From assembly GCA_038245905.1 (NCBI GenBank), contig JBBRRY010000001.1, positions 64,001 to 128,000 on the forward strand: a DNA stretch of 64,000 nucleotides. The letters are read 5' to 3'. Positions 1 to 64,000 of this stretch are shown here, piece by piece (position 1 is the first letter of the stretch; every line of letters starts with the position of its first letter). Below the pieces are notes generated by a model. That model did not search any database. It was not told where the DNA came from and worked only from the letters and a program-made list of their open reading frames with translations. The stretch comes from Thermoanaerobaculia bacterium. Lineage in GTDB: Bacteria > Acidobacteriota > Thermoanaerobaculia > UBA5066. Made by a program: the position numbers and the translations under genes.

Positions 1-494
1 TGGTCGTGGACGCGATGGACCTCTCCTCGAACAAGCCCCACATCACGACGTTCGTCATCGGCTCGGGCGATTCCGACTTTTCCCCGCTCGTCTCGAAGCT
101 GAAAGAGAACGACAAGCAGGTGCTGGGCTTCGGCGTGAAGGGCTCGACCTCTGAGCTCCTCATCGACAACTGCGACGAGTTTCTCTACTACGAGGACCTC
201 GTCCGGGAGAAGACGAAGGTCCCGTCGCTTGCGGGCCTGCCCGAGAAGACGGCGGAGGTCTTCTCGCTTCTCATCGACTCGCTTCTCGCGTTGAAGCGCG
301 AAAACAAGGAAGTCCTCTGGGGCTCGATGGTCAAGCAGACCATGCAGCGGAAGAACCCGTCCTTCAACGAGAGCTATTACGGCTTCCGCGCATTTTCCGA
401 TCTGCTGGAGGCAGCGGAGAAGCAGAGCCTCATCTCGCTGAAGCGCGACGGGAAGAGCGGCACGTACATCATCACCGGCTTCGGCAACGCCTGA
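1..494 (+). CDS. NYN domain protein with C-terminal OST-HTH/LOTUS-like domain (5' truncated by window)
   Basis: SGDSDFSPLV...GFGV...CDEF NYN motifs; C-terminal FNESYYGFRAFSDLLE. Confidence 0.85.
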   Translation, partial: VVDAMDLSSNKPHITTFVIGSGDSDFSPLVSKLKENDKQVLGFGVKGSTSELLIDNCDEFLYYEDLVREKTKVPSLAGLPEKTAEVFSLLIDSLLALKRENKEVLWGSMVKQTMQRKNPSFNESYYGFRAFSDLLEAAEKQSLISLKRDGKSGTYIITGFGNA

Positions 495-513
495 CGCGTC
501 CGAAGAGCACGAA

Positions 514-604
514 GAAGATTTCTTTGAATGGTTAAGAGGGGAGCCGGGCCTGGCGTCTGGCCGCCTCTTTCTTCGCGCGCGCTCGGCGCCTTCAAGATTT
601 TTTC
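514..604. repeat. convergent motif pair A (reverse copy weak)
   Basis: fwd GAAGATTTCTTTGAATGG 514-531; rev about 589-604 reads GAAAAAATCTTGAAGG. Confidence 0.5.
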
Positions 605-1085
605 GATCCGGCGCGAGCGTTTCCGCTCGCCGCGTACGGGCAAGCCCCACGACTTCTACGTGCTCGACTGTCCCGACTGGGTGAACGTGATCGCGCTGAC
701 CGACCGGAACGAGGTGGTCCTGGTGCGGCAGTTTCGGGCCGGAACCCGCTCCGTCACTCTCGAGATCCCGGGGGGCGGCGTGGAGGCGCGCGACGGTTCG
801 GCCCTCGTCGCGGCCCGGCGCGAGCTGCGGGAGGAGACGGGACACGGGGCGCGACATTGGAAACGCCTCGGGGTCGTGCATCCGAACCCGGCTTTCCAGT
901 CGAACCGCTGCACCACCTACCTCGCTCGGGGTTGCCGGCGCGTGGGAGATCTCATCCCGGACGCCGGCGAAGACCTCGCCGTGGAATGCGTGCCGCTCGA
1001 GCAGATTCCGGGCCTGATCCGGAGAGGCCGCATCACGCACTCCCTCGTCATCGCCGCTTTCCATTTTCTTTCGCTTCGAAGTTGA
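528..1085 (+). CDS. NUDIX hydrolase (ADP-ribose pyrophosphatase-like)
   Basis: Nudix box EIPGGGVE...AARRELREETG. Confidence 0.9.
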   Translation: MVKRGAGPGVWPPLSSRALGAFKIFSIRRERFRSPRTGKPHDFYVLDCPDWVNVIALTDRNEVVLVRQFRAGTRSVTLEIPGGGVEARDGSALVAARRELREETGHGARHWKRLGVVHPNPAFQSNRCTTYLARGCRRVGDLIPDAGEDLAVECVPLEQIPGLIRRGRITHSLVIAAFHFLSLRS

Positions 1086-1173
1086 GGAGTCCCTATTCTC
1101 CTTTTCTAATCAATATTCTCCGAATCGCATAGTCTGCCCATTACGTCACGGGCTCGCGTCGGGCGGCTGTGCC

Positions 1174-1190
1174 CGGCACGAACCGTGAAA
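1174..1190 (+). promoter_or_regulatory. possible sigma54 (-24/-12) promoter, imperfect
   Basis: CGGCACG-AACC-GTGAA, with GA instead of GC at -12; about 50 nt upstream of a cluster encoding a sigma54-type activator. Confidence 0.25.
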
Positions 1191-1234
1191 TGCCTCTGGC
1201 GGGCGCGAACAAACACTCGCGCCGGGAGGTTCAC

Positions 1235-2758
1235 ATGGTCCGCCACTACGTCGCCCCGATCCTCAGGCTCCTCGCGTTCCTCGGCCTGCTCGCCTCGCCC
1301 CTCGTTCTCGCGGTGATCGCCCGCGCCGAGGAGTCTGATGCAAGGTCCCTTGTGGCTCTCCGATCGGTCATCCTCGGCGAGACGCCGGCCGACCGGTCCG
1401 GACGCGGCGGGCGAGTCGCCGCGAGCGCGCCCGCGACGCTCCTCGAGCGCAGTGGCGGCCGTGTCCTCGTGGCCGCGCCCTCCCGTGGTTCCTCGGCCCA
1501 GGCGCGCGGCTGGGCCGACTCCTCGGCCTTCTTCGTCCTCGACGATCCGTTGGAGCCGATCGAGCGTCTCCTTGGGAACGCGCGACTTCTCCTCGATGCG
1601 AACGACCGGCCGGTCCTTGCGGCCGCCTACCTGCACGAAGTCACGCGGCGCGACGCCTCGCGCGTCGAGGGCTGGGAGCTCCTGGGCCAAGCGGGCGAGC
1701 TGCTCGCGCAGTCGGCCCGTCCCGGCGAGGACGGGCGCCCGCCGGCTTCCGTGGTGCTCGCGGGAGCGTGGGGGATCACGCTCGTACCGAAAGGCGACGG
1801 CACCGGCTACCGATATGACGGCACGGCCTATCGGCGCCTGATCGCGCTCGCGCCTCCGGCCGAGGCGGCCGAGCGGGCCCGCGTGCGGCTCCTCCTGGCC
1901 TGCGGCCCCGTCGTGGATCCCGAGCGGCCGGGTGATGTCGCGACCGCCGTGCTCCGCGAGCGGGATCTCGGCGAGTTCCTCTCCTCGTTCCCGTCGTCGG
2001 CGCGCCGCGTGCCGTTCCTGCTCGAGCGCGCGCGGCTCCTGTCCTGGCTGGCGGAAGGTGCCGCCCGCCGAGGGGACCTCGAGGTGTTTGCCGGTTACCG
2101 CGACGGGGCGATCGAGGCCGCCTCGGAGGTTGCGGCCACGACGCCAGACCTGTCGCGCCGCCGCGCTGCCGACCGTCTCGTCGCGAGGCTCACGAAATCG
2201 TTGCCCCGAAAGGTCGTCTCGGATAAGCCTGTCGTTTCCGCATCGGGAATGCGCGCGCAGTTCGTGGCGAAGGGCGGCGTGACGCTGCTCGTCGTCTCGC
2301 GCCCGGACGGCAAGGACGCGATCCAGCCGTACACGGTCGTTGGCGCGGACCCGGCGAGCCTCGCCTTCGACACGGCAGGCCGGAAACTCGTCTGGGACGA
2401 GGCGCCCACCGCCGGCCGGCGAAGGACGCGGCTCCTGGATCTCGTGCGCGCGAGCGTCGTGGAACCGGCGGCCTCCGCGGAGCCCGAGCTCCTGTCGGCC
2501 GGGACGGCAACGGCCTCGAGCGGGCCGCTGCGGGGCGAAGACCGCTACACGACGTCCCTCGGCTTCTCGCCGGACGGACGCCTGCTCCTCGTCGTCTGCG
2601 AGGGATTCACGCCCGACGGCATCCGGATCCCGAAGCGGCACGTTCTCTGCGACACGGACGGCGGTCGCCGGCCGGTCCTCGTCGACCGCCCGTACTCGGC
2701 GCCGGGTGTCGTGGACTGGAATCGGCTCCAGCATGCGACCGAACGGCTGAGCGGATAA
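1235..2758 (+). CDS. exported hypothetical protein (helical N-half, beta-rich/propeller-like C-half)
   Basis: GGAGG RBS before ATG 1235; hydrophobic signal peptide; C-terminal LAFDTAGRKL and GFSPDGRLL repeats. Confidence 0.6.
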   Translation: MVRHYVAPILRLLAFLGLLASPLVLAVIARAEESDARSLVALRSVILGETPADRSGRGGRVAASAPATLLERSGGRVLVAAPSRGSSAQARGWADSSAFFVLDDPLEPIERLLGNARLLLDANDRPVLAAAYLHEVTRRDASRVEGWELLGQAGELLAQSARPGEDGRPPASVVLAGAWGITLVPKGDGTGYRYDGTAYRRLIALAPPAEAAERARVRLLLACGPVVDPERPGDVATAVLRERDLGEFLSSFPSSARRVPFLLERARLLSWLAEGAARRGDLEVFAGYRDGAIEAASEVAATTPDLSRRRAADRLVARLTKSLPRKVVSDKPVVSASGMRAQFVAKGGVTLLVVSRPDGKDAIQPYTVVGADPASLAFDTAGRKLVWDEAPTAGRRRTRLLDLVRASVVEPAASAEPELLSAGTATASSGPLRGEDRYTTSLGFSPDGRLLLVVCEGFTPDGIRIPKRHVLCDTDGGRRPVLVDRPYSAPGVVDWNRLQHATERLSG

Positions 2759-2767
2759 TCGCGGGCG

Positions 2768-3241
2768 ATGACGAATTCCCGTCCAAACATGGAAGACCGG
2801 AGGCTGCGGAGGAAATCCGCAGCCTTCCGGTTGAAGCACGACGTTGGGAAGGCGCTCCGCTGGAGCGCGCCTGAGGCTCAGGAGACGAACGCGGAAGAGC
2901 TGTGCGCCCGGCTGACGCGGGATCTGCTCTCGAGTGCGAGCGGTGGCGGAGCGAGTCGTGACGTTCTGGAAAGTTTCTTAGAGTGGAAGAGGGAAGAGGG
3001 GCCGATATTCGCAAGCGATGATCCCGACCTGGAAACGGTCGAGCGGGCCATGGCGGCGGTGAGCCGCCTCGTCCCAAGTCTTCTTACTTTCAAAGAATCC
3101 GAAAGCAAATCCTTCCTTCTTTCTCTCGACGAGGCCTGTCTCGAGGCGTCGCGAGCCTGCACGGCGTTCTACCGGCGCATTGCCGTCGAGGACGGCCCCG
3201 AGATCGTGAGGCGGCGCGGCGAGCTTGCTGGTGACGCGTGA
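2768..3241 (+). CDS. small helical hypothetical protein with H-box-like LKHDVGK motif
   Basis: 157-aa ORF, stop overlaps next start (GTGA); His motif resembles a DHp H-box. Confidence 0.55.
   Translation: MTNSRPNMEDRRLRRKSAAFRLKHDVGKALRWSAPEAQETNAEELCARLTRDLLSSASGGGASRDVLESFLEWKREEGPIFASDDPDLETVERAMAAVSRLVPSLLTFKESESKSFLLSLDEACLEASRACTAFYRRIAVEDGPEIVRRRGELAGDA
2969..3100. repeat. convergent motif pair B
   Basis: fwd GAAAGTTTCTTAGAGTGG 2969-2986; rev 3086-3100 reads GGATTCTTTGAAAGT. Confidence 0.7.
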
Positions 3242-4884
3242 AGGGCGGCCCGCGGGTCCTTGTCGTCGACGACCAGCCGAAGACCGCCGATTTTCTCCGC
3301 CGCCACGCGCCGGATCTCGTCCTCATCGGCCCGTCCGCGGAAAAGCCCTGGGCGGGAAGCTGGGTCGAGGCCGAGGCGGCGATGACGCGCGCCGGAAAGC
3401 TCCCCGATCTCGTCGTGCTCGATCTTCGATTCGACATCCCGGACGAGGAGCTTCTGCCCGACCGGCGGCCGCTCGGCGAGACGGCGGCGGGGAAGCGCGA
3501 CCGGCGGGACCGGCGGGACCGGCAGGGTCTTTTCATCCTCGAGCGCCTGCGCCGCCGCGAGCCCGACCTTCCGGTCCTTCTCACGACCGCGCACGAGGAA
3601 ATTCCCTTCGAGGACGAGGCCCGGCGGCTGCGCGCCGACGCCTTCACGTACACGGTCGGAGAGGACGAGGCGACGGGAGAGGGCCTCGTGCGGCTCGTGC
3701 GCCGCGTGCTCGACGAGCGCGAGTCGCCGCTTTCGACGGGGCGGTTCTTCTGGGGCCGCAGCGCCGCCATGCGCGACCTGCGCCGCCGGATCGCTTCTCT
3801 CGCGCCCACTCCTCTTCCGCTCCTCCTCACGGGGCCGACCGGCTCTGGCAAAAACTTTCTCGTTAAGGAAGTCATCCACCCGCTTTCGTCCCGCAAGGGC
3901 CCGCTCGTCTCCTTCGATTGCGCGACCGTGCCTGAGACGCTCCTTCAGGCGGCGCTCTTCGGCTCGGTGCGCGGCGCGTACACGGGCTCGGTCGCGGATC
4001 GGCCGGGGGTCTTCGAGGCGGCGGCGGGAGGCACACTCTTCATCGACGAGATCGAGAACCTCTCCGGCGATGCGCAGAAGGCTCTCCTGACGGCACTGAA
4101 CGACGGCGTCGTGAGGCGCGTGGGGGCGACGGCGGCTGTGCCCCACACGGCGCGCATCGTGGCGGCCTCCAACATGGACCTCAAGAAGCGCGTGACGGAA
4201 GGTCTCTTCCGGGCGGATCTCCTCATGCGGCTCAACCCGGCGCTCGCCCTGGAGCTGCCGCCGCTCGCGACGCGGCGCGAGGACCTCGAGGATCTCGCGG
4301 ACGACTTCGCCGCGGCGTTCTTCGAGGACCCGGCGAATCGGCTGGAGATCGCGGCGCAGATGCGCGCCGCGGGAGGATCCGAGCCGGACCGGACGGACAC
4401 GTTCGAGCTCGCGCGCGGCGACGACGAGGTGGCGCGCAGCCGGGCGCCCGTGGTATTCGCGCTTCCTCGCAAGGGATGGCAGGCGATCGCGCGCCACCCG
4501 TGGCCCGGCAACGTGCGGCAGTTCGCGATGGTCCTCGCGGACCTGCTCGCGGCCACTCTGTACGGCCGCACGGCCGCCGCGAAGGACCGGAGCGGCCGCG
4601 TCGTGTTCTCGATCGACCCGCGCCTCCTGTTCGATCTCCTGGCCGAGGCCCGTCAGGAGGACGCGCCCGCCGCCGTTGACTCCTTCGTGCTCGCGCGGCC
4701 CCGGGTGGGAAGCGTCGAGGAGTTCCGACGCGAGCTCGAGCGTTCCGCGTTTCGCCAGATCTTCCACGAGTGCGAGGGAGACTTCGCTCGAATGGCGGAG
4801 AGAATGACCGGCTCGGCCGCGAACGAACGAGCCGTGCGCCTGCGATTCAACAAGCTGGGCCTCTCGGCGCGGCGCGAGGCGTGA
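3238..4884 (+). CDS. sigma54-interacting AAA+ transcriptional regulator with atypical REC domain
   Basis: VLVVDD REC start; Walker A GPTGSGK; GAYTGS loop; GGTLFIDEI; FRADL; WPGNVRQ. Confidence 0.88.
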   Translation: MKGGPRVLVVDDQPKTADFLRRHAPDLVLIGPSAEKPWAGSWVEAEAAMTRAGKLPDLVVLDLRFDIPDEELLPDRRPLGETAAGKRDRRDRRDRQGLFILERLRRREPDLPVLLTTAHEEIPFEDEARRLRADAFTYTVGEDEATGEGLVRLVRRVLDERESPLSTGRFFWGRSAAMRDLRRRIASLAPTPLPLLLTGPTGSGKNFLVKEVIHPLSSRKGPLVSFDCATVPETLLQAALFGSVRGAYTGSVADRPGVFEAAAGGTLFIDEIENLSGDAQKALLTALNDGVVRRVGATAAVPHTARIVAASNMDLKKRVTEGLFRADLLMRLNPALALELPPLATRREDLEDLADDFAAAFFEDPANRLEIAAQMRAAGGSEPDRTDTFELARGDDEVARSRAPVVFALPRKGWQAIARHPWPGNVRQFAMVLADLLAATLYGRTAAAKDRSGRVVFSIDPRLLFDLLAEARQEDAPAAVDSFVLARPRVGSVEEFRRELERSAFRQIFHECEGDFARMAERMTGSAANERAVRLRFNKLGLSARREA

Positions 4885-4886
4885 GC

Positions 4887-7337
4887 ATGTGGCAGGCAAT
4901 CCTGCCGCTCGTTCCATTCCTCCTGGCCACTGGCACCGCGACCTCGCCGGAGCCGTGCGACGACGCATTCTCGTCGCGAGACCTCGTCCGCCGGGCGCGG
5001 CTTGAGTCCCCCTCGCTTCCACTCGTGCTCCGGGGGGCGGACTTCGCGGCAGCCGCGGGAGATACGGACGACGAAGCCCGCCTTCTCGAGATCGCCGCGA
5101 AGGAAGCCCCCGAGCTCCTCTCGGCGGTGGATCGCCTCGTGCTGGCGCGGCAAGCGGAAGCGCGCGGGGACCGACGCGGCGCGATCCTCCAGTACGGGCA
5201 CGTGCTGACGGCGTTGCAGCGGCGCGGACTCGCCGGCGCGGAATGGGTGGGGGAGTCCATACGCCGGCTCGATGCCGAGGACGAGGCTCGGAAGCTCCCG
5301 GCCAGGCCCGGCTTCGCGCCTCCCTCCGCGGAAGCACGGCGCGCGTTTTCCGAGGGGAAGGCTGGACTCCGGCGCGGCACGAACACGTCCAACGCTTCCG
5401 CCCGCGAGGCCTTCAAGACGGCGCTCCGGATCTCACCGGGCTACTCGGAGGCCGCCCTCGCGCTCGGAAGCGTCGAGGAACGGGACGGGCGCACGGCCGA
5501 GGCCGCCGCCGCGTACCGGACGGCCCTGGCCGCCGACCCGGACGGCTTCGAGGCGCTCACGGCGCTCGCGAATCTGCTCTGGAACGAACCGGATCGCGCT
5601 GCCAAGGAAGAATCCCTGGCGCTGCTCGACCGCGCGCTGGCGCTACGGCCGGACCTCTTGCGCCTCCACCGCGAGGCCGCAAACCGGTGGGCGGCGTGGG
5701 GTGATCCGGCCCGTGCGCTCGAGCGTCTCGACGCCTGGTGGCCGCTTGCCTCCCCGGAGGAACGGACGGCGGCCGCCCCCTTTCGCGAACGCTTGCGCGC
5801 GCGGCTGGCACGGACGTTCGGCCCCGAGCCGGCCGATCTCGGGTCGGATCCCGCGTCACCGGCCGTCGGCGCCTTTCGCCTCGCTCAGGTCTATGCAGGC
5901 CGCCCGGCGGAGCGGGACTGGGATGCCGCGGAAGGCGAGCTGCTCGAGGCCGAGCGCCTCGATGCGCGGTTCGTGCCGGCGCTCGAGCTTCGCGCGGCCC
6001 TTCGCGAACGGAAGGGCGACCTCCCGGGCGCGGAGGACGTCCTCCGGCGCGCGGTTGCGGTGGACCCGTCGCGAACGCCCGCGTGGGAGCGCCTCGCCGA
6101 GCTCCTCGGCCGCCAGCCGCGGCGCGCGGAGGACGCCGAGGCGGCCTGGGAGCACGCGGAGCAGGCGGGCTCCCGCGAGGCGCTTTTCGCCCTGGCCCGG
6201 ATCGCATCGGGGCAAGGGCGCACCCTCCGCGCCGCGGCGCTCTATCGGCGCTACGTTTCGGAAGCCGCCGGCGGCGTGCATGCCGAGGAGGCGCGCGCGG
6301 CCCTCGAGCGCGAGGAGCGGCGGCAGCAGACGCTTCGGGGCGCGGGATTCGGGGCCGCGCTGTTCGCGCTGCTCGCGGGAGGCCTCTCCTGGGCGCGGAG
6401 ACGCTCGGGGCTCACGCTCGACGAATGGCTGAGGCGCGACCCGGGCGCCACGCACGACGCGCGGTCCCTTGCGGGCCGGCTTTCACACGAAGCGTTCAAG
6501 CACGGAGGGCTGCTCCTCGGCGAAGCGGTCGAGCGGCTGGACACGCCGGGTGGCCTCGCCGAGGCCGCTCCTCTGCTCCTCGAGCGCTTGTACGGGAGCG
6601 GCGCCACGCCGGGGCTCGTCGACGAGGCGCGAACGGCGCTGGCCGAGATCGAAGCGCTGGCCCGCCGCCGGGGCGCGCGCCTGAACCTGCGCTTCAAGGA
6701 TCCGCTTCTCTCTCCGGTGTTCCGCGCGCTCGACGGTCTCACCCGGGTAGAGCGCGCCTTCGTGCGGCTCGCGGAGACCGGCTTGCTGCCGGCCCGGCGG
6801 ATGGAATCCCTGGCGCGGACGCTCCGCTCGGCGGCCGCGGCTCTGAGCCCGCGCACGGCGCAAAGGCTGACGGCGGGTCTCGACGCGGCGGGCTCCACGG
6901 AAGTCCGGTTCGACCGTCTCGAGGCGCTTCTCGCGAGCGTCGCGCGCGAACGCGATTCTCCGCCGCCCCCCCTTGCGGGCCTCGGTCTGTTCGCGCCGGG
7001 AGGCGGGGGGAGCGTGCGGGTGCGCGTGCCCGAGGGAGACTGGGTCACGCTTTGGCGGAATCTTTTCGCGAACGCGCTCACGGCTCCGCGCCTCGCCCTT
7101 CTCGCCGAGGAGAGGCGGGATCCCGTGACGGGGCAGGCGCTCGCGCGATTCGTGCTTTTCGACGGCGACCCCCGCGTCCTGACGGCGGAGATGATCCGCG
7201 GCCGCGGCGCCGAGAGGGGGCTCGGCGTCGTCGCGGACCTCGTGAGGAAGTGGGACGGCCTCGTGGACGTAACGCCGGGTACGGGTGAGTTCACGAAGGG
7301 CGTGACGCTCGAGTTTGCGTCGGTCGAGGAGCCCTAA
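4887..7337 (+). CDS. TPR-repeat membrane protein with degenerate histidine-kinase module
   Basis: signal peptide, many TPR-like repeats, one TM helix, then LSHEAFKH, LWRNLFANAL, FDGD, RGLGVVADLVRKWDG. Confidence 0.7.
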   Translation: MWQAILPLVPFLLATGTATSPEPCDDAFSSRDLVRRARLESPSLPLVLRGADFAAAAGDTDDEARLLEIAAKEAPELLSAVDRLVLARQAEARGDRRGAILQYGHVLTALQRRGLAGAEWVGESIRRLDAEDEARKLPARPGFAPPSAEARRAFSEGKAGLRRGTNTSNASAREAFKTALRISPGYSEAALALGSVEERDGRTAEAAAAYRTALAADPDGFEALTALANLLWNEPDRAAKEESLALLDRALALRPDLLRLHREAANRWAAWGDPARALERLDAWWPLASPEERTAAAPFRERLRARLARTFGPEPADLGSDPASPAVGAFRLAQVYAGRPAERDWDAAEGELLEAERLDARFVPALELRAALRERKGDLPGAEDVLRRAVAVDPSRTPAWERLAELLGRQPRRAEDAEAAWEHAEQAGSREALFALARIASGQGRTLRAAALYRRYVSEAAGGVHAEEARAALEREERRQQTLRGAGFGAALFALLAGGLSWARRRSGLTLDEWLRRDPGATHDARSLAGRLSHEAFKHGGLLLGEAVERLDTPGGLAEAAPLLLERLYGSGATPGLVDEARTALAEIEALARRRGARLNLRFKDPLLSPVFRALDGLTRVERAFVRLAETGLLPARRMESLARTLRSAAAALSPRTAQRLTAGLDAAGSTEVRFDRLEALLASVARERDSPPPPLAGLGLFAPGGGGSVRVRVPEGDWVTLWRNLFANALTAPRLALLAEERRDPVTGQALARFVLFDGDPRVLTAEMIRGRGAERGLGVVADLVRKWDGLVDVTPGTGEFTKGVTLEFASVEEP

Positions 7338-7816
7338 TGAAGGCGCTCCGGCGGGTCCTTGTCGTGGAGGACGGGTCGGAATACGTGGAAGGGTTCGAAA
7401 GGATCGCTTCCGCGCGCGGGCTGGAGATCGCCTTCTCGCGCGCCCAGGATCTCGAATCGGCTCGCGCCGCGCTGGCGTCCGGCAGCCGCGACGCGCTGTT
7501 TCTCGACGTCGTCTTCGACCGCACGCCCGAGGATCGCCTCGCGGGAGACGCGGAAGCCCTCGTGGCGCGCTTTGGAGGGGACCGCGTCCGCGCCATGCGC
7601 CACCTGGCGACGCACCAGGGCTTCTACGTCCTCGACGCTCTCGCCCCTCTTCTGCCCTGGATTCCAGTTCTCATCGCGTACGACTTCGCCGCGGAGCCAC
7701 AGCGTCTCGAGGCCCTCAGAGGTCGCGTCCGGGGGCTTCGCGGCCTCCCGGACGGCACGTCACTTTCCGCGGTGCTGGACCTTCTCCTCAGATCTCCTGA
7801 AACACGAACCGATTGA
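7337..7816 (+). CDS. single-domain receiver-like protein
   Basis: RRVLVVEDG...ALFLDV...PVLIA REC pattern; coupled to upstream gene (TAATG). Confidence 0.7.
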   Translation: MKALRRVLVVEDGSEYVEGFERIASARGLEIAFSRAQDLESARAALASGSRDALFLDVVFDRTPEDRLAGDAEALVARFGGDRVRAMRHLATHQGFYVLDALAPLLPWIPVLIAYDFAAEPQRLEALRGRVRGLRGLPDGTSLSAVLDLLLRSPETRTD

Positions 7817-8846
7817 GGACCTGAATCCGCTCCGAGGCGTGCTTGGGGTCCATGAGCCAGATCGCCCCCGCGACGGACGAGAGGAGCGAATTGCCGTCCT
7901 GAGGAGTGAAGCAGAAGCCGACGATCTCCTTGCCCTTGTCGGCGATGGCGAGGGTCGGCGTCGAGATGACGGTCTGCGACAGGATGCGTCCGTAGTACCC
8001 GTGATCGCGGCCGAACGAGAAAACTTCGTTCGCGCTCTTTCTCTCCGTGAGCGCGACGAGCGAGTTCTCCTTGAGATGCTCGATCACGGTCCTCTTGTCG
8101 GTGGGCTTCGTGAGCTCGAAGTTGAACCACACCGAGTGCATGTACTGCGTATTCAGCTTCACGGCCGACGAGAACACCTTCGGCTTCAGGTTCAGCGTCT
8201 CGTAGAGATGGAAGACGTCGCGGGCGTGGTGCGTCCCGAATTCCTCGTCGTCGTGCTTGCCGACGGTGGGCGCCGGGCTGTAATCCTTCGTCTGCGAGAT
8301 ATCGTTCGAGCGGCGCATGCAGACGAACTGCGCGCGGTCCATCGTGAGCTTGTCGCCGGCCATGCCGAGCGTCTTGATCAGGATCGCGAGGTTGTGCGTG
8401 TTGCACGACACGATCTCCAGAAATCTGTCTTCTCCGGGAATGAGCGCCGAGTCGTTGATCCCGCGCGCGTACATCTTCCCGAAACCGAACTCCGACCCCT
8501 GCGCGAGGAACCCGCGAGGACCTTTGAGGTGCTTGTAGTACGTCTCCTTGTTCTCGTTCCCCGCCGGCGTGCAGTCGATGACGACCGTCGCGCGTTCCAT
8601 CGCCTCCTGGGCGGTGTAGGAGACTTTGTGGCCGAGCGCTTCGAAGTCGGCGGACTTGTCGTCCTCGGTCGCGAGGTGAGCGCCGCGCGACATGAGGTGG
8701 GCCACCTTCGCCCGCTCGGTCTTCATCGGCGTGCGCTTGTGGAACGTCACTTCGTCGATCCCGAGGTGCTGCTTGAAGTCGGTAAAGAGCCCGATGAGGG
8801 GCTCTCCGATCGTCCCGGTGCCGACAATGTGCACGATGTTCTTCAT
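7788..8846 (-). CDS. archaeal-type (type II) glyceraldehyde-3-phosphate dehydrogenase-like protein
   Basis: N-terminal GTGTIG; DCTP; catalytic-like VSCNTH; GAGGAG RBS; strong codon bias. Confidence 0.7.
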   Translation of the reverse strand: MKNIVHIVGTGTIGEPLIGLFTDFKQHLGIDEVTFHKRTPMKTERAKVAHLMSRGAHLATEDDKSADFEALGHKVSYTAQEAMERATVVIDCTPAGNENKETYYKHLKGPRGFLAQGSEFGFGKMYARGINDSALIPGEDRFLEIVSCNTHNLAILIKTLGMAGDKLTMDRAQFVCMRRSNDISQTKDYSPAPTVGKHDDEEFGTHHARDVFHLYETLNLKPKVFSSAVKLNTQYMHSVWFNFELTKPTDKRTVIEHLKENSLVALTERKSANEVFSFGRDHGYYGRILSQTVISTPTLAIADKGKEIVGFCFTPQDGNSLLSSVAGAIWLMDPKHASERIQVLNRFVFQEI

Positions 8847-8902
8847 GACGCTCTCCTCGCGAAGCCTGAGGCGTAGTGGCCTCGCATGCTAACGTGATTT
8901 CG

Positions 8903-9544
8903 ATGACGGAGCGCGCCCCGCCGAGCCTATTGTCCCTCGAAATTCCGGGCCCGGCGGGCTCGCTGGAGGCCCTCCTCCGCATTCCGGCGGCCCCGGCCGG
9001 AGCCGCGCTCGTCGCGCATCCGCATCCGAGCCACGGCGGCACGATGCACACGAAGGTCGTGCATCGGGCGGCCCGTCTCCTCTCGGAACGGTTCCGCCTG
9101 GAAGCGCTCCGGTTCAACTTCCGGGGAGTCGGGGCGTCGGCGGGGGAGTACGACGGCGGAGCCGGCGAGACGGAGGATGTCGTCGCGGCCGCCGCATGGC
9201 TCCGCGCGCGCCTCCCGAACGGGCCGTTCGTGCTCGCCGGCTTCTCGTTCGGCTCGCTCTGCGTTTTACGTGCGGCGACTCGCGTGGCTCCGCAAGTCCT
9301 GCTTCTGATCGGCGTTCCGATCGACAGGTGGGACGCCGCGGGGGAGGTTCCGCCGGCGACGCGCGTCGTGTGGATTCAGGGCGAGAACGACGAATTCAGC
9401 GCGGCCGCGCGTGCTGGCGAGATCGCCGCAGCACGCGGATGGACGTTTCGCGTCGTACCCGGTGCGGACCACTTCTTCTCCGAACGACTCGATGAGTTCG
9501 AGAGCGCGGCGACGGATGCCCTCGCTGAAGGGCTTTCGGGATGA
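8903..9544 (+). CDS. alpha/beta hydrolase
   Basis: HPHP..GGTM, RFNFRGVG, GFSFG nucleophile elbow, GADHFF. Confidence 0.88.
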   Translation: MTERAPPSLLSLEIPGPAGSLEALLRIPAAPAGAALVAHPHPSHGGTMHTKVVHRAARLLSERFRLEALRFNFRGVGASAGEYDGGAGETEDVVAAAAWLRARLPNGPFVLAGFSFGSLCVLRAATRVAPQVLLLIGVPIDRWDAAGEVPPATRVVWIQGENDEFSAAARAGEIAAARGWTFRVVPGADHFFSERLDEFESAATDALAEGLSG

Positions 9545-10083
9545 TGGCTTCGGAGGAGGAAAGAGAGATTCTTAGAAAGGTCGCCCGGGATGCGGCGGCC
9601 CGCGCGATGGGGCAGCGGCCTGTGGCACTGCCGGAAATCCCTGAGGGAAGCACCCTCCTTCAGCCGGCGCCCGTGTTCGTCACGTGGAGAAGAGACGGGC
9701 GCCTGCGGGGCCGGAGCGGAACGACGGCACCCGACGCCGCACTCCTCGCCCTGGTGACGAAGCACGCCGTCGACGCTCTCTTGCACGACCCGCGCGTCCC
9801 CCCTGCGACGGCGACGGAGCTCCCGCGTCTCGTGCCCGAGATCAGCATCCTCTCGCCCTTCGAAGAAATCTTCGGGGCCGAAGGCCTCCTTGCCGGTATT
9901 CACGGCGTCCTCGTGGAGAAGGGAAAACGCCGTGGCGTCCTCTTGCCGCAGGACGCCACGGGCTTCGCCTGGGGCGGCGCGCAAATGCTGTCGCAGGCCT
10001 GCCTCAGAGCGGGACTTCCGGAGGAGAGCTGGCAGGCTCCGGGCCGCCCGCGTCTCCTCCGGTTCACCGCAGACGTGTTCTGA
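9541..10083 (+). CDS. AMMECR1 / AmmeMemoRadiSam protein A family
   Basis: VFVTW..GRLRG, DPR.PP, EISILSP, HGV...GVLLPQ. Confidence 0.85.
   Translation: MMASEEEREILRKVARDAAARAMGQRPVALPEIPEGSTLLQPAPVFVTWRRDGRLRGRSGTTAPDAALLALVTKHAVDALLHDPRVPPATATELPRLVPEISILSPFEEIFGAEGLLAGIHGVLVEKGKRRGVLLPQDATGFAWGGAQMLSQACLRAGLPEESWQAPGRPRLLRFTADVF
9565..9873. repeat. convergent motif pair C
   Basis: fwd GAGATTCTTAGAAAGG 9565-9580; rev 9857-9873 reads GAAGATTTCTTCGAAGG. Confidence 0.75.
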
Positions 10084-10088
10084 AGGGA

Positions 10089-10823
10089 CTACTTCTCGAT
10101 CGAGAGGAGCTCGACGTCGAACACGAGAGTCGCACCACCCTTGATCCGCGGTGCGCGCCCCTCGTCGCCGTACGCGAGGTCGGACGGGCAGACGAGACGC
10201 GCCTTCCCGCCTTCCTTCATGAGCTGAAGGCCCTGGGTCCAGCACGGGATGACGCCGGTCACCGCGAAGGTCACGGGCTCGCCGCGCTCGATGGAGCTGT
10301 CGAAGACGGTTCCGTCGATGAGCGCGCCGCGGTAGTGCACCTTGACCTTGTCCGTTGCCTTCGGGGCCGCGCCCGTGCCAGCCTTCACTTCCTTGTAGAC
10401 GAAGCCGGTCGGCTGCCTGACGGCGCCAGGCTGGGCGGCCTCCTTCGCAATGAAGGCCGCGCCGGCCTTCTTTTCGCCGACGGAAGCCGCACCGAGGCGG
10501 CCCTTCGCGAACTCCTGCAGCTTCGGGCCGTATATCGCGAGATCGACCTTCGGGGGGCGACCGAGGACGCCGTCCGTGATGCCCTCCTGCACGGAGGCCA
10601 GCTCTGCGGCGGTCAGCTTGAGCGGACCAAGGTTCTGGCTCATCACGAGACCGATCGCGTAGAGCGTCTTGCCGCTCTCGGTGGCGGGGCGCGCGCCCGG
10701 CGCCCTGGCGGAGGCGGCTTTTGTGGCGGCCGGCTTGACGGGATCGGCCTTCGCGGCTTCCTCGGCGAAAGCGGGAACCGCGGTGGACAGAAGAAGGGCG
10801 GAGGCGATGAGCGTTCGCCGCAT
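10089..10823 (-). CDS. FKBP-type peptidyl-prolyl isomerase, exported
   Basis: VKVHYRG.LIDGTVFDSS, VIPCWTQGL, LAYG; signal peptide. Confidence 0.93.
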   Translation of the reverse strand: MRRTLIASALLLSTAVPAFAEEAAKADPVKPAATKAASARAPGARPATESGKTLYAIGLVMSQNLGPLKLTAAELASVQEGITDGVLGRPPKVDLAIYGPKLQEFAKGRLGAASVGEKKAGAAFIAKEAAQPGAVRQPTGFVYKEVKAGTGAAPKATDKVKVHYRGALIDGTVFDSSIERGEPVTFAVTGVIPCWTQGLQLMKEGGKARLVCPSDLAYGDEGRAPRIKGGATLVFDVELLSIEK

Positions 10824-10885
10824 GGGATGAGATCCTCGCTTTTCGTTTGATGACGGCCCGAAGGGCGCGGCCGAAGAAGGGGATT

Positions 10886-11782
10886 CTATCCCGGAGATGC
10901 CGGGCGGCGGGTCAATATCTGAAGGAGAACCCCCGCGGCGACGGCCGCGTTCAGGGATTCGACACGGCCCAGGAGCGGAACGGTCACGCGATGATCGAGG
11001 GCCGCCGCGAGCTCAGGCGAGATTCCGTGACCCTCGGAGCCGATCACAAGGGCGATCGGGCGGACTCCGGCCATCGCCTCGGGCGCGGTGCCGCCACGGG
11101 CCTCTGCGCCAATCAGGGCAATCCCGTTCGCACGCGCAAAGACGACGGTCTCTGAAGCCGCGACGCGGGTGGCGACCGGAAGGCGAAAGGCGCTGCCCGC
11201 GGACGCTCGCAGGGCGCGCGGGGAAAACGGCGACGCGGAACCCGGTGTGAGGAGCGCGGCCGCGGCACCGAACGCTTCACCGCTGCGCAGAATCGCCCCC
11301 ACGTTCACGGGGTCCTGGATGTCGTCCAGGATGAGAAACAAGAGAGAAGAGAAAGATTTCTTTGAAGGTAATGAGGAAGGAGAAAGAGAAGAAGAAGATT
11401 TCTTAGAGGGTAATTCGGGAAAGAGGGAAGCCAGGGTTCGGCTCGGTGGAGACGCGAGCGCGACGACGCCGCGTGTTGAGGGAAGAGCGGAGAGTTTCTG
11501 GAGGACGCGCGCGCTGACCGCCGTCACCCGCGGCGACGGCGTCGCTCTCCGCGCATCGCCTTCCCCTCTTACCCTTCTAAGAAAATCCTTCTCTTCCTCT
11601 TCTCCTTCCTTGTCTTCTCCCAATTCCTTCCGAACAAACACTTCCTCGATCCGGATTCCCGCATCGAGCGCGTCCTCGATCATTCTCCGGCCCTCGAGCA
11701 GCATGGAGGCGCCGCTCGCGGCGGCCTTCACGGCCGCCGCGATGCGGGGATTCGAGGGCGCGTCGATCCGCGTGGTCGTCAA
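10886..11782 (-). CDS. TrmH/SpoU family RNA methyltransferase
   Basis: IQDPVNVGAILRS, IGSEGHG, VESLNAAVA; start approximate (TTG). Confidence 0.88.
   Translation of the reverse strand: MTTTRIDAPSNPRIAAAVKAAASGASMLLEGRRMIEDALDAGIRIEEVFVRKELGEDKEGEEEEKDFLRRVRGEGDARRATPSPRVTAVSARVLQKLSALPSTRGVVALASPPSRTLASLFPELPSKKSSSSLSPSSLPSKKSFSSLLFLILDDIQDPVNVGAILRSGEAFGAAAALLTPGSASPFSPRALRASAGSAFRLPVATRVAASETVVFARANGIALIGAEARGGTAPEAMAGVRPIALVIGSEGHGISPELAAALDHRVTVPLLGRVESLNAAVAAGVLLQILTRRPASPG
11352..11588. repeat. convergent motif set D (two forward, one reverse)
   Basis: fwd AAAGATTTCTTTGAAGG 11352-11368 and GAAGATTTCTTAGAGGG 11394-11410; rev 11573-11588 reads GGATTTTCTTAGAAGG. Confidence 0.85.
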
Positions 11783-11834
11783 GACCTCCCGAGAATACCG
11801 TCCCGGCCCGCGCCCGTGCTCTAATCCGCGCCGC

Positions 11835-13028
11835 ATGAAGGGTGCATTCTCGGCGGCCACGGCTGCCGCGGCCGCCGCCACTGCGAAGGCGACTCCTCTC
11901 GCGGCCTTCTGGACATTCCCCGCTGTCCTCTTCTCCGCCTTCCTCGTTTCCTGGGGGGCCGAGGCGGCCCAGTTTCTCGTCTCCCAGGGCCTCGCGCTCG
12001 CGATGCTCGCGTGGCTCCAGACGCTTCCGGAGTTCGCCGTCGAGGCCGTGATCGCGTGGGAGGCGGGTCGGGATCCCACGAAGCTCCACCTCGCGATCGC
12101 GAATTTCACGGGCTCGATTCGCTTGCTGGTCGGCCTGGGCTGGCCGCTCGTCTACTTCGTGGCCGCGTTCTTCGCCCGGCGAACCGGGAAGAGGAAGACC
12201 TGGAGCGCGATCACGTTCGACGACGAGCACGCCATCGAGATCGTGGGCCTCCTGCCTCCGCTCCTTTGGTTCACGGTCATCTGGTGGAAAGGCTCGCTCG
12301 GCCTTTTCGACGCCGCGATCCTCACCATCTGCTATGCGGCCTACCTCGTCGCGCTTCTGCGCATTCCTCCGCGCGTGGGCGACGTCGAGGAGATGGAAGA
12401 CCTGCCCGCCGTCTCGAGGTGGGCGCTCGCTCAGGGGTCGGGGCGGCGCGGCTGGGCTATCGCGGGGATTTTCCTCGTGGGAGGCGCGATTCTCGCCGTG
12501 TCGGCCCACGCCTTCGTCGAGTCGATGCTCGCGCTCGCGATCACGGCGGGCGTCTCGTCGTTCGTCTTCGTGCAGTGGGTCGCGCCTTTTCTCTCCGAGT
12601 TTCCCGAGAAGCTCTCGGCCTTCAACTGGGCGCGTCAAATCACGAAGGCGCCGATGGCGGTCATGAATCTCGTCTCGTCGACGATCAACCAGTGGTCGAT
12701 TCTCTCGGCGCTCATTCCGGTCATCTATTCGATCTCGAGAGGCACCCCGTCGGCGATCGTGTTCGACGCGCATCAGCGCGAGGAAATCCTCCTGACGATC
12801 CTCCAGAGTTTTCTCGGGTGGCTCCTGCTCGTGAACCTCGACCTGCGCGCTTTCGAGGCGGGCATCCTGTTCGTGTTTTGGTTGGTTCAATTCGCCCTGC
12901 CGTCGACACGAGGTCCGATGATCTTCGTATACGCTGGCTGGTGCGGAGTGGAGATGGCGATGATCGCGATCGGAAAACGAAAACCGCGCGCCTTCGAGGC
13001 CGCCTGGCGCGTCCTGAGACTGCGGTGA
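11835..13028 (+). CDS. Ca2+/cation antiporter (CaCA) family membrane protein
   Basis: about 10 TM segments; alpha-repeat-like QTLPEFAV and LSEFPEKLSA. Confidence 0.75.
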   Translation: MKGAFSAATAAAAAATAKATPLAAFWTFPAVLFSAFLVSWGAEAAQFLVSQGLALAMLAWLQTLPEFAVEAVIAWEAGRDPTKLHLAIANFTGSIRLLVGLGWPLVYFVAAFFARRTGKRKTWSAITFDDEHAIEIVGLLPPLLWFTVIWWKGSLGLFDAAILTICYAAYLVALLRIPPRVGDVEEMEDLPAVSRWALAQGSGRRGWAIAGIFLVGGAILAVSAHAFVESMLALAITAGVSSFVFVQWVAPFLSEFPEKLSAFNWARQITKAPMAVMNLVSSTINQWSILSALIPVIYSISRGTPSAIVFDAHQREEILLTILQSFLGWLLLVNLDLRAFEAGILFVFWLVQFALPSTRGPMIFVYAGWCGVEMAMIAIGKRKPRAFEAAWRVLRLR

Positions 13029-14215
13029 AGTTCGCCGCCCGCGCCTCGCGTGTAGCCGGGTCGGCCACGCTCGCCGTTCTGAAGGCGGCTGGCGCCCTGC
13101 GCGCAAGGGGTGTCGACGTCGTGGACTTCGGCCCCGGGGAACCGGACTTTCCGACGCCGGCTTTCGTGAAGTGCGCCGCGATCGACGCCATCGACGCGGA
13201 TTTCACGAAATACACGGACACGTCGGGCATTCCAGAGCTGCGCGAGGCCATCGCTGCGTGCTACCGCGTGGAGTGGGACGCGCCGTACACGGCCTCGGAG
13301 GTCCTCGTGACGGCGGGCGGCAAGCAGGCGCTGCACACGGCGTGTCTCGCGCTCTTCGAGGAAGGCGATGATGTCCTCGTCCCGTCGCCCTACTGGGTGT
13401 CGTTCCCCGAGATGGTGACGCTTGCGGGCGCGCGCAGCGTGTTCGTGCCGACGAGCGCCGATTCCGGCTTCCGCCTGACGGCGGCCGACGTGGAGCGCGC
13501 CGCGACGCTCGCGACGCGGGGCATCATCGTGAATTCACCGAACAACCCGACGGGGGCGGTGATGGAACCCGCGGAGATCGAAGGAGTCATCCGGCTCGCC
13601 GCCTCGCACGGCTGGACGGTGCTCTTCGACGAGTGCTATGACCGTTTTGTCTTCGAGGGCCGGCACCTCTCGGCGGCGTCGCTCGCCCGGGAATTCCCCG
13701 AGACGATTCTCGTGGCCGGAACGCTCTCGAAGACCTACGCGATGACGGGCTGGCGTGTCGGCTTCGCGGCCGGGCCGAAGCCTCTCATCGACCTGATGGG
13801 CCGCATCGTGGGCCACGCGACGTCGAACGTCTGCTCCATCACGCAGCGGGCCGCCCTGGCGGCGCTCACGCGTCCCGACGAAGCGGGGCCGGTCGTCGAA
13901 AGCATGCTGAGAGAGTACGCGCGCCGGAGGGAGTTCCTGATCCCCGCGCTCAACGCACTGCCGGGTGTCACCTGTTCGCCGCCTGGTGGCGCCTTCTACG
14001 CTTTCCCGGATGTCTCGGCGCATTACGGACGGACCCTGGGCGGGGTCGATGTGACCGGCTCCGAGAGCTTCGCGAAGGCTCTCCTCGACAGCGTCGCGGT
14101 GGCGGTGACCCCGGGTGTCGCGTTCGGCGAGGACCGGTGCGTCCGGCTCTCGTTCGCGACGTCTCGCGCGCGCCTCGAAGAGGGTATCTCCCGCCTCGCG
14201 CGCGTTCTCTCTTAG
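13025..14215 (+). CDS. PLP-dependent class I/II (aspartate-type) aminotransferase
   Basis: GEPDF, NSPNNPTG, DECY, SKTYAMTGWRVG. Confidence 0.93.
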   Translation: MKFAARASRVAGSATLAVLKAAGALRARGVDVVDFGPGEPDFPTPAFVKCAAIDAIDADFTKYTDTSGIPELREAIAACYRVEWDAPYTASEVLVTAGGKQALHTACLALFEEGDDVLVPSPYWVSFPEMVTLAGARSVFVPTSADSGFRLTAADVERAATLATRGIIVNSPNNPTGAVMEPAEIEGVIRLAASHGWTVLFDECYDRFVFEGRHLSAASLAREFPETILVAGTLSKTYAMTGWRVGFAAGPKPLIDLMGRIVGHATSNVCSITQRAALAALTRPDEAGPVVESMLREYARRREFLIPALNALPGVTCSPPGGAFYAFPDVSAHYGRTLGGVDVTGSESFAKALLDSVAVAVTPGVAFGEDRCVRLSFATSRARLEEGISRLARVLS

Positions 14216-15195
14216 CGATAGCGGACGTCTCCCGGCGTTGCGGGCGGAGCCGTCTTCTCGATGGCGACACGGTCGCGCCCGGCCTTCTTGGCCGTGTAGA
14301 GCGCGGCGTCCGCGCGGGCGATGAGCGACGCGAGCGAGGTCTTCTCGAACAGGCCCTGGTGAACGGATACGCCGGCCGAAACGGTGATCGGCCGCGCGAC
14401 GCGCGGAGGGCCGAGGGCCGCGACGGCGCCGCGAATGCGTTCCAGCGCCGGCAGAGCGGCATCCATGTCGGCCTCCACGAAAAGAACGATGAACTCCTCG
14501 CCCCCGTAGCGGCCCGCCGCGTCGATTCCGCGGACCGTCCGCGCGATGGCGCGCGCGACCGACGTCAGGGCGGCGTCTCCCGCGGGATGCCCGTAGCGGT
14601 CGTTGAAGCTCTTGAAGTGGTCGAGATCGAGCATCGCGAGAGCGAGGGGACGGCCTGTCCGCCCCGCCCGCGCGAGCTCGGCCCGGGCCCTTTCTTCGAA
14701 CGCCGCGCGGTTCAGGAGGCCGGTGAGCGGGTCCGTCGTCGCACGCGTGAAGAGGCGCCTCTCTTGCTCGGCCACGCGAGGAAGCAGAAGCGCGGTGAAG
14801 ACGACGAAACCGACTCCGAGCGGTGGAAACACGGGGGTCGCGACGAGGACTCCCCGGCGCGCCGCGAGCTCGGCACTTGCGGACAGCACGAGCACGCTGA
14901 AGGCCGCGAAGAGGAAGGCGCGCGCGGGACGGTTTCCGCCCGAGAGAAGCAGGAGGAAGGCCGCGGCGAGAAAGGGGAGCGAGAGGGCGAGGCCCGTCTC
15001 GAGGCGCTGCCGCACGGGGCCGCTGAAGAGAAACGGCGCTCCGAGGAGCAGGGCGACGCCGAGCGCGAGCACGGCATAGAGAGCAAGAAGCCGTCTCCCG
15101 CGCGCGACGCCAATGAGCGTGAGCGCGACAATCCCGAAGGAGGCTGCCGTCATGGCGAAGAGCAGCGTCGCAACCTGCGTCCGTGGGAGCCACAT
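14212..15195 (-). CDS. membrane-bound GGDEF diguanylate cyclase
   Basis: TM N-terminus; DPLTGLLNR, DLDHFK, RYGGEEF. Confidence 0.92.
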   Translation of the reverse strand: MWLPRTQVATLLFAMTAASFGIVALTLIGVARGRRLLALYAVLALGVALLLGAPFLFSGPVRQRLETGLALSLPFLAAAFLLLLSGGNRPARAFLFAAFSVLVLSASAELAARRGVLVATPVFPPLGVGFVVFTALLLPRVAEQERRLFTRATTDPLTGLLNRAAFEERARAELARAGRTGRPLALAMLDLDHFKSFNDRYGHPAGDAALTSVARAIARTVRGIDAAGRYGGEEFIVLFVEADMDAALPALERIRGAVAALGPPRVARPITVSAGVSVHQGLFEKTSLASLIARADAALYTAKKAGRDRVAIEKTAPPATPGDVRYR

Positions 15196-15267
15196 GCCGT
15201 TTCTAGAATGCCACGCCGGGCGAAGCGGGAGCGGACGGCCTCCAACGGCAAGGATTGATTAGCCGAT

Positions 15268-16683
15268 GTGAATAGGATAACGTCAGCGGACGGAAGAATT
15301 CCGGTTAGGCGGTCAAGTGTTTTCGAGCCGCGCTCCGTGATCTTTCGAGAGGTGTGTTTGAACAGAGCTTCGAAGAGCGCGCGTTCGAGAACGTCCTCCG
15401 TCCTGAAGACCTTCGGGCTCGCGACGATCGCCCTGGGCCTTTTCCTCGTCTTCGTCGAGCGATCGAGTCAGGCGCGCGCCCAGAGCGGCACTTTCCGCGC
15501 GGTTTCGTCAGCGGGTCAGCAGGATGTTTCGCGCCGCGTCGTTCAGGTTCGTTCGAGACGCCCGAACTCTCAGACCCCCTTGAATTGTAACGAGACCGCC
15601 CTCAAGCTAATCGTGAATCAGAACCCGACGGGCTTCATCGTGAACGGTTCTACGGAAACGTACATTCTCACGATGTCGAACAGGAGCAGCAATCCGCCGA
15701 CGACTACCGCGTGCGACGCCGACACGATCAACATCACATTCTTCTGTCCAAAGGCGGACGGAACGCCCGACCTCGGGGCTCCGATCACAGTGGCGTCCGG
15801 GTTCTCGTCTCCTTCCGAGACCAGCAACACGTTCGCGCCGATCGGCTGCCCCATCAATGTGAACAACGGCGTTCTCATCGCGACGGCCCGCGCGGATTTC
15901 AGCGGCATCGTGCATGCGGCGCCCCTCTTCGACGACTCGGTCTCGGGGAGCAAGACGATCACGGTTGCAGTTCTCGCTCCGACGGCCACCCCGACAATTA
16001 CGCCGACGTCGACGCCCACGTCGACGTTCACCCCCACGCCCACCATAACGCCCACGTCGACTCCGTCGGACACGCCCACCGTGACGCCAACACCCACCCT
16101 TACGCCGACACCCACCCAGACGCCGACAGACACCCCGACGCCGACCATCACCCAGACGCCGACGCAGACGCCGACGCAGACGCCGACGGCGACACCGTCC
16201 GTGACTCCTCCACCACCGACGCCGACGAATACGCCGACGGATACGCTGACGCCGACCGTCACCCAGACCCCCACCCGGACGCCGACGAATACGCCGACGG
16301 CGACACCGTCCGTGACACCACCGCCACCGACGCCGACGGATACGCCGACGAACACGCCGACGCCCACTTTGACGCCGACGCAGACCCCAACGGGAACTCA
16401 GACGGCGACGAATACGCCGACTCTGACGCCCACGGGAACGGCGACGAATACCCCGACCGTCACGCCGACGTCGACACAGTTGTCGACCACGACGCCGACG
16501 TCGACGCCTACCGCTACGTCCACCGTGACTCAGTCGACGACGCCCGCTCTGACTCCGACCTTTACGCCAATTGGCGGTGGCGGCGGGGGTTCGAAAGACG
16601 TTCCCGCGCTGTCTCCCCTGATGCTCGTCCTCCTCGGCGTCGCACTCGCGGGAGCCGGGCTTCTCTCCTCGAGACAGAGCTAG
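15268..16683 (+). CDS. surface protein with Pro/Thr-rich stalk and IPTL-CTERM-like anchor (start uncertain)
   Basis: hydrophobic N-terminal segment, Cys-containing beta domain, about 200-aa (TP)n tract, C-terminal [23 protein letters not shown]. Confidence 0.7.
15978..16570 (+). repeat. ACGCCG-type coding tandem repeats (Thr-Pro), including a duplicated [16 protein letters not shown] block
   Basis: imperfect 6/12-nt periodicity visible in DNA. Confidence 0.9.
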
Positions 16684-16686
16684 GGC

Positions 16687-18246
16687 TCATAGCTTCGACG
16701 CGGGATCGTCGCTGAACGCCTTCACGAGGAGGTGTTTCTGGACCTTGCCGAGCGCGTTGCGGGGCAGGTCCGGGACCGCGTGAACCTCGCGTGGCTTCTT
16801 GAAGTCGGCGAGATGCTCGGCCGCGAAGGCGGCGACCGCCTCGCAGACGGCTGCCGTTTTCCCCGTCGGCCCGGCGTCCTTGAGAACGATGGCCGCGGCG
16901 ACGCGCTGGCCCCAGACACGATCCGGAAGCCCGACGACCGCGGCGTCCTTGACGGCGGGATGCCGCCGGAGGACGTCCTCGATCTCTCTCGCCGAGATCT
17001 TGAAGCCTCCGCTCTTGATGATGTCGACGGACCTGCGGCCGACGATCGTCACATAGCCGTCGATGTCGCGCCGCGCCACGTCACCGGTCAGAAACCAGCC
17101 GTCCCGGAACGCGGCCGCCGTCTCGTCGGAGCGCCGCCAATAGCCATTCATGAGGCCATTGCCTTTCACCTGGATCTCGCCGAGCTCTCCCACGGGGGAC
17201 TCGCGTCCCTCGTCGTCAACGAGCCGGACCGAGCAGCCCGGGACCGGAAATCCCACGGTCCCTGGGCGCCGCTCGCCGTCATGGGGATTCGAGAGCGTGA
17301 AGAGCGTTTCGCTCATCCCATAGCGCTCCAGGATCGCGTGGCCGGTCTTCTCCTGAAAGGCGCGGAAGTCGGACGCCGGAAGGGGCGAGCTGCCCGCCGT
17401 GAAGAGACGGGCTCTCCGAAGAGCGGCGGCGGCTTCGGGCTGCGCATCCAGGTGCTCCAGGAGCCGGACGTACATCGTGGGGACGCCCATGAAGGCGGTG
17501 GCACTCTCGCGCGCGAAGGCCTCGACGGCGCGGGCCGCGTCGAAGCGTTCTTCGAGGAGGAGCGTGAAGCCCTTGACGAGCGCGCCCGCGACGCCGAGGC
17601 AGAGCCCGTGCACGTGGAAGAGGGGAAGCGCGAGGACGAGACGGTCGAGCTCCGAGAACCGCCAGAGGTCCATCACGGCGCGCGTGTTCGCCTCGAGCGC
17701 GCGGTGCGAAAGCGCGACGCCCTTGCTCTGGCCGGTCGTGCCCGAGGTGTAGATGAGCATCGCCACGTCGTTGTCGGCTGGCGGCTCGGATTCGGAGGAA
17801 GAGGGGAAGATCTGCTTAGAAGGTGAAGAGGGAAGAGGGAGAGGAACCGCGTCGGCCAGGGCGATGACGTGCTTCAGACGCGGGGGCCTGCTCATTCTAA
17901 GAATCTCTCTTAGGACCTCATTGCACTCTTCCCCCTCATCGCCCACGAGCACCGCGACGGCGCCCGAGTCCTCGAGAATGTGCCGAGCCTCGCCGGCCTT
18001 GTACCGCGTGTTGATCGGGACGTGAATGACGCCCGAGGCGAGGTGTCCGATGAAAACGGCGATCAGCTCGGGGCGGGTCTCGGCGAAGATCGCCACGCGG
18101 TCACCGCGCTGGACGCCCGCCCGCTCGAGGAAGGCCACGTATTCGCCCGCCCACTGCCGCATTTCTTCGAATGTGTAAGACCGGCCCTTCCACACGACCG
18201 CCGGATCCGCCGCGCGGGTGCGCAGGCAGGACAAGAGGCTCGTCAT
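16687..18246 (-). CDS. acyl-CoA synthetase, malonyl-CoA synthetase (MatB)-like
   Basis: [42 protein letters not shown]. Confidence 0.85.
   Translation of the reverse strand: MTSLLSCLRTRAADPAVVWKGRSYTFEEMRQWAGEYVAFLERAGVQRGDRVAIFAETRPELIAVFIGHLASGVIHVPINTRYKAGEARHILEDSGAVAVLVGDEGEECNEVLREILRMSRPPRLKHVIALADAVPLPLPSSPSKQIFPSSSESEPPADNDVAMLIYTSGTTGQSKGVALSHRALEANTRAVMDLWRFSELDRLVLALPLFHVHGLCLGVAGALVKGFTLLLEERFDAARAVEAFARESATAFMGVPTMYVRLLEHLDAQPEAAAALRRARLFTAGSSPLPASDFRAFQEKTGHAILERYGMSETLFTLSNPHDGERRPGTVGFPVPGCSVRLVDDEGRESPVGELGEIQVKGNGLMNGYWRRSDETAAAFRDGWFLTGDVARRDIDGYVTIVGRRSVDIIKSGGFKISAREIEDVLRRHPAVKDAAVVGLPDRVWGQRVAAAIVLKDAGPTGKTAAVCEAVAAFAAEHLADFKKPREVHAVPDLPRNALGKVQKHLLVKAFSDDPASKL
17806..17909. 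repeat. convergent motif pair E
   Basis: fwd GAAGATCTGCTTAGAAGG 17806-17823; rev 17893-17909 reads GAGAGATTCTTAGAATG. Confidence 0.78.
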
Positions 18247-18962
18247 ACCGACGCGTGTCCCAGATAGCCGTCCCGGACACGCGGGTCGGCGAGAAGCTCT
18301 TTCGCCGTCCCCGTCAGCGTGACGCGGCCCGTTTCGAGGACATAGGCGCGGTCGGCGAGCGCGAGGGCATGCGGCACGTTCTGCTCGACGAGGACAATCG
18401 TCACGCCGCGGGTACGAATGGCCCGGAGCGACGCGAAGACCTCGCGGACGAGGAGCGGGGAAAGCCCCAGAGCCGGCTCGTCCAAGAGGAGCAGGCGCGG
18501 CTGCGCCATCAGGCCGCGTCCGATCGCGCACATCTGCTGTTCGCCGCCCGAGAGCGTTCCCGCCTTCTGGGAGGTTCGCCGCTCGAGCACGGGAAACATC
18601 CTGAAGATTTCTCCGAGGGTGGCTTCGGCCCGCCCACGAGCGTGCTTCGAGTACGCACCCATCCGGAGGTTCTCGAGGACCGTCATGGCCGGCCAGAGCT
18701 GCCGGCCTTCGGGCACGAGCACGATTCCGTCAGAGGCCAGCTCGTTGGCGGGTCTGCCGCCGACGTCCTTTCCGTCGAAGACCACTCGCCCCGCCCTCGG
18801 TACGAGGAGGCCGGCTACGGCGCGAAGAGTCGTCGACTTCCCGGCCCCATTCGCTCCGATGAGAGTGACGACTTCGCCTGCCTCGACGTTGAACGAGAGG
18901 TTTCGCACCGCCTGGACGTCGCCGTAGAGCACGTCGAGGGATTCGACGGAAAGCAGGCTCAC
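18243..18962 (-). CDS. livF: branched-chain amino acid-type ABC ATPase (LivF-like)
   Basis: GANGAGKS, LSGGEQQM, LLLDEP. Confidence 0.9.
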   Translation of the reverse strand: MSLLSVESLDVLYGDVQAVRNLSFNVEAGEVVTLIGANGAGKSTTLRAVAGLLVPRAGRVVFDGKDVGGRPANELASDGIVLVPEGRQLWPAMTVLENLRMGAYSKHARGRAEATLGEIFRMFPVLERRTSQKAGTLSGGEQQMCAIGRGLMAQPRLLLLDEPALGLSPLLVREVFASLRAIRTRGVTIVLVEQNVPHALALADRAYVLETGRVTLTGTAKELLADPRVRDGYLGHASV

Positions 18963-19702
18963 GCGGCACCCGCGTCGTCCCCGAGGTAGGCCGCGACGAC
19001 CTCCGGATTGCGAAGAACCTCGCGCGGCACTCCCTCGGCGATCATTTCGCCGAAGTTCAGCACCAGAATGCGATCCGTCACGCCCGCGACGGCGTGGACG
19101 TGGTGCTCGATCATGAGCACGGTCAGCCCCGAGTCGCGGATCGCCCGAACGAGGGACATCGCCGCTACGATCTCGGAAGGATTCAGTCCCCCCATGACCT
19201 CGTCGAGACAGAGGACCGCGGGCTCCGTCGCGAGAGCGCGCGCGATCTCGAGACGCTTGAGGTCGCCGATCGGGAGGGCCATCGCGAGAGATCCGGTTCG
19301 GGCCCCCAGGCCCGTACGCTCGAGGATCTCCGCCACGCGCCGGCGCGCGTCCGCCCCGCGCCTCTGTCCCGCTCCGAAGTGGGCGCCGATCGAAACGTTC
19401 GCCTCGACGGTCATCTCGCGGAAGGGGCGCGGAATCTGATGAGTCCTCACGAGCCCGCGCGCGACGACGGCGTAGTTGGGAAGGCCCGCGATCTCCCTTC
19501 CCTGGAACCGAATCGAACCCGAAGTCGGAGGCAGGGATCCGACGAGGCAGGAGAAGAGCGTCGTCTTGCCGGCGCCGTTCGGGCCGATGACGCCGTAGAT
19601 CTCGCCCTCGGTGACGGAAAATGTCACGTCCGAGAGGGCGAGAAGCCCCCCGAAGCGCTTCTTCAGCGCCCGTACGGAAAGGATCGGTTCAGGCATCGGC
19701 AT
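18959..19702 (-). CDS. livG: ABC ATPase (LivG-like)
   Basis: KRFGGL, GPNGAGKTT, LDEVMGGLN. Confidence 0.9.
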   Translation of the reverse strand: MPMPEPILSVRALKKRFGGLLALSDVTFSVTEGEIYGVIGPNGAGKTTLFSCLVGSLPPTSGSIRFQGREIAGLPNYAVVARGLVRTHQIPRPFREMTVEANVSIGAHFGAGQRRGADARRRVAEILERTGLGARTGSLAMALPIGDLKRLEIARALATEPAVLCLDEVMGGLNPSEIVAAMSLVRAIRDSGLTVLMIEHHVHAVAGVTDRILVLNFGEMIAEGVPREVLRNPEVVAAYLGDDAGAA

Positions 19703-20627
19703 AGAAGCGCCGGAGGCGCCGGTCGAAGAACCTCCTCAAGAGTCCGAGGATGCCCTTCGGCTCGAACAGCATGACGACGATGAGGAGCGTGCCGTAGAGG
19801 AAGAGGTACGAGTCGCGCAGGGCGGGGATCGAAAGGAGCTTTACCTGCAGGGTCGAAAAGACCAGGGCCCCGAGGACGGGCCCGGCGATGGTCCCGACGC
19901 CTCCGACGATGGGCATGAGTACGATGCTCAGACTCAGCCGGAAGTCGAAGACCGAACCGGGGGCGATGTACTGGAAGTTGATCGCGTAGAGACCGCCCGC
20001 GACGGCGACGAGGGCCGCCGAAAGCGCATGCGCCGCGAGCTTGAAACGCGTCGAATCGATGCCGAGCGCCTCCGCCGCGTCGATGTCCTGCCGGATGGCG
20101 GCGAGAGCCTGCCCGAAAGCGCTGCGTTTCACGAACGCCGCGAGCGCGACGACCGCGATCGCAAGCGTGGCCATCGACAGGTAGTTGAGCGTGAAGTCGA
20201 ACGAGCCCGGAGGCATCCGGAGGCCGCTCGATCCTCCCGTGAAGGAGACGCTCGAGGCGCAGACGCGGACGACTTCGCCGACGCCGATCGTCGCGATCGT
20301 GAAGTAGGGTCCTCGCAGCCGGAACGCGGGAAGACCGACAAGGACCGAGAAAGCGGCCGCGAGAGCGGCTCCGAGGGGCAGCGTGAGGAACGGGTTCATG
20401 CCGCGTAGCGAGAGCAGCACCGTCGCGTAGGCCCCGATCCCGAGAAAAGCCGAGTAACCCAGCGAGACCTGCCCGGCGAACCCTCCCAGCAGATTCCACG
20501 CCGACGCGAGGACGACGGCGAACGCCAGGCTCCAGACGTCGTTCAACGTGCCGCGTTCGAGCATAAGAGGGGCGGCGAGGGCGAGAACGCCGAGCGCTGC
20601 TCCGGACGCCCAGGGGAAAGCCTTCAC
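19689..20627 (-). CDS. livM: ABC permease (LivM-like)
   Basis: WNLLGGFAGQVSLG, RLRGPYF; GTG overlaps livH stop. Confidence 0.88.
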   Translation of the reverse strand: MKAFPWASGAALGVLALAAPLMLERGTLNDVWSLAFAVVLASAWNLLGGFAGQVSLGYSAFLGIGAYATVLLSLRGMNPFLTLPLGAALAAAFSVLVGLPAFRLRGPYFTIATIGVGEVVRVCASSVSFTGGSSGLRMPPGSFDFTLNYLSMATLAIAVVALAAFVKRSAFGQALAAIRQDIDAAEALGIDSTRFKLAAHALSAALVAVAGGLYAINFQYIAPGSVFDFRLSLSIVLMPIVGGVGTIAGPVLGALVFSTLQVKLLSIPALRDSYLFLYGTLLIVVMLFEPKGILGLLRRFFDRRLRRFYADA

Positions 20628-21529
20628 CGGATCGTCCGCGAACGCGCGAAGCGCGCGAAGAGCCCGGGCAGGCCCCGAGGGAACGCGACAAGGGCGACGA
20701 AGAGAAGAGCGAAGCTCACGGCGTCCTGGAACGACGTTGGAATCGTCGTCCAGACGGCGAGACCGTTCTCGAGGAGGGCGAGCACGAGCGCACCCGCTGC
20801 GACGCCGGTTACACTTTCCATGCCCCCGAGGACGATGATGCAGAAAGCCTTGAGGAGGAAGCTCCGCCCGAAGTCGGGCGTGAACGCGTAAAGAGTCGAG
20901 AGCATCCCGCCCGCGACGCCCGCGAAGGCCGTCCCGAGCCCGAACGCGACGGCCGAGATGCGGTCCGCGTCGACGCCCGCGAGCAGAGCCGCGTCCCGGT
21001 TCTGGGTGACGGCGCGGATGGCCTTCCCGAGGTACGTCGCCTTCAGGACGACGTTCAGGAAGACGAGCGACAGGACGCTCCCCGCGAACACGAAGAACGA
21101 AGGGACTCCGACCCTCACCCCGAACACGGCGACGGACTTCATCGTGTACCCCGTCAGGATGGACTGCGTGTCGCCTGTCCATATGACGTACGCGAGGTTC
21201 TGGAGGACGAGCCAGACACCGAAGAGAAGGAGGAGCGACTCCATCGACGGAGTCGCGCCCGAGCGGGGGAGACGGCTCACGACGAGGTGGTAGAGGACGA
21301 CGCCGATCAGGAAGAAGAGGGGTCCCACGACGAAAAGCGAGAGAAACGGGTCGAGCGAGAAGCGCGTAAACAGCGTGAGCGTCGCATACGCGCCGAGCAT
21401 CATGAGGCCCGCGTGCGCGAGATTGATGATGCGCATGACGCCATAGATCACGGCGAGGCCATAGGCCATCGTCGCGTACAGCGCCGCGGAGATCACGGAG
21501 TTGACGAGGACCCCGGCAATGTCCTGCAA
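20624..21529 (-). CDS. livH: ABC permease (LivH-like)
   Basis: GVMRIINLAH, GKAIRA, IIVLGGM. Confidence 0.9.
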   Translation of the reverse strand: MQDIAGVLVNSVISAALYATMAYGLAVIYGVMRIINLAHAGLMMLGAYATLTLFTRFSLDPFLSLFVVGPLFFLIGVVLYHLVVSRLPRSGATPSMESLLLLFGVWLVLQNLAYVIWTGDTQSILTGYTMKSVAVFGVRVGVPSFFVFAGSVLSLVFLNVVLKATYLGKAIRAVTQNRDAALLAGVDADRISAVAFGLGTAFAGVAGGMLSTLYAFTPDFGRSFLLKAFCIIVLGGMESVTGVAAGALVLALLENGLAVWTTIPTSFQDAVSFALLFVALVAFPRGLPGLFARFARSRTIR

Positions 21530-21583
21530 GAGACCCCGAGCCTAGCAGGCCGGGTGCCTCCGCTGGGCCGTTGGCAAGAGCCC

Positions 21584-21937
21584 TTACGAGCGGGGCGGCG
21601 CCAGCGTGCGGACAAAGCGTGCCGTGGCGATTGCCGCGACGAGGGTCGGCGCCACGAGGACGACCAGGGACACCGGCAGGAAGAGATCCGGAGGAAGTGG
21701 CCGGAGGACGTAGAGCGCCCACGCCGCCAGCGCGCCGCCGAGGCACGCCACGATCAGGCCGCGGCCGAAGTACGCGTTGGCCTCGTACCAGACGTCCTCG
21801 TCGCCCATCGTGGCGCGGGTTCGGAATCCGTAGACGACGTTGGGGGGCACTTTCCGCAGGGCGAGCGGGATCGCCACCAGGACGAGGACGAGCGACAGTC
21901 CGAGGATGGTGAAGAAGCCTTTCTCAAAGACGGTCAT
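21584..21937 (-). CDS. SdpI/YhfL-family small membrane protein
   Basis: KVPPN..YGFRT......W..AN motif; 3 TM; GGAGG RBS. Confidence 0.8.
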   Translation of the reverse strand: MTVFEKGFFTILGLSLVLVLVAIPLALRKVPPNVVYGFRTRATMGDEDVWYEANAYFGRGLIVACLGGALAAWALYVLRPLPPDLFLPVSLVVLVAPTLVAAIATARFVRTLAPPRS

Positions 21938-22016
21938 TCGAAGCCTCCAGCGTTTCCGCACTACTTGGCCCGAGGCGTCATCGCACGGGGCGCCATCGCC
22001 GCGGCGTGCGGGTGTT

Positions 22017-23237
22017 TCACCCCTTCGGCATTGGTGCGACGGGCGAGCCCGTTCGGGCCTCCTTCGGCCAGACGAGATCGATCTTACCGTCCGGCTTGTT
22101 CTGCGTCACGACGAAGGGAAGAACTGCCTGGCCCGTCTTCGTGAACCTCAGGACGCCACCGGGCAGGATCGAGTCTTTGAGCTCGATCGCGGCGAGCGCC
22201 GCTCGTATAGCCTCGGGTTTCAGGGAACCGGCCCTCTGGATCGCCGCGAAGAGGGAGCGCGCCGCTTCGTAGGCCGTCGCGTGATACCACTGCGGGGCCG
22301 AGCCCGCCGCGGCCTTCCACTTCGCCGAGAAAGCCTTCACCTGCGGATAGGGGAGGAGGTCCGACCACCAGCCGCTCGCGAAGATGTAGTCCGTGGCGGC
22401 GCCGAGGCCCTTGCGGCCCGCTTCGTCCGCGCCGCGGGCGCCATACGTGAGCATCTGATGATAGAGGCCCATCTGAGTGTACGTGCGCTGCATCGAGATG
22501 AAGTCCTCGAGATGGGCGTCGCACATGAAGAGGTCGGCCTTCGCGGCGGCGACGCGTCCGAGGAGCGGCTTGAAGTCGGCCGCATAGAGCTCGAAGCTCT
22601 CGTCGAGGACGACGGAATAGCCCGGATGCGCCTTCACGTAGTCCTTCACGCCTTTCTGAAAGTCCTTTCCGTGCTCCGTGTTCTCGACGAGGAGGGCGAT
22701 CGTGAGCGGCTTCTTGAGCTTTCCCTGGGCGACGAGGTCCGAGAGAAAATCCATCTGCGTCGTCGCGAGGTTCTCGACGGGCGAAAGAACGCCGAACACC
22801 CACTTGCTGCGTCCGTAGATGCTCGTCGCCCCCGCGCCGCCGGACACGTATGGGATGCCGTAACGGTCGGGGACGACGCTCTGCGCCTGCACGAGCTGGG
22901 ATCCGTATCCGCCGATCACGGCATGGACCTTCTGCTGCGCCATGAGTTGCTCCACGAGCTGGGCGCTGCGTGAAGCGTCCGAGGTGTCGTCGAGGAGCGA
23001 GAGCTCGATCTTCATCTTCTTCCCGCCCACGTCGAGACCACCCGCCTCGTTGACTTCCTTGACGGCGTACTCGGTCGCCGCCTTGAAGGCGCCGCCGATC
23101 TTGGATTCCTTTCCGGTCACGGGCAGGACCGCTCCGATCCGGATCGTGTCCTCCGCGGCCGACACCCACAGGGGGAAAGCCGAGAGGAGCGCGGCGGCGA
23201 GGAAGGCGAGACGGGGGCGGGGCTGCTGCGACGTCAT
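22017..23237 (-). CDS. ABC substrate-binding protein (LivK/LivJ family)
   Basis: signal peptide; IRIGAVLPVTG, VNEAGG, DDTSD. Confidence 0.9.
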   Translation of the reverse strand: MTSQQPRPRLAFLAAALLSAFPLWVSAAEDTIRIGAVLPVTGKESKIGGAFKAATEYAVKEVNEAGGLDVGGKKMKIELSLLDDTSDASRSAQLVEQLMAQQKVHAVIGGYGSQLVQAQSVVPDRYGIPYVSGGAGATSIYGRSKWVFGVLSPVENLATTQMDFLSDLVAQGKLKKPLTIALLVENTEHGKDFQKGVKDYVKAHPGYSVVLDESFELYAADFKPLLGRVAAAKADLFMCDAHLEDFISMQRTYTQMGLYHQMLTYGARGADEAGRKGLGAATDYIFASGWWSDLLPYPQVKAFSAKWKAAAGSAPQWYHATAYEAARSLFAAIQRAGSLKPEAIRAALAAIELKDSILPGGVLRFTKTGQAVLPFVVTQNKPDGKIDLVWPKEARTGSPVAPMPKG

Positions 23238-23255
23238 CTTGACCTCCGAACGGAA

Positions 23256-23278
23256 CCGCCCCTCGGGAAGAGGGGCGG
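23256..23278. other. intergenic GC-rich hairpin
   Basis: CCGCCCCTC-GGGAA-GAGGGGCGG between porin-like gene and SBP gene. Confidence 0.5.
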
Positions 23279-23324
23279 GGCTTCGTACAGCGGGCTTTGA
23301 ACGCGGGCGGCCGTTGGCCGGGAA

Positions 23325-24479
23325 TCAGAAGTAGTAGGCCTGCATCTGGAACGTGAACTGGTTCGTCGCGTACCCCGTCTTGAGGTTCACGCGCTGCCAC
23401 CAGAACTTGAGATTGAAGTTGTGGGGGTTCTTCGGGTACGGGTAGAGGTTGAGACCGACCGCGTACCGGTTCTCGTTCTTGGACTCGTTGACGGCGTCCG
23501 TGAACGTCTTCTGCTCGTATCTCACGATCGGGGCGATCTTGAGGGCCTTCAGGAAGACGCCCGCCTCGATCTGGAACGTGTTTTCCTGGGGGAGGGCGGT
23601 CAGCAGCGTGCCGCCGTTCGCGTATTGGTACTGGACCGTGGACTCGAAGGCGCCGAGGTCGATCGGGAAGGCCATGTAAAGATCGGCCGATCCGAACCGG
23701 TAGTCGCCCTGCGTATCGTACGCGGCCCCGAGCGCGAGGATCTTCTTCGTCCCGAGGTACGAGCCGCCGTAAGAAGGCATGTTGTAGACCTCGGTGTCGA
23801 AGAAGTTCCACTGGAGGCGGTTCACGAACCGCGGGGAATTCTTGACGCCCGGCTGGCGGAATCCGCCGAAGATCGCGGAGCGGTACTCGAGGCGGTCGCA
23901 GAAAAAGTACCCGCGGAACATGAAGCCCGTGTCGCGGCCCGCGTTGTTCTGGAGCGGGGTGCTCGCGAGGAAGGTGTACGCGGAGAGGTCGAGCATGAAC
24001 TCCGTCGTGCTGCTCTTGAGGCCCTCGCGGCTCACGGGCGCCCTCACCTCGCCGAACTGGATGTTGAACTCCTTCGCGATGCGCCATTCGGCGGTGGCGT
24101 CGAGGAGGGTGAATCCGGTCCCCGGAGACTTGACACCCGAGGTGCTTCCCACCGCCTGCGTGGCCTTGCCGAGACTCGAGTTGTCGGTCTCGGCGAAGAA
24201 GTAGACATTCTTCGCGACCTGGCCGGCGAAAAGGAAGCGGACGCGGCGGACGAGGAGATTTTGCTGGAAGCCCCCCGTCGCGTCCTTCGTCGCGTTCGCG
24301 ACTTCCTGGAAGTCGGCCTGGGGCTGGATCAGGAATCCGAACTTCAGGTTGATCGAGTCGTTGACCTTGATGAGAGCCTGGGCTTCGCTCGTCCCGGCGC
24401 GGCCGAACGCGAGCAGGAGCGTGGCGGCGATGAGGACTCGGGCGGTCGTCCGCAGGGCGCGGTGCGCGGCAATCGGCAT
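23325..24479 (-). CDS. outer-membrane porin-like beta-barrel
   Basis: signal peptide; amphipathic beta strands; RRVRF; ends in YYF. Confidence 0.75.
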   Translation of the reverse strand: MPIAAHRALRTTARVLIAATLLLAFGRAGTSEAQALIKVNDSINLKFGFLIQPQADFQEVANATKDATGGFQQNLLVRRVRFLFAGQVAKNVYFFAETDNSSLGKATQAVGSTSGVKSPGTGFTLLDATAEWRIAKEFNIQFGEVRAPVSREGLKSSTTEFMLDLSAYTFLASTPLQNNAGRDTGFMFRGYFFCDRLEYRSAIFGGFRQPGVKNSPRFVNRLQWNFFDTEVYNMPSYGGSYLGTKKILALGAAYDTQGDYRFGSADLYMAFPIDLGAFESTVQYQYANGGTLLTALPQENTFQIEAGVFLKALKIAPIVRYEQKTFTDAVNESKNENRYAVGLNLYPYPKNPHNFNLKFWWQRVNLKTGYATNQFTFQMQAYYF

Positions 24480-24580
24480 GAGAGCATCTCTCCTCTTCGG
24501 CCGGACGTTTCGGATGACCCAAGAATAATCGAACGACAGGGGGAGTTCAATCGCTGATGCGCCTGAATCATTTGAGACGT

Positions 24581-25741
24581 TTACGCGCAGAGAACGAGGT
24601 CTGCCAGGAGCCCCAATCCGAACGCGAGGAGACAGGCCGCGACGACCCCCGGCCATCCGAAGGCCTGCCAGGCATATCCGGGCAAAACCGAGCCAAACGT
24701 CGCTCCGACGTAGTAGAAGGTCGTATAGAGGGCTCCCGCGCCACCCTTCGCCTCCCGGGCCGTGGCGTTCACGAAGGCCGGGGCCGTGCCTTGGACGAAG
24801 AACATCCCGACGCAGAGAACGACGAGGGAGAGAATCACGACCGGGAGGACGGGAACGAGGCTCAGGACTACGGCTGCCGCCGCGATCAGGAACCCCGTCG
24901 CCATGAGCGCGCGGCGGCCGAAGCGCCCCGAGAGGTTCCCGACGATGATGGACGTCAGGACCCCGGCGCCATATACGAGATAGATCGCGGAGATCGAGCC
25001 CGTCGAGAGGCCGAATGGAGCCGCGGCGAGGTAGTAGGGGAGGTACGTGAAGATCCCGATGAACCCGAAGAACACCGAACCACCGATGAGGAATCCGCCT
25101 ACCAGCCGCCGGTCACGGAAGTGGCCCAGCATTTCGCGGTATGCCAAGCCGACCGGGATGCGCCCCCTGCGCACAGAAGGGGGGAGAAAGAGAGCCATTC
25201 CGAGCGCCGCGGCCAGCGTGAAGACCGCGAACACGACGAAGGGCGTTCGCCAGCTGAAATGGCTCGCGATCCAACCGCTTCCCACGCGCCCCGTGAGCCC
25301 GCCCATGACAGATGCCGCAACCCACCCGCCGACGGCGGGCCCCAGCCTCGGCCCGCCGAACTGATCCCCGAGGTAGGCCACGGCCACAGCGGTGACGCCG
25401 GGCACCAGCAGCCCCTGCGCGCCGCGGAGGACGACAAGGAGCGGAAGGTTCGGCGCGCTGGCGCAGAGGAACGTTGGAACGGACAGCAGCGCGCAGCTCC
25501 AGACCATGACCGGCTTGCGTCCGAGGGCGTCCGCAAGGGGGCCCCAGGCGTTCGAGATGAGGGCGATCATGAGGACGACCACCGAGAGCGTGAGCGCGGC
25601 TGTCGGTGCGGACACTCCAAACTCGCGGGAGAGAAGCGGCAGGATCGGCTGCGTGACGTAGACGTCCGCGAAGACCGCGACCGTCGCGAAAAAAAGGGGG
25701 AAGAGCGCCCGCCGGTCGCCGTGGAGTGAGGGCCCGGTCAT
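24581..25741 (-). CDS. MFS transporter (YnfM-like)
   Basis: YVTQPILP, GPLADALGRKPVM, about 12 TM. Confidence 0.88.
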   Translation of the reverse strand: MTGPSLHGDRRALFPLFFATVAVFADVYVTQPILPLLSREFGVSAPTAALTLSVVVLMIALISNAWGPLADALGRKPVMVWSCALLSVPTFLCASAPNLPLLVVLRGAQGLLVPGVTAVAVAYLGDQFGGPRLGPAVGGWVAASVMGGLTGRVGSGWIASHFSWRTPFVVFAVFTLAAALGMALFLPPSVRRGRIPVGLAYREMLGHFRDRRLVGGFLIGGSVFFGFIGIFTYLPYYLAAAPFGLSTGSISAIYLVYGAGVLTSIIVGNLSGRFGRRALMATGFLIAAAAVVLSLVPVLPVVILSLVVLCVGMFFVQGTAPAFVNATAREAKGGAGALYTTFYYVGATFGSVLPGYAWQAFGWPGVVAACLLAFGLGLLADLVLCA

Positions 25742-25748
25742 CGGTTTG

Positions 25749-27311
25749 TCAGAGCCCGAGGTACGCTTTTCGGATGTTGGCGTCGTCCAGGAGCTCGGCG
25801 GCGGGGCCGGTCTGGACGATCCGACCGGTCTCGAGCACGTAGCCGCGGTGCGCGTGCTCGAGGGCGACCTGAACGTCCTGCTCCACGAGGAGGACCGTCG
25901 TGCCCTTCTCGTTGATCTGCGAGATGAGGTCGAGGAGGTTGTCGACGACCAGCGGGGCGAGGCCGAGTGAGAGCTCATCGATGAGGAGAAGTCTCGGGCG
26001 GCTCATGAGCCCGCGCCCGATCGCGCACATCTGCTGCTCCCCGCCCGAGAGGCGGCCCGCGAGCTGGCCGGAGCGCTCCTTGAGGCGCGGGAGGAGGCCG
26101 TAGACCCAGTCGAGGTCTTCCTCGATCCCGGCACGGTCCCTCCTCAGGAACGCCCCCTGCCGGAGGTTCTCCTCAACGGTCAGGCCCGAGAAGAGGCGCC
26201 GTCCCTGCGGGACGTGGACGACTCCCGCGCCCACGATCTCGTCGGGCGGGGCGGACGTGATGTCGCGGCCGCCAAACGTGATGGAGCCAGCCGTGGGCTT
26301 GAGGAGCTGCGAGATCGTGTAGAGAAGCGTCGTCTTGCCGGCGCCGTTCGCGCCGATGAGGGCGACGATCTCCTTCTCCCTCACGGTGAGGGAGACGTCG
26401 CGGAGGATCTGAACCTCGCAGTAGCCCGAAGAGAGGCCCTTCACGTCGAGGAGGGCGTCCCCCGCCGCGGCCGGAGGTGTTTTTCGGAACTCGCGTGAGG
26501 GGACGAATGGGGCGCCCTCGTCGGCCGCGGCGCGTGCACGCTGCGCGAACCGTTCGCCGAGGTAAGCCTCGATGACGGCGGGGCTCTCGACGATCTCTCT
26601 CGGGTCCCCCTCGGCGATCTTTCTCCCGTAGTGGAGGACGACGAGGCGGTCCGAGATTCCCATGATCGCCTTCATGACGTGCTCGATCACGAAGATCGTG
26701 ACGCCGCTCCGGTTGATCGACTGGATGAGCTCCATCGCCTTCTCGATCTCGGACGAGTTGAGGCCTGCCATGACCTCGTCGAGGAAGAGGAGCTTCGGGT
26801 CCATCGCGAGGGCCTTCGCGAGCTCGAGGCGCTTGAGATCGGGAATCGTGAGCTCGGTCGCCGTCCGGTCCCGCTTGTCGGCGAGGGCGACGCGGTCGAG
26901 GACCTCGTCCGCGTACGCGCGGGCCTGCGCGGCGGTGCGCTCGTGGCCGCGGGCGCCGAACATCGCCCCGGTCGCGACGTTCTCGCGGACCGTGAGCTGC
27001 CGGAGGGGCTTGACGACCTGGAAGGTCCGCGCCATCCCGAGGTGGCCGATGCGGAAGCTCGGCGTCTTCGTGATGTCCTGCCCGTCGAAGAGGATCGTCC
27101 CGGACGTCGGCTTGTCGAGTCCGGTCATGCAGTTCACGAACGTCGTCTTGCCCGCGCCGTTCGGCCCGAGGACGCCGAGGATCTCGCCGCGGCGGATCGC
27201 GAGGTCCACGCCGTCCACGGCCGCGAGGCCGCCGAATTTCTTCGTGATGCCGGTGGCGACGAGGATGGGCTCGTGCGAGAGGCGCGGCTGGACCACGGGG
27301 ACGGCGCTCAT
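25749..27311 (-). CDS. fused LivG-LivF double ABC ATPase
   Basis: two complete NBDs in one frame (GPNGAGKT; GANGAGKT...LSGGEQQM). Confidence 0.88.
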   Translation of the reverse strand: MSAVPVVQPRLSHEPILVATGITKKFGGLAAVDGVDLAIRRGEILGVLGPNGAGKTTFVNCMTGLDKPTSGTILFDGQDITKTPSFRIGHLGMARTFQVVKPLRQLTVRENVATGAMFGARGHERTAAQARAYADEVLDRVALADKRDRTATELTIPDLKRLELAKALAMDPKLLFLDEVMAGLNSSEIEKAMELIQSINRSGVTIFVIEHVMKAIMGISDRLVVLHYGRKIAEGDPREIVESPAVIEAYLGERFAQRARAAADEGAPFVPSREFRKTPPAAAGDALLDVKGLSSGYCEVQILRDVSLTVREKEIVALIGANGAGKTTLLYTISQLLKPTAGSITFGGRDITSAPPDEIVGAGVVHVPQGRRLFSGLTVEENLRQGAFLRRDRAGIEEDLDWVYGLLPRLKERSGQLAGRLSGGEQQMCAIGRGLMSRPRLLLIDELSLGLAPLVVDNLLDLISQINEKGTTVLLVEQDVQVALEHAHRGYVLETGRIVQTGPAAELLDDANIRKAYLGL

Positions 27312-28285
27312 CACGTCACGCGGTGAGCGCGGACGTTTGCAAGGAGGTCGGAGCACCGGAAGGGCCGCTCGCCCTTGGCGCGCTTCCGTCCGAGGACCGT
27401 CATGAGTCCGCGCGGCAGGAACACGATGAAGAACACGATCACGAGGCCGAGGACCGTCGGGTGCAGCTCGATGAACTTGCCCCAGATGTACGTCGAGAGG
27501 AGCTGGTAGACGGCGGCCCCGAGGACCGGGCCGACCACCGTCCCGACGCCGCCGATGATCGTCGCGATGATCATCTGGAGCGTGTAGTCGATCCTGAAGA
27601 AGTCGCCGGGCGTCACGTGGACGTTCTGGTAGGCCGTGATGCCGCCCGCCACCGCCGCGAACACGGCGGAGATGGCGTACGCGGCGACCTTGAAGAGCGT
27701 CGTATTGACGCCAAGCATCCGGGCCGCGTCCTGGTCCTCGCGGATCGCGACGCAGCCGTACCCCAGCTTCGACCGCGCGAACGCCCACGTCGCGAGGAGG
27801 CCCAGGATCACGAAACCCACGGCCGTGTAGTAGAAGAACTCGCCGTCGCTCCGGATCGGGAGGTCGATGCCCGTGGAGCCTTCCGTCACGCTGTCCCAGT
27901 TGTCCGCCACCTGGGCGAGCGCTTCGGCGACGCCGAGCGTCGCGATCGCGAAGTAGTGGCCCTTGAGGCGCAGGATCGGCAGGCCGAGGAGGATCGCGAC
28001 GCACGCCGCCAGGAGCGCGCCGGTCCCGAGCGCAGCGAAGAACGGCACGTGCCACTTGCCGAGCATGAGAAGGCCCGTCGTGTATGCGCCGATCCCGAAG
28101 TACGCGACGTTTCCGAACGCCGCGTAGCCCGTGTAGCCGCCGATGAAGTTCCAGCCCTGCGCTGTGAGAGCGAGGAGGAGAAAGCGCGTGTACGTCAGGA
28201 GCTTGTAGCTCGAGACGAATCTCGGGAGCGCGAGGAGGAGGGCGAGGGCGAGGAGCGTCCCAAGGACGGCGAGGCCCTTCTTCAA
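27311..28285 (-). CDS. livM: ABC permease (LivM-like)
   Basis: WNFIGGYTGY, RLKGHYFAIAT; TTG start. Confidence 0.88.
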   Translation of the reverse strand: MKKGLAVLGTLLALALLLALPRFVSSYKLLTYTRFLLLALTAQGWNFIGGYTGYAAFGNVAYFGIGAYTTGLLMLGKWHVPFFAALGTGALLAACVAILLGLPILRLKGHYFAIATLGVAEALAQVADNWDSVTEGSTGIDLPIRSDGEFFYYTAVGFVILGLLATWAFARSKLGYGCVAIREDQDAARMLGVNTTLFKVAAYAISAVFAAVAGGITAYQNVHVTPGDFFRIDYTLQMIIATIIGGVGTVVGPVLGAAVYQLLSTYIWGKFIELHPTVLGLVIVFFIVFLPRGLMTVLGRKRAKGERPFRCSDLLANVRAHRVT

Positions 28286-29148
28286 GCCGACTTCCCGGCG
28301 ATGCCCTGCGGGCGGAGGATCAGCAGGAGAACGAGGATGGCGAACGTGACGGCGCGGGACAGCGACGGCAGCCGCGCGCCGACGAAGACGTCGACGAACG
28401 CGTAGATGGCGGCGCCGATCACGACGTTCGCGACGTTGCCGAGGCCGCCGAGAACGCAGATCGCGAAGGCGCGCTGCGTGTACATGCCGCCGAGGTTCGG
28501 GTCGAACGGGACGATCATCGAGAGGAGCGAGCCGGCCGCGCCGGCCATGCCCGCACCGATCGCGAACGTCGACGCGTACACGACGGCGACCTTGACGCCC
28601 GTGAGGCGCGCCGCGTCGAGGTCCATGCCCGTCGCGCGGATGGCCCGGCCGGTGCGCGTGCTCTTCAGGTACCAGGCGAGCGCCGCGACGAGGACGAGCG
28701 AGACTCCGAGCGCGCCGAGCCGGATATACGGGATCCGGACGCTCCCGAGCGTCAACCCGGTGCCGCTGTACGGCGTGGTGACGGAGCGCAGGTCGGCCTT
28801 GAAGAAGAAATTGATGAGGTTGACGATGAGGAGCTCGAGACCGAAGGTCAGGAGAAACGTCGCGAGGAGCGGCGCCTTGATGATCTGGTTGATCAGCCCG
28901 CGCTGGATTCCCCAGCCGAGCGTGAAGAGGACGAGCATGGACAGCGGGATCGAAAGGAACGGGTCGACGTGCAGGAGCTCGTGCAGGAAGAACGTGATGT
29001 ACGCGCCGAGGACGATGAACGCCCCGTGCGCGAGGTTCACGATGTTCATGATCCCCCACACGAGCGAAAACCCAAGCGCGACGAGCGCGAGGATTCCGCT
29101 CAGGAGGACCGCGTTGACGAAGATCTGTCCGAGCTCGCCGAGGCTCAC
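28282..29148 (-). CDS. livH: ABC permease (LivH-like)
   Basis: GIMNIVNLAHG, GRAIRA, VLGGLG. Confidence 0.88.
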   Translation of the reverse strand: MSLGELGQIFVNAVLLSGILALVALGFSLVWGIMNIVNLAHGAFIVLGAYITFFLHELLHVDPFLSIPLSMLVLFTLGWGIQRGLINQIIKAPLLATFLLTFGLELLIVNLINFFFKADLRSVTTPYSGTGLTLGSVRIPYIRLGALGVSLVLVAALAWYLKSTRTGRAIRATGMDLDAARLTGVKVAVVYASTFAIGAGMAGAAGSLLSMIVPFDPNLGGMYTQRAFAICVLGGLGNVANVVIGAAIYAFVDVFVGARLPSLSRAVTFAILVLLLILRPQGIAGKSA

Positions 29149-30365
29149 TTCCGCTTGTCCCAGGGCACCATCGGGTAGAGCGCTTCCTTCTCGGCCACGT
29201 TCGCGGGGAAGACGGTGTACTTCCTCCCGTCCGGCTGGAGCTGCTCGATCGCCATCGGCTTGTAGATGTTGATCCCGCGGGAGTCGAACTTGATCTGCCC
29301 GTAGAACGTCATGATGTCGAGCGCCGCGATGGCGTCGCGGACGTTCGACGGGTCGAGCGAGTTCGCCTTCTCGATGGCGCGCCAGAACGCGATGACGGCG
29401 GCCGAGGACTCGGCGACCTGGTAGGGGATGACGGAGTACTTCGGGTTCTTCGCCCGGAACGCGTCGCCATAGGCTTTCGGCGTCTTCCACGGGTCGTCGC
29501 CGTTGTACTTGAGCGCTTCCGTCCACTGCGTCGCACCGAAGATGTAGTCCGCGTTGCTCTTCAGGTTCTCGCGGAACTCCGGCGACGAGGGTCCGACCGA
29601 AAAGCCCATCGCCTTGGGCGAGACGCCGAGGTCCTTGGCCTGCTTGACGATGAGGAGCGCGTCCTGCAGGTGGCCGGCCCCGAGGACGATGTCGGGGTTC
29701 TTCGCCTTGATGTTCGTCAGGAGCGCGCTCACGTCCTGCGTGCCGGTCGGATACAGCTCCTGGTAGACGACCGTGAGGCCCTTCTCCTTCGCGTAATCGG
29801 CGCCGCCGGAGGCCACTTCCTTGGAGAACGGCTCGTTCTCGCCGAGGACCGCCACGGTCTTCGCGGTCTTGTCCCTCGCGATCACGAGGTCGATGAGGCC
29901 CTTGAGGTAGAGCTTCGCGGGGGAGAGGACGGCGAACGTGTACTTGTAGCCCTTGTTGAAGATCGACTCGGCCGAGCCGTTCGCCTCGATCATCGGGATC
30001 TTGTACTTCTCGCAGATCGGGGCGGCCGTGCCCGAGGGGGCGGAGCCATACGGGCCGAGGATGAACGTGACCTTGTCCTCGTTGATGAGCTTCTCGATGA
30101 GCTGGGCCGTCCGCTCGGACTTCGACTCGTCGTCGTAGTACTTGACGCTGACCTTGTACTTCTTCCCGCCGACCGTGATTCCGCCGATTTCGTTGAGCTT
30201 GTCGACGAAGAAGTTGTAGCCGTCCCGGGTGTACTCGCCTTCCTTGGCGGTCTTGCCGGTCAGCGAGACGGCGGCGCCGAAGACGATCGTGTCCTCGGCA
30301 GGAGCGGGCAGAGCGGAGACGAGAAGCAGGAATGCGAGCAGCGGGACCAGCGCGGTACGCTCCAT
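29145..30365 (-). CDS. ABC substrate-binding protein (LivK family)
   Basis: signal peptide; FGAAVSLTG, YYDDES, LGPYGS. Confidence 0.9.
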   Translation of the reverse strand: MERTALVPLLAFLLLVSALPAPAEDTIVFGAAVSLTGKTAKEGEYTRDGYNFFVDKLNEIGGITVGGKKYKVSVKYYDDESKSERTAQLIEKLINEDKVTFILGPYGSAPSGTAAPICEKYKIPMIEANGSAESIFNKGYKYTFAVLSPAKLYLKGLIDLVIARDKTAKTVAVLGENEPFSKEVASGGADYAKEKGLTVVYQELYPTGTQDVSALLTNIKAKNPDIVLGAGHLQDALLIVKQAKDLGVSPKAMGFSVGPSSPEFRENLKSNADYIFGATQWTEALKYNGDDPWKTPKAYGDAFRAKNPKYSVIPYQVAESSAAVIAFWRAIEKANSLDPSNVRDAIAALDIMTFYGQIKFDSRGINIYKPMAIEQLQPDGRKYTVFPANVAEKEALYPMVPWDKRK

Positions 30366-30445
30366 CGAGAGCCTCCTGTGACCGGGTCGGGTAATTTGTG
30401 CGGGAACTATACCCGAGGGATCAATGCGCGGGGAGGGGGAAGAGA

Positions 30446-30901
30446 GTGGCCGTGGCCGATGTCCAGCGCTTCGTCGGGGTGTGGGATCTTGAGGGAATTG
30501 AAGACGAAGATTTCTTTGAAGGTACGAGGGGAAGGGTGCCGGCTGTCGGCCTTGAGCGGCCTGTGGGGCTCCTCATCTACCTCGCTTCGGGCGAGATGTC
30601 GGTGAACTTTGCCGGGTCCTCCCGCATTCACTTTCTAAGAGAATTCTTCCCGTCCCCCTCCGAGCTCGCGGCGGCCGGCGCCGCGTACGGCGGGTATGCG
30701 GGGCGGTGGGAGCTGGACGAGGCGCGCCACGAGGTGCTGCATCACGCGGAGGTCGCCTTCATCCCGAATCGCGTCGGCCGGACGATCCGCCGCTCTTACT
30801 CATTCGCAGAAGAATCTTCTCTTCTCTCTCTTCGTCCCATCGCGCTCTCGCCGCACGAGAAGGCGCCAGAACGGACCCTGAAGTGGAGACGGCGGACCTG
30901 A
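30446..30901 (+). CDS. lipocalin-like domain protein (start approximate)
   Basis: FVGVWDL...G.LIY..SG.MSV...Y.G.W...HH...F.PN. Confidence 0.7.
   Translation: MAVADVQRFVGVWDLEGIEDEDFFEGTRGRVPAVGLERPVGLLIYLASGEMSVNFAGSSRIHFLREFFPSPSELAAAGAAYGGYAGRWELDEARHEVLHHAEVAFIPNRVGRTIRRSYSFAEESSLLSLRPIALSPHEKAPERTLKWRRRT
30506..30649. repeat. convergent motif pair F
   Basis: fwd GAAGATTTCTTTGAAGG 30506-30522; rev 30630-30649 reads GAAGAATTCTCTTAGAAAGT. Confidence 0.8.
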
Positions 30902-30919
30902 AGAGGGCGCCGCGAGGCG

Positions 30920-31624
30920 TCAGACGCCGAGGTAGGCCTCTTTTACGTGCTCGTCGTTCAGGAGATCTTTCCCCGTGCCCTCGAGCACGATGCGCCCGTT
31001 TTCGAGAACGTAGGCGCGGTCGGCGACCGCGAGCGTCTTGAAGACGTTCTGCTCGATAAGAAGCACCGTGACGCCGGCGTCGTGGACCTCCTGGATGACG
31101 CGGAAGATGTCCGTGACGAGGATCGGGGACAGGCCGAGAGAGGGCTCGTCGAGCATGAGCAGGCGCGGCTTCGACATGAGGCCGCGGGCGATCGCGCACA
31201 TCTGCTGCTCGCCGCCCGACATCGTGCCGGCCGCCTGCTTCTCGCGCTCCTTGAGGCGCGGGAAGATTCCGTAAACCTTTTCGAGCATCTCCGGGCGCGA
31301 CTTCTTCGCGCCCGGAGTGAGCGCGCCGAGGAGGAGGTTCTCCTTGACGGTCATCTCGGGAAACAGACGGCGCGCCTCCGGCACATGGGCAATCCCGAGC
31401 CCGACGAGGTCGTGTGGCGCGCGCGAGTGGAGGGGCTGGCCCTCGTAGGTCACGGAGCCTTTGCGAGGGGTCAGGATCGACGAGACCGTGTTCAGGCTCG
31501 TCGTCTTGCCGGAGCCGTTCGCGCCGATGAGAGCCACGATCTCGCCCTTCTGGACGTTGAAGCTCACGTCCCAGAGGACCTGGACGTCACCGTAAAAGAC
31601 ATCGACTCCCTTGACGTCAAGCAT
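30920..31624 (-). CDS. livF: ABC ATPase (LivF-like)
   Basis: GANGSGKT, MSGGEQQM, LDEPSLGL. Confidence 0.92.
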   Translation of the reverse strand: MLDVKGVDVFYGDVQVLWDVSFNVQKGEIVALIGANGSGKTTSLNTVSSILTPRKGSVTYEGQPLHSRAPHDLVGLGIAHVPEARRLFPEMTVKENLLLGALTPGAKKSRPEMLEKVYGIFPRLKEREKQAAGTMSGGEQQMCAIARGLMSKPRLLMLDEPSLGLSPILVTDIFRVIQEVHDAGVTVLLIEQNVFKTLAVADRAYVLENGRIVLEGTGKDLLNDEHVKEAYLGV

Positions 31625-32336
31625 GCGCGGCTCCCAGATACGCCTCGATCACGGCGGGGTCGTTCGCGACTTCCTGGGGCGTGCCCTGCGAGATCTTCTC
31701 GCCGTAGCACATGCAGAGGAGGCGCTGGGAGATCGACATGATGACGCGCATGTTGTGCTCGATGATGAGGATCGTGACGCCGCTTTCGTGGATCTTGCGG
31801 ACGATTGCGATCGTCTTCTCGACCTCGGCGGGGTTGAGTCCGGCGAAGTTCTCGTCGAGGAGAAGGATGTCGGGCTTCGTCGCGAGAGCGCGGGCCATCT
31901 CGAGGCGCTTGCGCATTCCGAGGGGAAGGCTTCCGGCCGTCCGGTCGCGCCAGGCCTCCATCTCCGTGAACGCCGTCGCCTCCATCGCCATCGCGCGCGC
32001 CTCGTCGCGATGATCGGTCCGGCAGAACGCCGAGACCATCACGTTCTCGAGGACCGTGAGGCGCGCGAGGGGCTTCACGACCTGAAAAGTCCGCGCGAGG
32101 CCGCGATGGCAGACCTCGTAGGGTTTGAGGCCGTCGATGCGCTCGCCCTTGAAGATGATTTCGCCCGAAGTCAGCGGGAAATACCCGTTGATGAGATTGA
32201 AGACCGTCGTCTTGCCGGCGCCATTCGGTCCGATGAGACCGAAGATCTCGCCTCGTTCGATCGTGAACGCCATGTTGCCCACGGCCTGGAGGCCGCCGAA
32301 CCTCTTCGTGACGCCCTTCAGCTCGAGGAGACTCAT
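31617..32336 (-). CDS. livG: ABC ATPase (LivG-like)
   Basis: KRFGGL, GPNGAGKTT, ARTFQ. Confidence 0.9.
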   Translation of the reverse strand: MSLLELKGVTKRFGGLQAVGNMAFTIERGEIFGLIGPNGAGKTTVFNLINGYFPLTSGEIIFKGERIDGLKPYEVCHRGLARTFQVVKPLARLTVLENVMVSAFCRTDHRDEARAMAMEATAFTEMEAWRDRTAGSLPLGMRKRLEMARALATKPDILLLDENFAGLNPAEVEKTIAIVRKIHESGVTILIIEHNMRVIMSISQRLLCMCYGEKISQGTPQEVANDPAVIEAYLGAAHA

Positions 32337-33298
32337 GAGGCCTCCTTCGACGCGGCGCCCGCCGCGCGCCTGGCCCGGTAGCTCATCCAGTGCTCCCGGA
32401 GTGTTCCGACGATGCCGTGGGGGAAGAAGATGATGATCACGATGATGAGAATCCCGAAAAAGAGCAGATGCCCCGACTTCAGGAAGACCCGGAAGGCCTC
32501 CGAGAGAAGGATGTAGAGGACGGCGCCCACGGCCGGGCCCGCCATCGTGGCCGCGCCACCGAGCATCGTGACGAGAATCATCATGATCGAGATGTCCGAG
32601 AGCGAGAACACGATGCCCGGGTCGATGAAGCCCATGTAGTTCATGTAGAACGCGCCTGCGACACCCGTGAAGAACGCGCTGATGAGGAGCGAGTAGAGCT
32701 TGTACTTCGTCGTGTTGATCCCGAGCGATTCGGCGCAGTCCTGATCCTCGCGGATCGCGAGAAAGTAAAACCCGAGCTTGCTGCGCATGACCGCGCGGAT
32801 CGTCAGGAAGCTCACGGCGGCGAGCGCGAGGATGATCCAGTAGTACGCGGCCTTCGAGTTGAAGGCCGGGATGTAAAGGATCCCTTCCGCGCCGTTCGTG
32901 AGCTGCTTCCAGTTCACGGCGATCAGCCGCAGGACCTCGGCGAGGGCGAGGATCGAGAGGGAGAAATAGGGTCCGCGCAGGCGGAAGCAGATCCACCCGA
33001 GGACCGCGCCGACGAGGGCGGCGACGATCCCTCCGAGGAGAAGCCCCCACCATGCCGCCGCGGGTGAAAGGCCGAACTTCACCATGATGGCCGACGTGTA
33101 GGCGCCAACGCCGAAGAACGCGGCATGGCCGTAGGAAACCTGGCCCGTGTAGCCGCCGAGGAGGTTCCAGCTCTGCCCGAGGAGAACCCAGAGGAAGACC
33201 ATGACGAGCATGTGGAGAACGTAGGTATTCGAGACGAAGAGCGGGACGAGAGCGAGGCCGACGACGGACCCCGCGGCGAGAAGGAGCTTCCGCGTCAT
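32333..33298 (-). CDS. livM: ABC permease (LivM-like)
   Basis: WNLLGGYTGQVSYGHAAF, RLRGPYF. Confidence 0.9.
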   Translation of the reverse strand: MTRKLLLAAGSVVGLALVPLFVSNTYVLHMLVMVFLWVLLGQSWNLLGGYTGQVSYGHAAFFGVGAYTSAIMVKFGLSPAAAWWGLLLGGIVAALVGAVLGWICFRLRGPYFSLSILALAEVLRLIAVNWKQLTNGAEGILYIPAFNSKAAYYWIILALAAVSFLTIRAVMRSKLGFYFLAIREDQDCAESLGINTTKYKLYSLLISAFFTGVAGAFYMNYMGFIDPGIVFSLSDISIMMILVTMLGGAATMAGPAVGAVLYILLSEAFRVFLKSGHLLFFGILIIVIIIFFPHGIVGTLREHWMSYRARRAAGAASKEAS

Positions 33299-33302
33299 CG
33301 GA

Positions 33303-34226
33303 TCACGCCCGTCCCTTTCCGAGGAGGCCCTTCGGCAGGAAGATGAGGACGAGAACGAAGATGATGAAGCCGAACGCGTCCTTGTAACCGAGCGAGATGT
33401 AGACGGATCCGAGCGACTCGGCGAGCCCGAGGACGAGGCCGCCGAGGACGGCGCCCGGGATGTTTCCGAGCCCGCCGAGGACCGTGATCACGAACGCCTT
33501 GCTCGTGAACGGCCCTCCGATCTGCGGGTAGAGGTAGTAGACGGGGTCGAGGAGAGCGCCCGCGGCGCCCACGAGGGCCGAGCCGAGGCCGAACGTGATG
33601 TACGTGATCCGCTTCGTGTTGATTCCCATGAGGGACGCGGCGCGCTTGTCCTGCGCCGTCGCGCGGATCATCCGGCCCGTGTCCGTCATCCCGAGAAAGA
33701 GGAACAGCGCCGCCCCGAGGGCGACCGCGATCCCGAACGCGACGAGGAACGGATAGCTGAAGGATAGCGAGATCGTCTGCCCGCCCATCTTCACGTCCCA
33801 GTAGATCGTCTTGGAGGCATACGAGACGGGCACCGACCGGTAGTTGGCGGAAAAGAGAAGGAGCGCGAGATTCGAGAGGACGAGGCCGATGCCCACCGTG
33901 AGGAGAACCTGATTCTGCGGGAGCACCGAGTCGGCGTTCATGACCGGAGTGATGAGGAACTTCTGGATGGCGACGCCGAGCAGGAACATCGCCGGACAGA
34001 CGACGAGGAGCGAAACGTACGGGTCCACCTTCGCGAGGGTGAACATCCAGTACGTCGCGTACATCGCGACCATCATCAGCTCGCCGTGTGCGAGGTTGAT
34101 GATCTTCATGACGCCCATGATCAGGGACATTCCGAGCCCGATCAGGGCGTAGAGCCCCCCGAGCAGGATCCCCGAGATGAGGACCTGCACGAGAAGCTCG
34201 ATCTGTCCGGCGACCTGAGGTGACAT
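33303..34226 (-). CDS. livH: ABC permease (LivH-like)
   Basis: [18 protein letters not shown]. Confidence 0.9.
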
Positions 34227-34246
34227 GTGCTCCGTCCGTGTCCCCG

Positions 34247-35452
34247 CTACTTGCGGTCGCGCCAGCGCGGGACCGGGTATACGTACTTCGCGGAGGCGCC
34301 TTCCGGCGGCCAGATGGTTTCGAACTTGCCCTTGATGACTTGGAGGACGAGTGTCTCCATGCTGTTCTGGTTCGTGAACTTGTCCCAGGCTTTGAACTTC
34401 ACGGGGCCAAAAGCCGTCATCATGTCCGTCGCGGCGAGAGCTTCGCGGAGGTCCTCGGGTGTGTTCGCCTTCGTGCGCTTGAGGACGTCGGCGAGGACGT
34501 AGGCGGCGGCGTAGGCCTCGACGCCGTGATAGTCCGGCTCCTTACCGTACTTCTTCTTGAAGTTGTCGAAGAACTCCTTCGCGCCGGGGTACTTCGCCTG
34601 CGGCGTCCAGAGGGTCGCGGACATGCAGAACTCCGAGGCGTCCGCAGCGTTCTGGAGGAACTCGGGAAGCGTGTGGCCCGCGCCGCCTCCGATGAAGGCC
34701 TGCGCGTTGAGGTCGAGCTCCTTGGACTGCCGCATGAGGAGCGAGGCGTCCATGAGGTACGACACCATGTAGACGATGTCGGGGCGGAGGGACTTCACCT
34801 TCTGGAGGATGGGCTTGAAATCCACGCCGCCGGACTGGTAGCCCTCGGAGAGGACGACGCTCACGCCGTGAGAGTCGCAGTATTCCTTCATCGCCTTCGA
34901 CGTCGAGTTCCCGAAGTCGGTGTTCTCGTAGAGGATCGCGATCGTCTTGGGCTTGGCGATCTTCTCGAAGAACCCGAAGACTCCCATGTTGTAGAGGCTC
35001 GCTGGCGGATTCAGGCGGTAGACGTATTTCCAGCCCTGCTGGGTGATCTTGTCGGCGGCGCCGGTGACCACGAGATACGGGACCTTGTACTTCTCGGCGA
35101 TGCCGGCGACGGCATACGAGCACTGGCTCGTGTACTCGCCGACTACGATCGGGTACTTGTTCGTCCCAATGAACTTCTCGACGATGGCCGTGGCGGTATC
35201 GGGCTTGCCGCCCGAGTCCTGGATGTCGAGGACGAGCTTGACGCCCTTGACGCCGCCCTTCGCGTTGATCTCCTCGACGGCCATCTCGTAGGCCTGCTTC
35301 TCCATCTCGCCGAACTTAGCCTCGGCGCCGGTCAGGGGAAGAGGAACCCCGACCGTGAAAGTCTTGCCCTGCGCGAGCAGCGGCGAGGCGGCGAGGCCTA
35401 CGGCGAGGAGCGCGAGCGTCGCCAGTTGCATGGGGCGTGGTTTCGTCATCAT
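34247..35452 (-). CDS. ABC substrate-binding protein (LivK family)
   Basis: signal peptide; [16 protein letters not shown]. Confidence 0.9.
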
Positions 35453-35552
35453 CCACCTCCGTTAGTCCATTTGTTCGTAGCCGCGCATATTTGGCCCGTT
35501 GCCCGGTAACCTTGCGATGATTCGGATGAACTAATCTCGACAGGGGGGGGTC

Positions 35553-36362
35553 ATGCTGGCCAACAAGCGCATCGCGATCATCGGGTCCGGAACGATGGGA
35601 CGGACCATCGCCTCCGGTCTCCTCAAGTCCGGCCGGGTGAAGCCGAAGCAGGTCCGGGCCACGGCCCGCACGAGGGTGAGCGCCGAGAGGGTCGCGGCGG
35701 AGCTGTCCGTGAACTGCACCACCGCGAACGCGGAAGCGGCCGCGGGAGCCGACCTTGTGATCCTGTGCGTCAAGCCGACGGACATCGCGAAAGCCGTCGA
35801 GAGCCTCGGGCGAGGCGGAAAGCGGCCCCTCGTTCTTTCGATCGCCGCCGGCATCAGCACGAGCTTTCTGGAGGGTCTGTTCGGGGACGACACGCCGGTC
35901 CTCCGGGCAATGCCGAACACTCCCTGCCTGATCGGCAAGGGGATGACGGTGCTCGCCAAGGGCAGCCACGCGACCGATGCGCACATCGCGCTCGCGACCG
36001 AGGTCTTCGCTCCCCTCGGCCGCGTTCTCGAGCTGGAAGAGAAGCACATGGACACGGTCACCGGTCTCTCGGCCAGCGGGCCAGCCTTCGTATACATCAT
36101 CATCGAGGCGCTCGCGGATGGCGGCGTGATGCGGGGCCTGCCGCGAAGCGTGGCCACGACCCTCGTGGCCCAGATGACGCTGGGAGCCGCGGAGATGGTC
36201 CTGACCACCGGGCGGCATCCCGCAGCTCTCAAGGACGACGTCACGACGCCCGCCGGCTGTACGATCGCGGGAATTCTCGCGCTCGAGGACGGCCGGATCC
36301 GGTCGGTGCTGGCGCGGGGCGTCGAAACGGCGGCGCGTGTGGCCGGGGAGCTCGGGAAGTAG
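35553..36362 (+). CDS. proC: pyrroline-5-carboxylate reductase
   Basis: GSGTMG, SIAAG, RAMPNTP, SASGPAF, VTTPAGCT. Confidence 0.95.
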   Translation: MLANKRIAIIGSGTMGRTIASGLLKSGRVKPKQVRATARTRVSAERVAAELSVNCTTANAEAAAGADLVILCVKPTDIAKAVESLGRGGKRPLVLSIAAGISTSFLEGLFGDDTPVLRAMPNTPCLIGKGMTVLAKGSHATDAHIALATEVFAPLGRVLELEEKHMDTVTGLSASGPAFVYIIIEALADGGVMRGLPRSVATTLVAQMTLGAAEMVLTTGRHPAALKDDVTTPAGCTIAGILALEDGRIRSVLARGVETAARVAGELGK

Positions 36363-36367
36363 GACCG

Positions 36368-37015
36368 CTAGTCGGTCTCGACGGCCACGTCGGACCAGGA
36401 CTTCGAAAGCTCGGCGCGGAGCGTCTCGGGCGGCGTGCCCTCGACGCGCATGACGAGCTCCCGCTTCCCCGCAGGGACCTTCGACGTGGACGTGAGAATC
36501 GAGAAGATCGTCCCGCCCTGTCCGCGTACCGCGTCCGCGACCTCGCGAATGCTGCCGGCGCGGTCGGGGATCACGAGATTCACGCGCGTGCGCTTCTTTC
36601 CGGCGCCCGTGACGTCGACGAGCGCCCTGAAGACGTCGCCCTCGGTCAGGATCCCGACGAGCGCTCCCTTTGCGTCGACGACCGGCAGGCCTTCGACCCT
36701 CTTCTCGAGCATGACCTGAGCGGCCCGCTCGATCGGCGTCTCGGGCGTGACCGTGACGGGCTTTTTCGTCATGATGTCGCCGATCTTCAGCTTGTCGAGG
36801 ACCGCGTGGAGCTCCCAGATGTCGAGCGTCGTGGCGCGGGACGGGGAGACGTCCTTGAGGTCCCGGTCGGACACGATTCCGACTAGCTTCCCGCCCTCGT
36901 TGACGATCGGGATCCTGCGAATCCGCTTCTCCTTCATGAGGTGAATCGCGGTCGAGATCGAGTCGGTCGGCTGGAGCGTGAGTACTTTCGGGGACATCCA
37001 CTTCGAGACGCGCAT
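36368..37015 (-). CDS. CBS-pair + ACT domain protein (AcuB-like)
   Basis: two CBS repeats (LVGIVSDRDL, LVGILTEGD) and C-terminal PDRAG ACT. Confidence 0.85.
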   Translation of the reverse strand: MRVSKWMSPKVLTLQPTDSISTAIHLMKEKRIRRIPIVNEGGKLVGIVSDRDLKDVSPSRATTLDIWELHAVLDKLKIGDIMTKKPVTVTPETPIERAAQVMLEKRVEGLPVVDAKGALVGILTEGDVFRALVDVTGAGKKRTRVNLVIPDRAGSIREVADAVRGQGGTIFSILTSTSKVPAGKRELVMRVEGTPPETLRAELSKSWSDVAVETD

Positions 37016-37081
37016 GGGGAAACCTCCGTCGGCGGCTCGATTCAACCCGGAATGGCCGCGCGGAGCGATGATTCCCCTGAA

Positions 37082-39562
37082 TCAGGTCACGGGTCTCGAG
37101 GGGCGAACGGCCTCGAAGCCCGGCGGCACGGCGCCCAGGCCGAGCGTGACCTCGAGATCGTCGGCGGGCACCGGCCGGCCGAACAGGAAGCCCTGCACGT
37201 CCGCGCAACCCATATCGCCGAGAAGGGCGGCCTGTTCCTCCGTCTCGACACCCTCGGCGGTGACATCGAGACCGAGGTTGGCGGCAATCGCGATGATCGT
37301 GGCGACGATCGCCTTGTCCTTCTCGTCCTTGACCATGCCGGCCACGAAGGACTGGTCGATCTTCAGCCGCCGGATCGGGAAGTGCTTCAAATAGTTCAAA
37401 GACGAATGGCCCGTCCCGAAGTCGTCCATCGAGATATGGACGCCGAGGTCGTTCAGCTCGGAAAGGATGCGGCCCGTTTGCGTCACGTCCTGCATCGCGA
37501 TGCTCTCGGTAATCTCGAGCTCGAGGAACGCCGGAGCGAGGCCTGATTCCTCTACGATCCGGCGCACCGCGGCGGCGAAGTCCCGCTGATGAAACTGGCG
37601 CGCCGACACGTTCACGGAAATGCGGAGGCTCGAAGCGCCGCGCGCGTGCCACGCCACGAGCTGCTCGCAGGAGCGGCGGAGGACCCACTCGCCCACGCGG
37701 GTGATGAGGCCGACGTCCTCGGCGAGAGGGATGAACTCGCGTGGCGACAGGATCCCCTTCTCGGGATGCTGCCAGCGGACGAGCGCTTCCACGCCGATCG
37801 GGACGCGGGTCGCGAGGCGGAGGATCGGCTGGTAGTGGAGGATGAACTCGCCGCGGGGCAGCGCGCGCCTGAGTCCGCTCTCCATCACCGCGCGCTCCTG
37901 GGACTGCTCCTGCATCTTCTGCGTGAAAAACTGGAAGCTGTTGCGGCCCGTCTCCTTCGCGCGGTACATCGCGGTATCGACGTTCGCGACGAGCATCTCA
38001 GCGTTCTCGCCGTCGCCCGGGTAGAGGCCGATGCCGATGGACGCCTCGACGAAAAGCTCGCGCTTCTGGATCAGGAACGGCTCCGAGATCACCTGCAGGA
38101 TCTTCCGCGCCATCGTCGCCGCGTCGGCCTCGCGCCCGATTCCGTTCATGAGGAGAAGGAACTCGTCCCCACCTACGCGCGCCACGGTGTCGTCCGAGCG
38201 GATGCAGCGCCGAAGGCGGTCGGCCGCCTTCACGAGAAGCTCGTCGCCTGCCGAGTGGCCGAGCGTGTCGTTGACGCGCTTGAAGTGGTCGAGGTCGAGG
38301 AACATGACCGCGAGAGACTGGCGCCTCCTCTGTGCGTGAAGGATCGCGAGAGAGAGCCGGTCGTTGAAAAGAACCCGATTCGGCAGATCGGTCAAGGCGT
38401 CGTGATTCGCCTGATGCCAGCGCTGCTGCTCGGCATGTTTGCGGTCGGTGATGTCGATGAGGCTGCCTTCCATCACGGCCGCGCCCCCTCCCTCGGGCTC
38501 GAGGAGGCTCTCGTTCGCGAGCACCCAAACGGTCGAGCCGTCGCGGCGCTTCAGGCAGAGCTCGAAATTGACGAGCACCCGCTGGCGTGCCAGCCGCGCC
38601 AGGAAGGACTCGCGGTCCGAGGGGTCGGCGTAGAGGTCCAGTGCCGAAACCTTCAGGACATCGTCACGGGAGGAATATCCGAGGATGCGCGCGAATGCGG
38701 AATTGCAGTCGAGAATTCGGCCGTCCAGAGTTGTCCGGAAGAGGCCGGCGAGATTCCGCTCGAAGAGAAGCCGGTACCGTTGCTCCGACGAACGGAGAGC
38801 GTCGTCCCGGCGGCGCAGGAGGCGCGCGATCAGAGCCGACGCGCCGACCACGAGGGCTCCCAGAAGAACCGTCATGGCGAGAATCGCGACGATCAGGCGG
38901 CCGCGAACCCAGCGGGTCGCCTGCAGCATAGTCGCCGAGAAGGCATCCTCGAGGATCGTGGCGCGATCGTTGAGCCGGTCGATTTCCTTCGCGAAGCCCG
39001 CGTGCACGTCGGGTAACATCGGGGACGATGCCGCGTGGATGCGCGCGCCGAGCTCGAGCGTCTCGTCGACGAGCCCGTCCGCGCGCTCCCAGATCTCGAT
39101 CGCACGGGGAAAGACGGCAACGTTCTGGAACCGCAGGAAGAGGCGGATCATCTCGTCCACATTGGCTCCGCCATTGCGCCCCTCCAGGAAGCCCTGTTGG
39201 GCCGCCGCCAGGTCCGGCCGAGGTCGTTGCAGGGCCAGCCGCGCCTTGCGGTCTCCGAGCGGGACGCCGAGCCGGCCCACGAAGCGCCTGTAGTCCGACT
39301 CGTCCCCGGTATCGAGGTATCGCGAGAGGGCGAGCGACCCATCCTTCTGGCCCTTGGCCCAGTGGGACTCGGCGCTCACGAAAGACTGCAGGCCGGCGAG
39401 GACGTTCAGTCCGAAAGTGCCAACGGCCACGAGCGCGACGATGACGATGACGAAGAGGCCGACGAGGATCGCAATCCAGCGCGCAACCGGTAGAGCAGGT
39501 TTGGCGATCGCCGTTGCCCCTGAGCGAGGCCTCGACGCGTTCGCATTCACCGGGTTGGACAC
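37082..39562 (-). CDS. membrane sensor-PAS-GGDEF-EAL protein
   Basis: 2 TM, PAS, HDALTDLPNR, GGDEF, EALVRW, DDFGTG. Confidence 0.93.
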   Translation of the reverse strand: MSNPVNANASRPRSGATAIAKPALPVARWIAILVGLFVIVIVALVAVGTFGLNVLAGLQSFVSAESHWAKGQKDGSLALSRYLDTGDESDYRRFVGRLGVPLGDRKARLALQRPRPDLAAAQQGFLEGRNGGANVDEMIRLFLRFQNVAVFPRAIEIWERADGLVDETLELGARIHAASSPMLPDVHAGFAKEIDRLNDRATILEDAFSATMLQATRWVRGRLIVAILAMTVLLGALVVGASALIARLLRRRDDALRSSEQRYRLLFERNLAGLFRTTLDGRILDCNSAFARILGYSSRDDVLKVSALDLYADPSDRESFLARLARQRVLVNFELCLKRRDGSTVWVLANESLLEPEGGGAAVMEGSLIDITDRKHAEQQRWHQANHDALTDLPNRVLFNDRLSLAILHAQRRRQSLAVMFLDLDHFKRVNDTLGHSAGDELLVKAADRLRRCIRSDDTVARVGGDEFLLLMNGIGREADAATMARKILQVISEPFLIQKRELFVEASIGIGLYPGDGENAEMLVANVDTAMYRAKETGRNSFQFFTQKMQEQSQERAVMESGLRRALPRGEFILHYQPILRLATRVPIGVEALVRWQHPEKGILSPREFIPLAEDVGLITRVGEWVLRRSCEQLVAWHARGASSLRISVNVSARQFHQRDFAAAVRRIVEESGLAPAFLELEITESIAMQDVTQTGRILSELNDLGVHISMDDFGTGHSSLNYLKHFPIRRLKIDQSFVAGMVKDEKDKAIVATIIAIAANLGLDVTAEGVETEEQAALLGDMGCADVQGFLFGRPVPADDLEVTLGLGAVPPGFEAVRPSRPVT

Positions 39563-39568
39563 GAGCGA

Positions 39569-40315
39569 TTATAGCGGGTGCGATTCCGCGGGCGCCTCGC
39601 CGATGTTGAGGCCCATCGTGCCGAGGAGCCGGCTCTCGAATCGCGCGCCGCTCAGCCCCGCTTCGCCCATCAGCGTCCGCACGCCACGTTGGGCCGGGTA
39701 ACGCTCCAGCGACTCGGGAATGTAGAGATAGGTTTCGGGATCTCCGTGAAAGAGCCATCCCATGAGGGGCATGACCGTGCGCAGGAACACCTGATACAGG
39801 GCGCCCGCCACGGGGTTGTCCGGCTTTCCGAAGTCGAGGACGACGACGCGGCCCCCGGGCGAGAGGACGCGGCGCATCTCGCGGAGGGCGGCGAGCGGGT
39901 CGGCGATGTTCCGGAGGCCGTATCCGACGGTCACGGTATCGAAGGAGCAATCCGGGAACGGAAGGCGAAGGGCATCCCCTTGGGCGAATGCGCTCCGGCT
40001 TCGCACCTCGAGACGGCGGCGCGTCGCGACGCCGAGCATGGGAAGCGTGAAGTCGATCCCGGTGACGCGTGAGCCCGGGAGCGCTTTTTCCTCTGCGAGA
40101 AAGGAGAGGTCCCCCGTGCCGCAGCAAAGGTCGAGGATCCGTGTCGGATGCGTTCGTCCTTCGAGCGCGAGACGGATCGTGTCCTTCTTCCACTTCCGAT
40201 GGAGCCCGAAGCTCATGACGTCGTTCACGAGGTCGTAGCGCGCCGCCAGCCTCGAGAACATGGCCCGCACCTTAGGGGCGCGCTCGGCGTCGTACGAGAG
40301 ATACTTGTTCGCCAC
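39569..40315 (-). CDS. ubiE: UbiE/MenG family methyltransferase
   Basis: YDLVNDVMSFGLH, LDLCCGTGD, GYGLRN. Confidence 0.88.
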   Translation of the reverse strand: MANKYLSYDAERAPKVRAMFSRLAARYDLVNDVMSFGLHRKWKKDTIRLALEGRTHPTRILDLCCGTGDLSFLAEEKALPGSRVTGIDFTLPMLGVATRRRLEVRSRSAFAQGDALRLPFPDCSFDTVTVGYGLRNIADPLAALREMRRVLSPGGRVVVLDFGKPDNPVAGALYQVFLRTVMPLMGWLFHGDPETYLYIPESLERYPAQRGVRTLMGEAGLSGARFESRLLGTMGLNIGEAPAESHPL

Positions 40316-40328
40316 GGAGGGATTGTAG

Positions 40329-40964
40329 GTGGAGCGGTTTCTCTTCGACGGTCCTGCGCGCGCCGCGCGCACCCTCGTCCTCGCGCACGGCGCGGGAGCG
40401 CCGATGGATTCGCCGTTCATGGACGCCGTGTCCGCCGGAATCGCGTCCGCGGCCTTTCGCGTCGCGCGCTTCGAGTTCCCGTACATGCACGCGCGCCGGG
40501 CCGAGGGCCGCCGCAAGCCCCCCGACCGCGAGCCCGCGCTCCGAGCGGCCTGGCACGAGGCGATCGCGGCCGTCGCGGGGAAGAAGGGTCCGGCGTCGCT
40601 CGTGATTGGCGGCAAATCCATGGGCGGGCGGATCGCGAGCATGGTCGCGGACGAGGCGGGCGTCGCGGGCCTCGTCTGCCTCGGCTACCCGTTCCACCCG
40701 CCCGGGCAGCCGATGAAGCTGCGGGTGGCGCACCTCGAGCACCTGAAAACGCCGACGTTGATCGTTCAGGGGGAGCGGGATGCGTTCGGAACGCGCGCCG
40801 AGATCGCCGACTATTCCCTTTCGAAGAAAATCTCGGTCGTTCTCCTTCCGGACGGCGACCATTCCTTCAAGCCGCGGATTTCTTCGGGGCGAACCTGGGA
40901 GCAAAACCTCTCCGAAGCGGTCGCGCTCGTCACCGGGTTTCTCGAGTCTCTCCGATCCTCATGA
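40329..40964 (+). CDS. alpha/beta hydrolase (KANL3/Tex30-like)
   Basis: LAHGAGAPMDS, GGKSMGGR, LGYPFHPPG, DGDH. Confidence 0.88.
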   Translation: MERFLFDGPARAARTLVLAHGAGAPMDSPFMDAVSAGIASAAFRVARFEFPYMHARRAEGRRKPPDREPALRAAWHEAIAAVAGKKGPASLVIGGKSMGGRIASMVADEAGVAGLVCLGYPFHPPGQPMKLRVAHLEHLKTPTLIVQGERDAFGTRAEIADYSLSKKISVVLLPDGDHSFKPRISSGRTWEQNLSEAVALVTGFLESLRSS

Positions 40965-41898
40965 CCCACGCGCGGCCATCGGGGTAGCCGGCACGATTCG
41001 CGGCGGCGCGGAACCGCCCCGGCGGTTCGAACGGCGGCTCGTCCGTGAGGACGATCGTCCCCCAGTGCATCGCGACGAGAGTCTTCGCGCGGACGTCGCG
41101 GCCGAGCGAGACAGCCTCCTCCGGGTCGAGGTGCACGGCCCGCATGATCGACGCAGGCTCGTAGGCGCCGATCGGCAGGAGGGCGACGTCGAACGGGCCG
41201 TGCGTGCGTCCAAGGTCGCCGAAAACGGGGCCGTAGCCGGTGTCACCGGCGAAGTAGAGGCGGAGGGAGGGCGAGGCGATCGACCAGGAGCACCAGAGCG
41301 TCGCGTTCCGGTCGAACGGCGTCCGGCCGGAGAAGTGGATGGCAGGAAGACAAGAGAGTGAGACGGAAGAGGAAGACGAAGAGGAAGATTTTCCTAGAAG
41401 GGTGCCCTCGCCCCATCCGAGCTCGCGGACGTCCGAGAAGCGCCGCACCGTGAAGAACGATCCCAGCCCCGAAGGCACGATGGCCGCCGGCGCCCTTCCC
41501 ACTTTCAGAGAAATCTTCCTTACGGAGCTCTCATCGAGATGATCGTAGTGATTGTGAGAGACGACAACCGCATCGAGCTCCGGGAGGTCGTCCACGCCGA
41601 GGCCGGGCGGGACATAGCGCTTCGGGCCGAGACCGGGGAGCGGGCTCGCGTAGTCGGACAGGAACGGGTCGGTGAGAATCGTGAAGCCTGCCGTGCGGAT
41701 GAGGAAGCACGCGTGCCCGAGCCACGTGAGACTCTCGGGACCCGCGGAACGCAGAGCGGCAACGGCCTCCGCCCTCGGAAGGACGTGGCCGCCAGGCACG
41801 GCCGGCGGCCGCTGGGCGATGCGGCGCACGAAGAACGGGAAGAAGTCGGACGGGCCCGCGGTCTGTGCCGGGCTGCCCGGAGGATTGCGAAAGCGCAC
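40930..41898 (-). CDS. MBL-fold metallo-hydrolase (NAPE-PLD/RomA-like)
   Basis: TWLGHA, SHNHYDHLD, FAGDTGY, LPIGAY, MHWGT. Confidence 0.9.
   Translation of the reverse strand: MRFRNPPGSPAQTAGPSDFFPFFVRRIAQRPPAVPGGHVLPRAEAVAALRSAGPESLTWLGHACFLIRTAGFTILTDPFLSDYASPLPGLGPKRYVPPGLGVDDLPELDAVVVSHNHYDHLDESSVRKISLKVGRAPAAIVPSGLGSFFTVRRFSDVRELGWGEGTLLGKSSSSSSSSVSLSCLPAIHFSGRTPFDRNATLWCSWSIASPSLRLYFAGDTGYGPVFGDLGRTHGPFDVALLPIGAYEPASIMRAVHLDPEEAVSLGRDVRAKTLVAMHWGTIVLTDEPPFEPPGRFRAAANRAGYPDGRAWVMRIGETRETR
41384..41518. repeat. convergent motif pair G
   Basis: fwd GAAGATTTTCCTAGAAGG 41384-41401; rev 41501-41518 reads GAAGATTTCTCTGAAAGT. Confidence 0.82.
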
Positions 41899-41939
41899 GC
41901 GGCAGGATACCGGCGGCCCCACGGGTTAGCATCCGTTTC

Positions 41940-43034
41940 GTGCCACGGGTTCTCACGGCCGCGCTCCTCGCGGCGTCGTCCCTTTCCTTGGCGGCGCCGG
42001 AGGCGTTCGACGAGAAGGCGGCCGGCCGCTTCGCGGACCTCGCCCTGGCCTGCGTCGGAAGGGAGTATCCGAACAAGATCGCGCACGCGATGAACGGCGA
42101 CGAGGACGCGCGGCCGCCGCGGGCCCTGACGCCCGTCTTCTTCGGCTGCTACGACTGGCATTCCGCCGTGCACGGCCACTGGCTCCTCGCACGGGTCGCC
42201 CGGACGTTCCCTCGGGCACCGTTCGCGCCGCGGGCGCGGGCGGCGTTGCGCGCGTCGTTCACGCCGGAAAAGGTGGCGGGAGAGGTCGCTTACCTGTCGG
42301 CCCCCGGGCGCGCGACGTTCGAACGGCCCTACGGGCTCGCGTGGCTCCTCCAGCTCTCCGCCGAGCTGCGCGGCTGGGATGATCCCGAGGCGGCGGTCTG
42401 GGCGAAGACGCTCGAGCCCCTCGAGCGCGCCGCGGCGAAGCGTCTCGCGGATTGGCTCCCGAAGCTCGCGTACCCGATCCGCGAGGGCGAGCACGCGCAG
42501 ACGGCCTTCGCGTTCGGGCTCGTCCTCGACTGGGCGCGCGCCTCTGGGGATGCCGCGATGGAGCGTCTCGTGTCGGCGCGGACCCGCGACCTCTATGCGA
42601 AGGACCGCGCCTGCCCGATCGGCTACGAACCGTCCGGGCAGGACTTCCTGTCTCCCTGCCTCGCGGAAGCCGACCTGATGCGCCGTCTCCTCGCCCCGCC
42701 GGCCTTCGCGGGCTGGCTCTTCGGCTTCCTGCCCGGAGTCCCCGGCGACGGCGGGGCGGCGTGGCTGCCGGTTGGCACCGTCACGGATCCCACGGACGGC
42801 AAGCTCGCACACCTCGACGGCCTGAACCTCTCCCGGGCGTGGATGCTCGATGGCATCATCACCGGCCTGCCCGCGAAGGACGGGCGCCTGCCTGCGCTGC
42901 GCGCGGCGCGTGAGGCGCACGCGGCGGCGGGCCTTGCATCCGTGACGGGCGTCCACTACGAGGGCGGGCACTGGCTCGGCACGTTTGCGGCGTACCTCGC
43001 AACCCGTCGCGGCCTGCCGGAGGCCGCTCCGTGA
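41940..43034 (+). CDS. DUF2891 family protein
   Basis: REYPNK, FFGCYDWHSAVHGHW, FERPYG.AW, HLDGLNLSRAW. Confidence 0.85.
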   Translation: MPRVLTAALLAASSLSLAAPEAFDEKAAGRFADLALACVGREYPNKIAHAMNGDEDARPPRALTPVFFGCYDWHSAVHGHWLLARVARTFPRAPFAPRARAALRASFTPEKVAGEVAYLSAPGRATFERPYGLAWLLQLSAELRGWDDPEAAVWAKTLEPLERAAAKRLADWLPKLAYPIREGEHAQTAFAFGLVLDWARASGDAAMERLVSARTRDLYAKDRACPIGYEPSGQDFLSPCLAEADLMRRLLAPPAFAGWLFGFLPGVPGDGGAAWLPVGTVTDPTDGKLAHLDGLNLSRAWMLDGIITGLPAKDGRLPALRAAREAHAAAGLASVTGVHYEGGHWLGTFAAYLATRRGLPEAAP

Positions 43035-43786
43035 CGCCCGGGACCGGGGCCCTCCTCTTCGGCTCGGCCGTCGCAGCCGGGATCATGAACGCGCTCGCGG
43101 GCGGCGGAACGATCCTGACCTTTCCGGCGCTCCTGCTCGCCGGGGTGCCCGCGATCCAGGCGAACGCGACGTCGACGGTGGCGCTCGTCCCGGGCGCGCT
43201 TTCGAGCCTGGCCGGTTACCGGCGCGAGGTCCTCACGCATCGCGAATGGTTCCGGCGCCTCCTCGTCCCGAGCCTCCTCGGCGGAGCCGTCGGGTCCGTC
43301 GCGCTCCTCCTGACGCCCGAAAAGACGTTCGCCCGCCTCGCGCCGTACCTCGTTCTTTTCGCGACCCTCCTCTTCATGTTCCAGATCGCATGGTCCCGGC
43401 GGCAGCCCGGGTCCGCGGGCCCGAGGACGACGTGGGGCGCCGCCGCCGTCGCGCAGTTCTTCGTCGCGATCTACGGGGGGTACTTCGGCGCCGGAGTCGG
43501 GATCCTGATGCTCGTGATCCTCGGATTTCTCGGCCTCGAGGACATCCACGCCATGAACGGGCTCAAGAACTTCTTCGGGATCTGCATCAACGGCGTCGCG
43601 TCCGCATGGTTCATCTTCCGCGGCGTCGTGATCTGGCCGCTCGCCCTCCTCATGATGGCCGGCGCGATCGCGGGCGGCTGGGTCGGCGCTCTTTTCGCGC
43701 GGCGAATCGGCAAGGAGAAGGCGCGCATCGCCGTCGTCGTAATCGGTCTCGGAATCACCGTCGTCCTCTTCCTTCAACGCCACTGA
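43031..43786 (+). CDS. TauE/SafE family permease
   Basis: NALAGGG, YGGYFGAG.G, multi-TM. Confidence 0.88.
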   Translation: MTPGTGALLFGSAVAAGIMNALAGGGTILTFPALLLAGVPAIQANATSTVALVPGALSSLAGYRREVLTHREWFRRLLVPSLLGGAVGSVALLLTPEKTFARLAPYLVLFATLLFMFQIAWSRRQPGSAGPRTTWGAAAVAQFFVAIYGGYFGAGVGILMLVILGFLGLEDIHAMNGLKNFFGICINGVASAWFIFRGVVIWPLALLMMAGAIAGGWVGALFARRIGKEKARIAVVVIGLGITVVLFLQRH

Positions 43787-43827
43787 ACACGAGCCGGGCA
43801 GAATGCCGGCCCGAAAGGAGACATCAC

Positions 43828-44253
43828 ATGCCGGCACGTACCGCCAGCGCCGTCTGGACCGGAGACCTCAAGAGCGGAAAGGGCACGATGAAGCTCGGGA
43901 GCGGAGCCTGGGAAGGCGCGTTCTCGTTCCAGTCGCGGTTCGAGGAAGGGACCGGGACGAATCCGGAGGAGCTCGCGGGAGCCGCCCACGCAGGCTGCTT
44001 CTCGATGGCGTTCTCGAACGAGCTCTCCAAGGCGGGTTTCGTCCCGACGCGCGTCGCGACGACCGCAAAGGTCCACCTCGAAAAGGGCGAGGCGGGGTTC
44101 GCGATCTCGCGGATCGACCTCGCCTGCGAAGCGCAGGTCCCGGGGATCGACAACGCGAAGTTCCAGGAGGTCGCCGCGGCCGCCAAGAAGGGCTGCCCGA
44201 TCTCGAAGCTCTTCACGGGGGCCCAGATCAACCTCGAGGCGAAGCTGGGTTAG
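43828..44253 (+). CDS. osmC: OsmC peroxiredoxin
   Basis: TNPEEL..AAHAGCFSMA, CPISK; AAGGAG RBS. Confidence 0.92.
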   Translation: MPARTASAVWTGDLKSGKGTMKLGSGAWEGAFSFQSRFEEGTGTNPEELAGAAHAGCFSMAFSNELSKAGFVPTRVATTAKVHLEKGEAGFAISRIDLACEAQVPGIDNAKFQEVAAAAKKGCPISKLFTGAQINLEAKLG

Positions 44254-44260
44254 GGGGAGA

Positions 44261-44405
44261 GAAGATTCCTAGAAGGTGAAGAGAGCAGGGGAGGGCGCCG
44301 AAACAATCGGCGCCTTCCGTGCGTACGGGGACCAAACGACTGATCAACAGGAGGCCCGAATGATGAAAGCGCGCCGCAGTATTCTTACCTTCGCAGGAAT
44401 TCTTT
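44261..44405. repeat. convergent motif pair H
   Basis: fwd GAAGATTCCTAGAAGG 44261-44276 (intergenic); rev 44388-44405 reads AAAGAATTCCTGCGAAGG. Confidence 0.68.
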
Positions 44406-44977
44406 CTCTCCTGCTCTCTTCAGCCGCCTTTTCCGACGACAAGGCGGCAAGCAAGCCCGCCGCGCCGAACCAGGACGAGATGATGAAGGCCTGGATCGCG
44501 TTCGCGACGCCCGGGGCGTCGCACAAGACGCTCGAGGCGATGGCCGGATCGTGGGACGTGAAGACGACGATGTGGATGGCGCCGGGTGCTCCCCCCCAGG
44601 AGACGCGCGGGACGTCGGAGAACAAGATGATCCTGGGCGGCCGCTACCTCGAGCAGCACTACGAGGGCTCGATGATGGGGCAGCCGTTCAGCGGGATCGG
44701 CGTGACGGGCTTCGACAACTACAAGAAGAAGTTCGTCTCCACATGGGTGGATTCGATGTCGACCGCCGTCATGGTCACGGCGGGGACGTCCGACAAGAGC
44801 GGCAAGGTCATCACGTCCTGGGGCACGATGAACGACGTCTCCGAAAAGAGGGCGATGAAGGTCAAAACAGTTGTCACGTTCGTCGACGCCGACCATCACA
44901 CGTACGACTCGTGGCACACGAATGCCGGCGGCAAATTCGTCAAGGACCTCGAGATCCACTACACGCGAAAAAAGTAG
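44360..44977 (+). CDS. DUF1579 family exported protein
   Basis: TPG..H..L...AGSW, GGRYL, GFDN.KKKFVSTWVDSMST. Confidence 0.8.
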   Translation: MMKARRSILTFAGILSLLLSSAAFSDDKAASKPAAPNQDEMMKAWIAFATPGASHKTLEAMAGSWDVKTTMWMAPGAPPQETRGTSENKMILGGRYLEQHYEGSMMGQPFSGIGVTGFDNYKKKFVSTWVDSMSTAVMVTAGTSDKSGKVITSWGTMNDVSEKRAMKVKTVVTFVDADHHTYDSWHTNAGGKFVKDLEIHYTRKK

Positions 44978-46702
44978 TCAGAGCCTCTTCAGGGCCTCGA
45001 GCGCCGGCTCGAGCGCTTGCCGCCGCCTGAAGAAGTCGGCCCATGGGTCGCTCTTCTGCAGGCGCGCGGCGAAGTTCCCGATCGTGAAGTCCTCGGCCTG
45101 GAGCGACGGCTTCACCTCGCTCCACGCGAGCGGCGTCGAGACGGGCGCGTGGGGGCGGCGCCTCACGGAGTAGGGCGAAACGACGGTCTGCCCGAACGCG
45201 TTCCGGAAGGAGTCGAGGAAGACGCGCCCCTTGCGGGCCGCGACGCGCATCTCCATCGTCAGGTTCTTCGGCCAGGCCGCCGCGAGACGCGTCCCGAGCG
45301 TCTTCGCGAACCACGTGACCTCCTCGGTGCCGGGGCCGCGCACGATCGGGACGAAGACGTGGAGACCCTTGCCTCCGGAGGTCTTCACATACGAGACGAG
45401 CTCGAGGGCGTCGAGCGCCTGCTTGACCTTCAGGGCGGCGGCCACGGCGTCGGCGATCAGGCCCGAGTCCGGGTCGAGGTCGAAGCAGACCCAGTCGGGC
45501 TTGTCGAGCTCGTCGGCGCGGCTGCCCCAGACGTGAACGGCGATGCACCCGAGGTTCGCGAGCGCGAGCTGCGTCTCGAGCGCCCCGCCCACGACCGTGT
45601 TCGTCACCTTCCGGTCCTTGCCGTGCCGCACGACCACCGTCGGAGTGCCGGGAGGCATGCTGGAGGGCTTCTCTTTCTGGTAGAAGCACTCGCCGCCGAG
45701 CCCGTCCGGGCAGCGCTCGAGGGAGAGCGGCCGGTCCTCGACCCACGGCCTCAGTTTGCCGAACACGTCCGCGTAGAACGCGACGAGATCGCCCTTCGTC
45801 CACCCTTCCTCGGGCCAGAAGACCTTGCGGGCGTTGGAGACAGGGACCGGGAAGACGGGGGAAGAAGAGGAAGATTTCTTAGAAGGTGAAGAGGGGAGGG
45901 GAGCCGCGGGTGCGCGCGTCGACTTCGGGCCACGCGCCGCCGCCGCTTTTCTTCCTTTCAAAGAAATCTTCTCTTCGTGCTCTTCGGACCGGGCCCCGCG
46001 GGGCCGCGAGTGCCAGACCGCGGGCTTCGCCCGCTGCGTGCGCTGGAGGAGCTTCGGGTTTGCGAGGAGCTTCTCGACCTCGGCGACGGGATCGCCCGTC
46101 GAGGCCTTCTCGACGTCGCCGCCCTCGTCGATCGCGATCTGGGTCAGGAGCCGATTTGAGACGACGGAGCGCGGGCGCGTCTCGGCCACGTCCTCGTCGG
46201 ACGCGAAGTCGTCGCGGTGCTTGATGAGGAGCCACGAGGGCTTCGACGAGCCGCCCCAGCCCTTCGTACGGACGAGGACCCAGGACCCCTTCAGCTTCTC
46301 GCCGTGGAGCGTGAACTTGAGATCTCCCTTCTTTAGCGCGGCGTCGACGTCAGGTGACTCCGGTGTCCAGGTGCCGCGATCCCAGACCATGACCGTCCCG
46401 CCGCCGTATTCGGCGACGGGGATGATCCCCTCGAAGGCGGCGTACTCCTGGGGGTGGTCCTCGACGTGGGAGGCCATGCGCTTGACGGCGGGATCGAGCG
46501 ACGGTCCCTTCGGTATGGCCCACGAGAGGAGCACTCCGTTCCACTCGAGTCGGAAGTCGTAGTGGAGGGCCGTCGCCCGGTGCTTCTGGACGACGTAGGC
46601 GAGAACCCGGCGCGCCGCGCGGCGCTTCGCGGGTGTCTTCGCGCCCGCGGGCTCCTTCGTCACGCCAAAGCGGCGTTTCCGGCGATATTCCTCGAGGGCC
46701 AT
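44978..46702 (-). CDS. LigD 3'-phosphoesterase + polymerase/primase fusion (no ligase domain)
   Basis: QKHRATALHYDFRLE, SWAIPKGPS; CFDLDP, KTSGGKGLH, VSPYSVR. Confidence 0.88.
   Translation of the reverse strand: MALEEYRRKRRFGVTKEPAGAKTPAKRRAARRVLAYVVQKHRATALHYDFRLEWNGVLLSWAIPKGPSLDPAVKRMASHVEDHPQEYAAFEGIIPVAEYGGGTVMVWDRGTWTPESPDVDAALKKGDLKFTLHGEKLKGSWVLVRTKGWGGSSKPSWLLIKHRDDFASDEDVAETRPRSVVSNRLLTQIAIDEGGDVEKASTGDPVAEVEKLLANPKLLQRTQRAKPAVWHSRPRGARSEEHEEKISLKGRKAAAARGPKSTRAPAAPLPSSPSKKSSSSSPVFPVPVSNARKVFWPEEGWTKGDLVAFYADVFGKLRPWVEDRPLSLERCPDGLGGECFYQKEKPSSMPPGTPTVVVRHGKDRKVTNTVVGGALETQLALANLGCIAVHVWGSRADELDKPDWVCFDLDPDSGLIADAVAAALKVKQALDALELVSYVKTSGGKGLHVFVPIVRGPGTEEVTWFAKTLGTRLAAAWPKNLTMEMRVAARKGRVFLDSFRNAFGQTVVSPYSVRRRPHAPVSTPLAWSEVKPSLQAEDFTIGNFAARLQKSDPWADFFRRRQALEPALEALKRL
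45870..45971. repeat. convergent motif pair I
   Basis: fwd GAAGATTTCTTAGAAGG 45870-45886; rev 45954-45971 reads GAAGATTTCTTTGAAAGG. Confidence 0.88.
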
Positions 46703-46752
46703 CGCCGCGACGATACGGGGCGGAGCGTCCGGATTCCAGCGTTGGCCGCGCG

Positions 46753-47706
46753 TCAGACCGCCGGGGTGGTCTGCCAGCGCGTGCTGCGATCCCAGAGATC
46801 CGACTCGAGGTCCTCCGCCTCCGAGTGAAACTCCTGCCCTGTCCCCTCGGTCAGGAAGCGGCCGAGGCTCTTGATGACGCTGGGCTCGCGCAGGATGCGG
46901 CGGTGCCCGAGCCCCGACGTGGCGTGGAGGCGCGAGCCGGGCCACGAGCGCAGGATCTCCTCCGCATCGGCAAACGGGACTTCGGCGTCGTCGCGATCGT
47001 GCACGACGAGGGCGGGGATGTGCCCGAGCGAGGAGACCGCCCTCCCGATATTCGCCTCGGCCCAGCGGAATGCGAACTTGCGCTCGATCCGGGCCATCGT
47101 CGCGGCGCGTCTGACGTCGTCGAATCCCACGATGTCAAGGAACCAGCGGAAGAAGTCGGTCGGGTCCGCTGCCGCCCCGATGAGGACGACGCGCTCGGCC
47201 GGCGCGCCTCCGGTGCACGCGATCACCGTTGCGGCGCCGCCGAGGGAGTGTCCGACGATCGCCCGAACCCGGCCCTCACGGCGGGCCAGCACGTCGATCA
47301 GTGCCGCGAATTCGAGCAGATCCGATCGTTTGCCCTGACTGCGACCGTGGCCGGGAGCGTCCCAGGTCAGGACCGAGAACCCCGCGGAGACGAAGGGCTC
47401 AACGAAGGCCGTAAGCTGCCCGCCTCGGCCCGACCAGCCATGGGCGAGGAGGATCGTCGGGCCATGGCCCCAGCGCCAGATTGCGATGCGCTTGCTACGG
47501 AACTCGATCCACTCGCGGGCCCCGGTCCTCAGGACCGCACGCTCCCGGGCAGGTGGGCGGCGCCGTGCGGGCGTGAAGAAAAGACGCTCTGCGGCCCGGG
47601 AAGCCAGCGCAGGGCTGACCGCCCCGAGGAGGCGAACCGACGGGATCAGGAGCCGTCGGGAAAGGGGAGCGGGTCGTCGCGATGGGGGGGCGATGGTGTG
47701 CGACAA
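46753..47706 (-). CDS. alpha/beta hydrolase
   Basis: HGWSG, DAPGHG, GHSLG, HDRDD, GLGH. Confidence 0.88.
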   Translation of the reverse strand: MSHTIAPPSRRPAPLSRRLLIPSVRLLGAVSPALASRAAERLFFTPARRRPPARERAVLRTGAREWIEFRSKRIAIWRWGHGPTILLAHGWSGRGGQLTAFVEPFVSAGFSVLTWDAPGHGRSQGKRSDLLEFAALIDVLARREGRVRAIVGHSLGGAATVIACTGGAPAERVVLIGAAADPTDFFRWFLDIVGFDDVRRAATMARIERKFAFRWAEANIGRAVSSLGHIPALVVHDRDDAEVPFADAEEILRSWPGSRLHATSGLGHRRILREPSVIKSLGRFLTEGTGQEFHSEAEDLESDLWDRSTRWQTTPAV

Positions 47707-47721
47707 ATTGCCCTCCGGGCG

Positions 47722-48321
47722 TCAGGCCTGTGGAACCCTCGCGGCCATTACGAGATTCTCGAAAGCGGCTCGGGCGCGGTGGCCCGCGTCCGGGTCTCCG
47801 AGGAGACGATGGGAGAAAAAACACGAAAGCATGACGCCGTAGAGGTCCTGTGCGAACTGTTCAGGCTCGACCTCCGCGCGGAAGTGCCCCTCAGCGACAG
47901 CGGCTCGAACCACGTTGGCAAGCAGCGCGAGCCACTGCCGCTGTTGCGCGACGAGATGCTCGCGGGCGGCTCCGGGTTGATCGTCGAGCTCCGCGGCCGC
48001 CGCCACGAAGAGACAGCCCCCGGGCATGCCGCTCTTCTTCGGCCAGTCCATCCAGAGCCGGAAAGCGGCGCGGATACGTGGCTCTCCGCGGGGAGCTGCG
48101 AGCGCCGGCCGGATCACAAGGTCCGCAAAGCGGACAGCGGCGTGCTCCAGCGTCTGGATCTGGAGCGACTCCTTGGACCGGAAATGGGCAAAGACGCCGC
48201 TCTTCGAGAGAGCCGTCTCCTCGGCGAGACGTCCGATCGTGAGCCCGTCCAGGCCCACTGTGCTCGCGAGCGAAACGGAGTGGTCCAGGATCGCCTGCCG
48301 CGTGACGTCTCCCTTACTCAT
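47722..48321 (-). CDS. TetR/AcrR family regulator
   Basis: LTIGRLA....SKSGVFAHF.SKE HTH. Confidence 0.92.
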   Translation of the reverse strand: MSKGDVTRQAILDHSVSLASTVGLDGLTIGRLAEETALSKSGVFAHFRSKESLQIQTLEHAAVRFADLVIRPALAAPRGEPRIRAAFRLWMDWPKKSGMPGGCLFVAAAAELDDQPGAAREHLVAQQRQWLALLANVVRAAVAEGHFRAEVEPEQFAQDLYGVMLSCFFSHRLLGDPDAGHRARAAFENLVMAARVPQA

Positions 48322-48327
48322 TGCAGA

Positions 48328-48356
48328 ATAATAGTACGATCGTTCGTCTCTGTCAA
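48328..48356 (-). promoter_or_regulatory. sigma70 promoter of tetR with internal palindromic operator
   Basis: TTGACA-17 nt-TATTAT on minus strand, 6 nt before ATG; dyad GTACGATCGTTC at 48334-48345. Confidence 0.75.
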
Positions 48357-48430
48357 GGCGGCGCGGACACGCCCGAGAGAACGTCGGGAAGAGGACCCGA
48401 TCCGCTTAAACTTCGGTACTTTCCCCTGAG

Positions 48431-51064
48431 ATGAGGAGCGCCATGAATCTCGCCACTCGTGTCCTCGCGACCCTCCTGTCTATCGCGCCCGCTCTCGCGC
48501 ACTCAGCCTCGCCGCCCACTCCCTCGGAGTTTCTCGGGATCAAGGTAGGCGCTGATCGGACGCTCGCGGACTACCGGCAGATCTCGTCTTACTTTCGCGA
48601 GCTCGAGAAGGCCTCGCCGCGCGTGAAGATCCAGAACCTCGGAAAGACGACGCTCGGGGAGGACATGCTTCTCGCCGTCATCACCAGCGAGGAGAACCAG
48701 CGAAACCTCCCGCGGCTTCAGGAGATCTCGCGCAAGCTTTCCGATCCGCGCGGGCTCTCGGATTCCGATGTCGCCGCCCTCACGAATGAGGGCAAGGTCG
48801 TCCTCCTCGTGACGTGCAACATCCACGCGAGCGAGATCGGCTCAACGCAGATGGCGATGGAGTGGGCGCACGCGCTGGCGACGTCGGACGACCAGGAGAC
48901 GAAGCGTCGCCTCGCGAACGTGGTGGTCCTCCTCCTGCCGTCCCTGAATCCCGACGGCCAGATCATGGAGACCGACTGGTATCGCAAGAACCTCGGAACG
49001 AAATACGAAGGGGGCCGGCTTCCCTGGCTGTACCACCACTACGTCGGGCACGACAACAACCGCGACTGGTACATGCTGACGCAGAAAGAGACGAAGGCCC
49101 TCAACCGGGCCGTGTACAAGGAGTGGCTCCCCCAGGTGTGGCTCGACGAGCACCAGATGGGAATCAACGGGCCGCGCATCTTCATGCCGCCCTATGCCGA
49201 ACCGGTCTCGTCCGACGTGCACCCCCTCGTTTGGCGCGACGTCAACCTGATCGGCGCGGCGATGGCTCTCCGGCTCGAACAGAGGGAGAAGTCGGGAGTC
49301 ATCTACGGCTATTCCTTCGACGCCTACTGGCCCGGCGGCACGAAGAACACGGGCTGGTGGAAAAACATCGCGGGACTTCTCACCGAAGTCGCGTCCGTGC
49401 GGCTGGCGTCCCCGGTTTACCTTCCGCTTGGCGAGCTCGCGGGGGGTCGGAAGGGCCTCATCGACTACCGCGCGCAGACGAATTTCCCGAACCCCTGGCC
49501 GGGCGGCTGGTGGCGGCTTCGCGACATCATGGATTACGAACGAATCGCCTCGGACGCGATCCTCGAGACCTGTGCAGACCGCCGCGAAGACTTCCTGAAG
49601 GACATGGCGACGCGGGCCCGCGCGAGCATCGCGGCCTTCCGTCCGGACGACGCCTACCGCATCCCGATGGGGCAAGGTCAGCGGGATCCGGCGACCGCCC
49701 TGGTTCTCGCCCGGATCATGGGCGAGCACGGAGTCGACGTGAGGTCCGGCCCGAACGGGGACGCGTTCATTCCCCTCGCACAGCCCTACGGAAAATTCGT
49801 ACGGGAGATGATGGAACCGCAGCGGTATCCCGAAGTGAAGCTGGTAGCCGGGAAGGACATTGTTCGTCCCTATGACGTCGCCACGTGGACGCTGCCCGCG
49901 ATGATGGGCGTGAGGGTCGAGCGCGCGACGCTGCCGGCCGGACTGACCGAATTCGATCCAGCAGGCGGAGGAGGAAGAGGAAAAGAGGGAGAGATTCTGA
50001 GAAGGGGGGCGCCGGCCGCCGCACTTCTCCCGGGAAGTCCCGAGAACGCAAAGGTCGTGAACGCAGCGTTGAAAGCGGGCGCCGTGGTCTCGATTCTGCG
50101 AGCGCCCGCGCCCTTCGAGGGCAGGGACTGGCCCGCGGGAACGATCATTCTCGGAAAATCCGCGCTCGATTCCGCGGAGGCGTCCCTCGTCGCGACGCGC
50201 GTCCCCCTCTTTCCTTTCAAAGAAATCCCCTCTTCTCCCTCTCTCTCTCGCCTGCGCGCCCCGCGCGTCGGCCTCTACAAGTCGTTTACGTCTTCCATGG
50301 ACGAGGGGTGGACGCGCTGGCTCCTCGAGCAATACGGCTTCGCGCCGGTTTCGCTCGAGAACAAGGCCGTTCGTGCGGGTTCCCTGGCTGAGAGGTTCGA
50401 CGTCATCGTCCTTCCGGACATGGAGGCCGAGGTCATCGCGACCGGCCGCCCGCGTCGCGAGGAAGGGGAGTCCCGCTACATCCCGGAGCTTCCGCCGGGA
50501 TACCAGGGAGGCCTCGAGAAGGAGGGCGCGAAGGCCCTGCGGGACTTCGTCGAGGCAGGGGGGACGCTCGTCGCGTTCGACTCCGCGACGGACTACGTCG
50601 CGAGCGAATTCTCGATTCCCGTCCGAAACACGCTCGCGCGCGCCAAGCGCGAGGAGTTTTTCTGCCCGGGTTCTCTCCTGCGCGTCCACGTGGACGCGTT
50701 GCACCCCGTGACATGGGGTCTGCCTTCCGAGGTGGCTGTGTTCCTGGACGACGCGACCGCCTTGCAAACGTCGCTTCCGGGAGCCGAGCTCGAGAGGTGG
50801 GTTCTCGCGTCTTACCCGGACGACGAGCGCGACGTACTCGTCTCCGGCTGGATTCATGGCGGAGACCGCCTCACGCGGCGCGCGGCGGCGGTCGCGACGA
50901 CGTTCGGCAAGGGGAAGCTCGTGCTCCTCGGCTTCCGGCCGCAGCACCGTGCCCAGACACACGCGACGTTCCCGTTTCTCTTCAATGCACTCTACTGGTC
51001 GGTCGAGGGACCGCCTCCCGGCGCGAAAAAAGACGGCGTGAAAGCTTCACCCGGAAGGGGGTGA
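48431..51064 (+). CDS. M14 zinc carboxypeptidase family protein, exported
   Basis: IHASE, NPDG, GHDNNRD, DEHQMG; C-terminal GATase-like domain. Confidence 0.88.
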   Translation: MRSAMNLATRVLATLLSIAPALAHSASPPTPSEFLGIKVGADRTLADYRQISSYFRELEKASPRVKIQNLGKTTLGEDMLLAVITSEENQRNLPRLQEISRKLSDPRGLSDSDVAALTNEGKVVLLVTCNIHASEIGSTQMAMEWAHALATSDDQETKRRLANVVVLLLPSLNPDGQIMETDWYRKNLGTKYEGGRLPWLYHHYVGHDNNRDWYMLTQKETKALNRAVYKEWLPQVWLDEHQMGINGPRIFMPPYAEPVSSDVHPLVWRDVNLIGAAMALRLEQREKSGVIYGYSFDAYWPGGTKNTGWWKNIAGLLTEVASVRLASPVYLPLGELAGGRKGLIDYRAQTNFPNPWPGGWWRLRDIMDYERIASDAILETCADRREDFLKDMATRARASIAAFRPDDAYRIPMGQGQRDPATALVLARIMGEHGVDVRSGPNGDAFIPLAQPYGKFVREMMEPQRYPEVKLVAGKDIVRPYDVATWTLPAMMGVRVERATLPAGLTEFDPAGGGGRGKEGEILRRGAPAAALLPGSPENAKVVNAALKAGAVVSILRAPAPFEGRDWPAGTIILGKSALDSAEASLVATRVPLFPFKEIPSSPSLSRLRAPRVGLYKSFTSSMDEGWTRWLLEQYGFAPVSLENKAVRAGSLAERFDVIVLPDMEAEVIATGRPRREEGESRYIPELPPGYQGGLEKEGAKALRDFVEAGGTLVAFDSATDYVASEFSIPVRNTLARAKREEFFCPGSLLRVHVDALHPVTWGLPSEVAVFLDDATALQTSLPGAELERWVLASYPDDERDVLVSGWIHGGDRLTRRAAAVATTFGKGKLVLLGFRPQHRAQTHATFPFLFNALYWSVEGPPPGAKKDGVKASPGRG
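49991..50229. repeat. convergent motif pair J
   Basis: fwd GAGATTCTGAGAAGG 49991-50005; rev 50213-50229 reads GGGATTTCTTTGAAAGG. Confidence 0.8.
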
Positions 51065-51095
51065 GCCGCCGGAGATCCAGGGATCGCGTGCTAGC

Positions 51096-53747
51096 ATGAA
51101 ACATGTTCCCGTTGAGGAAGGTGCCTTTCGTGCCTCCGCGGCATGGGGTTCCGGGAGAGCTTCCAACTTGCCTAGGGAAGACGACCAGCAGCCGCTCGAT
51201 CCGGACGTCCGGGAGGCGCTCTTCGAGCTCCAGCGATACCTGTCCGACAGCCTCGCGCCTCTGATGGTTTCCGACGCGATCAATCTCCTCCTCGACTATC
51301 CCGCGGACCTTGCGGCGAACGAGATCCAGTCTTGGATAACCGCGCAATTTCAGAGCGCCAAGCCGGCCGCGGTCTCGGACTACCTCTATCACGCAGTCGA
51401 GAAGATCCACGCGATGGGTCATTACCAGCTCGTCCCGAAGGATTCGCTCCTGCGCTACCTAGAGGAGCTCAAGCCCTTCGTCCTGGCAAGCTGTCCGCCG
51501 ACCGACAGGGCTCTCCTGGAGCAAAACCTCGGTCGCCTCGGAAGGACGGAGAGCACCTTGTCGGCGCCGGTCGAGATCCTGAGGCGGCAAGCAGGCCTCG
51601 CGGGCGGAGAGACCGTGACGGCGAGCCGGGGCGGCGGAGGGATGCCCCATGCGGCTTCCCATCTGCAGGAACTCTCGCTCCTGTTCGAGCGCCTTGGGCC
51701 GCTGCTGGCGGCTGGTAGCTTCCCGGCGTCGGCCGAGGGGGCCGGTCAGGCTCCTCGCGGGGCCCGCGAGGAGCGCGGTAGGGAAGCCATTGTTGCCGCC
51801 GCCGGCGCGGCGCTCGTCGAGGGTGCGGCCACAACCGCTCTTCCGGGAGCCAGCGCGGAAAGGCGGGACGTCCTCCTTTCACAGATTCTCTCCGTGGCCG
51901 CAATGGCCGCGCGCACTGACGGCGAGCTGCGCGCCGCCCTCGACAAGCTTCGAAGTCTCGGGATCGACGTTCCAACCTCCGAGCTGTTTCGCACGCTCGG
52001 GCGATCCGTTCCCCAGTGGCCGGTGTCGTCTCCTTCCGCGCCGCTCGAGCAGGCTCTTTCGAATGCGAAGGGTGCGCCGACGGCGGCGATGCGGCGCATC
52101 GTCACTCTTCCGGACAATCCCGAGGAAATCGGACGCCGATTCAGCGAGATGGTGAACGCGGCTGTCGAGCAGCTCAACCAGGGCTCTCTCTCGCGTTCTT
52201 CCCGCATGTTGGACGCGGCCGAGAAGATCGTCTCCGAGAACCATGTCGAGGCCTCAACGGCCGAGAACGCACGCCGAAGGGCTCAGGAAACCGTGGACCT
52301 CGAGCGCATACGCTCCCTTGGCGAGGACGCGCGGAACCACGAGGCGCTCGGCCGAATCCTGTCGTTCTTTCCCGGCTTGAGCCCAAGCCGGCTCATCGCG
52401 GAACTGCATGGCGAGGAGAAGCGTGAGCGCCGGCGCATGCTGCTCTCCCTCCTCGAGATTCACGGCGCGGAGGCGCGTGCGAGGGCGCTGACCCTGCTGG
52501 AGGAGTCGCGGACGGGGGATCCCGCCCACGACTGGCATTTCAAGCGGAACCTCCTGTACCTCATCCGGCGCATTCCGCGCGCCACACCGGAGCCGACGGA
52601 CACCGAGCTCGACGTGCTCGTGGCCCTTTCCAACCCCGCCCTGCCTCCACCCCTCGTGAAGGAGGCCATCGCGAGTCTCGGAACCGCGCGCCATGAGAAG
52701 GCGGAAGCGGCGCTCGTGACGATCGTCCAGGGACTCGAAGGGATGCTCGCGAAGAAGATCGACGCGCCATTCGACGAGGCCGAGCTGCAGCCTCTCCTCG
52801 ATCGCGCCGTCTCGGCGCTGGCACGTTTCGGAAGCCATACCTCGCGCCGGATGGTCGTGGAGCACGGTCTCAAGCGGAAGGGAGGGCTGGGGGATGCCGG
52901 GGCCCGCCTCGCCGAGCTGTCGGGACAGGATCTCTCTACGGACGCCGACCTCGTCGGCGTCCTGCTCAAGAGCCTGAAGGCGGAGCTTCCATTCAAGGTG
53001 TTCGGCCTCACGCTCAAGAGACGGGACGAAAAAATAGGACCGATCATCGAGGCGCTCTCCTCGACGCCGCTGCCCCAGGTCCGGAGGGCGCTCGAGGAAG
53101 TCGTCGAGCGCCACGCCGGAACCGACTATGCGAAGGCCGCGGCGCGGACGCTGGCGGCGTTCGACGCACCGAAGGCCGACGAGGGCCCGGCCGCGAGCCT
53201 TTCCGGCGATCTCGCGACTTTCGAGCTGCCGTCCCTCCTACAGAGCCTCGCGGCCTCCGAGGTCACGGGGACGCTGACGCTCCGGAACGCACCCGGCGCC
53301 GTCACGGGGCGCCTCCTGATCGAATCCGGCCGGATTCGGTCAGCCGAGACCGGTGCGCTGCGCGGAGACGACGCGGCCTACCAACTCTTCGAGCGCCCCG
53401 GCGGAGGATCGTTCGCGTTCGTGAAGCAGCCGAACCAGCTGCCCCGTGCCGAGGGCGAACCGCCGACCCGAGAGGTCGTGTCGGTCCTGCTCGAGGGCAT
53501 GCGCCGTTACGACGAATTCCAGCGGTTTGCCGCGCTCGTTCCAGACGAAACCATTTTCAAGCAGACCGGTTCGAAACCCACTCCCGAGCCGGAAGAGCCG
53601 GACGCCGCTTTACAGCAGGGCGTCTGGGCGAAGGCCGTGTCGGGACTGAGCGCGCGCGCGATCGAAGCGGCCGTCGTCGCCGACGCGTTTCGGATCCGGA
53701 GGTTGCTCGCCCACTGGGTCGAGGACGGAAGCCTGAAGCCGGCCTGA
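51096..53747 (+). CDS. large helical-repeat protein with C-terminal DUF4388 (start may be TTG 51168)
   Basis: LSGDLATFELPSLLQSL....TGTL.L...G.I..A DUF4388 pattern; HEAT-like repeats. Confidence 0.75.
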   Translation: MKHVPVEEGAFRASAAWGSGRASNLPREDDQQPLDPDVREALFELQRYLSDSLAPLMVSDAINLLLDYPADLAANEIQSWITAQFQSAKPAAVSDYLYHAVEKIHAMGHYQLVPKDSLLRYLEELKPFVLASCPPTDRALLEQNLGRLGRTESTLSAPVEILRRQAGLAGGETVTASRGGGGMPHAASHLQELSLLFERLGPLLAAGSFPASAEGAGQAPRGAREERGREAIVAAAGAALVEGAATTALPGASAERRDVLLSQILSVAAMAARTDGELRAALDKLRSLGIDVPTSELFRTLGRSVPQWPVSSPSAPLEQALSNAKGAPTAAMRRIVTLPDNPEEIGRRFSEMVNAAVEQLNQGSLSRSSRMLDAAEKIVSENHVEASTAENARRRAQETVDLERIRSLGEDARNHEALGRILSFFPGLSPSRLIAELHGEEKRERRRMLLSLLEIHGAEARARALTLLEESRTGDPAHDWHFKRNLLYLIRRIPRATPEPTDTELDVLVALSNPALPPPLVKEAIASLGTARHEKAEAALVTIVQGLEGMLAKKIDAPFDEAELQPLLDRAVSALARFGSHTSRRMVVEHGLKRKGGLGDAGARLAELSGQDLSTDADLVGVLLKSLKAELPFKVFGLTLKRRDEKIGPIIEALSSTPLPQVRRALEEVVERHAGTDYAKAAARTLAAFDAPKADEGPAASLSGDLATFELPSLLQSLAASEVTGTLTLRNAPGAVTGRLLIESGRIRSAETGALRGDDAAYQLFERPGGGSFAFVKQPNQLPRAEGEPPTREVVSVLLEGMRRYDEFQRFAALVPDETIFKQTGSKPTPEPEEPDAALQQGVWAKAVSGLSARAIEAAVVADAFRIRRLLAHWVEDGSLKPA

Positions 53748-53757
53748 GAGGCCGGCT
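53737..53757. terminator. hairpin between convergent genes
   Basis: AGCCGGCCT-GAG-AGGCCGGCT; no clear U-tract. Confidence 0.4.
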
Positions 53758-53778
53758 CCGGCCTGCGCGTCGTTCCGG

Positions 53779-55785
<2,007 letters not shown>

Positions 55786-55877
55786 GTGCTTTCTCCTTCG
55801 GGGTTTGCGCTGGAAATAAAAGCGCTCCGGGCTCACGCGGAGCGCCGAGCGCCCCGCGGAGCCACGCAGAGATCGAG

Positions 55878-57020
55878 TCAGTAGTAGAAGACCTGGACCT
55901 GAACGGTGTACTGGTTCGTGGTTGCGACGAGAGGGTCGTTCGGGAATTCCTTCCGCGTGAAGCCGGCCTTGATGTTGAAGTTCGAGCCGTACGGGTACCA
56001 GCCGAATCCGACCTGGTAGAAGTTCTTGTTGAGCTTCTGGTTCACGTCGTCCTGGTACTTCTGGAGCTCGTAGCGGAGGAACGGCATGACCTTCAGGCCG
56101 CCGACGAAGACGCCGGCCTCGAGGAAGAGGTCGTCCTGCTTGAAGAGCGCGGCCGTGGGGAAGGTGGCGCCGCCGTCGTAGCGGATGTAGTCGGCCTGCG
56201 CCGTGAGACCGTTCCCCTTGCCGATCGGGTAGTCGAAGAACACGTCCGCGGCATAGGCGGTGTAGTCACCCTGGTTGTCGACGCTCGCGCCGAGGGCGAG
56301 GATCTTCTTCTTGCCGAAATACGTGCCGGGGTAGAACTGGACCTTTTCCACGTCGAAGACGTTGTACTGGGCCCGGGCTGTGAAGCGGAAAGAGTTCTTG
56401 ACGCCGGGGGCGCGGAAGCCCGAATAGACGCCCGCGCGGTATTCGAGGTGGTCGCCCGCGAGATAGCCCTTGGCCTGGAACCCCGTATCGCGCCCGACGG
56501 AGGACTGCGTGGAGGCGCTTTCCTGGAACGACCACGTCCCGTAGTCCATCGAAACCAGGTTCACCGCGCTCGAGTTGCAGTTGCGGCAGAGGGGAATGAG
56601 GATGAGGCCGCCCTGGATCCGGAACTCGTTTGCGACCGCCCATTCCATATAGGCATCCTGAACGATGAAGCCGGTCGCAGGCGCCTTGATGCCTGTCGTC
56701 CCGCTCGTGGCTGTCTGGGTCGACTTCCCGAGATTCGGGTTGTCGGTCATGAAGAAAAACGTGACGTCTTTCGCGACTTGTCCCCCGAGGAAGAACCTGG
56801 CCCGGCGCAGGAACAGGTTCTCCTGGAACCCGGCCGTGCTCCCCGCGGCGTCCGACTGGCCGTTCCAGTCCGCCCAGCCCTGCAGCAGGATGCCGAGCCG
56901 GAAGTTGACGGTGTCGTTCACCTTGATGATGGCCTGGGCATTCGCGATTCCCGGCAGGAGCGCGATGAGCAGGGCAAGGGAAACGAGAACGAAGCGATTC
57001 ACACTGATCCTTGAACGCAC
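55878..57020 (-). CDS. outer-membrane porin-like beta-barrel, paralog of 23325..24479
   Basis: shared AQA.IKVND..N, FQ.N...[27 protein letters not shown]-like and FNLK-like motifs; ends FYY; AGGAGG RBS. Confidence 0.78.
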
Positions 57021-57357
57021 ACCATCCTCCTTCACGTCAGCACGCCAATGAGCGGCACGACCGGAGCGCATCTATGCGAAAACGATAGACATGAGGTGGA
57101 TTCCACGTCAACAGGAATCTTCTGCCGGGCGCTGATGCATTTGCGTTAACGCCGGCTTCTGGTTTTCGCTTGACTTGGGGCGAGAGTCTGAAAGACTTTC
57201 GCCAAGTTTTGCTTCGACTGAAGTCACGTTCCGGAGTCTGCTCCGCGCGAGGGTGCGGCGGCGCCTCAGCCTTCCCGAAGGCTCGTGCCGTCCGTCACAC
57301 GACACGGGGTGTTCTCCGTGCTCAAACGGCCGAAAGGCCACAGGATGGAGGGAATCG

Positions 57358-58974
57358 ATGAGTACTGCGGCACCCGCGGAAACCGGCGAACGGTCCATCT
57401 CCCCGGCCGAGGAACGGCGCGTCATCATCGCGTCGTCGGTCGGAACGGTCTTCGAGTGGTACGACTTTTACCTCTACGCGATCCTCGCGCCGTTCTTCGC
57501 CGCGCTGTTCTTCCCGCCCGGCAACCAGACCGCGGCGCTTCTGGGCGCGTTCGGCGCCTACGCGGCCGGGTTTCTCGTGCGGCCGTTCGGCGCCCTGATC
57601 TTCGGGCGCGTCGGCGACCTCGTCGGACGCAAGTACACGTTCCTCGTGACGATCGTCGTCATGGGTCTCTCGACGGTTTTCGTCGGTTTCCTGCCGACGT
57701 ACAAGTCGATCGGCTTCATGGCGGCCGTCCTCCTCGTGCTTCTCAGGCTCGCGCAGGGTCTCGCTCTCGGCGGTGAATATGGCGGCGCGGCGACGTACGT
57801 GGCCGAGCACGCGTCGGACTCGAAGCGCGGGTACGCGACCTCATGGATTCAGACGACCGCGACGGTCGGCATGCTCGCGTCGCTCATCATCATCCTCCTT
57901 TGCCGCGTCAACATGTCCGCGGACGCGTTCAAGAGCTGGGGCTGGCGCATTCCCTTCTGGCTCTCGATCCCGCTCCTCATCATCTCGATCTACATCCGCG
58001 TCAAGCTCAAGGAATCACCCATCTTCACGCGCATGAAGACGGCGGGGAAGCGCTCCACGTCGCCCCTCAAGGACAGCTTCCTCAAGTATCCCAACAACAA
58101 GTACGTGGCACTGGCGCTCTTCGGCGCGACCGCGGGCCAGGGAGTCGTCTGGTACACGGGCCAGTTTTACGCCCTGTTCTTCATCCTGATCTACCTCAAG
58201 CTCGACTTCGTGCCGACGTATCTCCTGATCGGCCTGTCGCTCCTGATCGGGACGCCGTTCTTCCTCGTGTTCGGAGCGCTCTCCGACAGGATCGGACGCA
58301 AGAAGATCATTCTCGCGGGCTGTCTGATCGCAGCGCTCACGTATTTCCCGCTCTTCAAGGGGCTGACGCACTACATCAACCCCGACCTCGAGGCCTACCA
58401 GCAGAACACGAAGATCACGGTCTCGGCGACGGCGTGCAACTTCCACATCTTCGTGATGCCGACCACGGTGTTCACGCCCTGTGACAAAGTGAAAGACTTC
58501 CTGGGTAAAGGCGGCCTGTCCTTCGAGTCGTTGCCCGCCGAAAGCGGCAAGGACGTCGTCACGAACATCGGGAGCATCCGCATCGAAGGCTGGGACCAGG
58601 CGAAGTTCACCGAGGCCCTCAAGACGACCGGCTATCCGGTGAAGGCCGACCCCGCCAAGGTCAACTGGTTCATGGCGGAGTTGATCCTCGTCATCATGGT
58701 CATCTACGTGACGATGGTCTACGGCCCGATCGCCGCGTTCCTCGTCGAGCTCTTCCCGGCGAGCATCCGATACACCTCGATGTCGCTGCCATACCACATC
58801 GGCAACGGGTGGTTCGGAGGAATGCTGCCGCTCCTCGCGACGGCGATGGTCGCCGCCGCGGGCAACATCTACCAGGGCCTCTGGTATCCGATCATCGTCG
58901 CGGCGATCACCTTCGTCATCGGAGGCCTGTTCCTCCGCGAGACGAAGGACGTCAAGATTCACGACGAGTTCTGA
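57358..58974 (+). CDS. MFS transporter, metabolite:H+ symporter family
   Basis: SSVGTVFEWYDF, RPFGA, QGLALGGEYGGA. Confidence 0.92.
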   Translation: MSTAAPAETGERSISPAEERRVIIASSVGTVFEWYDFYLYAILAPFFAALFFPPGNQTAALLGAFGAYAAGFLVRPFGALIFGRVGDLVGRKYTFLVTIVVMGLSTVFVGFLPTYKSIGFMAAVLLVLLRLAQGLALGGEYGGAATYVAEHASDSKRGYATSWIQTTATVGMLASLIIILLCRVNMSADAFKSWGWRIPFWLSIPLLIISIYIRVKLKESPIFTRMKTAGKRSTSPLKDSFLKYPNNKYVALALFGATAGQGVVWYTGQFYALFFILIYLKLDFVPTYLLIGLSLLIGTPFFLVFGALSDRIGRKKIILAGCLIAALTYFPLFKGLTHYINPDLEAYQQNTKITVSATACNFHIFVMPTTVFTPCDKVKDFLGKGGLSFESLPAESGKDVVTNIGSIRIEGWDQAKFTEALKTTGYPVKADPAKVNWFMAELILVIMVIYVTMVYGPIAAFLVELFPASIRYTSMSLPYHIGNGWFGGMLPLLATAMVAAAGNIYQGLWYPIIVAAITFVIGGLFLRETKDVKIHDEF

Positions 58975-58997
58975 TCGACAACTCTTGTCGACCACCG

Positions 58998-59031
58998 GGG
59001 GCCGGGCGGAACTTCCGCCCGGCCCCTTTTT
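58998..59031 (+). terminator. intrinsic terminator
   Basis: GGGGCCGGGCGGA-ACT-TCCGCCCGGCCCC followed by TTTTT. Confidence 0.88.
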
Positions 59032-59064
59032 CCTGTCGAGATCTCGTTCGCTAGACTCGCAGGG

Positions 59065-60270
59065 ATGAACTGGGGATTGCCGCTCGTTCGCCCGGTTAGC
59101 GCGCTTCAGCAGTTCCTGAAGACCGAGGCCGCATCGGGTGTCCTGCTCCTGGCGGCCGCGGTCGCCGCGATCGCCCTCGCGAACTCTCCGGCCCGGAACG
59201 CCTACGCGCACGCGACACACCTGCCGATCCGTCTTGGGTCCGGCGCGTTCGGCGTCGACACGACCCTCACGCACGCGATCAACGACGCGCTCATGGCGGT
59301 GTTCTTCCTCGTCGTCGGCCTCGAGGTCAAGCGCGAGTTTCTGACGGGCGAGCTCTCCGGAAAGGGCGCCGCGATCCTCCCCGTGGCCGCGGCTTTCGGC
59401 GGCGCTGCCGTGCCTGCTCTCCTCTACGCGTTCCTCAATGCGGGGACACCGGCCATGCACGGATGGGGGATTCCGATGGCAACCGACATCGCCTTCGCGG
59501 TCGGCGTTCTCGGGCTTGTCGGCCGGTACGTCGCGCCGGTGTTCAAGGTCTTCCTGACGGCCGTCGCCGTCGTGGACGACCTCATCGCCGTCCTCGTGAT
59601 CGCGTTCTTCTACACGGCGGGCCTCGACCTCACGGCCCTGGCGGGCGTCGCGGTCGCTCTCGCGGTCCTCATCGCCCTCAACCGGGCGGGCGTCGACGCC
59701 CTCACCCCGTACCTCCTCGTCGGCGTCGTCCTGTGGGCCGCTATGGCGAAGTCGGGAGTCCACGCGACGATCGCGGGCGTCCTCCTCGGGATGTGCATCC
59801 CGGCGACGGGCACGGCAACATCGCCGCTCCGCCGCCTCGAGCATACCCTCCATCCGTGGGTCGCTTTTGGGGTCATGCCGGTCTTCGCGCTCGCGAACGC
59901 GGGCGTCTCGGTCGCACCCGGGCAGATCGGGAAGGTTCTCGCGTCCCCGATCGCACTCGGGATCATTCTCGGGCTGTTCGCCGGCAAGCAGATCGGGATC
60001 TTCGGAACGACCTTTCTTCTTGCGCGCGCCGGCGTCGGGAGCCTCCCGGTCGACAAGCGGGCGCGGCGCTCCCTCTGGGGCGTTGCCCTCCTCGGCGGGA
60101 TCGGCTTCACGATGTCGCTCTTCGTGAGCGGCCTGGCGTTCACGGACGAGGCCATGACGGACGTCTCGAAGGCCGCGATCGTCGCGGGCTCGCTGATATC
60201 GGGTCTCGCCGGGGCGGCGGTTCTCGCAAGCGTTCCGGCCCCGGTGGCGGGAGACGATTCCGCCGGTTAG
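59065..60270 (+). CDS. nhaA: Na+/H+ antiporter NhaA
   Basis: [40 protein letters not shown]. Confidence 0.93.
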
Positions 60271-60284
60271 ACTCCCGGCGCGCG

Positions 60285-60683
60285 ATGGCGATCTTCGGAA
60301 AGAGAGGCGGTCCGGCGCCCGAAGGCTTCGGAGAGCCCGCTTCCCGGTCCTCCTTGATCGGCTCCAGGATCCGCATCCGGGGAGAGCTGCTGGGAGACGA
60401 GGACGTCCTCGTGGAAGGGCGCGTGGAGGGCCGTGTCGAGGTCTCGAAGGCCTTCCGGGTCGGTCCCGGCGGCGTCGTCGTGGCCGAGGTGGCCGCGGGC
60501 ACCGTGGCCATCGCAGGACACGTCGTCGGGAACGTGCGTGCCGCCGAACGCGTCGAGCTCCTTCCCACCGGAACCCTCGAAGGCAACATTCACGCTCCCC
60601 GCATCGTTATCGGCGAGGGGGCCCGATTCACGGGGCGCATCGACATGAGCGGCCGGACGGAGACTCTGCCGCCGTCCCGCTGA
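60285..60683 (+). CDS. bactofilin (polymer-forming cytoskeletal protein)
   Basis: I.GEL...EDV.VEG.VEG, GNV.A..RVEL, GA.F.G.IDM. Confidence 0.88.
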
Positions 60684-60709
60684 CCCGCAAGCGAAAGGAA
60701 AGCATCACC

Positions 60710-62242
60710 ATGGCCACCTCCGTACCCGTTCATGGAAACTGGATCGCCGGAAAAGTCGTTCCCGCCCGCTCGGGCCGATCGTTCGAAAACCGCAACCCCG
60801 CGGACGTCACGGATCTCATCGGTCGCTTCGCCGACTCGGACGAGCGCGACGCGAAGGATGCCGTCGACGTCGCGGCCGAAGCGTTCAAGTCCTGGCGCCT
60901 GGTGCCGGGTCCGCAGCGGGGAGAAATTCTCTACCGCCTGGGCGAGATCCTGCGCGACCGTAAAGAGCAGTACGCCCGCGACATGACGCGGGAGATGGGG
61001 AAGGTGCTCAAGGAGGCCCGCGGAGACGTCCAGGAAGCCATCGACATGGCGTTCCTGATGGGTGGCGAGGGCCGGCGCCTGCACGGACAGACGACTCCGT
61101 CGGAGCTGCCGAACAAGTTCGCGATGTCGGTGCGGTCGCCCATCGGCGTGTGCGCGTTCATCACTCCCTGGAACTTCCCGATGGCCATTCCGGCCTGGAA
61201 GACGACGGCCGCCCTCGTGTGCGGGAACACCGTGGTCATCAAGCCCGCCACGGACACGCCGCTCTCGGTCGTGAATTTCGCGCGCGCTCTCGAGGACGCG
61301 GGCCTTCCCCACGGCGTCTTCAACATGGTCACCGGCAGCGGCTCGAAGGTGGGGATGCCGCTCCTCAAGGACCCGCGCGTGAAGGTCGTGTCTTTCACCG
61401 GCTCGACGTCGGTGGGGCAGACGATCAACGAGGCGTGCGCCCCCACTTTCAAGCACGTCCACCTCGAGATGGGCGGCAAGAACCCGATCATCGTGATGGA
61501 CGACGCGAACATCGAGCTCGCCGTCGACGGGTCGATCTGGGGCGCTTTCGGAACGAGCGGCCAGCGCTGCACGGCGTCCTCCCGGCTCCTCGTGCACAAG
61601 AAGGTCGTCCGGAAGTTCACGGCGATGCTCGCCGAACGTGCGAACGCCCTCCGGGTTGGCAGCGGGCTCGACGAAAAGAACGAAATGGGGCCCTCCATCA
61701 ACGAGAGCCAGCTCGACACGGTCCTGGACTACATCTCGATCGGCAAGGCCGAAGGTGCGAAGTGCGTCGCCGGCGGCCGGCGCCTCGCGGGCAAGCCCCA
61801 CGAGAGGGGGTGGTTCGTGGCGCCCACGGTCTTTGCCGACTGCCACCGCACGATGCGCGTGGCGCGCGAGGAGATCTTCGGTCCCGTCACGTCCATCGTT
61901 CCGATCTCGTCTCTGGAAGAAGCCGTCGACGTCGCGAACGACAGCGAGTACGGCCTTTCGTCGGCGATCTTCACGCAGGACGTGAACAAGGCTTTCGTTG
62001 CGATGCGGGATCTCGAAGCCGGCATCTTCTACGTCAATCTCCCCACGATCGGCGCCGAGACTCATCTGCCGTTCGGCGGCACCAAGAAGACGGGAAACGG
62101 GCATCGCGAGGCGGGGCTCGCCGCGCTGGACGTTTTCAGCGAGTGGAAGTCTATTTACGTCGACTACTCGGGCACGATCCAGAAGGCCCAGATCGACGTG
62201 CCAGCTGGCCAGGCCGCCCGACCTTCTAAAAAGAGGACGTGA
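60710..62242 (+). CDS. NAD(P)-dependent aldehyde dehydrogenase
   Basis: [29 protein letters not shown]. Confidence 0.93.
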
Positions 62243-63477
62243 CAGGGCTGGAGCGGATGGGCTCGTCCGTTCTCTGGCTCCTGCCTTTCGTCGGTCTCGT
62301 CCTCTCGATCGCGGTCCTGCCGCTCGTCGTCCCTGGGCGTTGGAGCCAGCCCGGCTTTCAGGCGATCGTGGTCTGTCTCGCGGCTTTGCCCGTCGTCGCG
62401 GTGCGGCCGCAAGTCCTCAGCCATGTCGCGCACGAGTACGTCGCGTTCGTCATGCTCCTCGGCTCGCTCTACGTCGTCGCCTCGGGCATCCGCGTCACGG
62501 GCGACGTCCCCGCGCAGCCCGCGACGAATACCTGGCTCCTCCTTCTTGGCGGAGTTCTGGCGTCGATCATCGGGACGACCGGAGCCTCGATCCTTCTCAT
62601 CGGATTCGTCCTCGAGGTCAATTCCGAGCGGAAGAACGTGTCGCACACGGTGCTCTTCTTCATCCTCGTGGTCTCCAACGTGGGCGGCTGTCTCACCCCG
62701 CTCGGCGATCCGCCGCTCTTCCTCGGATACCTCGCCGGCGTACCCTTCTTCTGGACGCTGCGCCTCGTCGAGGAGTGGGCCGTGGCGATGGGCCTCCTCC
62801 TCGGCGTCTACTACCTGGTCGAGCGGCGCGAGCACGCGCGAGAGTCTCCCACGGCGCTCCACGACGACGAGACGACGCTCCGCCCGATCCGCGTGACGGG
62901 CCGGTGGAACTTTCTGCTGCTCGCCGGCGTCGTCGGCGCCACGGCATTCCTCGGCTCGCCTTTCCGCGAGGCCGTCTACCTCGCGTGCGCGGCCGCCAGT
63001 TTTCCTCTGACGCCCCGGGGGCAGAGGAAGGAGGTCGGTTTCTCGTGGCACCCCATCGCCGAGGTGGCGATTCTCTTCGCGGGCATCTTCGTGGCGATGG
63101 AGCCGGCGCTCGTCGTGCTTCGCGAGAGGGCGCCGACGCTAGGCCTCACGCGTCCGTGGCATTTTTTCTGGGTGGCGGGGTCGCTCTCCGCGTGGCTCGA
63201 CAACGCACCCACGTACGCCGCGTTCTTGGCGGTCGCACGCGGCCTGGGCCGGCCGGAAGTGGCGGGCGTCCCGGCGAAGATCCTGGAGGCGATTTCTGTA
63301 GGGGCCGTCTTCTTCGGCGCGATGACGTACATCGGGAACGGCCCCAATTTCCTCGTCCGCTCCATCGCGGTCTCTCGCGGCGTGGCGATGCCATCGTTCT
63401 TCGGTTATGCAGCACGCGCCGCGGCCGTCCTTCTGCCGCTGTTCCTGCTTCTTACGCTAATTTTCTTTCGGGGCTGA
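62239..63477 (+). CDS. putative sodium:proton antiporter (IT superfamily)
   Basis: [42 protein letters not shown]. Confidence 0.8.
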
Positions 63478-63504
63478 GAAGTCGCACGGCGGCGCACCGG
63501 GGTC

Positions 63505-64000
63505 CTACGCGGTGAGGCCCTTCACCTTTCGATAGGCGGGGAGCGCCGCCGCGAGAATCCGCACGGAATCCCGGAGGTCGTCCTCCTTCAGGACATATGC
63601 GATGCGGACCTCGTCGAGCCCGAGGCCCGGGGTGACGTAGAAGCCGCTGGCGGGGGCGACCAGGACGGTCTTGCTCTCGAAGGCGAAGTCCGAGAGGAGC
63701 CAGGCGGCGAAGTCGTCGCTGTCCTGAACGGGCAGCCGCGCCACGAAGTAGAACGCGCCCTCGGGCTTTCGGAGGAAAACGCCGGGGATCTTCGAGAGCC
63801 CCTCGTACAGCGTGTCGCGCCTCTTCTGGTACTCGTTGATGATGCCCTGGTAGTACTCCGGCCCCAGCTCCAGTGCCCCGGGCGCGATGTATTGGGCGAG
63901 CCCCGGCGGCGAGAGGCGGCCCTGGGCCATGCGATTGCAGGCCCCTGCCACTTCGACGTTTCGGGTTACGAGGGAGCCGAGCCGAATCCCACAGGCCGAG
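63505..64000 (-). CDS. PLP-dependent aminotransferase, C-terminal part (5' beyond window)
   Basis: RLG at window edge, PEGAFY, APASGFY..G...VRIAY. Confidence 0.85.
   Translation of the reverse strand, partial: SACGIRLGSLVTRNVEVAGACNRMAQGRLSPPGLAQYIAPGALELGPEYYQGIINEYQKRRDTLYEGLSKIPGVFLRKPEGAFYFVARLPVQDSDDFAAWLLSDFAFESKTVLVAPASGFYVTPGLGLDEVRIAYVLKEDDLRDSVRILAAALPAYRKVKGLTA

Follow-up and report, generated by a model that had tools for sequence, protein, structure and literature searches.

REP, BIME and REPIN doublets consist of two inverted conserved sequences around a less conserved spacer, are about 100 bp long, occur in hundreds of copies and are mobilised by RAYT. REPINs are extragenic, each REP forms a stable hairpin, and RAYT, a Y1 transposase, is encoded by the genome. 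The parS, Noc, SlmA and matS sites number from tens to about 100, are often intragenic and are conserved at orthologous positions; they are single symmetric palindromes of 13–16 bp. Rickettsia palindromic elements (RPE) are described as short palindromic repeats in unrelated protein-coding genes of one genus, read in frame and tolerated at surface or linker positions (PMC10969869). According to PMC2817400, DNA-uptake sequences (USS/DUS) are lineage-specific motifs in coding regions, at poorly conserved residues and with low protein cost, and there are about 765–1,892 of them per genome. Intragenic invertons are reported as inverted repeats on either side of a coding segment within a gene (PMC10028968).

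A short inward-facing motif is present in about 100 pairs per genome in one uncultured genus of Thermoanaerobaculia, and many of the pairs are located inside ordinary genes. The stretch of DNA analysed here (the window, 64,000 nt) is from a Thermoanaerobaculia bacterium (GCA_038245905.1, contig JBBRRY010000001.1, positions 64,001–128,000 of the forward strand), and the 3.8 Mb genome, which is 96% complete, was scanned as well. The placement of the pairs around native coding sequence and their retention across species point to an unknown DNA-reading system.

Anatomy, abundance and orientation of the arms

Each arm of a pair is a module of 30–50 bp. From the outside to the inside, it contains a terminus, (C)GTCCGAAGAG, a polypurine tract of variable length, the core GATTTCTTWGAAGG, and GTRAAGAGGGG. 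The core forms an imperfect TTC-N3-GAA palindrome, and its flanks are asymmetric. The arms have a defined outer terminus and show whole-unit gain and loss between species, one-armed remnants, and tandem and nested copies. Their geometry is that of transposon terminal inverted repeats. This anatomy was missed by the sequence-only reading, in which the motif had first been noticed.

In the window, 10 matches to GAAGATTTCTTWGAAGG with up to three mismatches are found, compared to 0.08 expected, and none of 100 shuffles of the window reached this number. The whole genome contains 202 such matches. The half-site profile gives 15 matches in the window at E ≤ 10, and further weak arms (2969/3092, 41391, 44261/44384 and 49998) are recognisable only through their conservation in orthologues. 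The recurrence of the motif, originally put at more than 20 times, is borne out at roughly 20 copies with these weak arms included, far over chance. The 958 long ORFs contain 74 matches with up to three mismatches and 39 with up to two, while 12 synonymous-codon shuffles of the same ORFs contain 7–19 and 1–5, respectively, corresponding to a 5- to 14-fold enrichment. Inside genes, the arms occupy every reading frame and use rare codons; the center of the 5′ arm is at codon position 0, 1 or 2 in 10, 10 and 11 cases, respectively. The use of all three frames, together with the enrichment over codon shuffles, places the constraint on the DNA and not on the protein; both the varying frames and this conclusion agree with the sequence-only reading.

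Adjacent profile matches no more than 400 bp apart in this genome are convergent in 86 cases, divergent in 6 and tandem in 19. The order of a forward arm followed by a reverse arm, which had been described for the window, holds genome-wide and is replicated at 117 loci in other MAGs (89 convergent, 6 divergent and 15 tandem). Among 263 half-sites, the reverse partner is located inward for 164 and outward for 11, and about 100 have no detected partner. The termini point outward, and the distance between facing arms is 40–440 bp, with a mode of 80–150 bp. Helical periodicity was looked for in this spacing, which is broad, and was not found; rigid looping, one form of the earlier interpretation, is therefore not indicated.

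The arms are restricted to a single genus. All 18 of its genomes carry them, with 48–216 core matches each, and the copy number differs about four-fold among species. Twelve genomes from sister genera have 0–1 core matches each, and a reversed-pattern control gives 0–1 matches. A scan of a contig database gave at least 117 stretches; among the matches listed, 79 of 80 are from Thermoanaerobaculia or Acidobacteriota MAGs.

The paired loci and the DNA between the arms

The first unit in the window is intergenic. Its left arm (500..545, + strand) has the terminus CGTCCGAAGAGCAC, a polypurine tract and a core at 514–530 (E 2.9e-05), and the outer termini of the unit are CGTCCGAAGAGCAC and GTGCTCTTCGGACG. 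The full two-armed unit is found in 5 of 12 genomes, one genome (G007) has an empty site, and the right arm is deleted in the genome studied here. In the pair previously proposed at this position, the forward arm is genuine, and the reverse copy near 590 represents native NUDIX codons (FKIFS), which are present even in a genome without the element. In the next pair, a weak left arm in a coding region (2960..3000, +; GTTTCTTAGAGTGGAAGAGGGAAGAGGGG) is present in all 12 aligned genomes, and the right arm (3085..3150, −) runs into a polypyrimidine tract, which varies in length and includes a second motif, CCGAAAGCAAATC. The AMMECR1-domain gene (9541–10083, +; residues 13–180 matching positions 2–168 of the profile) contains a strong reverse arm at 9857..9873 (−; one mismatch, E 0.0028), and the forward copy placed at 9565 is undetected by the profile. 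A SpoU-type methyltransferase gene (10886–12109, −) carries two tandem left arms in its linker (11340..11425, +; cores at 11352 and 11394), and their partner is a right arm at 11560..11610 (−; E 0.24). The site in an AMP-binding enzyme gene (17806..17826, +) had been listed as a pair and is a weak arm (E 0.31) without a partner. The copies described as unpaired at 18603 and 40817 give weak matches (E 4.5 and 4.8) that may be due to chance.

In the Lipocalin_5 gene, the left arm (30495..30535, +; no mismatches) codes for IEDEDFFEGTRGR, and the right arm (30630..30660, −; E 0.67) codes for RIHFLREFFPS in place of RPAWKIEESPT in outgroups, with the length unchanged. The interior is present in G056, G061, G019 and paralogues, and the arms replace loop codons with about zero net change in length. 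In the metallo-beta-lactamase (MBL)-fold gene (40930–41922, −), the left arm (41355..41405, +) is found in 14 of 15 genomes and is paired with a right arm at 41495..41525 (−; E 0.003); G017 has neither arm and retains the interior. The orthologue alignment reveals a codon change beside the arm, from FILAALP to VSLSCLP, with rare pyrimidine-rich codons. The M14-like peptidase gene (48410–51064, +) has a weak left arm (49985..50015, +) coding for GKEGEILRRG and a right arm (50205..50245, −; E 0.003) coding for PLFPFKEIPSSPS, and the interior without the arms is present in G002 and G019. Another pair encloses a 5′UTR, ribosome-binding site and start codon (44361). Its left arm (44261..44285, +; E 1.7) is just past the upstream stop codon (44251–44253), and its right arm (44384..44402, −) lies among the codons for the signal peptide of the next gene downstream. 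In the LigD ORF (44978–47134, −), the left arm (45860..45900, +; no mismatches) is in the linker between the phosphoesterase and primase-polymerase, and the right arm (45945..45990, −; one mismatch) has the outer terminus GTGCTCTTCGGAC. Among 21 genomes, this site is empty in four and one-armed in two.

The arms bracket pre-existing DNA of various kinds: intergenic spacers, protein linkers, a 5′UTR together with its start codon, and portions of conserved enzyme domains. No conserved sequence was found between the arms at the loci of this or other genomes, and non-orthologous copies have no interior in common, with the exception of kinase paralogues; the spacers are mutually unrelated and often encode ordinary protein, as first described. 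An ORF stays open across 43 of 100 pairs, and start codons are found inside 15 of 100, a slight excess over the controls (9.1%). Of 32 in-ORF pairs, at least 12 have both arms inside a single Pfam domain match; in these, the arms are 24–54 amino acids apart, and the net change in length ranges from −21 to +13 amino acids. Six of the 32 are in inter-domain linkers, and three add 30–51 residues to the domain. On a codon-score scale with open non-coding frames at one end and real coding sequence at the other, the interiors of 31 in-ORF pairs lie roughly 64% of the way toward coding sequence. Comparison with orthologues identifies the interior as native host DNA in four cases (the MBL-fold enzyme, the M14 peptidase, the lipocalin-like protein and the 5′UTR with its start codon), and the Pfam matches indicate the same for at least the 12 in-ORF pairs. 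The host genes include dnaE, pheT, Mur ligase, rsmH and mnmE, and the arms must therefore be harmless in place. In the best reading, the element is the two arms themselves, and the bracketed DNA is not part of it.

In different species, orthologous sites retain the arms as the unconstrained interiors diverge, which fits sites that are read by a protein. Conservation was measured at six sites only, with gap-sensitive alignments: the left core of the LigD site is off consensus at 14 of 196 positions over 14 genomes while the interiors (62–101 bp) are barely alignable, and at three other sites the identity is 0.75–0.84 in the arm cores compared to 0.55–0.64 in the interiors. On the other hand, the two arms of a pair do not co-vary. 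Their similarity is the same within pairs (6.44) and between pairs (6.44, p 0.50), and compensatory changes were looked for between the two LigD-site arms and not found. The interpretation offered at the outset is therefore retained in part: the DNA constraint and the strict orientation are supported, protein-read sites fit the retention of the arms, and rigid looping and RNA or single-stranded DNA pairing are not supported.

Possible explanations for the paired arms

The arms are tentatively considered to be conserved pairs of putative protein-recognition sites with transposon-end-like anatomy, with a probability of about 0.4. Each arm would be a double-stranded DNA site read singly by a putative sequence-specific protein, and this protein may act as a two-fold-symmetric complex that joins two inverted sites, an arrangement that would account for the strict orientation. 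The protein could be transposase- or recombinase-derived, or nucleoid-associated. The pairs may have been installed by a transposon-end-like process and then held by purifying selection, with nearby codons probably recoded toward polypurine or polypyrimidine. Several features do not sit easily with recognition sites. The broad spacing, with no helical phase, ill suits a rigid loop, and the 45–55 bp consensus with its defined terminus looks like selfish mobile DNA, as do the gain and loss of whole units, the one-armed remnants, and the tandem and nested arms. The roughly four-fold variation in copy number and the approximately 100 of 263 half-sites with no detected partner also stand against this reading.

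The tandem and nested arms and the variation in copy number would also fit selfish foldback or MITE-type elements, similar to RPE, which insert as whole units, survive inside genes only as tolerated in-frame copies and have arms functionless for the host. This explanation is doubtful. It is consistent with the terminal-inverted-repeat anatomy and the outer termini, with the presence or absence of whole units at the LigD and 514 sites, with the pairs inside open ORFs and in inter-domain linkers or adding residues, and with the folding of the LigD unit as a hairpin (z −3.0). However, it does not account for the native interiors or the lack of a common interior, and the retention of arms while interiors decay is unexpected for dead copies. 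Moreover, no target-site duplication is seen at the LigD and 514 sites, which have empty alleles, convergent pairs are not over-represented at the spacing of insertion sequences, and the assembly is without a multi-copy insertion sequence. A molecular-drive signal such as a DNA-uptake sequence, built by substitution as the DNA bearing it is preferentially taken up or recombined, is improbable. The genus-specific 'dialect', the enrichment over synonymous-codon shuffles, and the location in coding regions, in all frames and in poorly conserved loops with nearly zero length change, would agree with such a signal, and Findlay and Redfield (2009) place uptake sequences at poorly conserved residues (PMC2817400). 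The genome also has ComEC and secretin genes, but these are common and non-discriminating. There are just about 200 half-sites in 3.8 Mb, their long consensus has a defined terminus, and strict convergent pairing at about 100 bp has no known parallel in intragenic uptake sequences. In addition, presence or absence at the orthologous MBL-fold and M14 sites is sharp, with no intermediate proto-sites.

An action at the RNA level, in which the arms close a long-range transcript stem, mimic Shine-Dalgarno or anti-Shine-Dalgarno sequences, or are targets of small RNAs, is very improbable. The arms form the closing helix in predicted minimum-energy folds, the forward arm contains AGAAGGTGA, which agrees with AGGAGGTGA in 8 of 9 positions, TCACCTTCTAAG of the reverse arm is similar to the 3′ end of the genus 16S rRNA, TCACCTCCTTTCTAAG, and the 44261 pair encloses both a ribosome-binding site and a start codon. 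In comparison, the similarity within pairs is not above the common consensus, the LigD arms have no compensatory changes, and G-U-compatible mismatches (130 sense and 105 antisense) show no clear bias. The predicted folds of gene-internal pairs do not surpass those of shuffles (z +0.7 and −0.16), there is no Rfam match and no terminator-like site at the arms, and start codons within pairs are little above controls. The least probable explanation is an invertible or excisable segment, with the arms as sites at which a recombinase inverts or excises the intervening DNA. Imperfect palindromes with asymmetric flanks, set in inverted orientation, resemble hix or shufflon sites, invertons are known from within genes (Chanin et al., PMC10028968), and the G000 LigD interior aligns better flipped in two comparisons (with G014 and G038). 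Overall, however, alignments of the LigD interiors are better without flipping (14.5 vs 5.0), with the flipped form better in 10 of 91 comparisons, and all checked orthologous interiors are in the coding orientation. The flipped form has a stop in 16 of 32 pairs, compared to 42% of the controls, and is therefore not kept open; switching off hosts such as dnaE, pheT, Mur ligase and rsmH would be lethal.

Comparison with known systems

Like RPE, the arms are found in unrelated genes, are tolerated there and are restricted to one genus. An RPE, however, is a whole unit, about 150 bp long, whose conserved inner part encodes a conserved peptide, whereas here conservation is limited to the arms, many interiors are native host sequence, and the arms occur in all three frames. 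The arms resemble MITEs (Correia, ERIC, BOX) in having terminal inverted repeats with a defined terminus, in their noncoding, dispersed units of 100–200 bp and in their gain and loss. They differ from MITEs in that there is no conserved interior, no target-site duplication seen and no autonomous partner found, and the arms bracket native coding DNA and are more conserved than the interiors. With REPINs they share paired inverted short sequences around a less conserved spacer, the overall size and the high copy number, but many copies are intragenic, the internal palindrome is just TTC-N3-GAA, and no match to PF01797 (Y1 transposase/RAYT) is found in the 96% complete genome. A classical MITE, RPE or REPIN is rejected as the identity of the paired arms.

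Uptake sequences have cores of 9–12 bp that are single within genes, in contrast to the roughly 200 half-sites, the module of 30–50 bp and the obligate convergent pairs observed here. The arms are inverted and flank a coding segment in a gene, as in intragenic invertons, but the flipped frame shows no sign of being kept open, the hosts include essential genes, and one motif serves about 100 loci. The arms are similar to the parS, Noc, SlmA and matS sites in number, in their frequent intragenic position and in their conservation at orthologous positions; unlike those sites, they are asymmetric, located in polypurine tracts and convergently paired.

Abundance, orientation and distribution of the motif

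The G+C content of the window is 64–73%, and the AT-rich 17-mer GAAGATTTCTTWGAAGG nevertheless has 10 matches in it with up to three mismatches, compared to 0.08 in dinucleotide-preserving shuffles. The whole genome assembly holding the window (G000; 3,797,265 bp in 113 contigs, 67.8% G+C) contains 202 such matches, divided almost evenly between the two strands (102 and 100). With a half-site profile built from 107 close matches, 109, 178, 263 and 395 half-sites (single motif copies, to be referred to as arms) are found in G000 at E values up to 0.01, 0.1, 1 and 10, respectively.

The sequence-only reading of this DNA had described a forward copy followed by a reverse-complement copy, and this order is borne out. 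Neighboring half-sites up to 400 bp apart are convergent in 86 cases in G000, divergent in 6 and tandem in 19. The corresponding numbers for 117 loci (866 kb) from other genomes are 89, 6 and 15, or 28, 0 and 4 at E ≤ 0.01. Among the 263 half-sites of G000 with E ≤ 1, a reverse-strand partner is located within 450 bp on the inner side of 164 and on the outer side of 11. With nested alternatives removed, there are 100 pairs in G000, spaced 40–438 bp apart and mostly 80–150 bp. The helical periodicity raised in the same reading is not observed, as the pair spacing has neither a 10.5-bp (helical) nor a 3-bp (codon) period.

The arms are a character of one genus, represented by 29 genomes in the collection (G000 included). 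A 15-mer core, allowing one mismatch, has 48–216 matches in each of the 18 same-genus genomes sampled and 0 or 1 in 12 genomes from seven other genera of the order; the core pattern read backwards, as a control, gives 0–1 matches in every genome. A 21-base version, scanned against bacterial and archaeal genomes (one for each species), matches at least 117 stretches. Among the 80 matches listed, 79 are metagenome-assembled genomes with a Thermoanaerobaculia or Acidobacteriota label, and the remaining one carries the label Aquifex. A literature search, covering articles without their supplements, found no published account of such arms in Thermoanaerobaculia. In the two-contig assembly G011, there are 49 forward and 83 reverse core matches, and the strand of the better-matching arm seems to switch along the chromosome, a hint that the two arms may differ from each other in a way tied to the direction of genes or of replication.

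Structure of the arms and constraint on the DNA

The aligned half-sites show a purine-rich run followed by GAAGATTTCTTWGAAGG and then TGAAGAGGGG, with purines making up 70–90% of the bases on either side of a short TTTCTT block. The full unit (a forward and a reverse arm) at the intergenic site 514 is present in 5 of 12 genomes (G003, G011, G014, G018 and G038). Its left side consists of CGTCCGAAGAGCAC, a (GAAGAG)n run, GATTTCTTWGAAKG and GTWAAGAGGG, followed by a variable middle, and its right side is the mirror of the left, terminating in GGTGCTCTTCGGACG. This structure identifies the arms as terminal inverted repeats of 45–55 bp with a defined outer end. Such ends (CGTCCGAAGAGCAC...GATTTCTTWGAAKG and the mirror) are found both at site 514 and at the LigD site, a unit in the LigD linker (window 45860–45990).

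Several variants are observed. There is a tandem form with two left arms (window 11352 and 11394), the LigD site in G008, G002, G038 and G039 has additional outer layers flanking both sides, and one-armed remnants are present at the LigD site (G001 and G031) and at site 514 (G000 and G008). A second short motif is located in the outer polypurine/polypyrimidine flanks at window 3105–3150 and at the LigD site of G008, taking the form TTTGCTGAAGAG in one flank and CTTCAGCAAA or CCGAAAGCAAATC in the opposite flank, an inverted pair outside the main arms. At window 528–1085, a possible start ATG of a NUDIX hydrolase gene falls within the left arm (TTTGAATGG).

The proposal that the constraint is on the nucleic acid rather than the protein is upheld. 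All three frames are used, the central base of the 5′ arm being at codon position 0, 1 or 2 in 10, 10 and 11 cases, respectively. Moreover, 958 long open reading frames contain the motif 74 times with up to three mismatches and 39 times with up to two, compared to 7–19 and 1–5 times in 12 shuffles that preserve protein sequences and codon usage. Beside the left arm in the MBL-fold gene, a native strand, FILAALP, is replaced by VSLSCLP in rare, pyrimidine-rich codons, as read off the alignment.

The arms are also more conserved than the DNA between them (the interior) at the 6 sites compared. Together with the enrichment over the codon shuffles, this may reflect purifying selection on the DNA at orthologous positions, as would be expected of protein-binding chromosomal sites such as parS and Noc sites. 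Across 14 genomes, the left core of the LigD site has 14 departures from GATTTCTTAGAAGG in 196 positions; the interiors there (62–101 bp) are scarcely alignable. Conservation at three other sites is expressed as mean pairwise column identity, whose values are sensitive to gaps. The identity is 0.75 and 0.78 for the arm cores of the MBL-fold gene and 0.64 for its coding interior, 0.84 for the right arm and 0.61 for the interior in the lipocalin gene, and 0.79 for the left arm and 0.55 for the interior at site 2969. Two arms adjoining polypurine indels have low identity (0.33 and 0.35).

The DNA between the arms

In an alignment of 17 units of G000, conservation is confined to the arms. A comparison of 166 units, taken from G000 and from further genomes, reveals just 12 unit pairs with similar interiors but dissimilar flanks; these are accounted for by Ser/Thr-kinase paralogues or by short GC-rich matches. 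No interiors recur elsewhere in the genome besides those of the kinase paralogues. The kinase paralogues form a tandem array (L231, G011:C1:2296001-2312500; G000 C24:11450, C24:14194, C24:27685 and C25:29580). In each of them, the arm pair encodes LPE(D/E)F(L/F)EGEE and SFEEIPSSS and encloses the region of the αC helix (RFEREA..LASLNHP). Such kinases hold four of the 100 pairs of G000.

The LigD and site 514 elements are gained or lost as whole units. Both arms of the LigD unit are present in 15 of 21 genomes, the left arm only in 2 and neither in 4; the site 514 unit is missing from G007. At four other sites, the interior is native host sequence. The MBL-fold gene has both arms in 14 of 15 genomes, and G017, with neither, has the same 33-codon interior. 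The M14-like peptidase has arms in G000 and G008, and the armless genes of G002 and G019 contain the interior of about 75 residues. Both arms are found in the Lipocalin_5 gene of 16 of the 17 genus genomes, and its interior aligns uninterrupted in the outgroups G056, G061 and G019 and in two paralogues, the right arm (RIHFLREFFPSPSE) substituting for RPAWKIEESPTDAE residue for residue. The genome G019 is flagged as unpublished, and the native interiors are also supported by G002 or by G056 and G061. In the gene of a secreted protein, the 44261 pair encloses the 5′ UTR, the ribosome-binding site and the start codon, with the right arm lying among the signal-peptide codons. Among orthologues of the lipocalin-like gene, a deletion in G033 takes out the interior and the right arm, and the matches in G008 and G037 contain two TGA stops and one TAA stop, respectively. 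This gene may be decaying in some species.

In 43 of the 100 pairs of G000, the best coding frame is the same in both flanks and stop-free across the pair, and 32 pairs pass a stricter coding-score filter. For 12 of these 32, both arms are within one contiguous Pfam domain match (GCV_T, HEM4, DUF2400, AMP-binding, His_biosynth, the PheT core domain, Acyltransferase, Methyltransf_28, ADH_zinc_N, RsmH (Methyltransf_5), Lactamase_B_2 and MFS_1). The match is between 21 residues shorter and 13 residues longer than the profile, with the arms 24–54 residues apart, and the interior must therefore be domain sequence. Three pairs overlap a domain in part (FG-GAP_3, the HHH_6 domain of DnaE, and MnmE), and in three more the domain is 30–51 residues too long (Mur_ligase_M, ATP-grasp_5 and NTP_transferase). 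The remaining pairs are located in inter-domain linkers (6) or have no Pfam cover (8). The mean codon-usage score of 31 interiors is 0.17, compared to 0.55 for real coding segments of the same length and −0.51 for open non-coding frames, which puts the interiors at roughly 64% of the distance from the non-coding frames to native coding sequence. Start codons lie inside 15 of the 100 pairs, a weak excess over the controls (9.1%).

Some of the linker pairs join reading frames with no stop codon in between, at window 44978–47134, G000:C25:42452-44029 and G000:C2:70299-72392 (all minus strand). They connect the LigD phosphoesterase to the primase-polymerase, a MeaB GTPase to a Glyoxalase_4 (epimerase-like) domain, and a solute-binding protein to a permease. 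The frames so joined are often separate genes; the arms appear to bridge adjacent reading frames into fusions (LigD PE-Pol, MeaB-epimerase) and may have helped to create them.

Possible origins and roles of the pairs

The sequence-only reading had also offered pairing of RNA or single-stranded DNA. The two arms of a pair are no more alike than arms taken from different pairs (6.44 within and 6.44 between pairs, one-sided p 0.50), and changes in one arm of the LigD site have no matching change in the other. Mismatches compatible with G-U pairing number 130 on the sense and 105 on the antisense strand. The LigD unit has a predicted hairpin fold (z −3.0); gene-internal pairs fold no better than shuffles, though their arms are the closing stem of the predicted fold. 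No Rfam family matched in the window, and a terminator scan gave no terminator-like site at the arms. Elements acting at the RNA level are quite improbable. Inverted repeats flanking a segment, as in the pairing data of G000, would also suit invertible DNA. However, when the segment is flipped in silico, a stop appears in 16 of 32 pairs and in 42% of controls, revealing no selection for an open flipped frame, and a flip test of the LigD site between species favors the same orientation overall. On/off inversion or excision is unlikely because dnaE, pheT, a Mur ligase, rsmH and mnmE are among the host genes, and this reading as a whole is highly improbable. An uptake sequence or similar drive signal is compatible with the ComEC and secretin genes present, but uptake sequences have a very high copy number and occur mostly as single sites in either orientation, whereas the motif has 202 matches in 3.8 Mb and is strongly paired; we consider it improbable. 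The 3′ end of the 16S rRNA in this genus reads ...GGATCACCTCCTTTCTAAGGGATC (L287 of G008, 920–960; L288 of G003, 1495–1515; minus strand), which the reverse arm TCACCTTCTAAGAAATC resembles if a 4-nt gap is allowed, and the forward arm contains AGAAGGTGA, with 8 of its 9 positions in agreement with the complementary Shine-Dalgarno sequence. These resemblances may be a coincidence of low-complexity sequences.

A purely selfish family, similar to the Rickettsia palindromic elements (RPE), would account for the geometry and the gain-and-loss behavior of the arms, which are those of transposon ends. No target-site duplication is evident by eye between empty and filled sites (LigD and 514), where the copies are old and the flanks of low complexity. 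The fully scanned G000 shows no excess of convergent pairs at 500–5000 bp that would mark an autonomous element, and its assembly has no repeats of insertion-sequence size. A 13-mer of the outer terminus with two mismatches is unspecific (291 matches, compared to 250 for the reversed control). RAYT, the Y1 transposase (PF01797), has no match in G000, which is 96.4% complete; control genomes matched. The single insertion sequence seen is an IS110-family element in G011, with ends that differ from the arms. Four copies of this 1.56 kb element (PF01548, PF02371) are present within 14 kb (L232; G011:C1:2197001-2211000), at about 1821–3410, 3810–5380, 9284–10850 and 12319–13165. Each has the same insertion point in a repeat distinct from the arms, a palindrome of about 60 bp (CCTAACAACGCGCTGCAGCGGAC...GATATCGTTAGG) with at least seven further copies in the stretch. 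The element carries one arm-like CCTTCTAAGAAATC in its non-coding part, about 80 nt from the end. We regard the selfish reading as unlikely.

Beyond transposon-end geometry and gain and loss, the arms lack every other testable feature of MITEs, and they are kept where neutral DNA decays. The strict termini-outward rule requires an agent with two-fold symmetry, and the arms, each conserved independently of its partner, point to double-stranded DNA as the form that is recognized rather than to pairing of arm with arm. For these reasons the favored reading, at a probability of about 0.4, is that the arms are conserved, paired protein-recognition sites that originated as transposon ends. None of the schemes that we worked through accounts for the placement of two arms around native DNA at almost unchanged length. 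A previously undescribed system, in which a genus-specific protein complex both installs and reads inward-facing site pairs around pre-existing DNA, including the cores of essential enzyme genes, is a tentative and somewhat unlikely proposal. Under this proposal, the pairs would be "interior-less" transposon-end pairs turned into conserved chromosomal marks, and their geometry would make them a prokaryotic counterpart of the convergent pairs of sites by which small DNA loops or protected segments are delimited.

If the arms are functional, about 100 conserved, strictly oriented pairs per genome would constitute a new system for reading DNA, in an Acidobacteriota lineage that is widespread but uncultured, with its binder and purpose open to experiment. 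If they are selfish, the inverted ends alone would be the element, placed around native coding sequence within the conserved domains that dnaE, pheT and other such genes encode. To our knowledge, there is no earlier repeat family of this kind, and we know of no standard transposition scheme that yields an end-only element around native coding sequence. In both cases, the arms reveal the extent to which foreign, AT-rich, rare-codon sequence is tolerated in protein loops. In genome annotation, they offer a ready marker of the genus and also give rise to false "low-complexity" peptide segments.

The closest literature is on RPE (PMC10969869), intragenic invertons (PMC10028968) and uptake sequences (PMC2817400). 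RPE are inserted as whole elements that encode a conserved peptide in one frame, whereas the pairs here have native interiors and use three frames. Copies of a MITE family share homologous internal sequence, whereas only the arms are conserved in the 17 aligned units. REPIN/RAYT systems are extragenic; here, 43 of 100 pairs are in a reading frame open across them.
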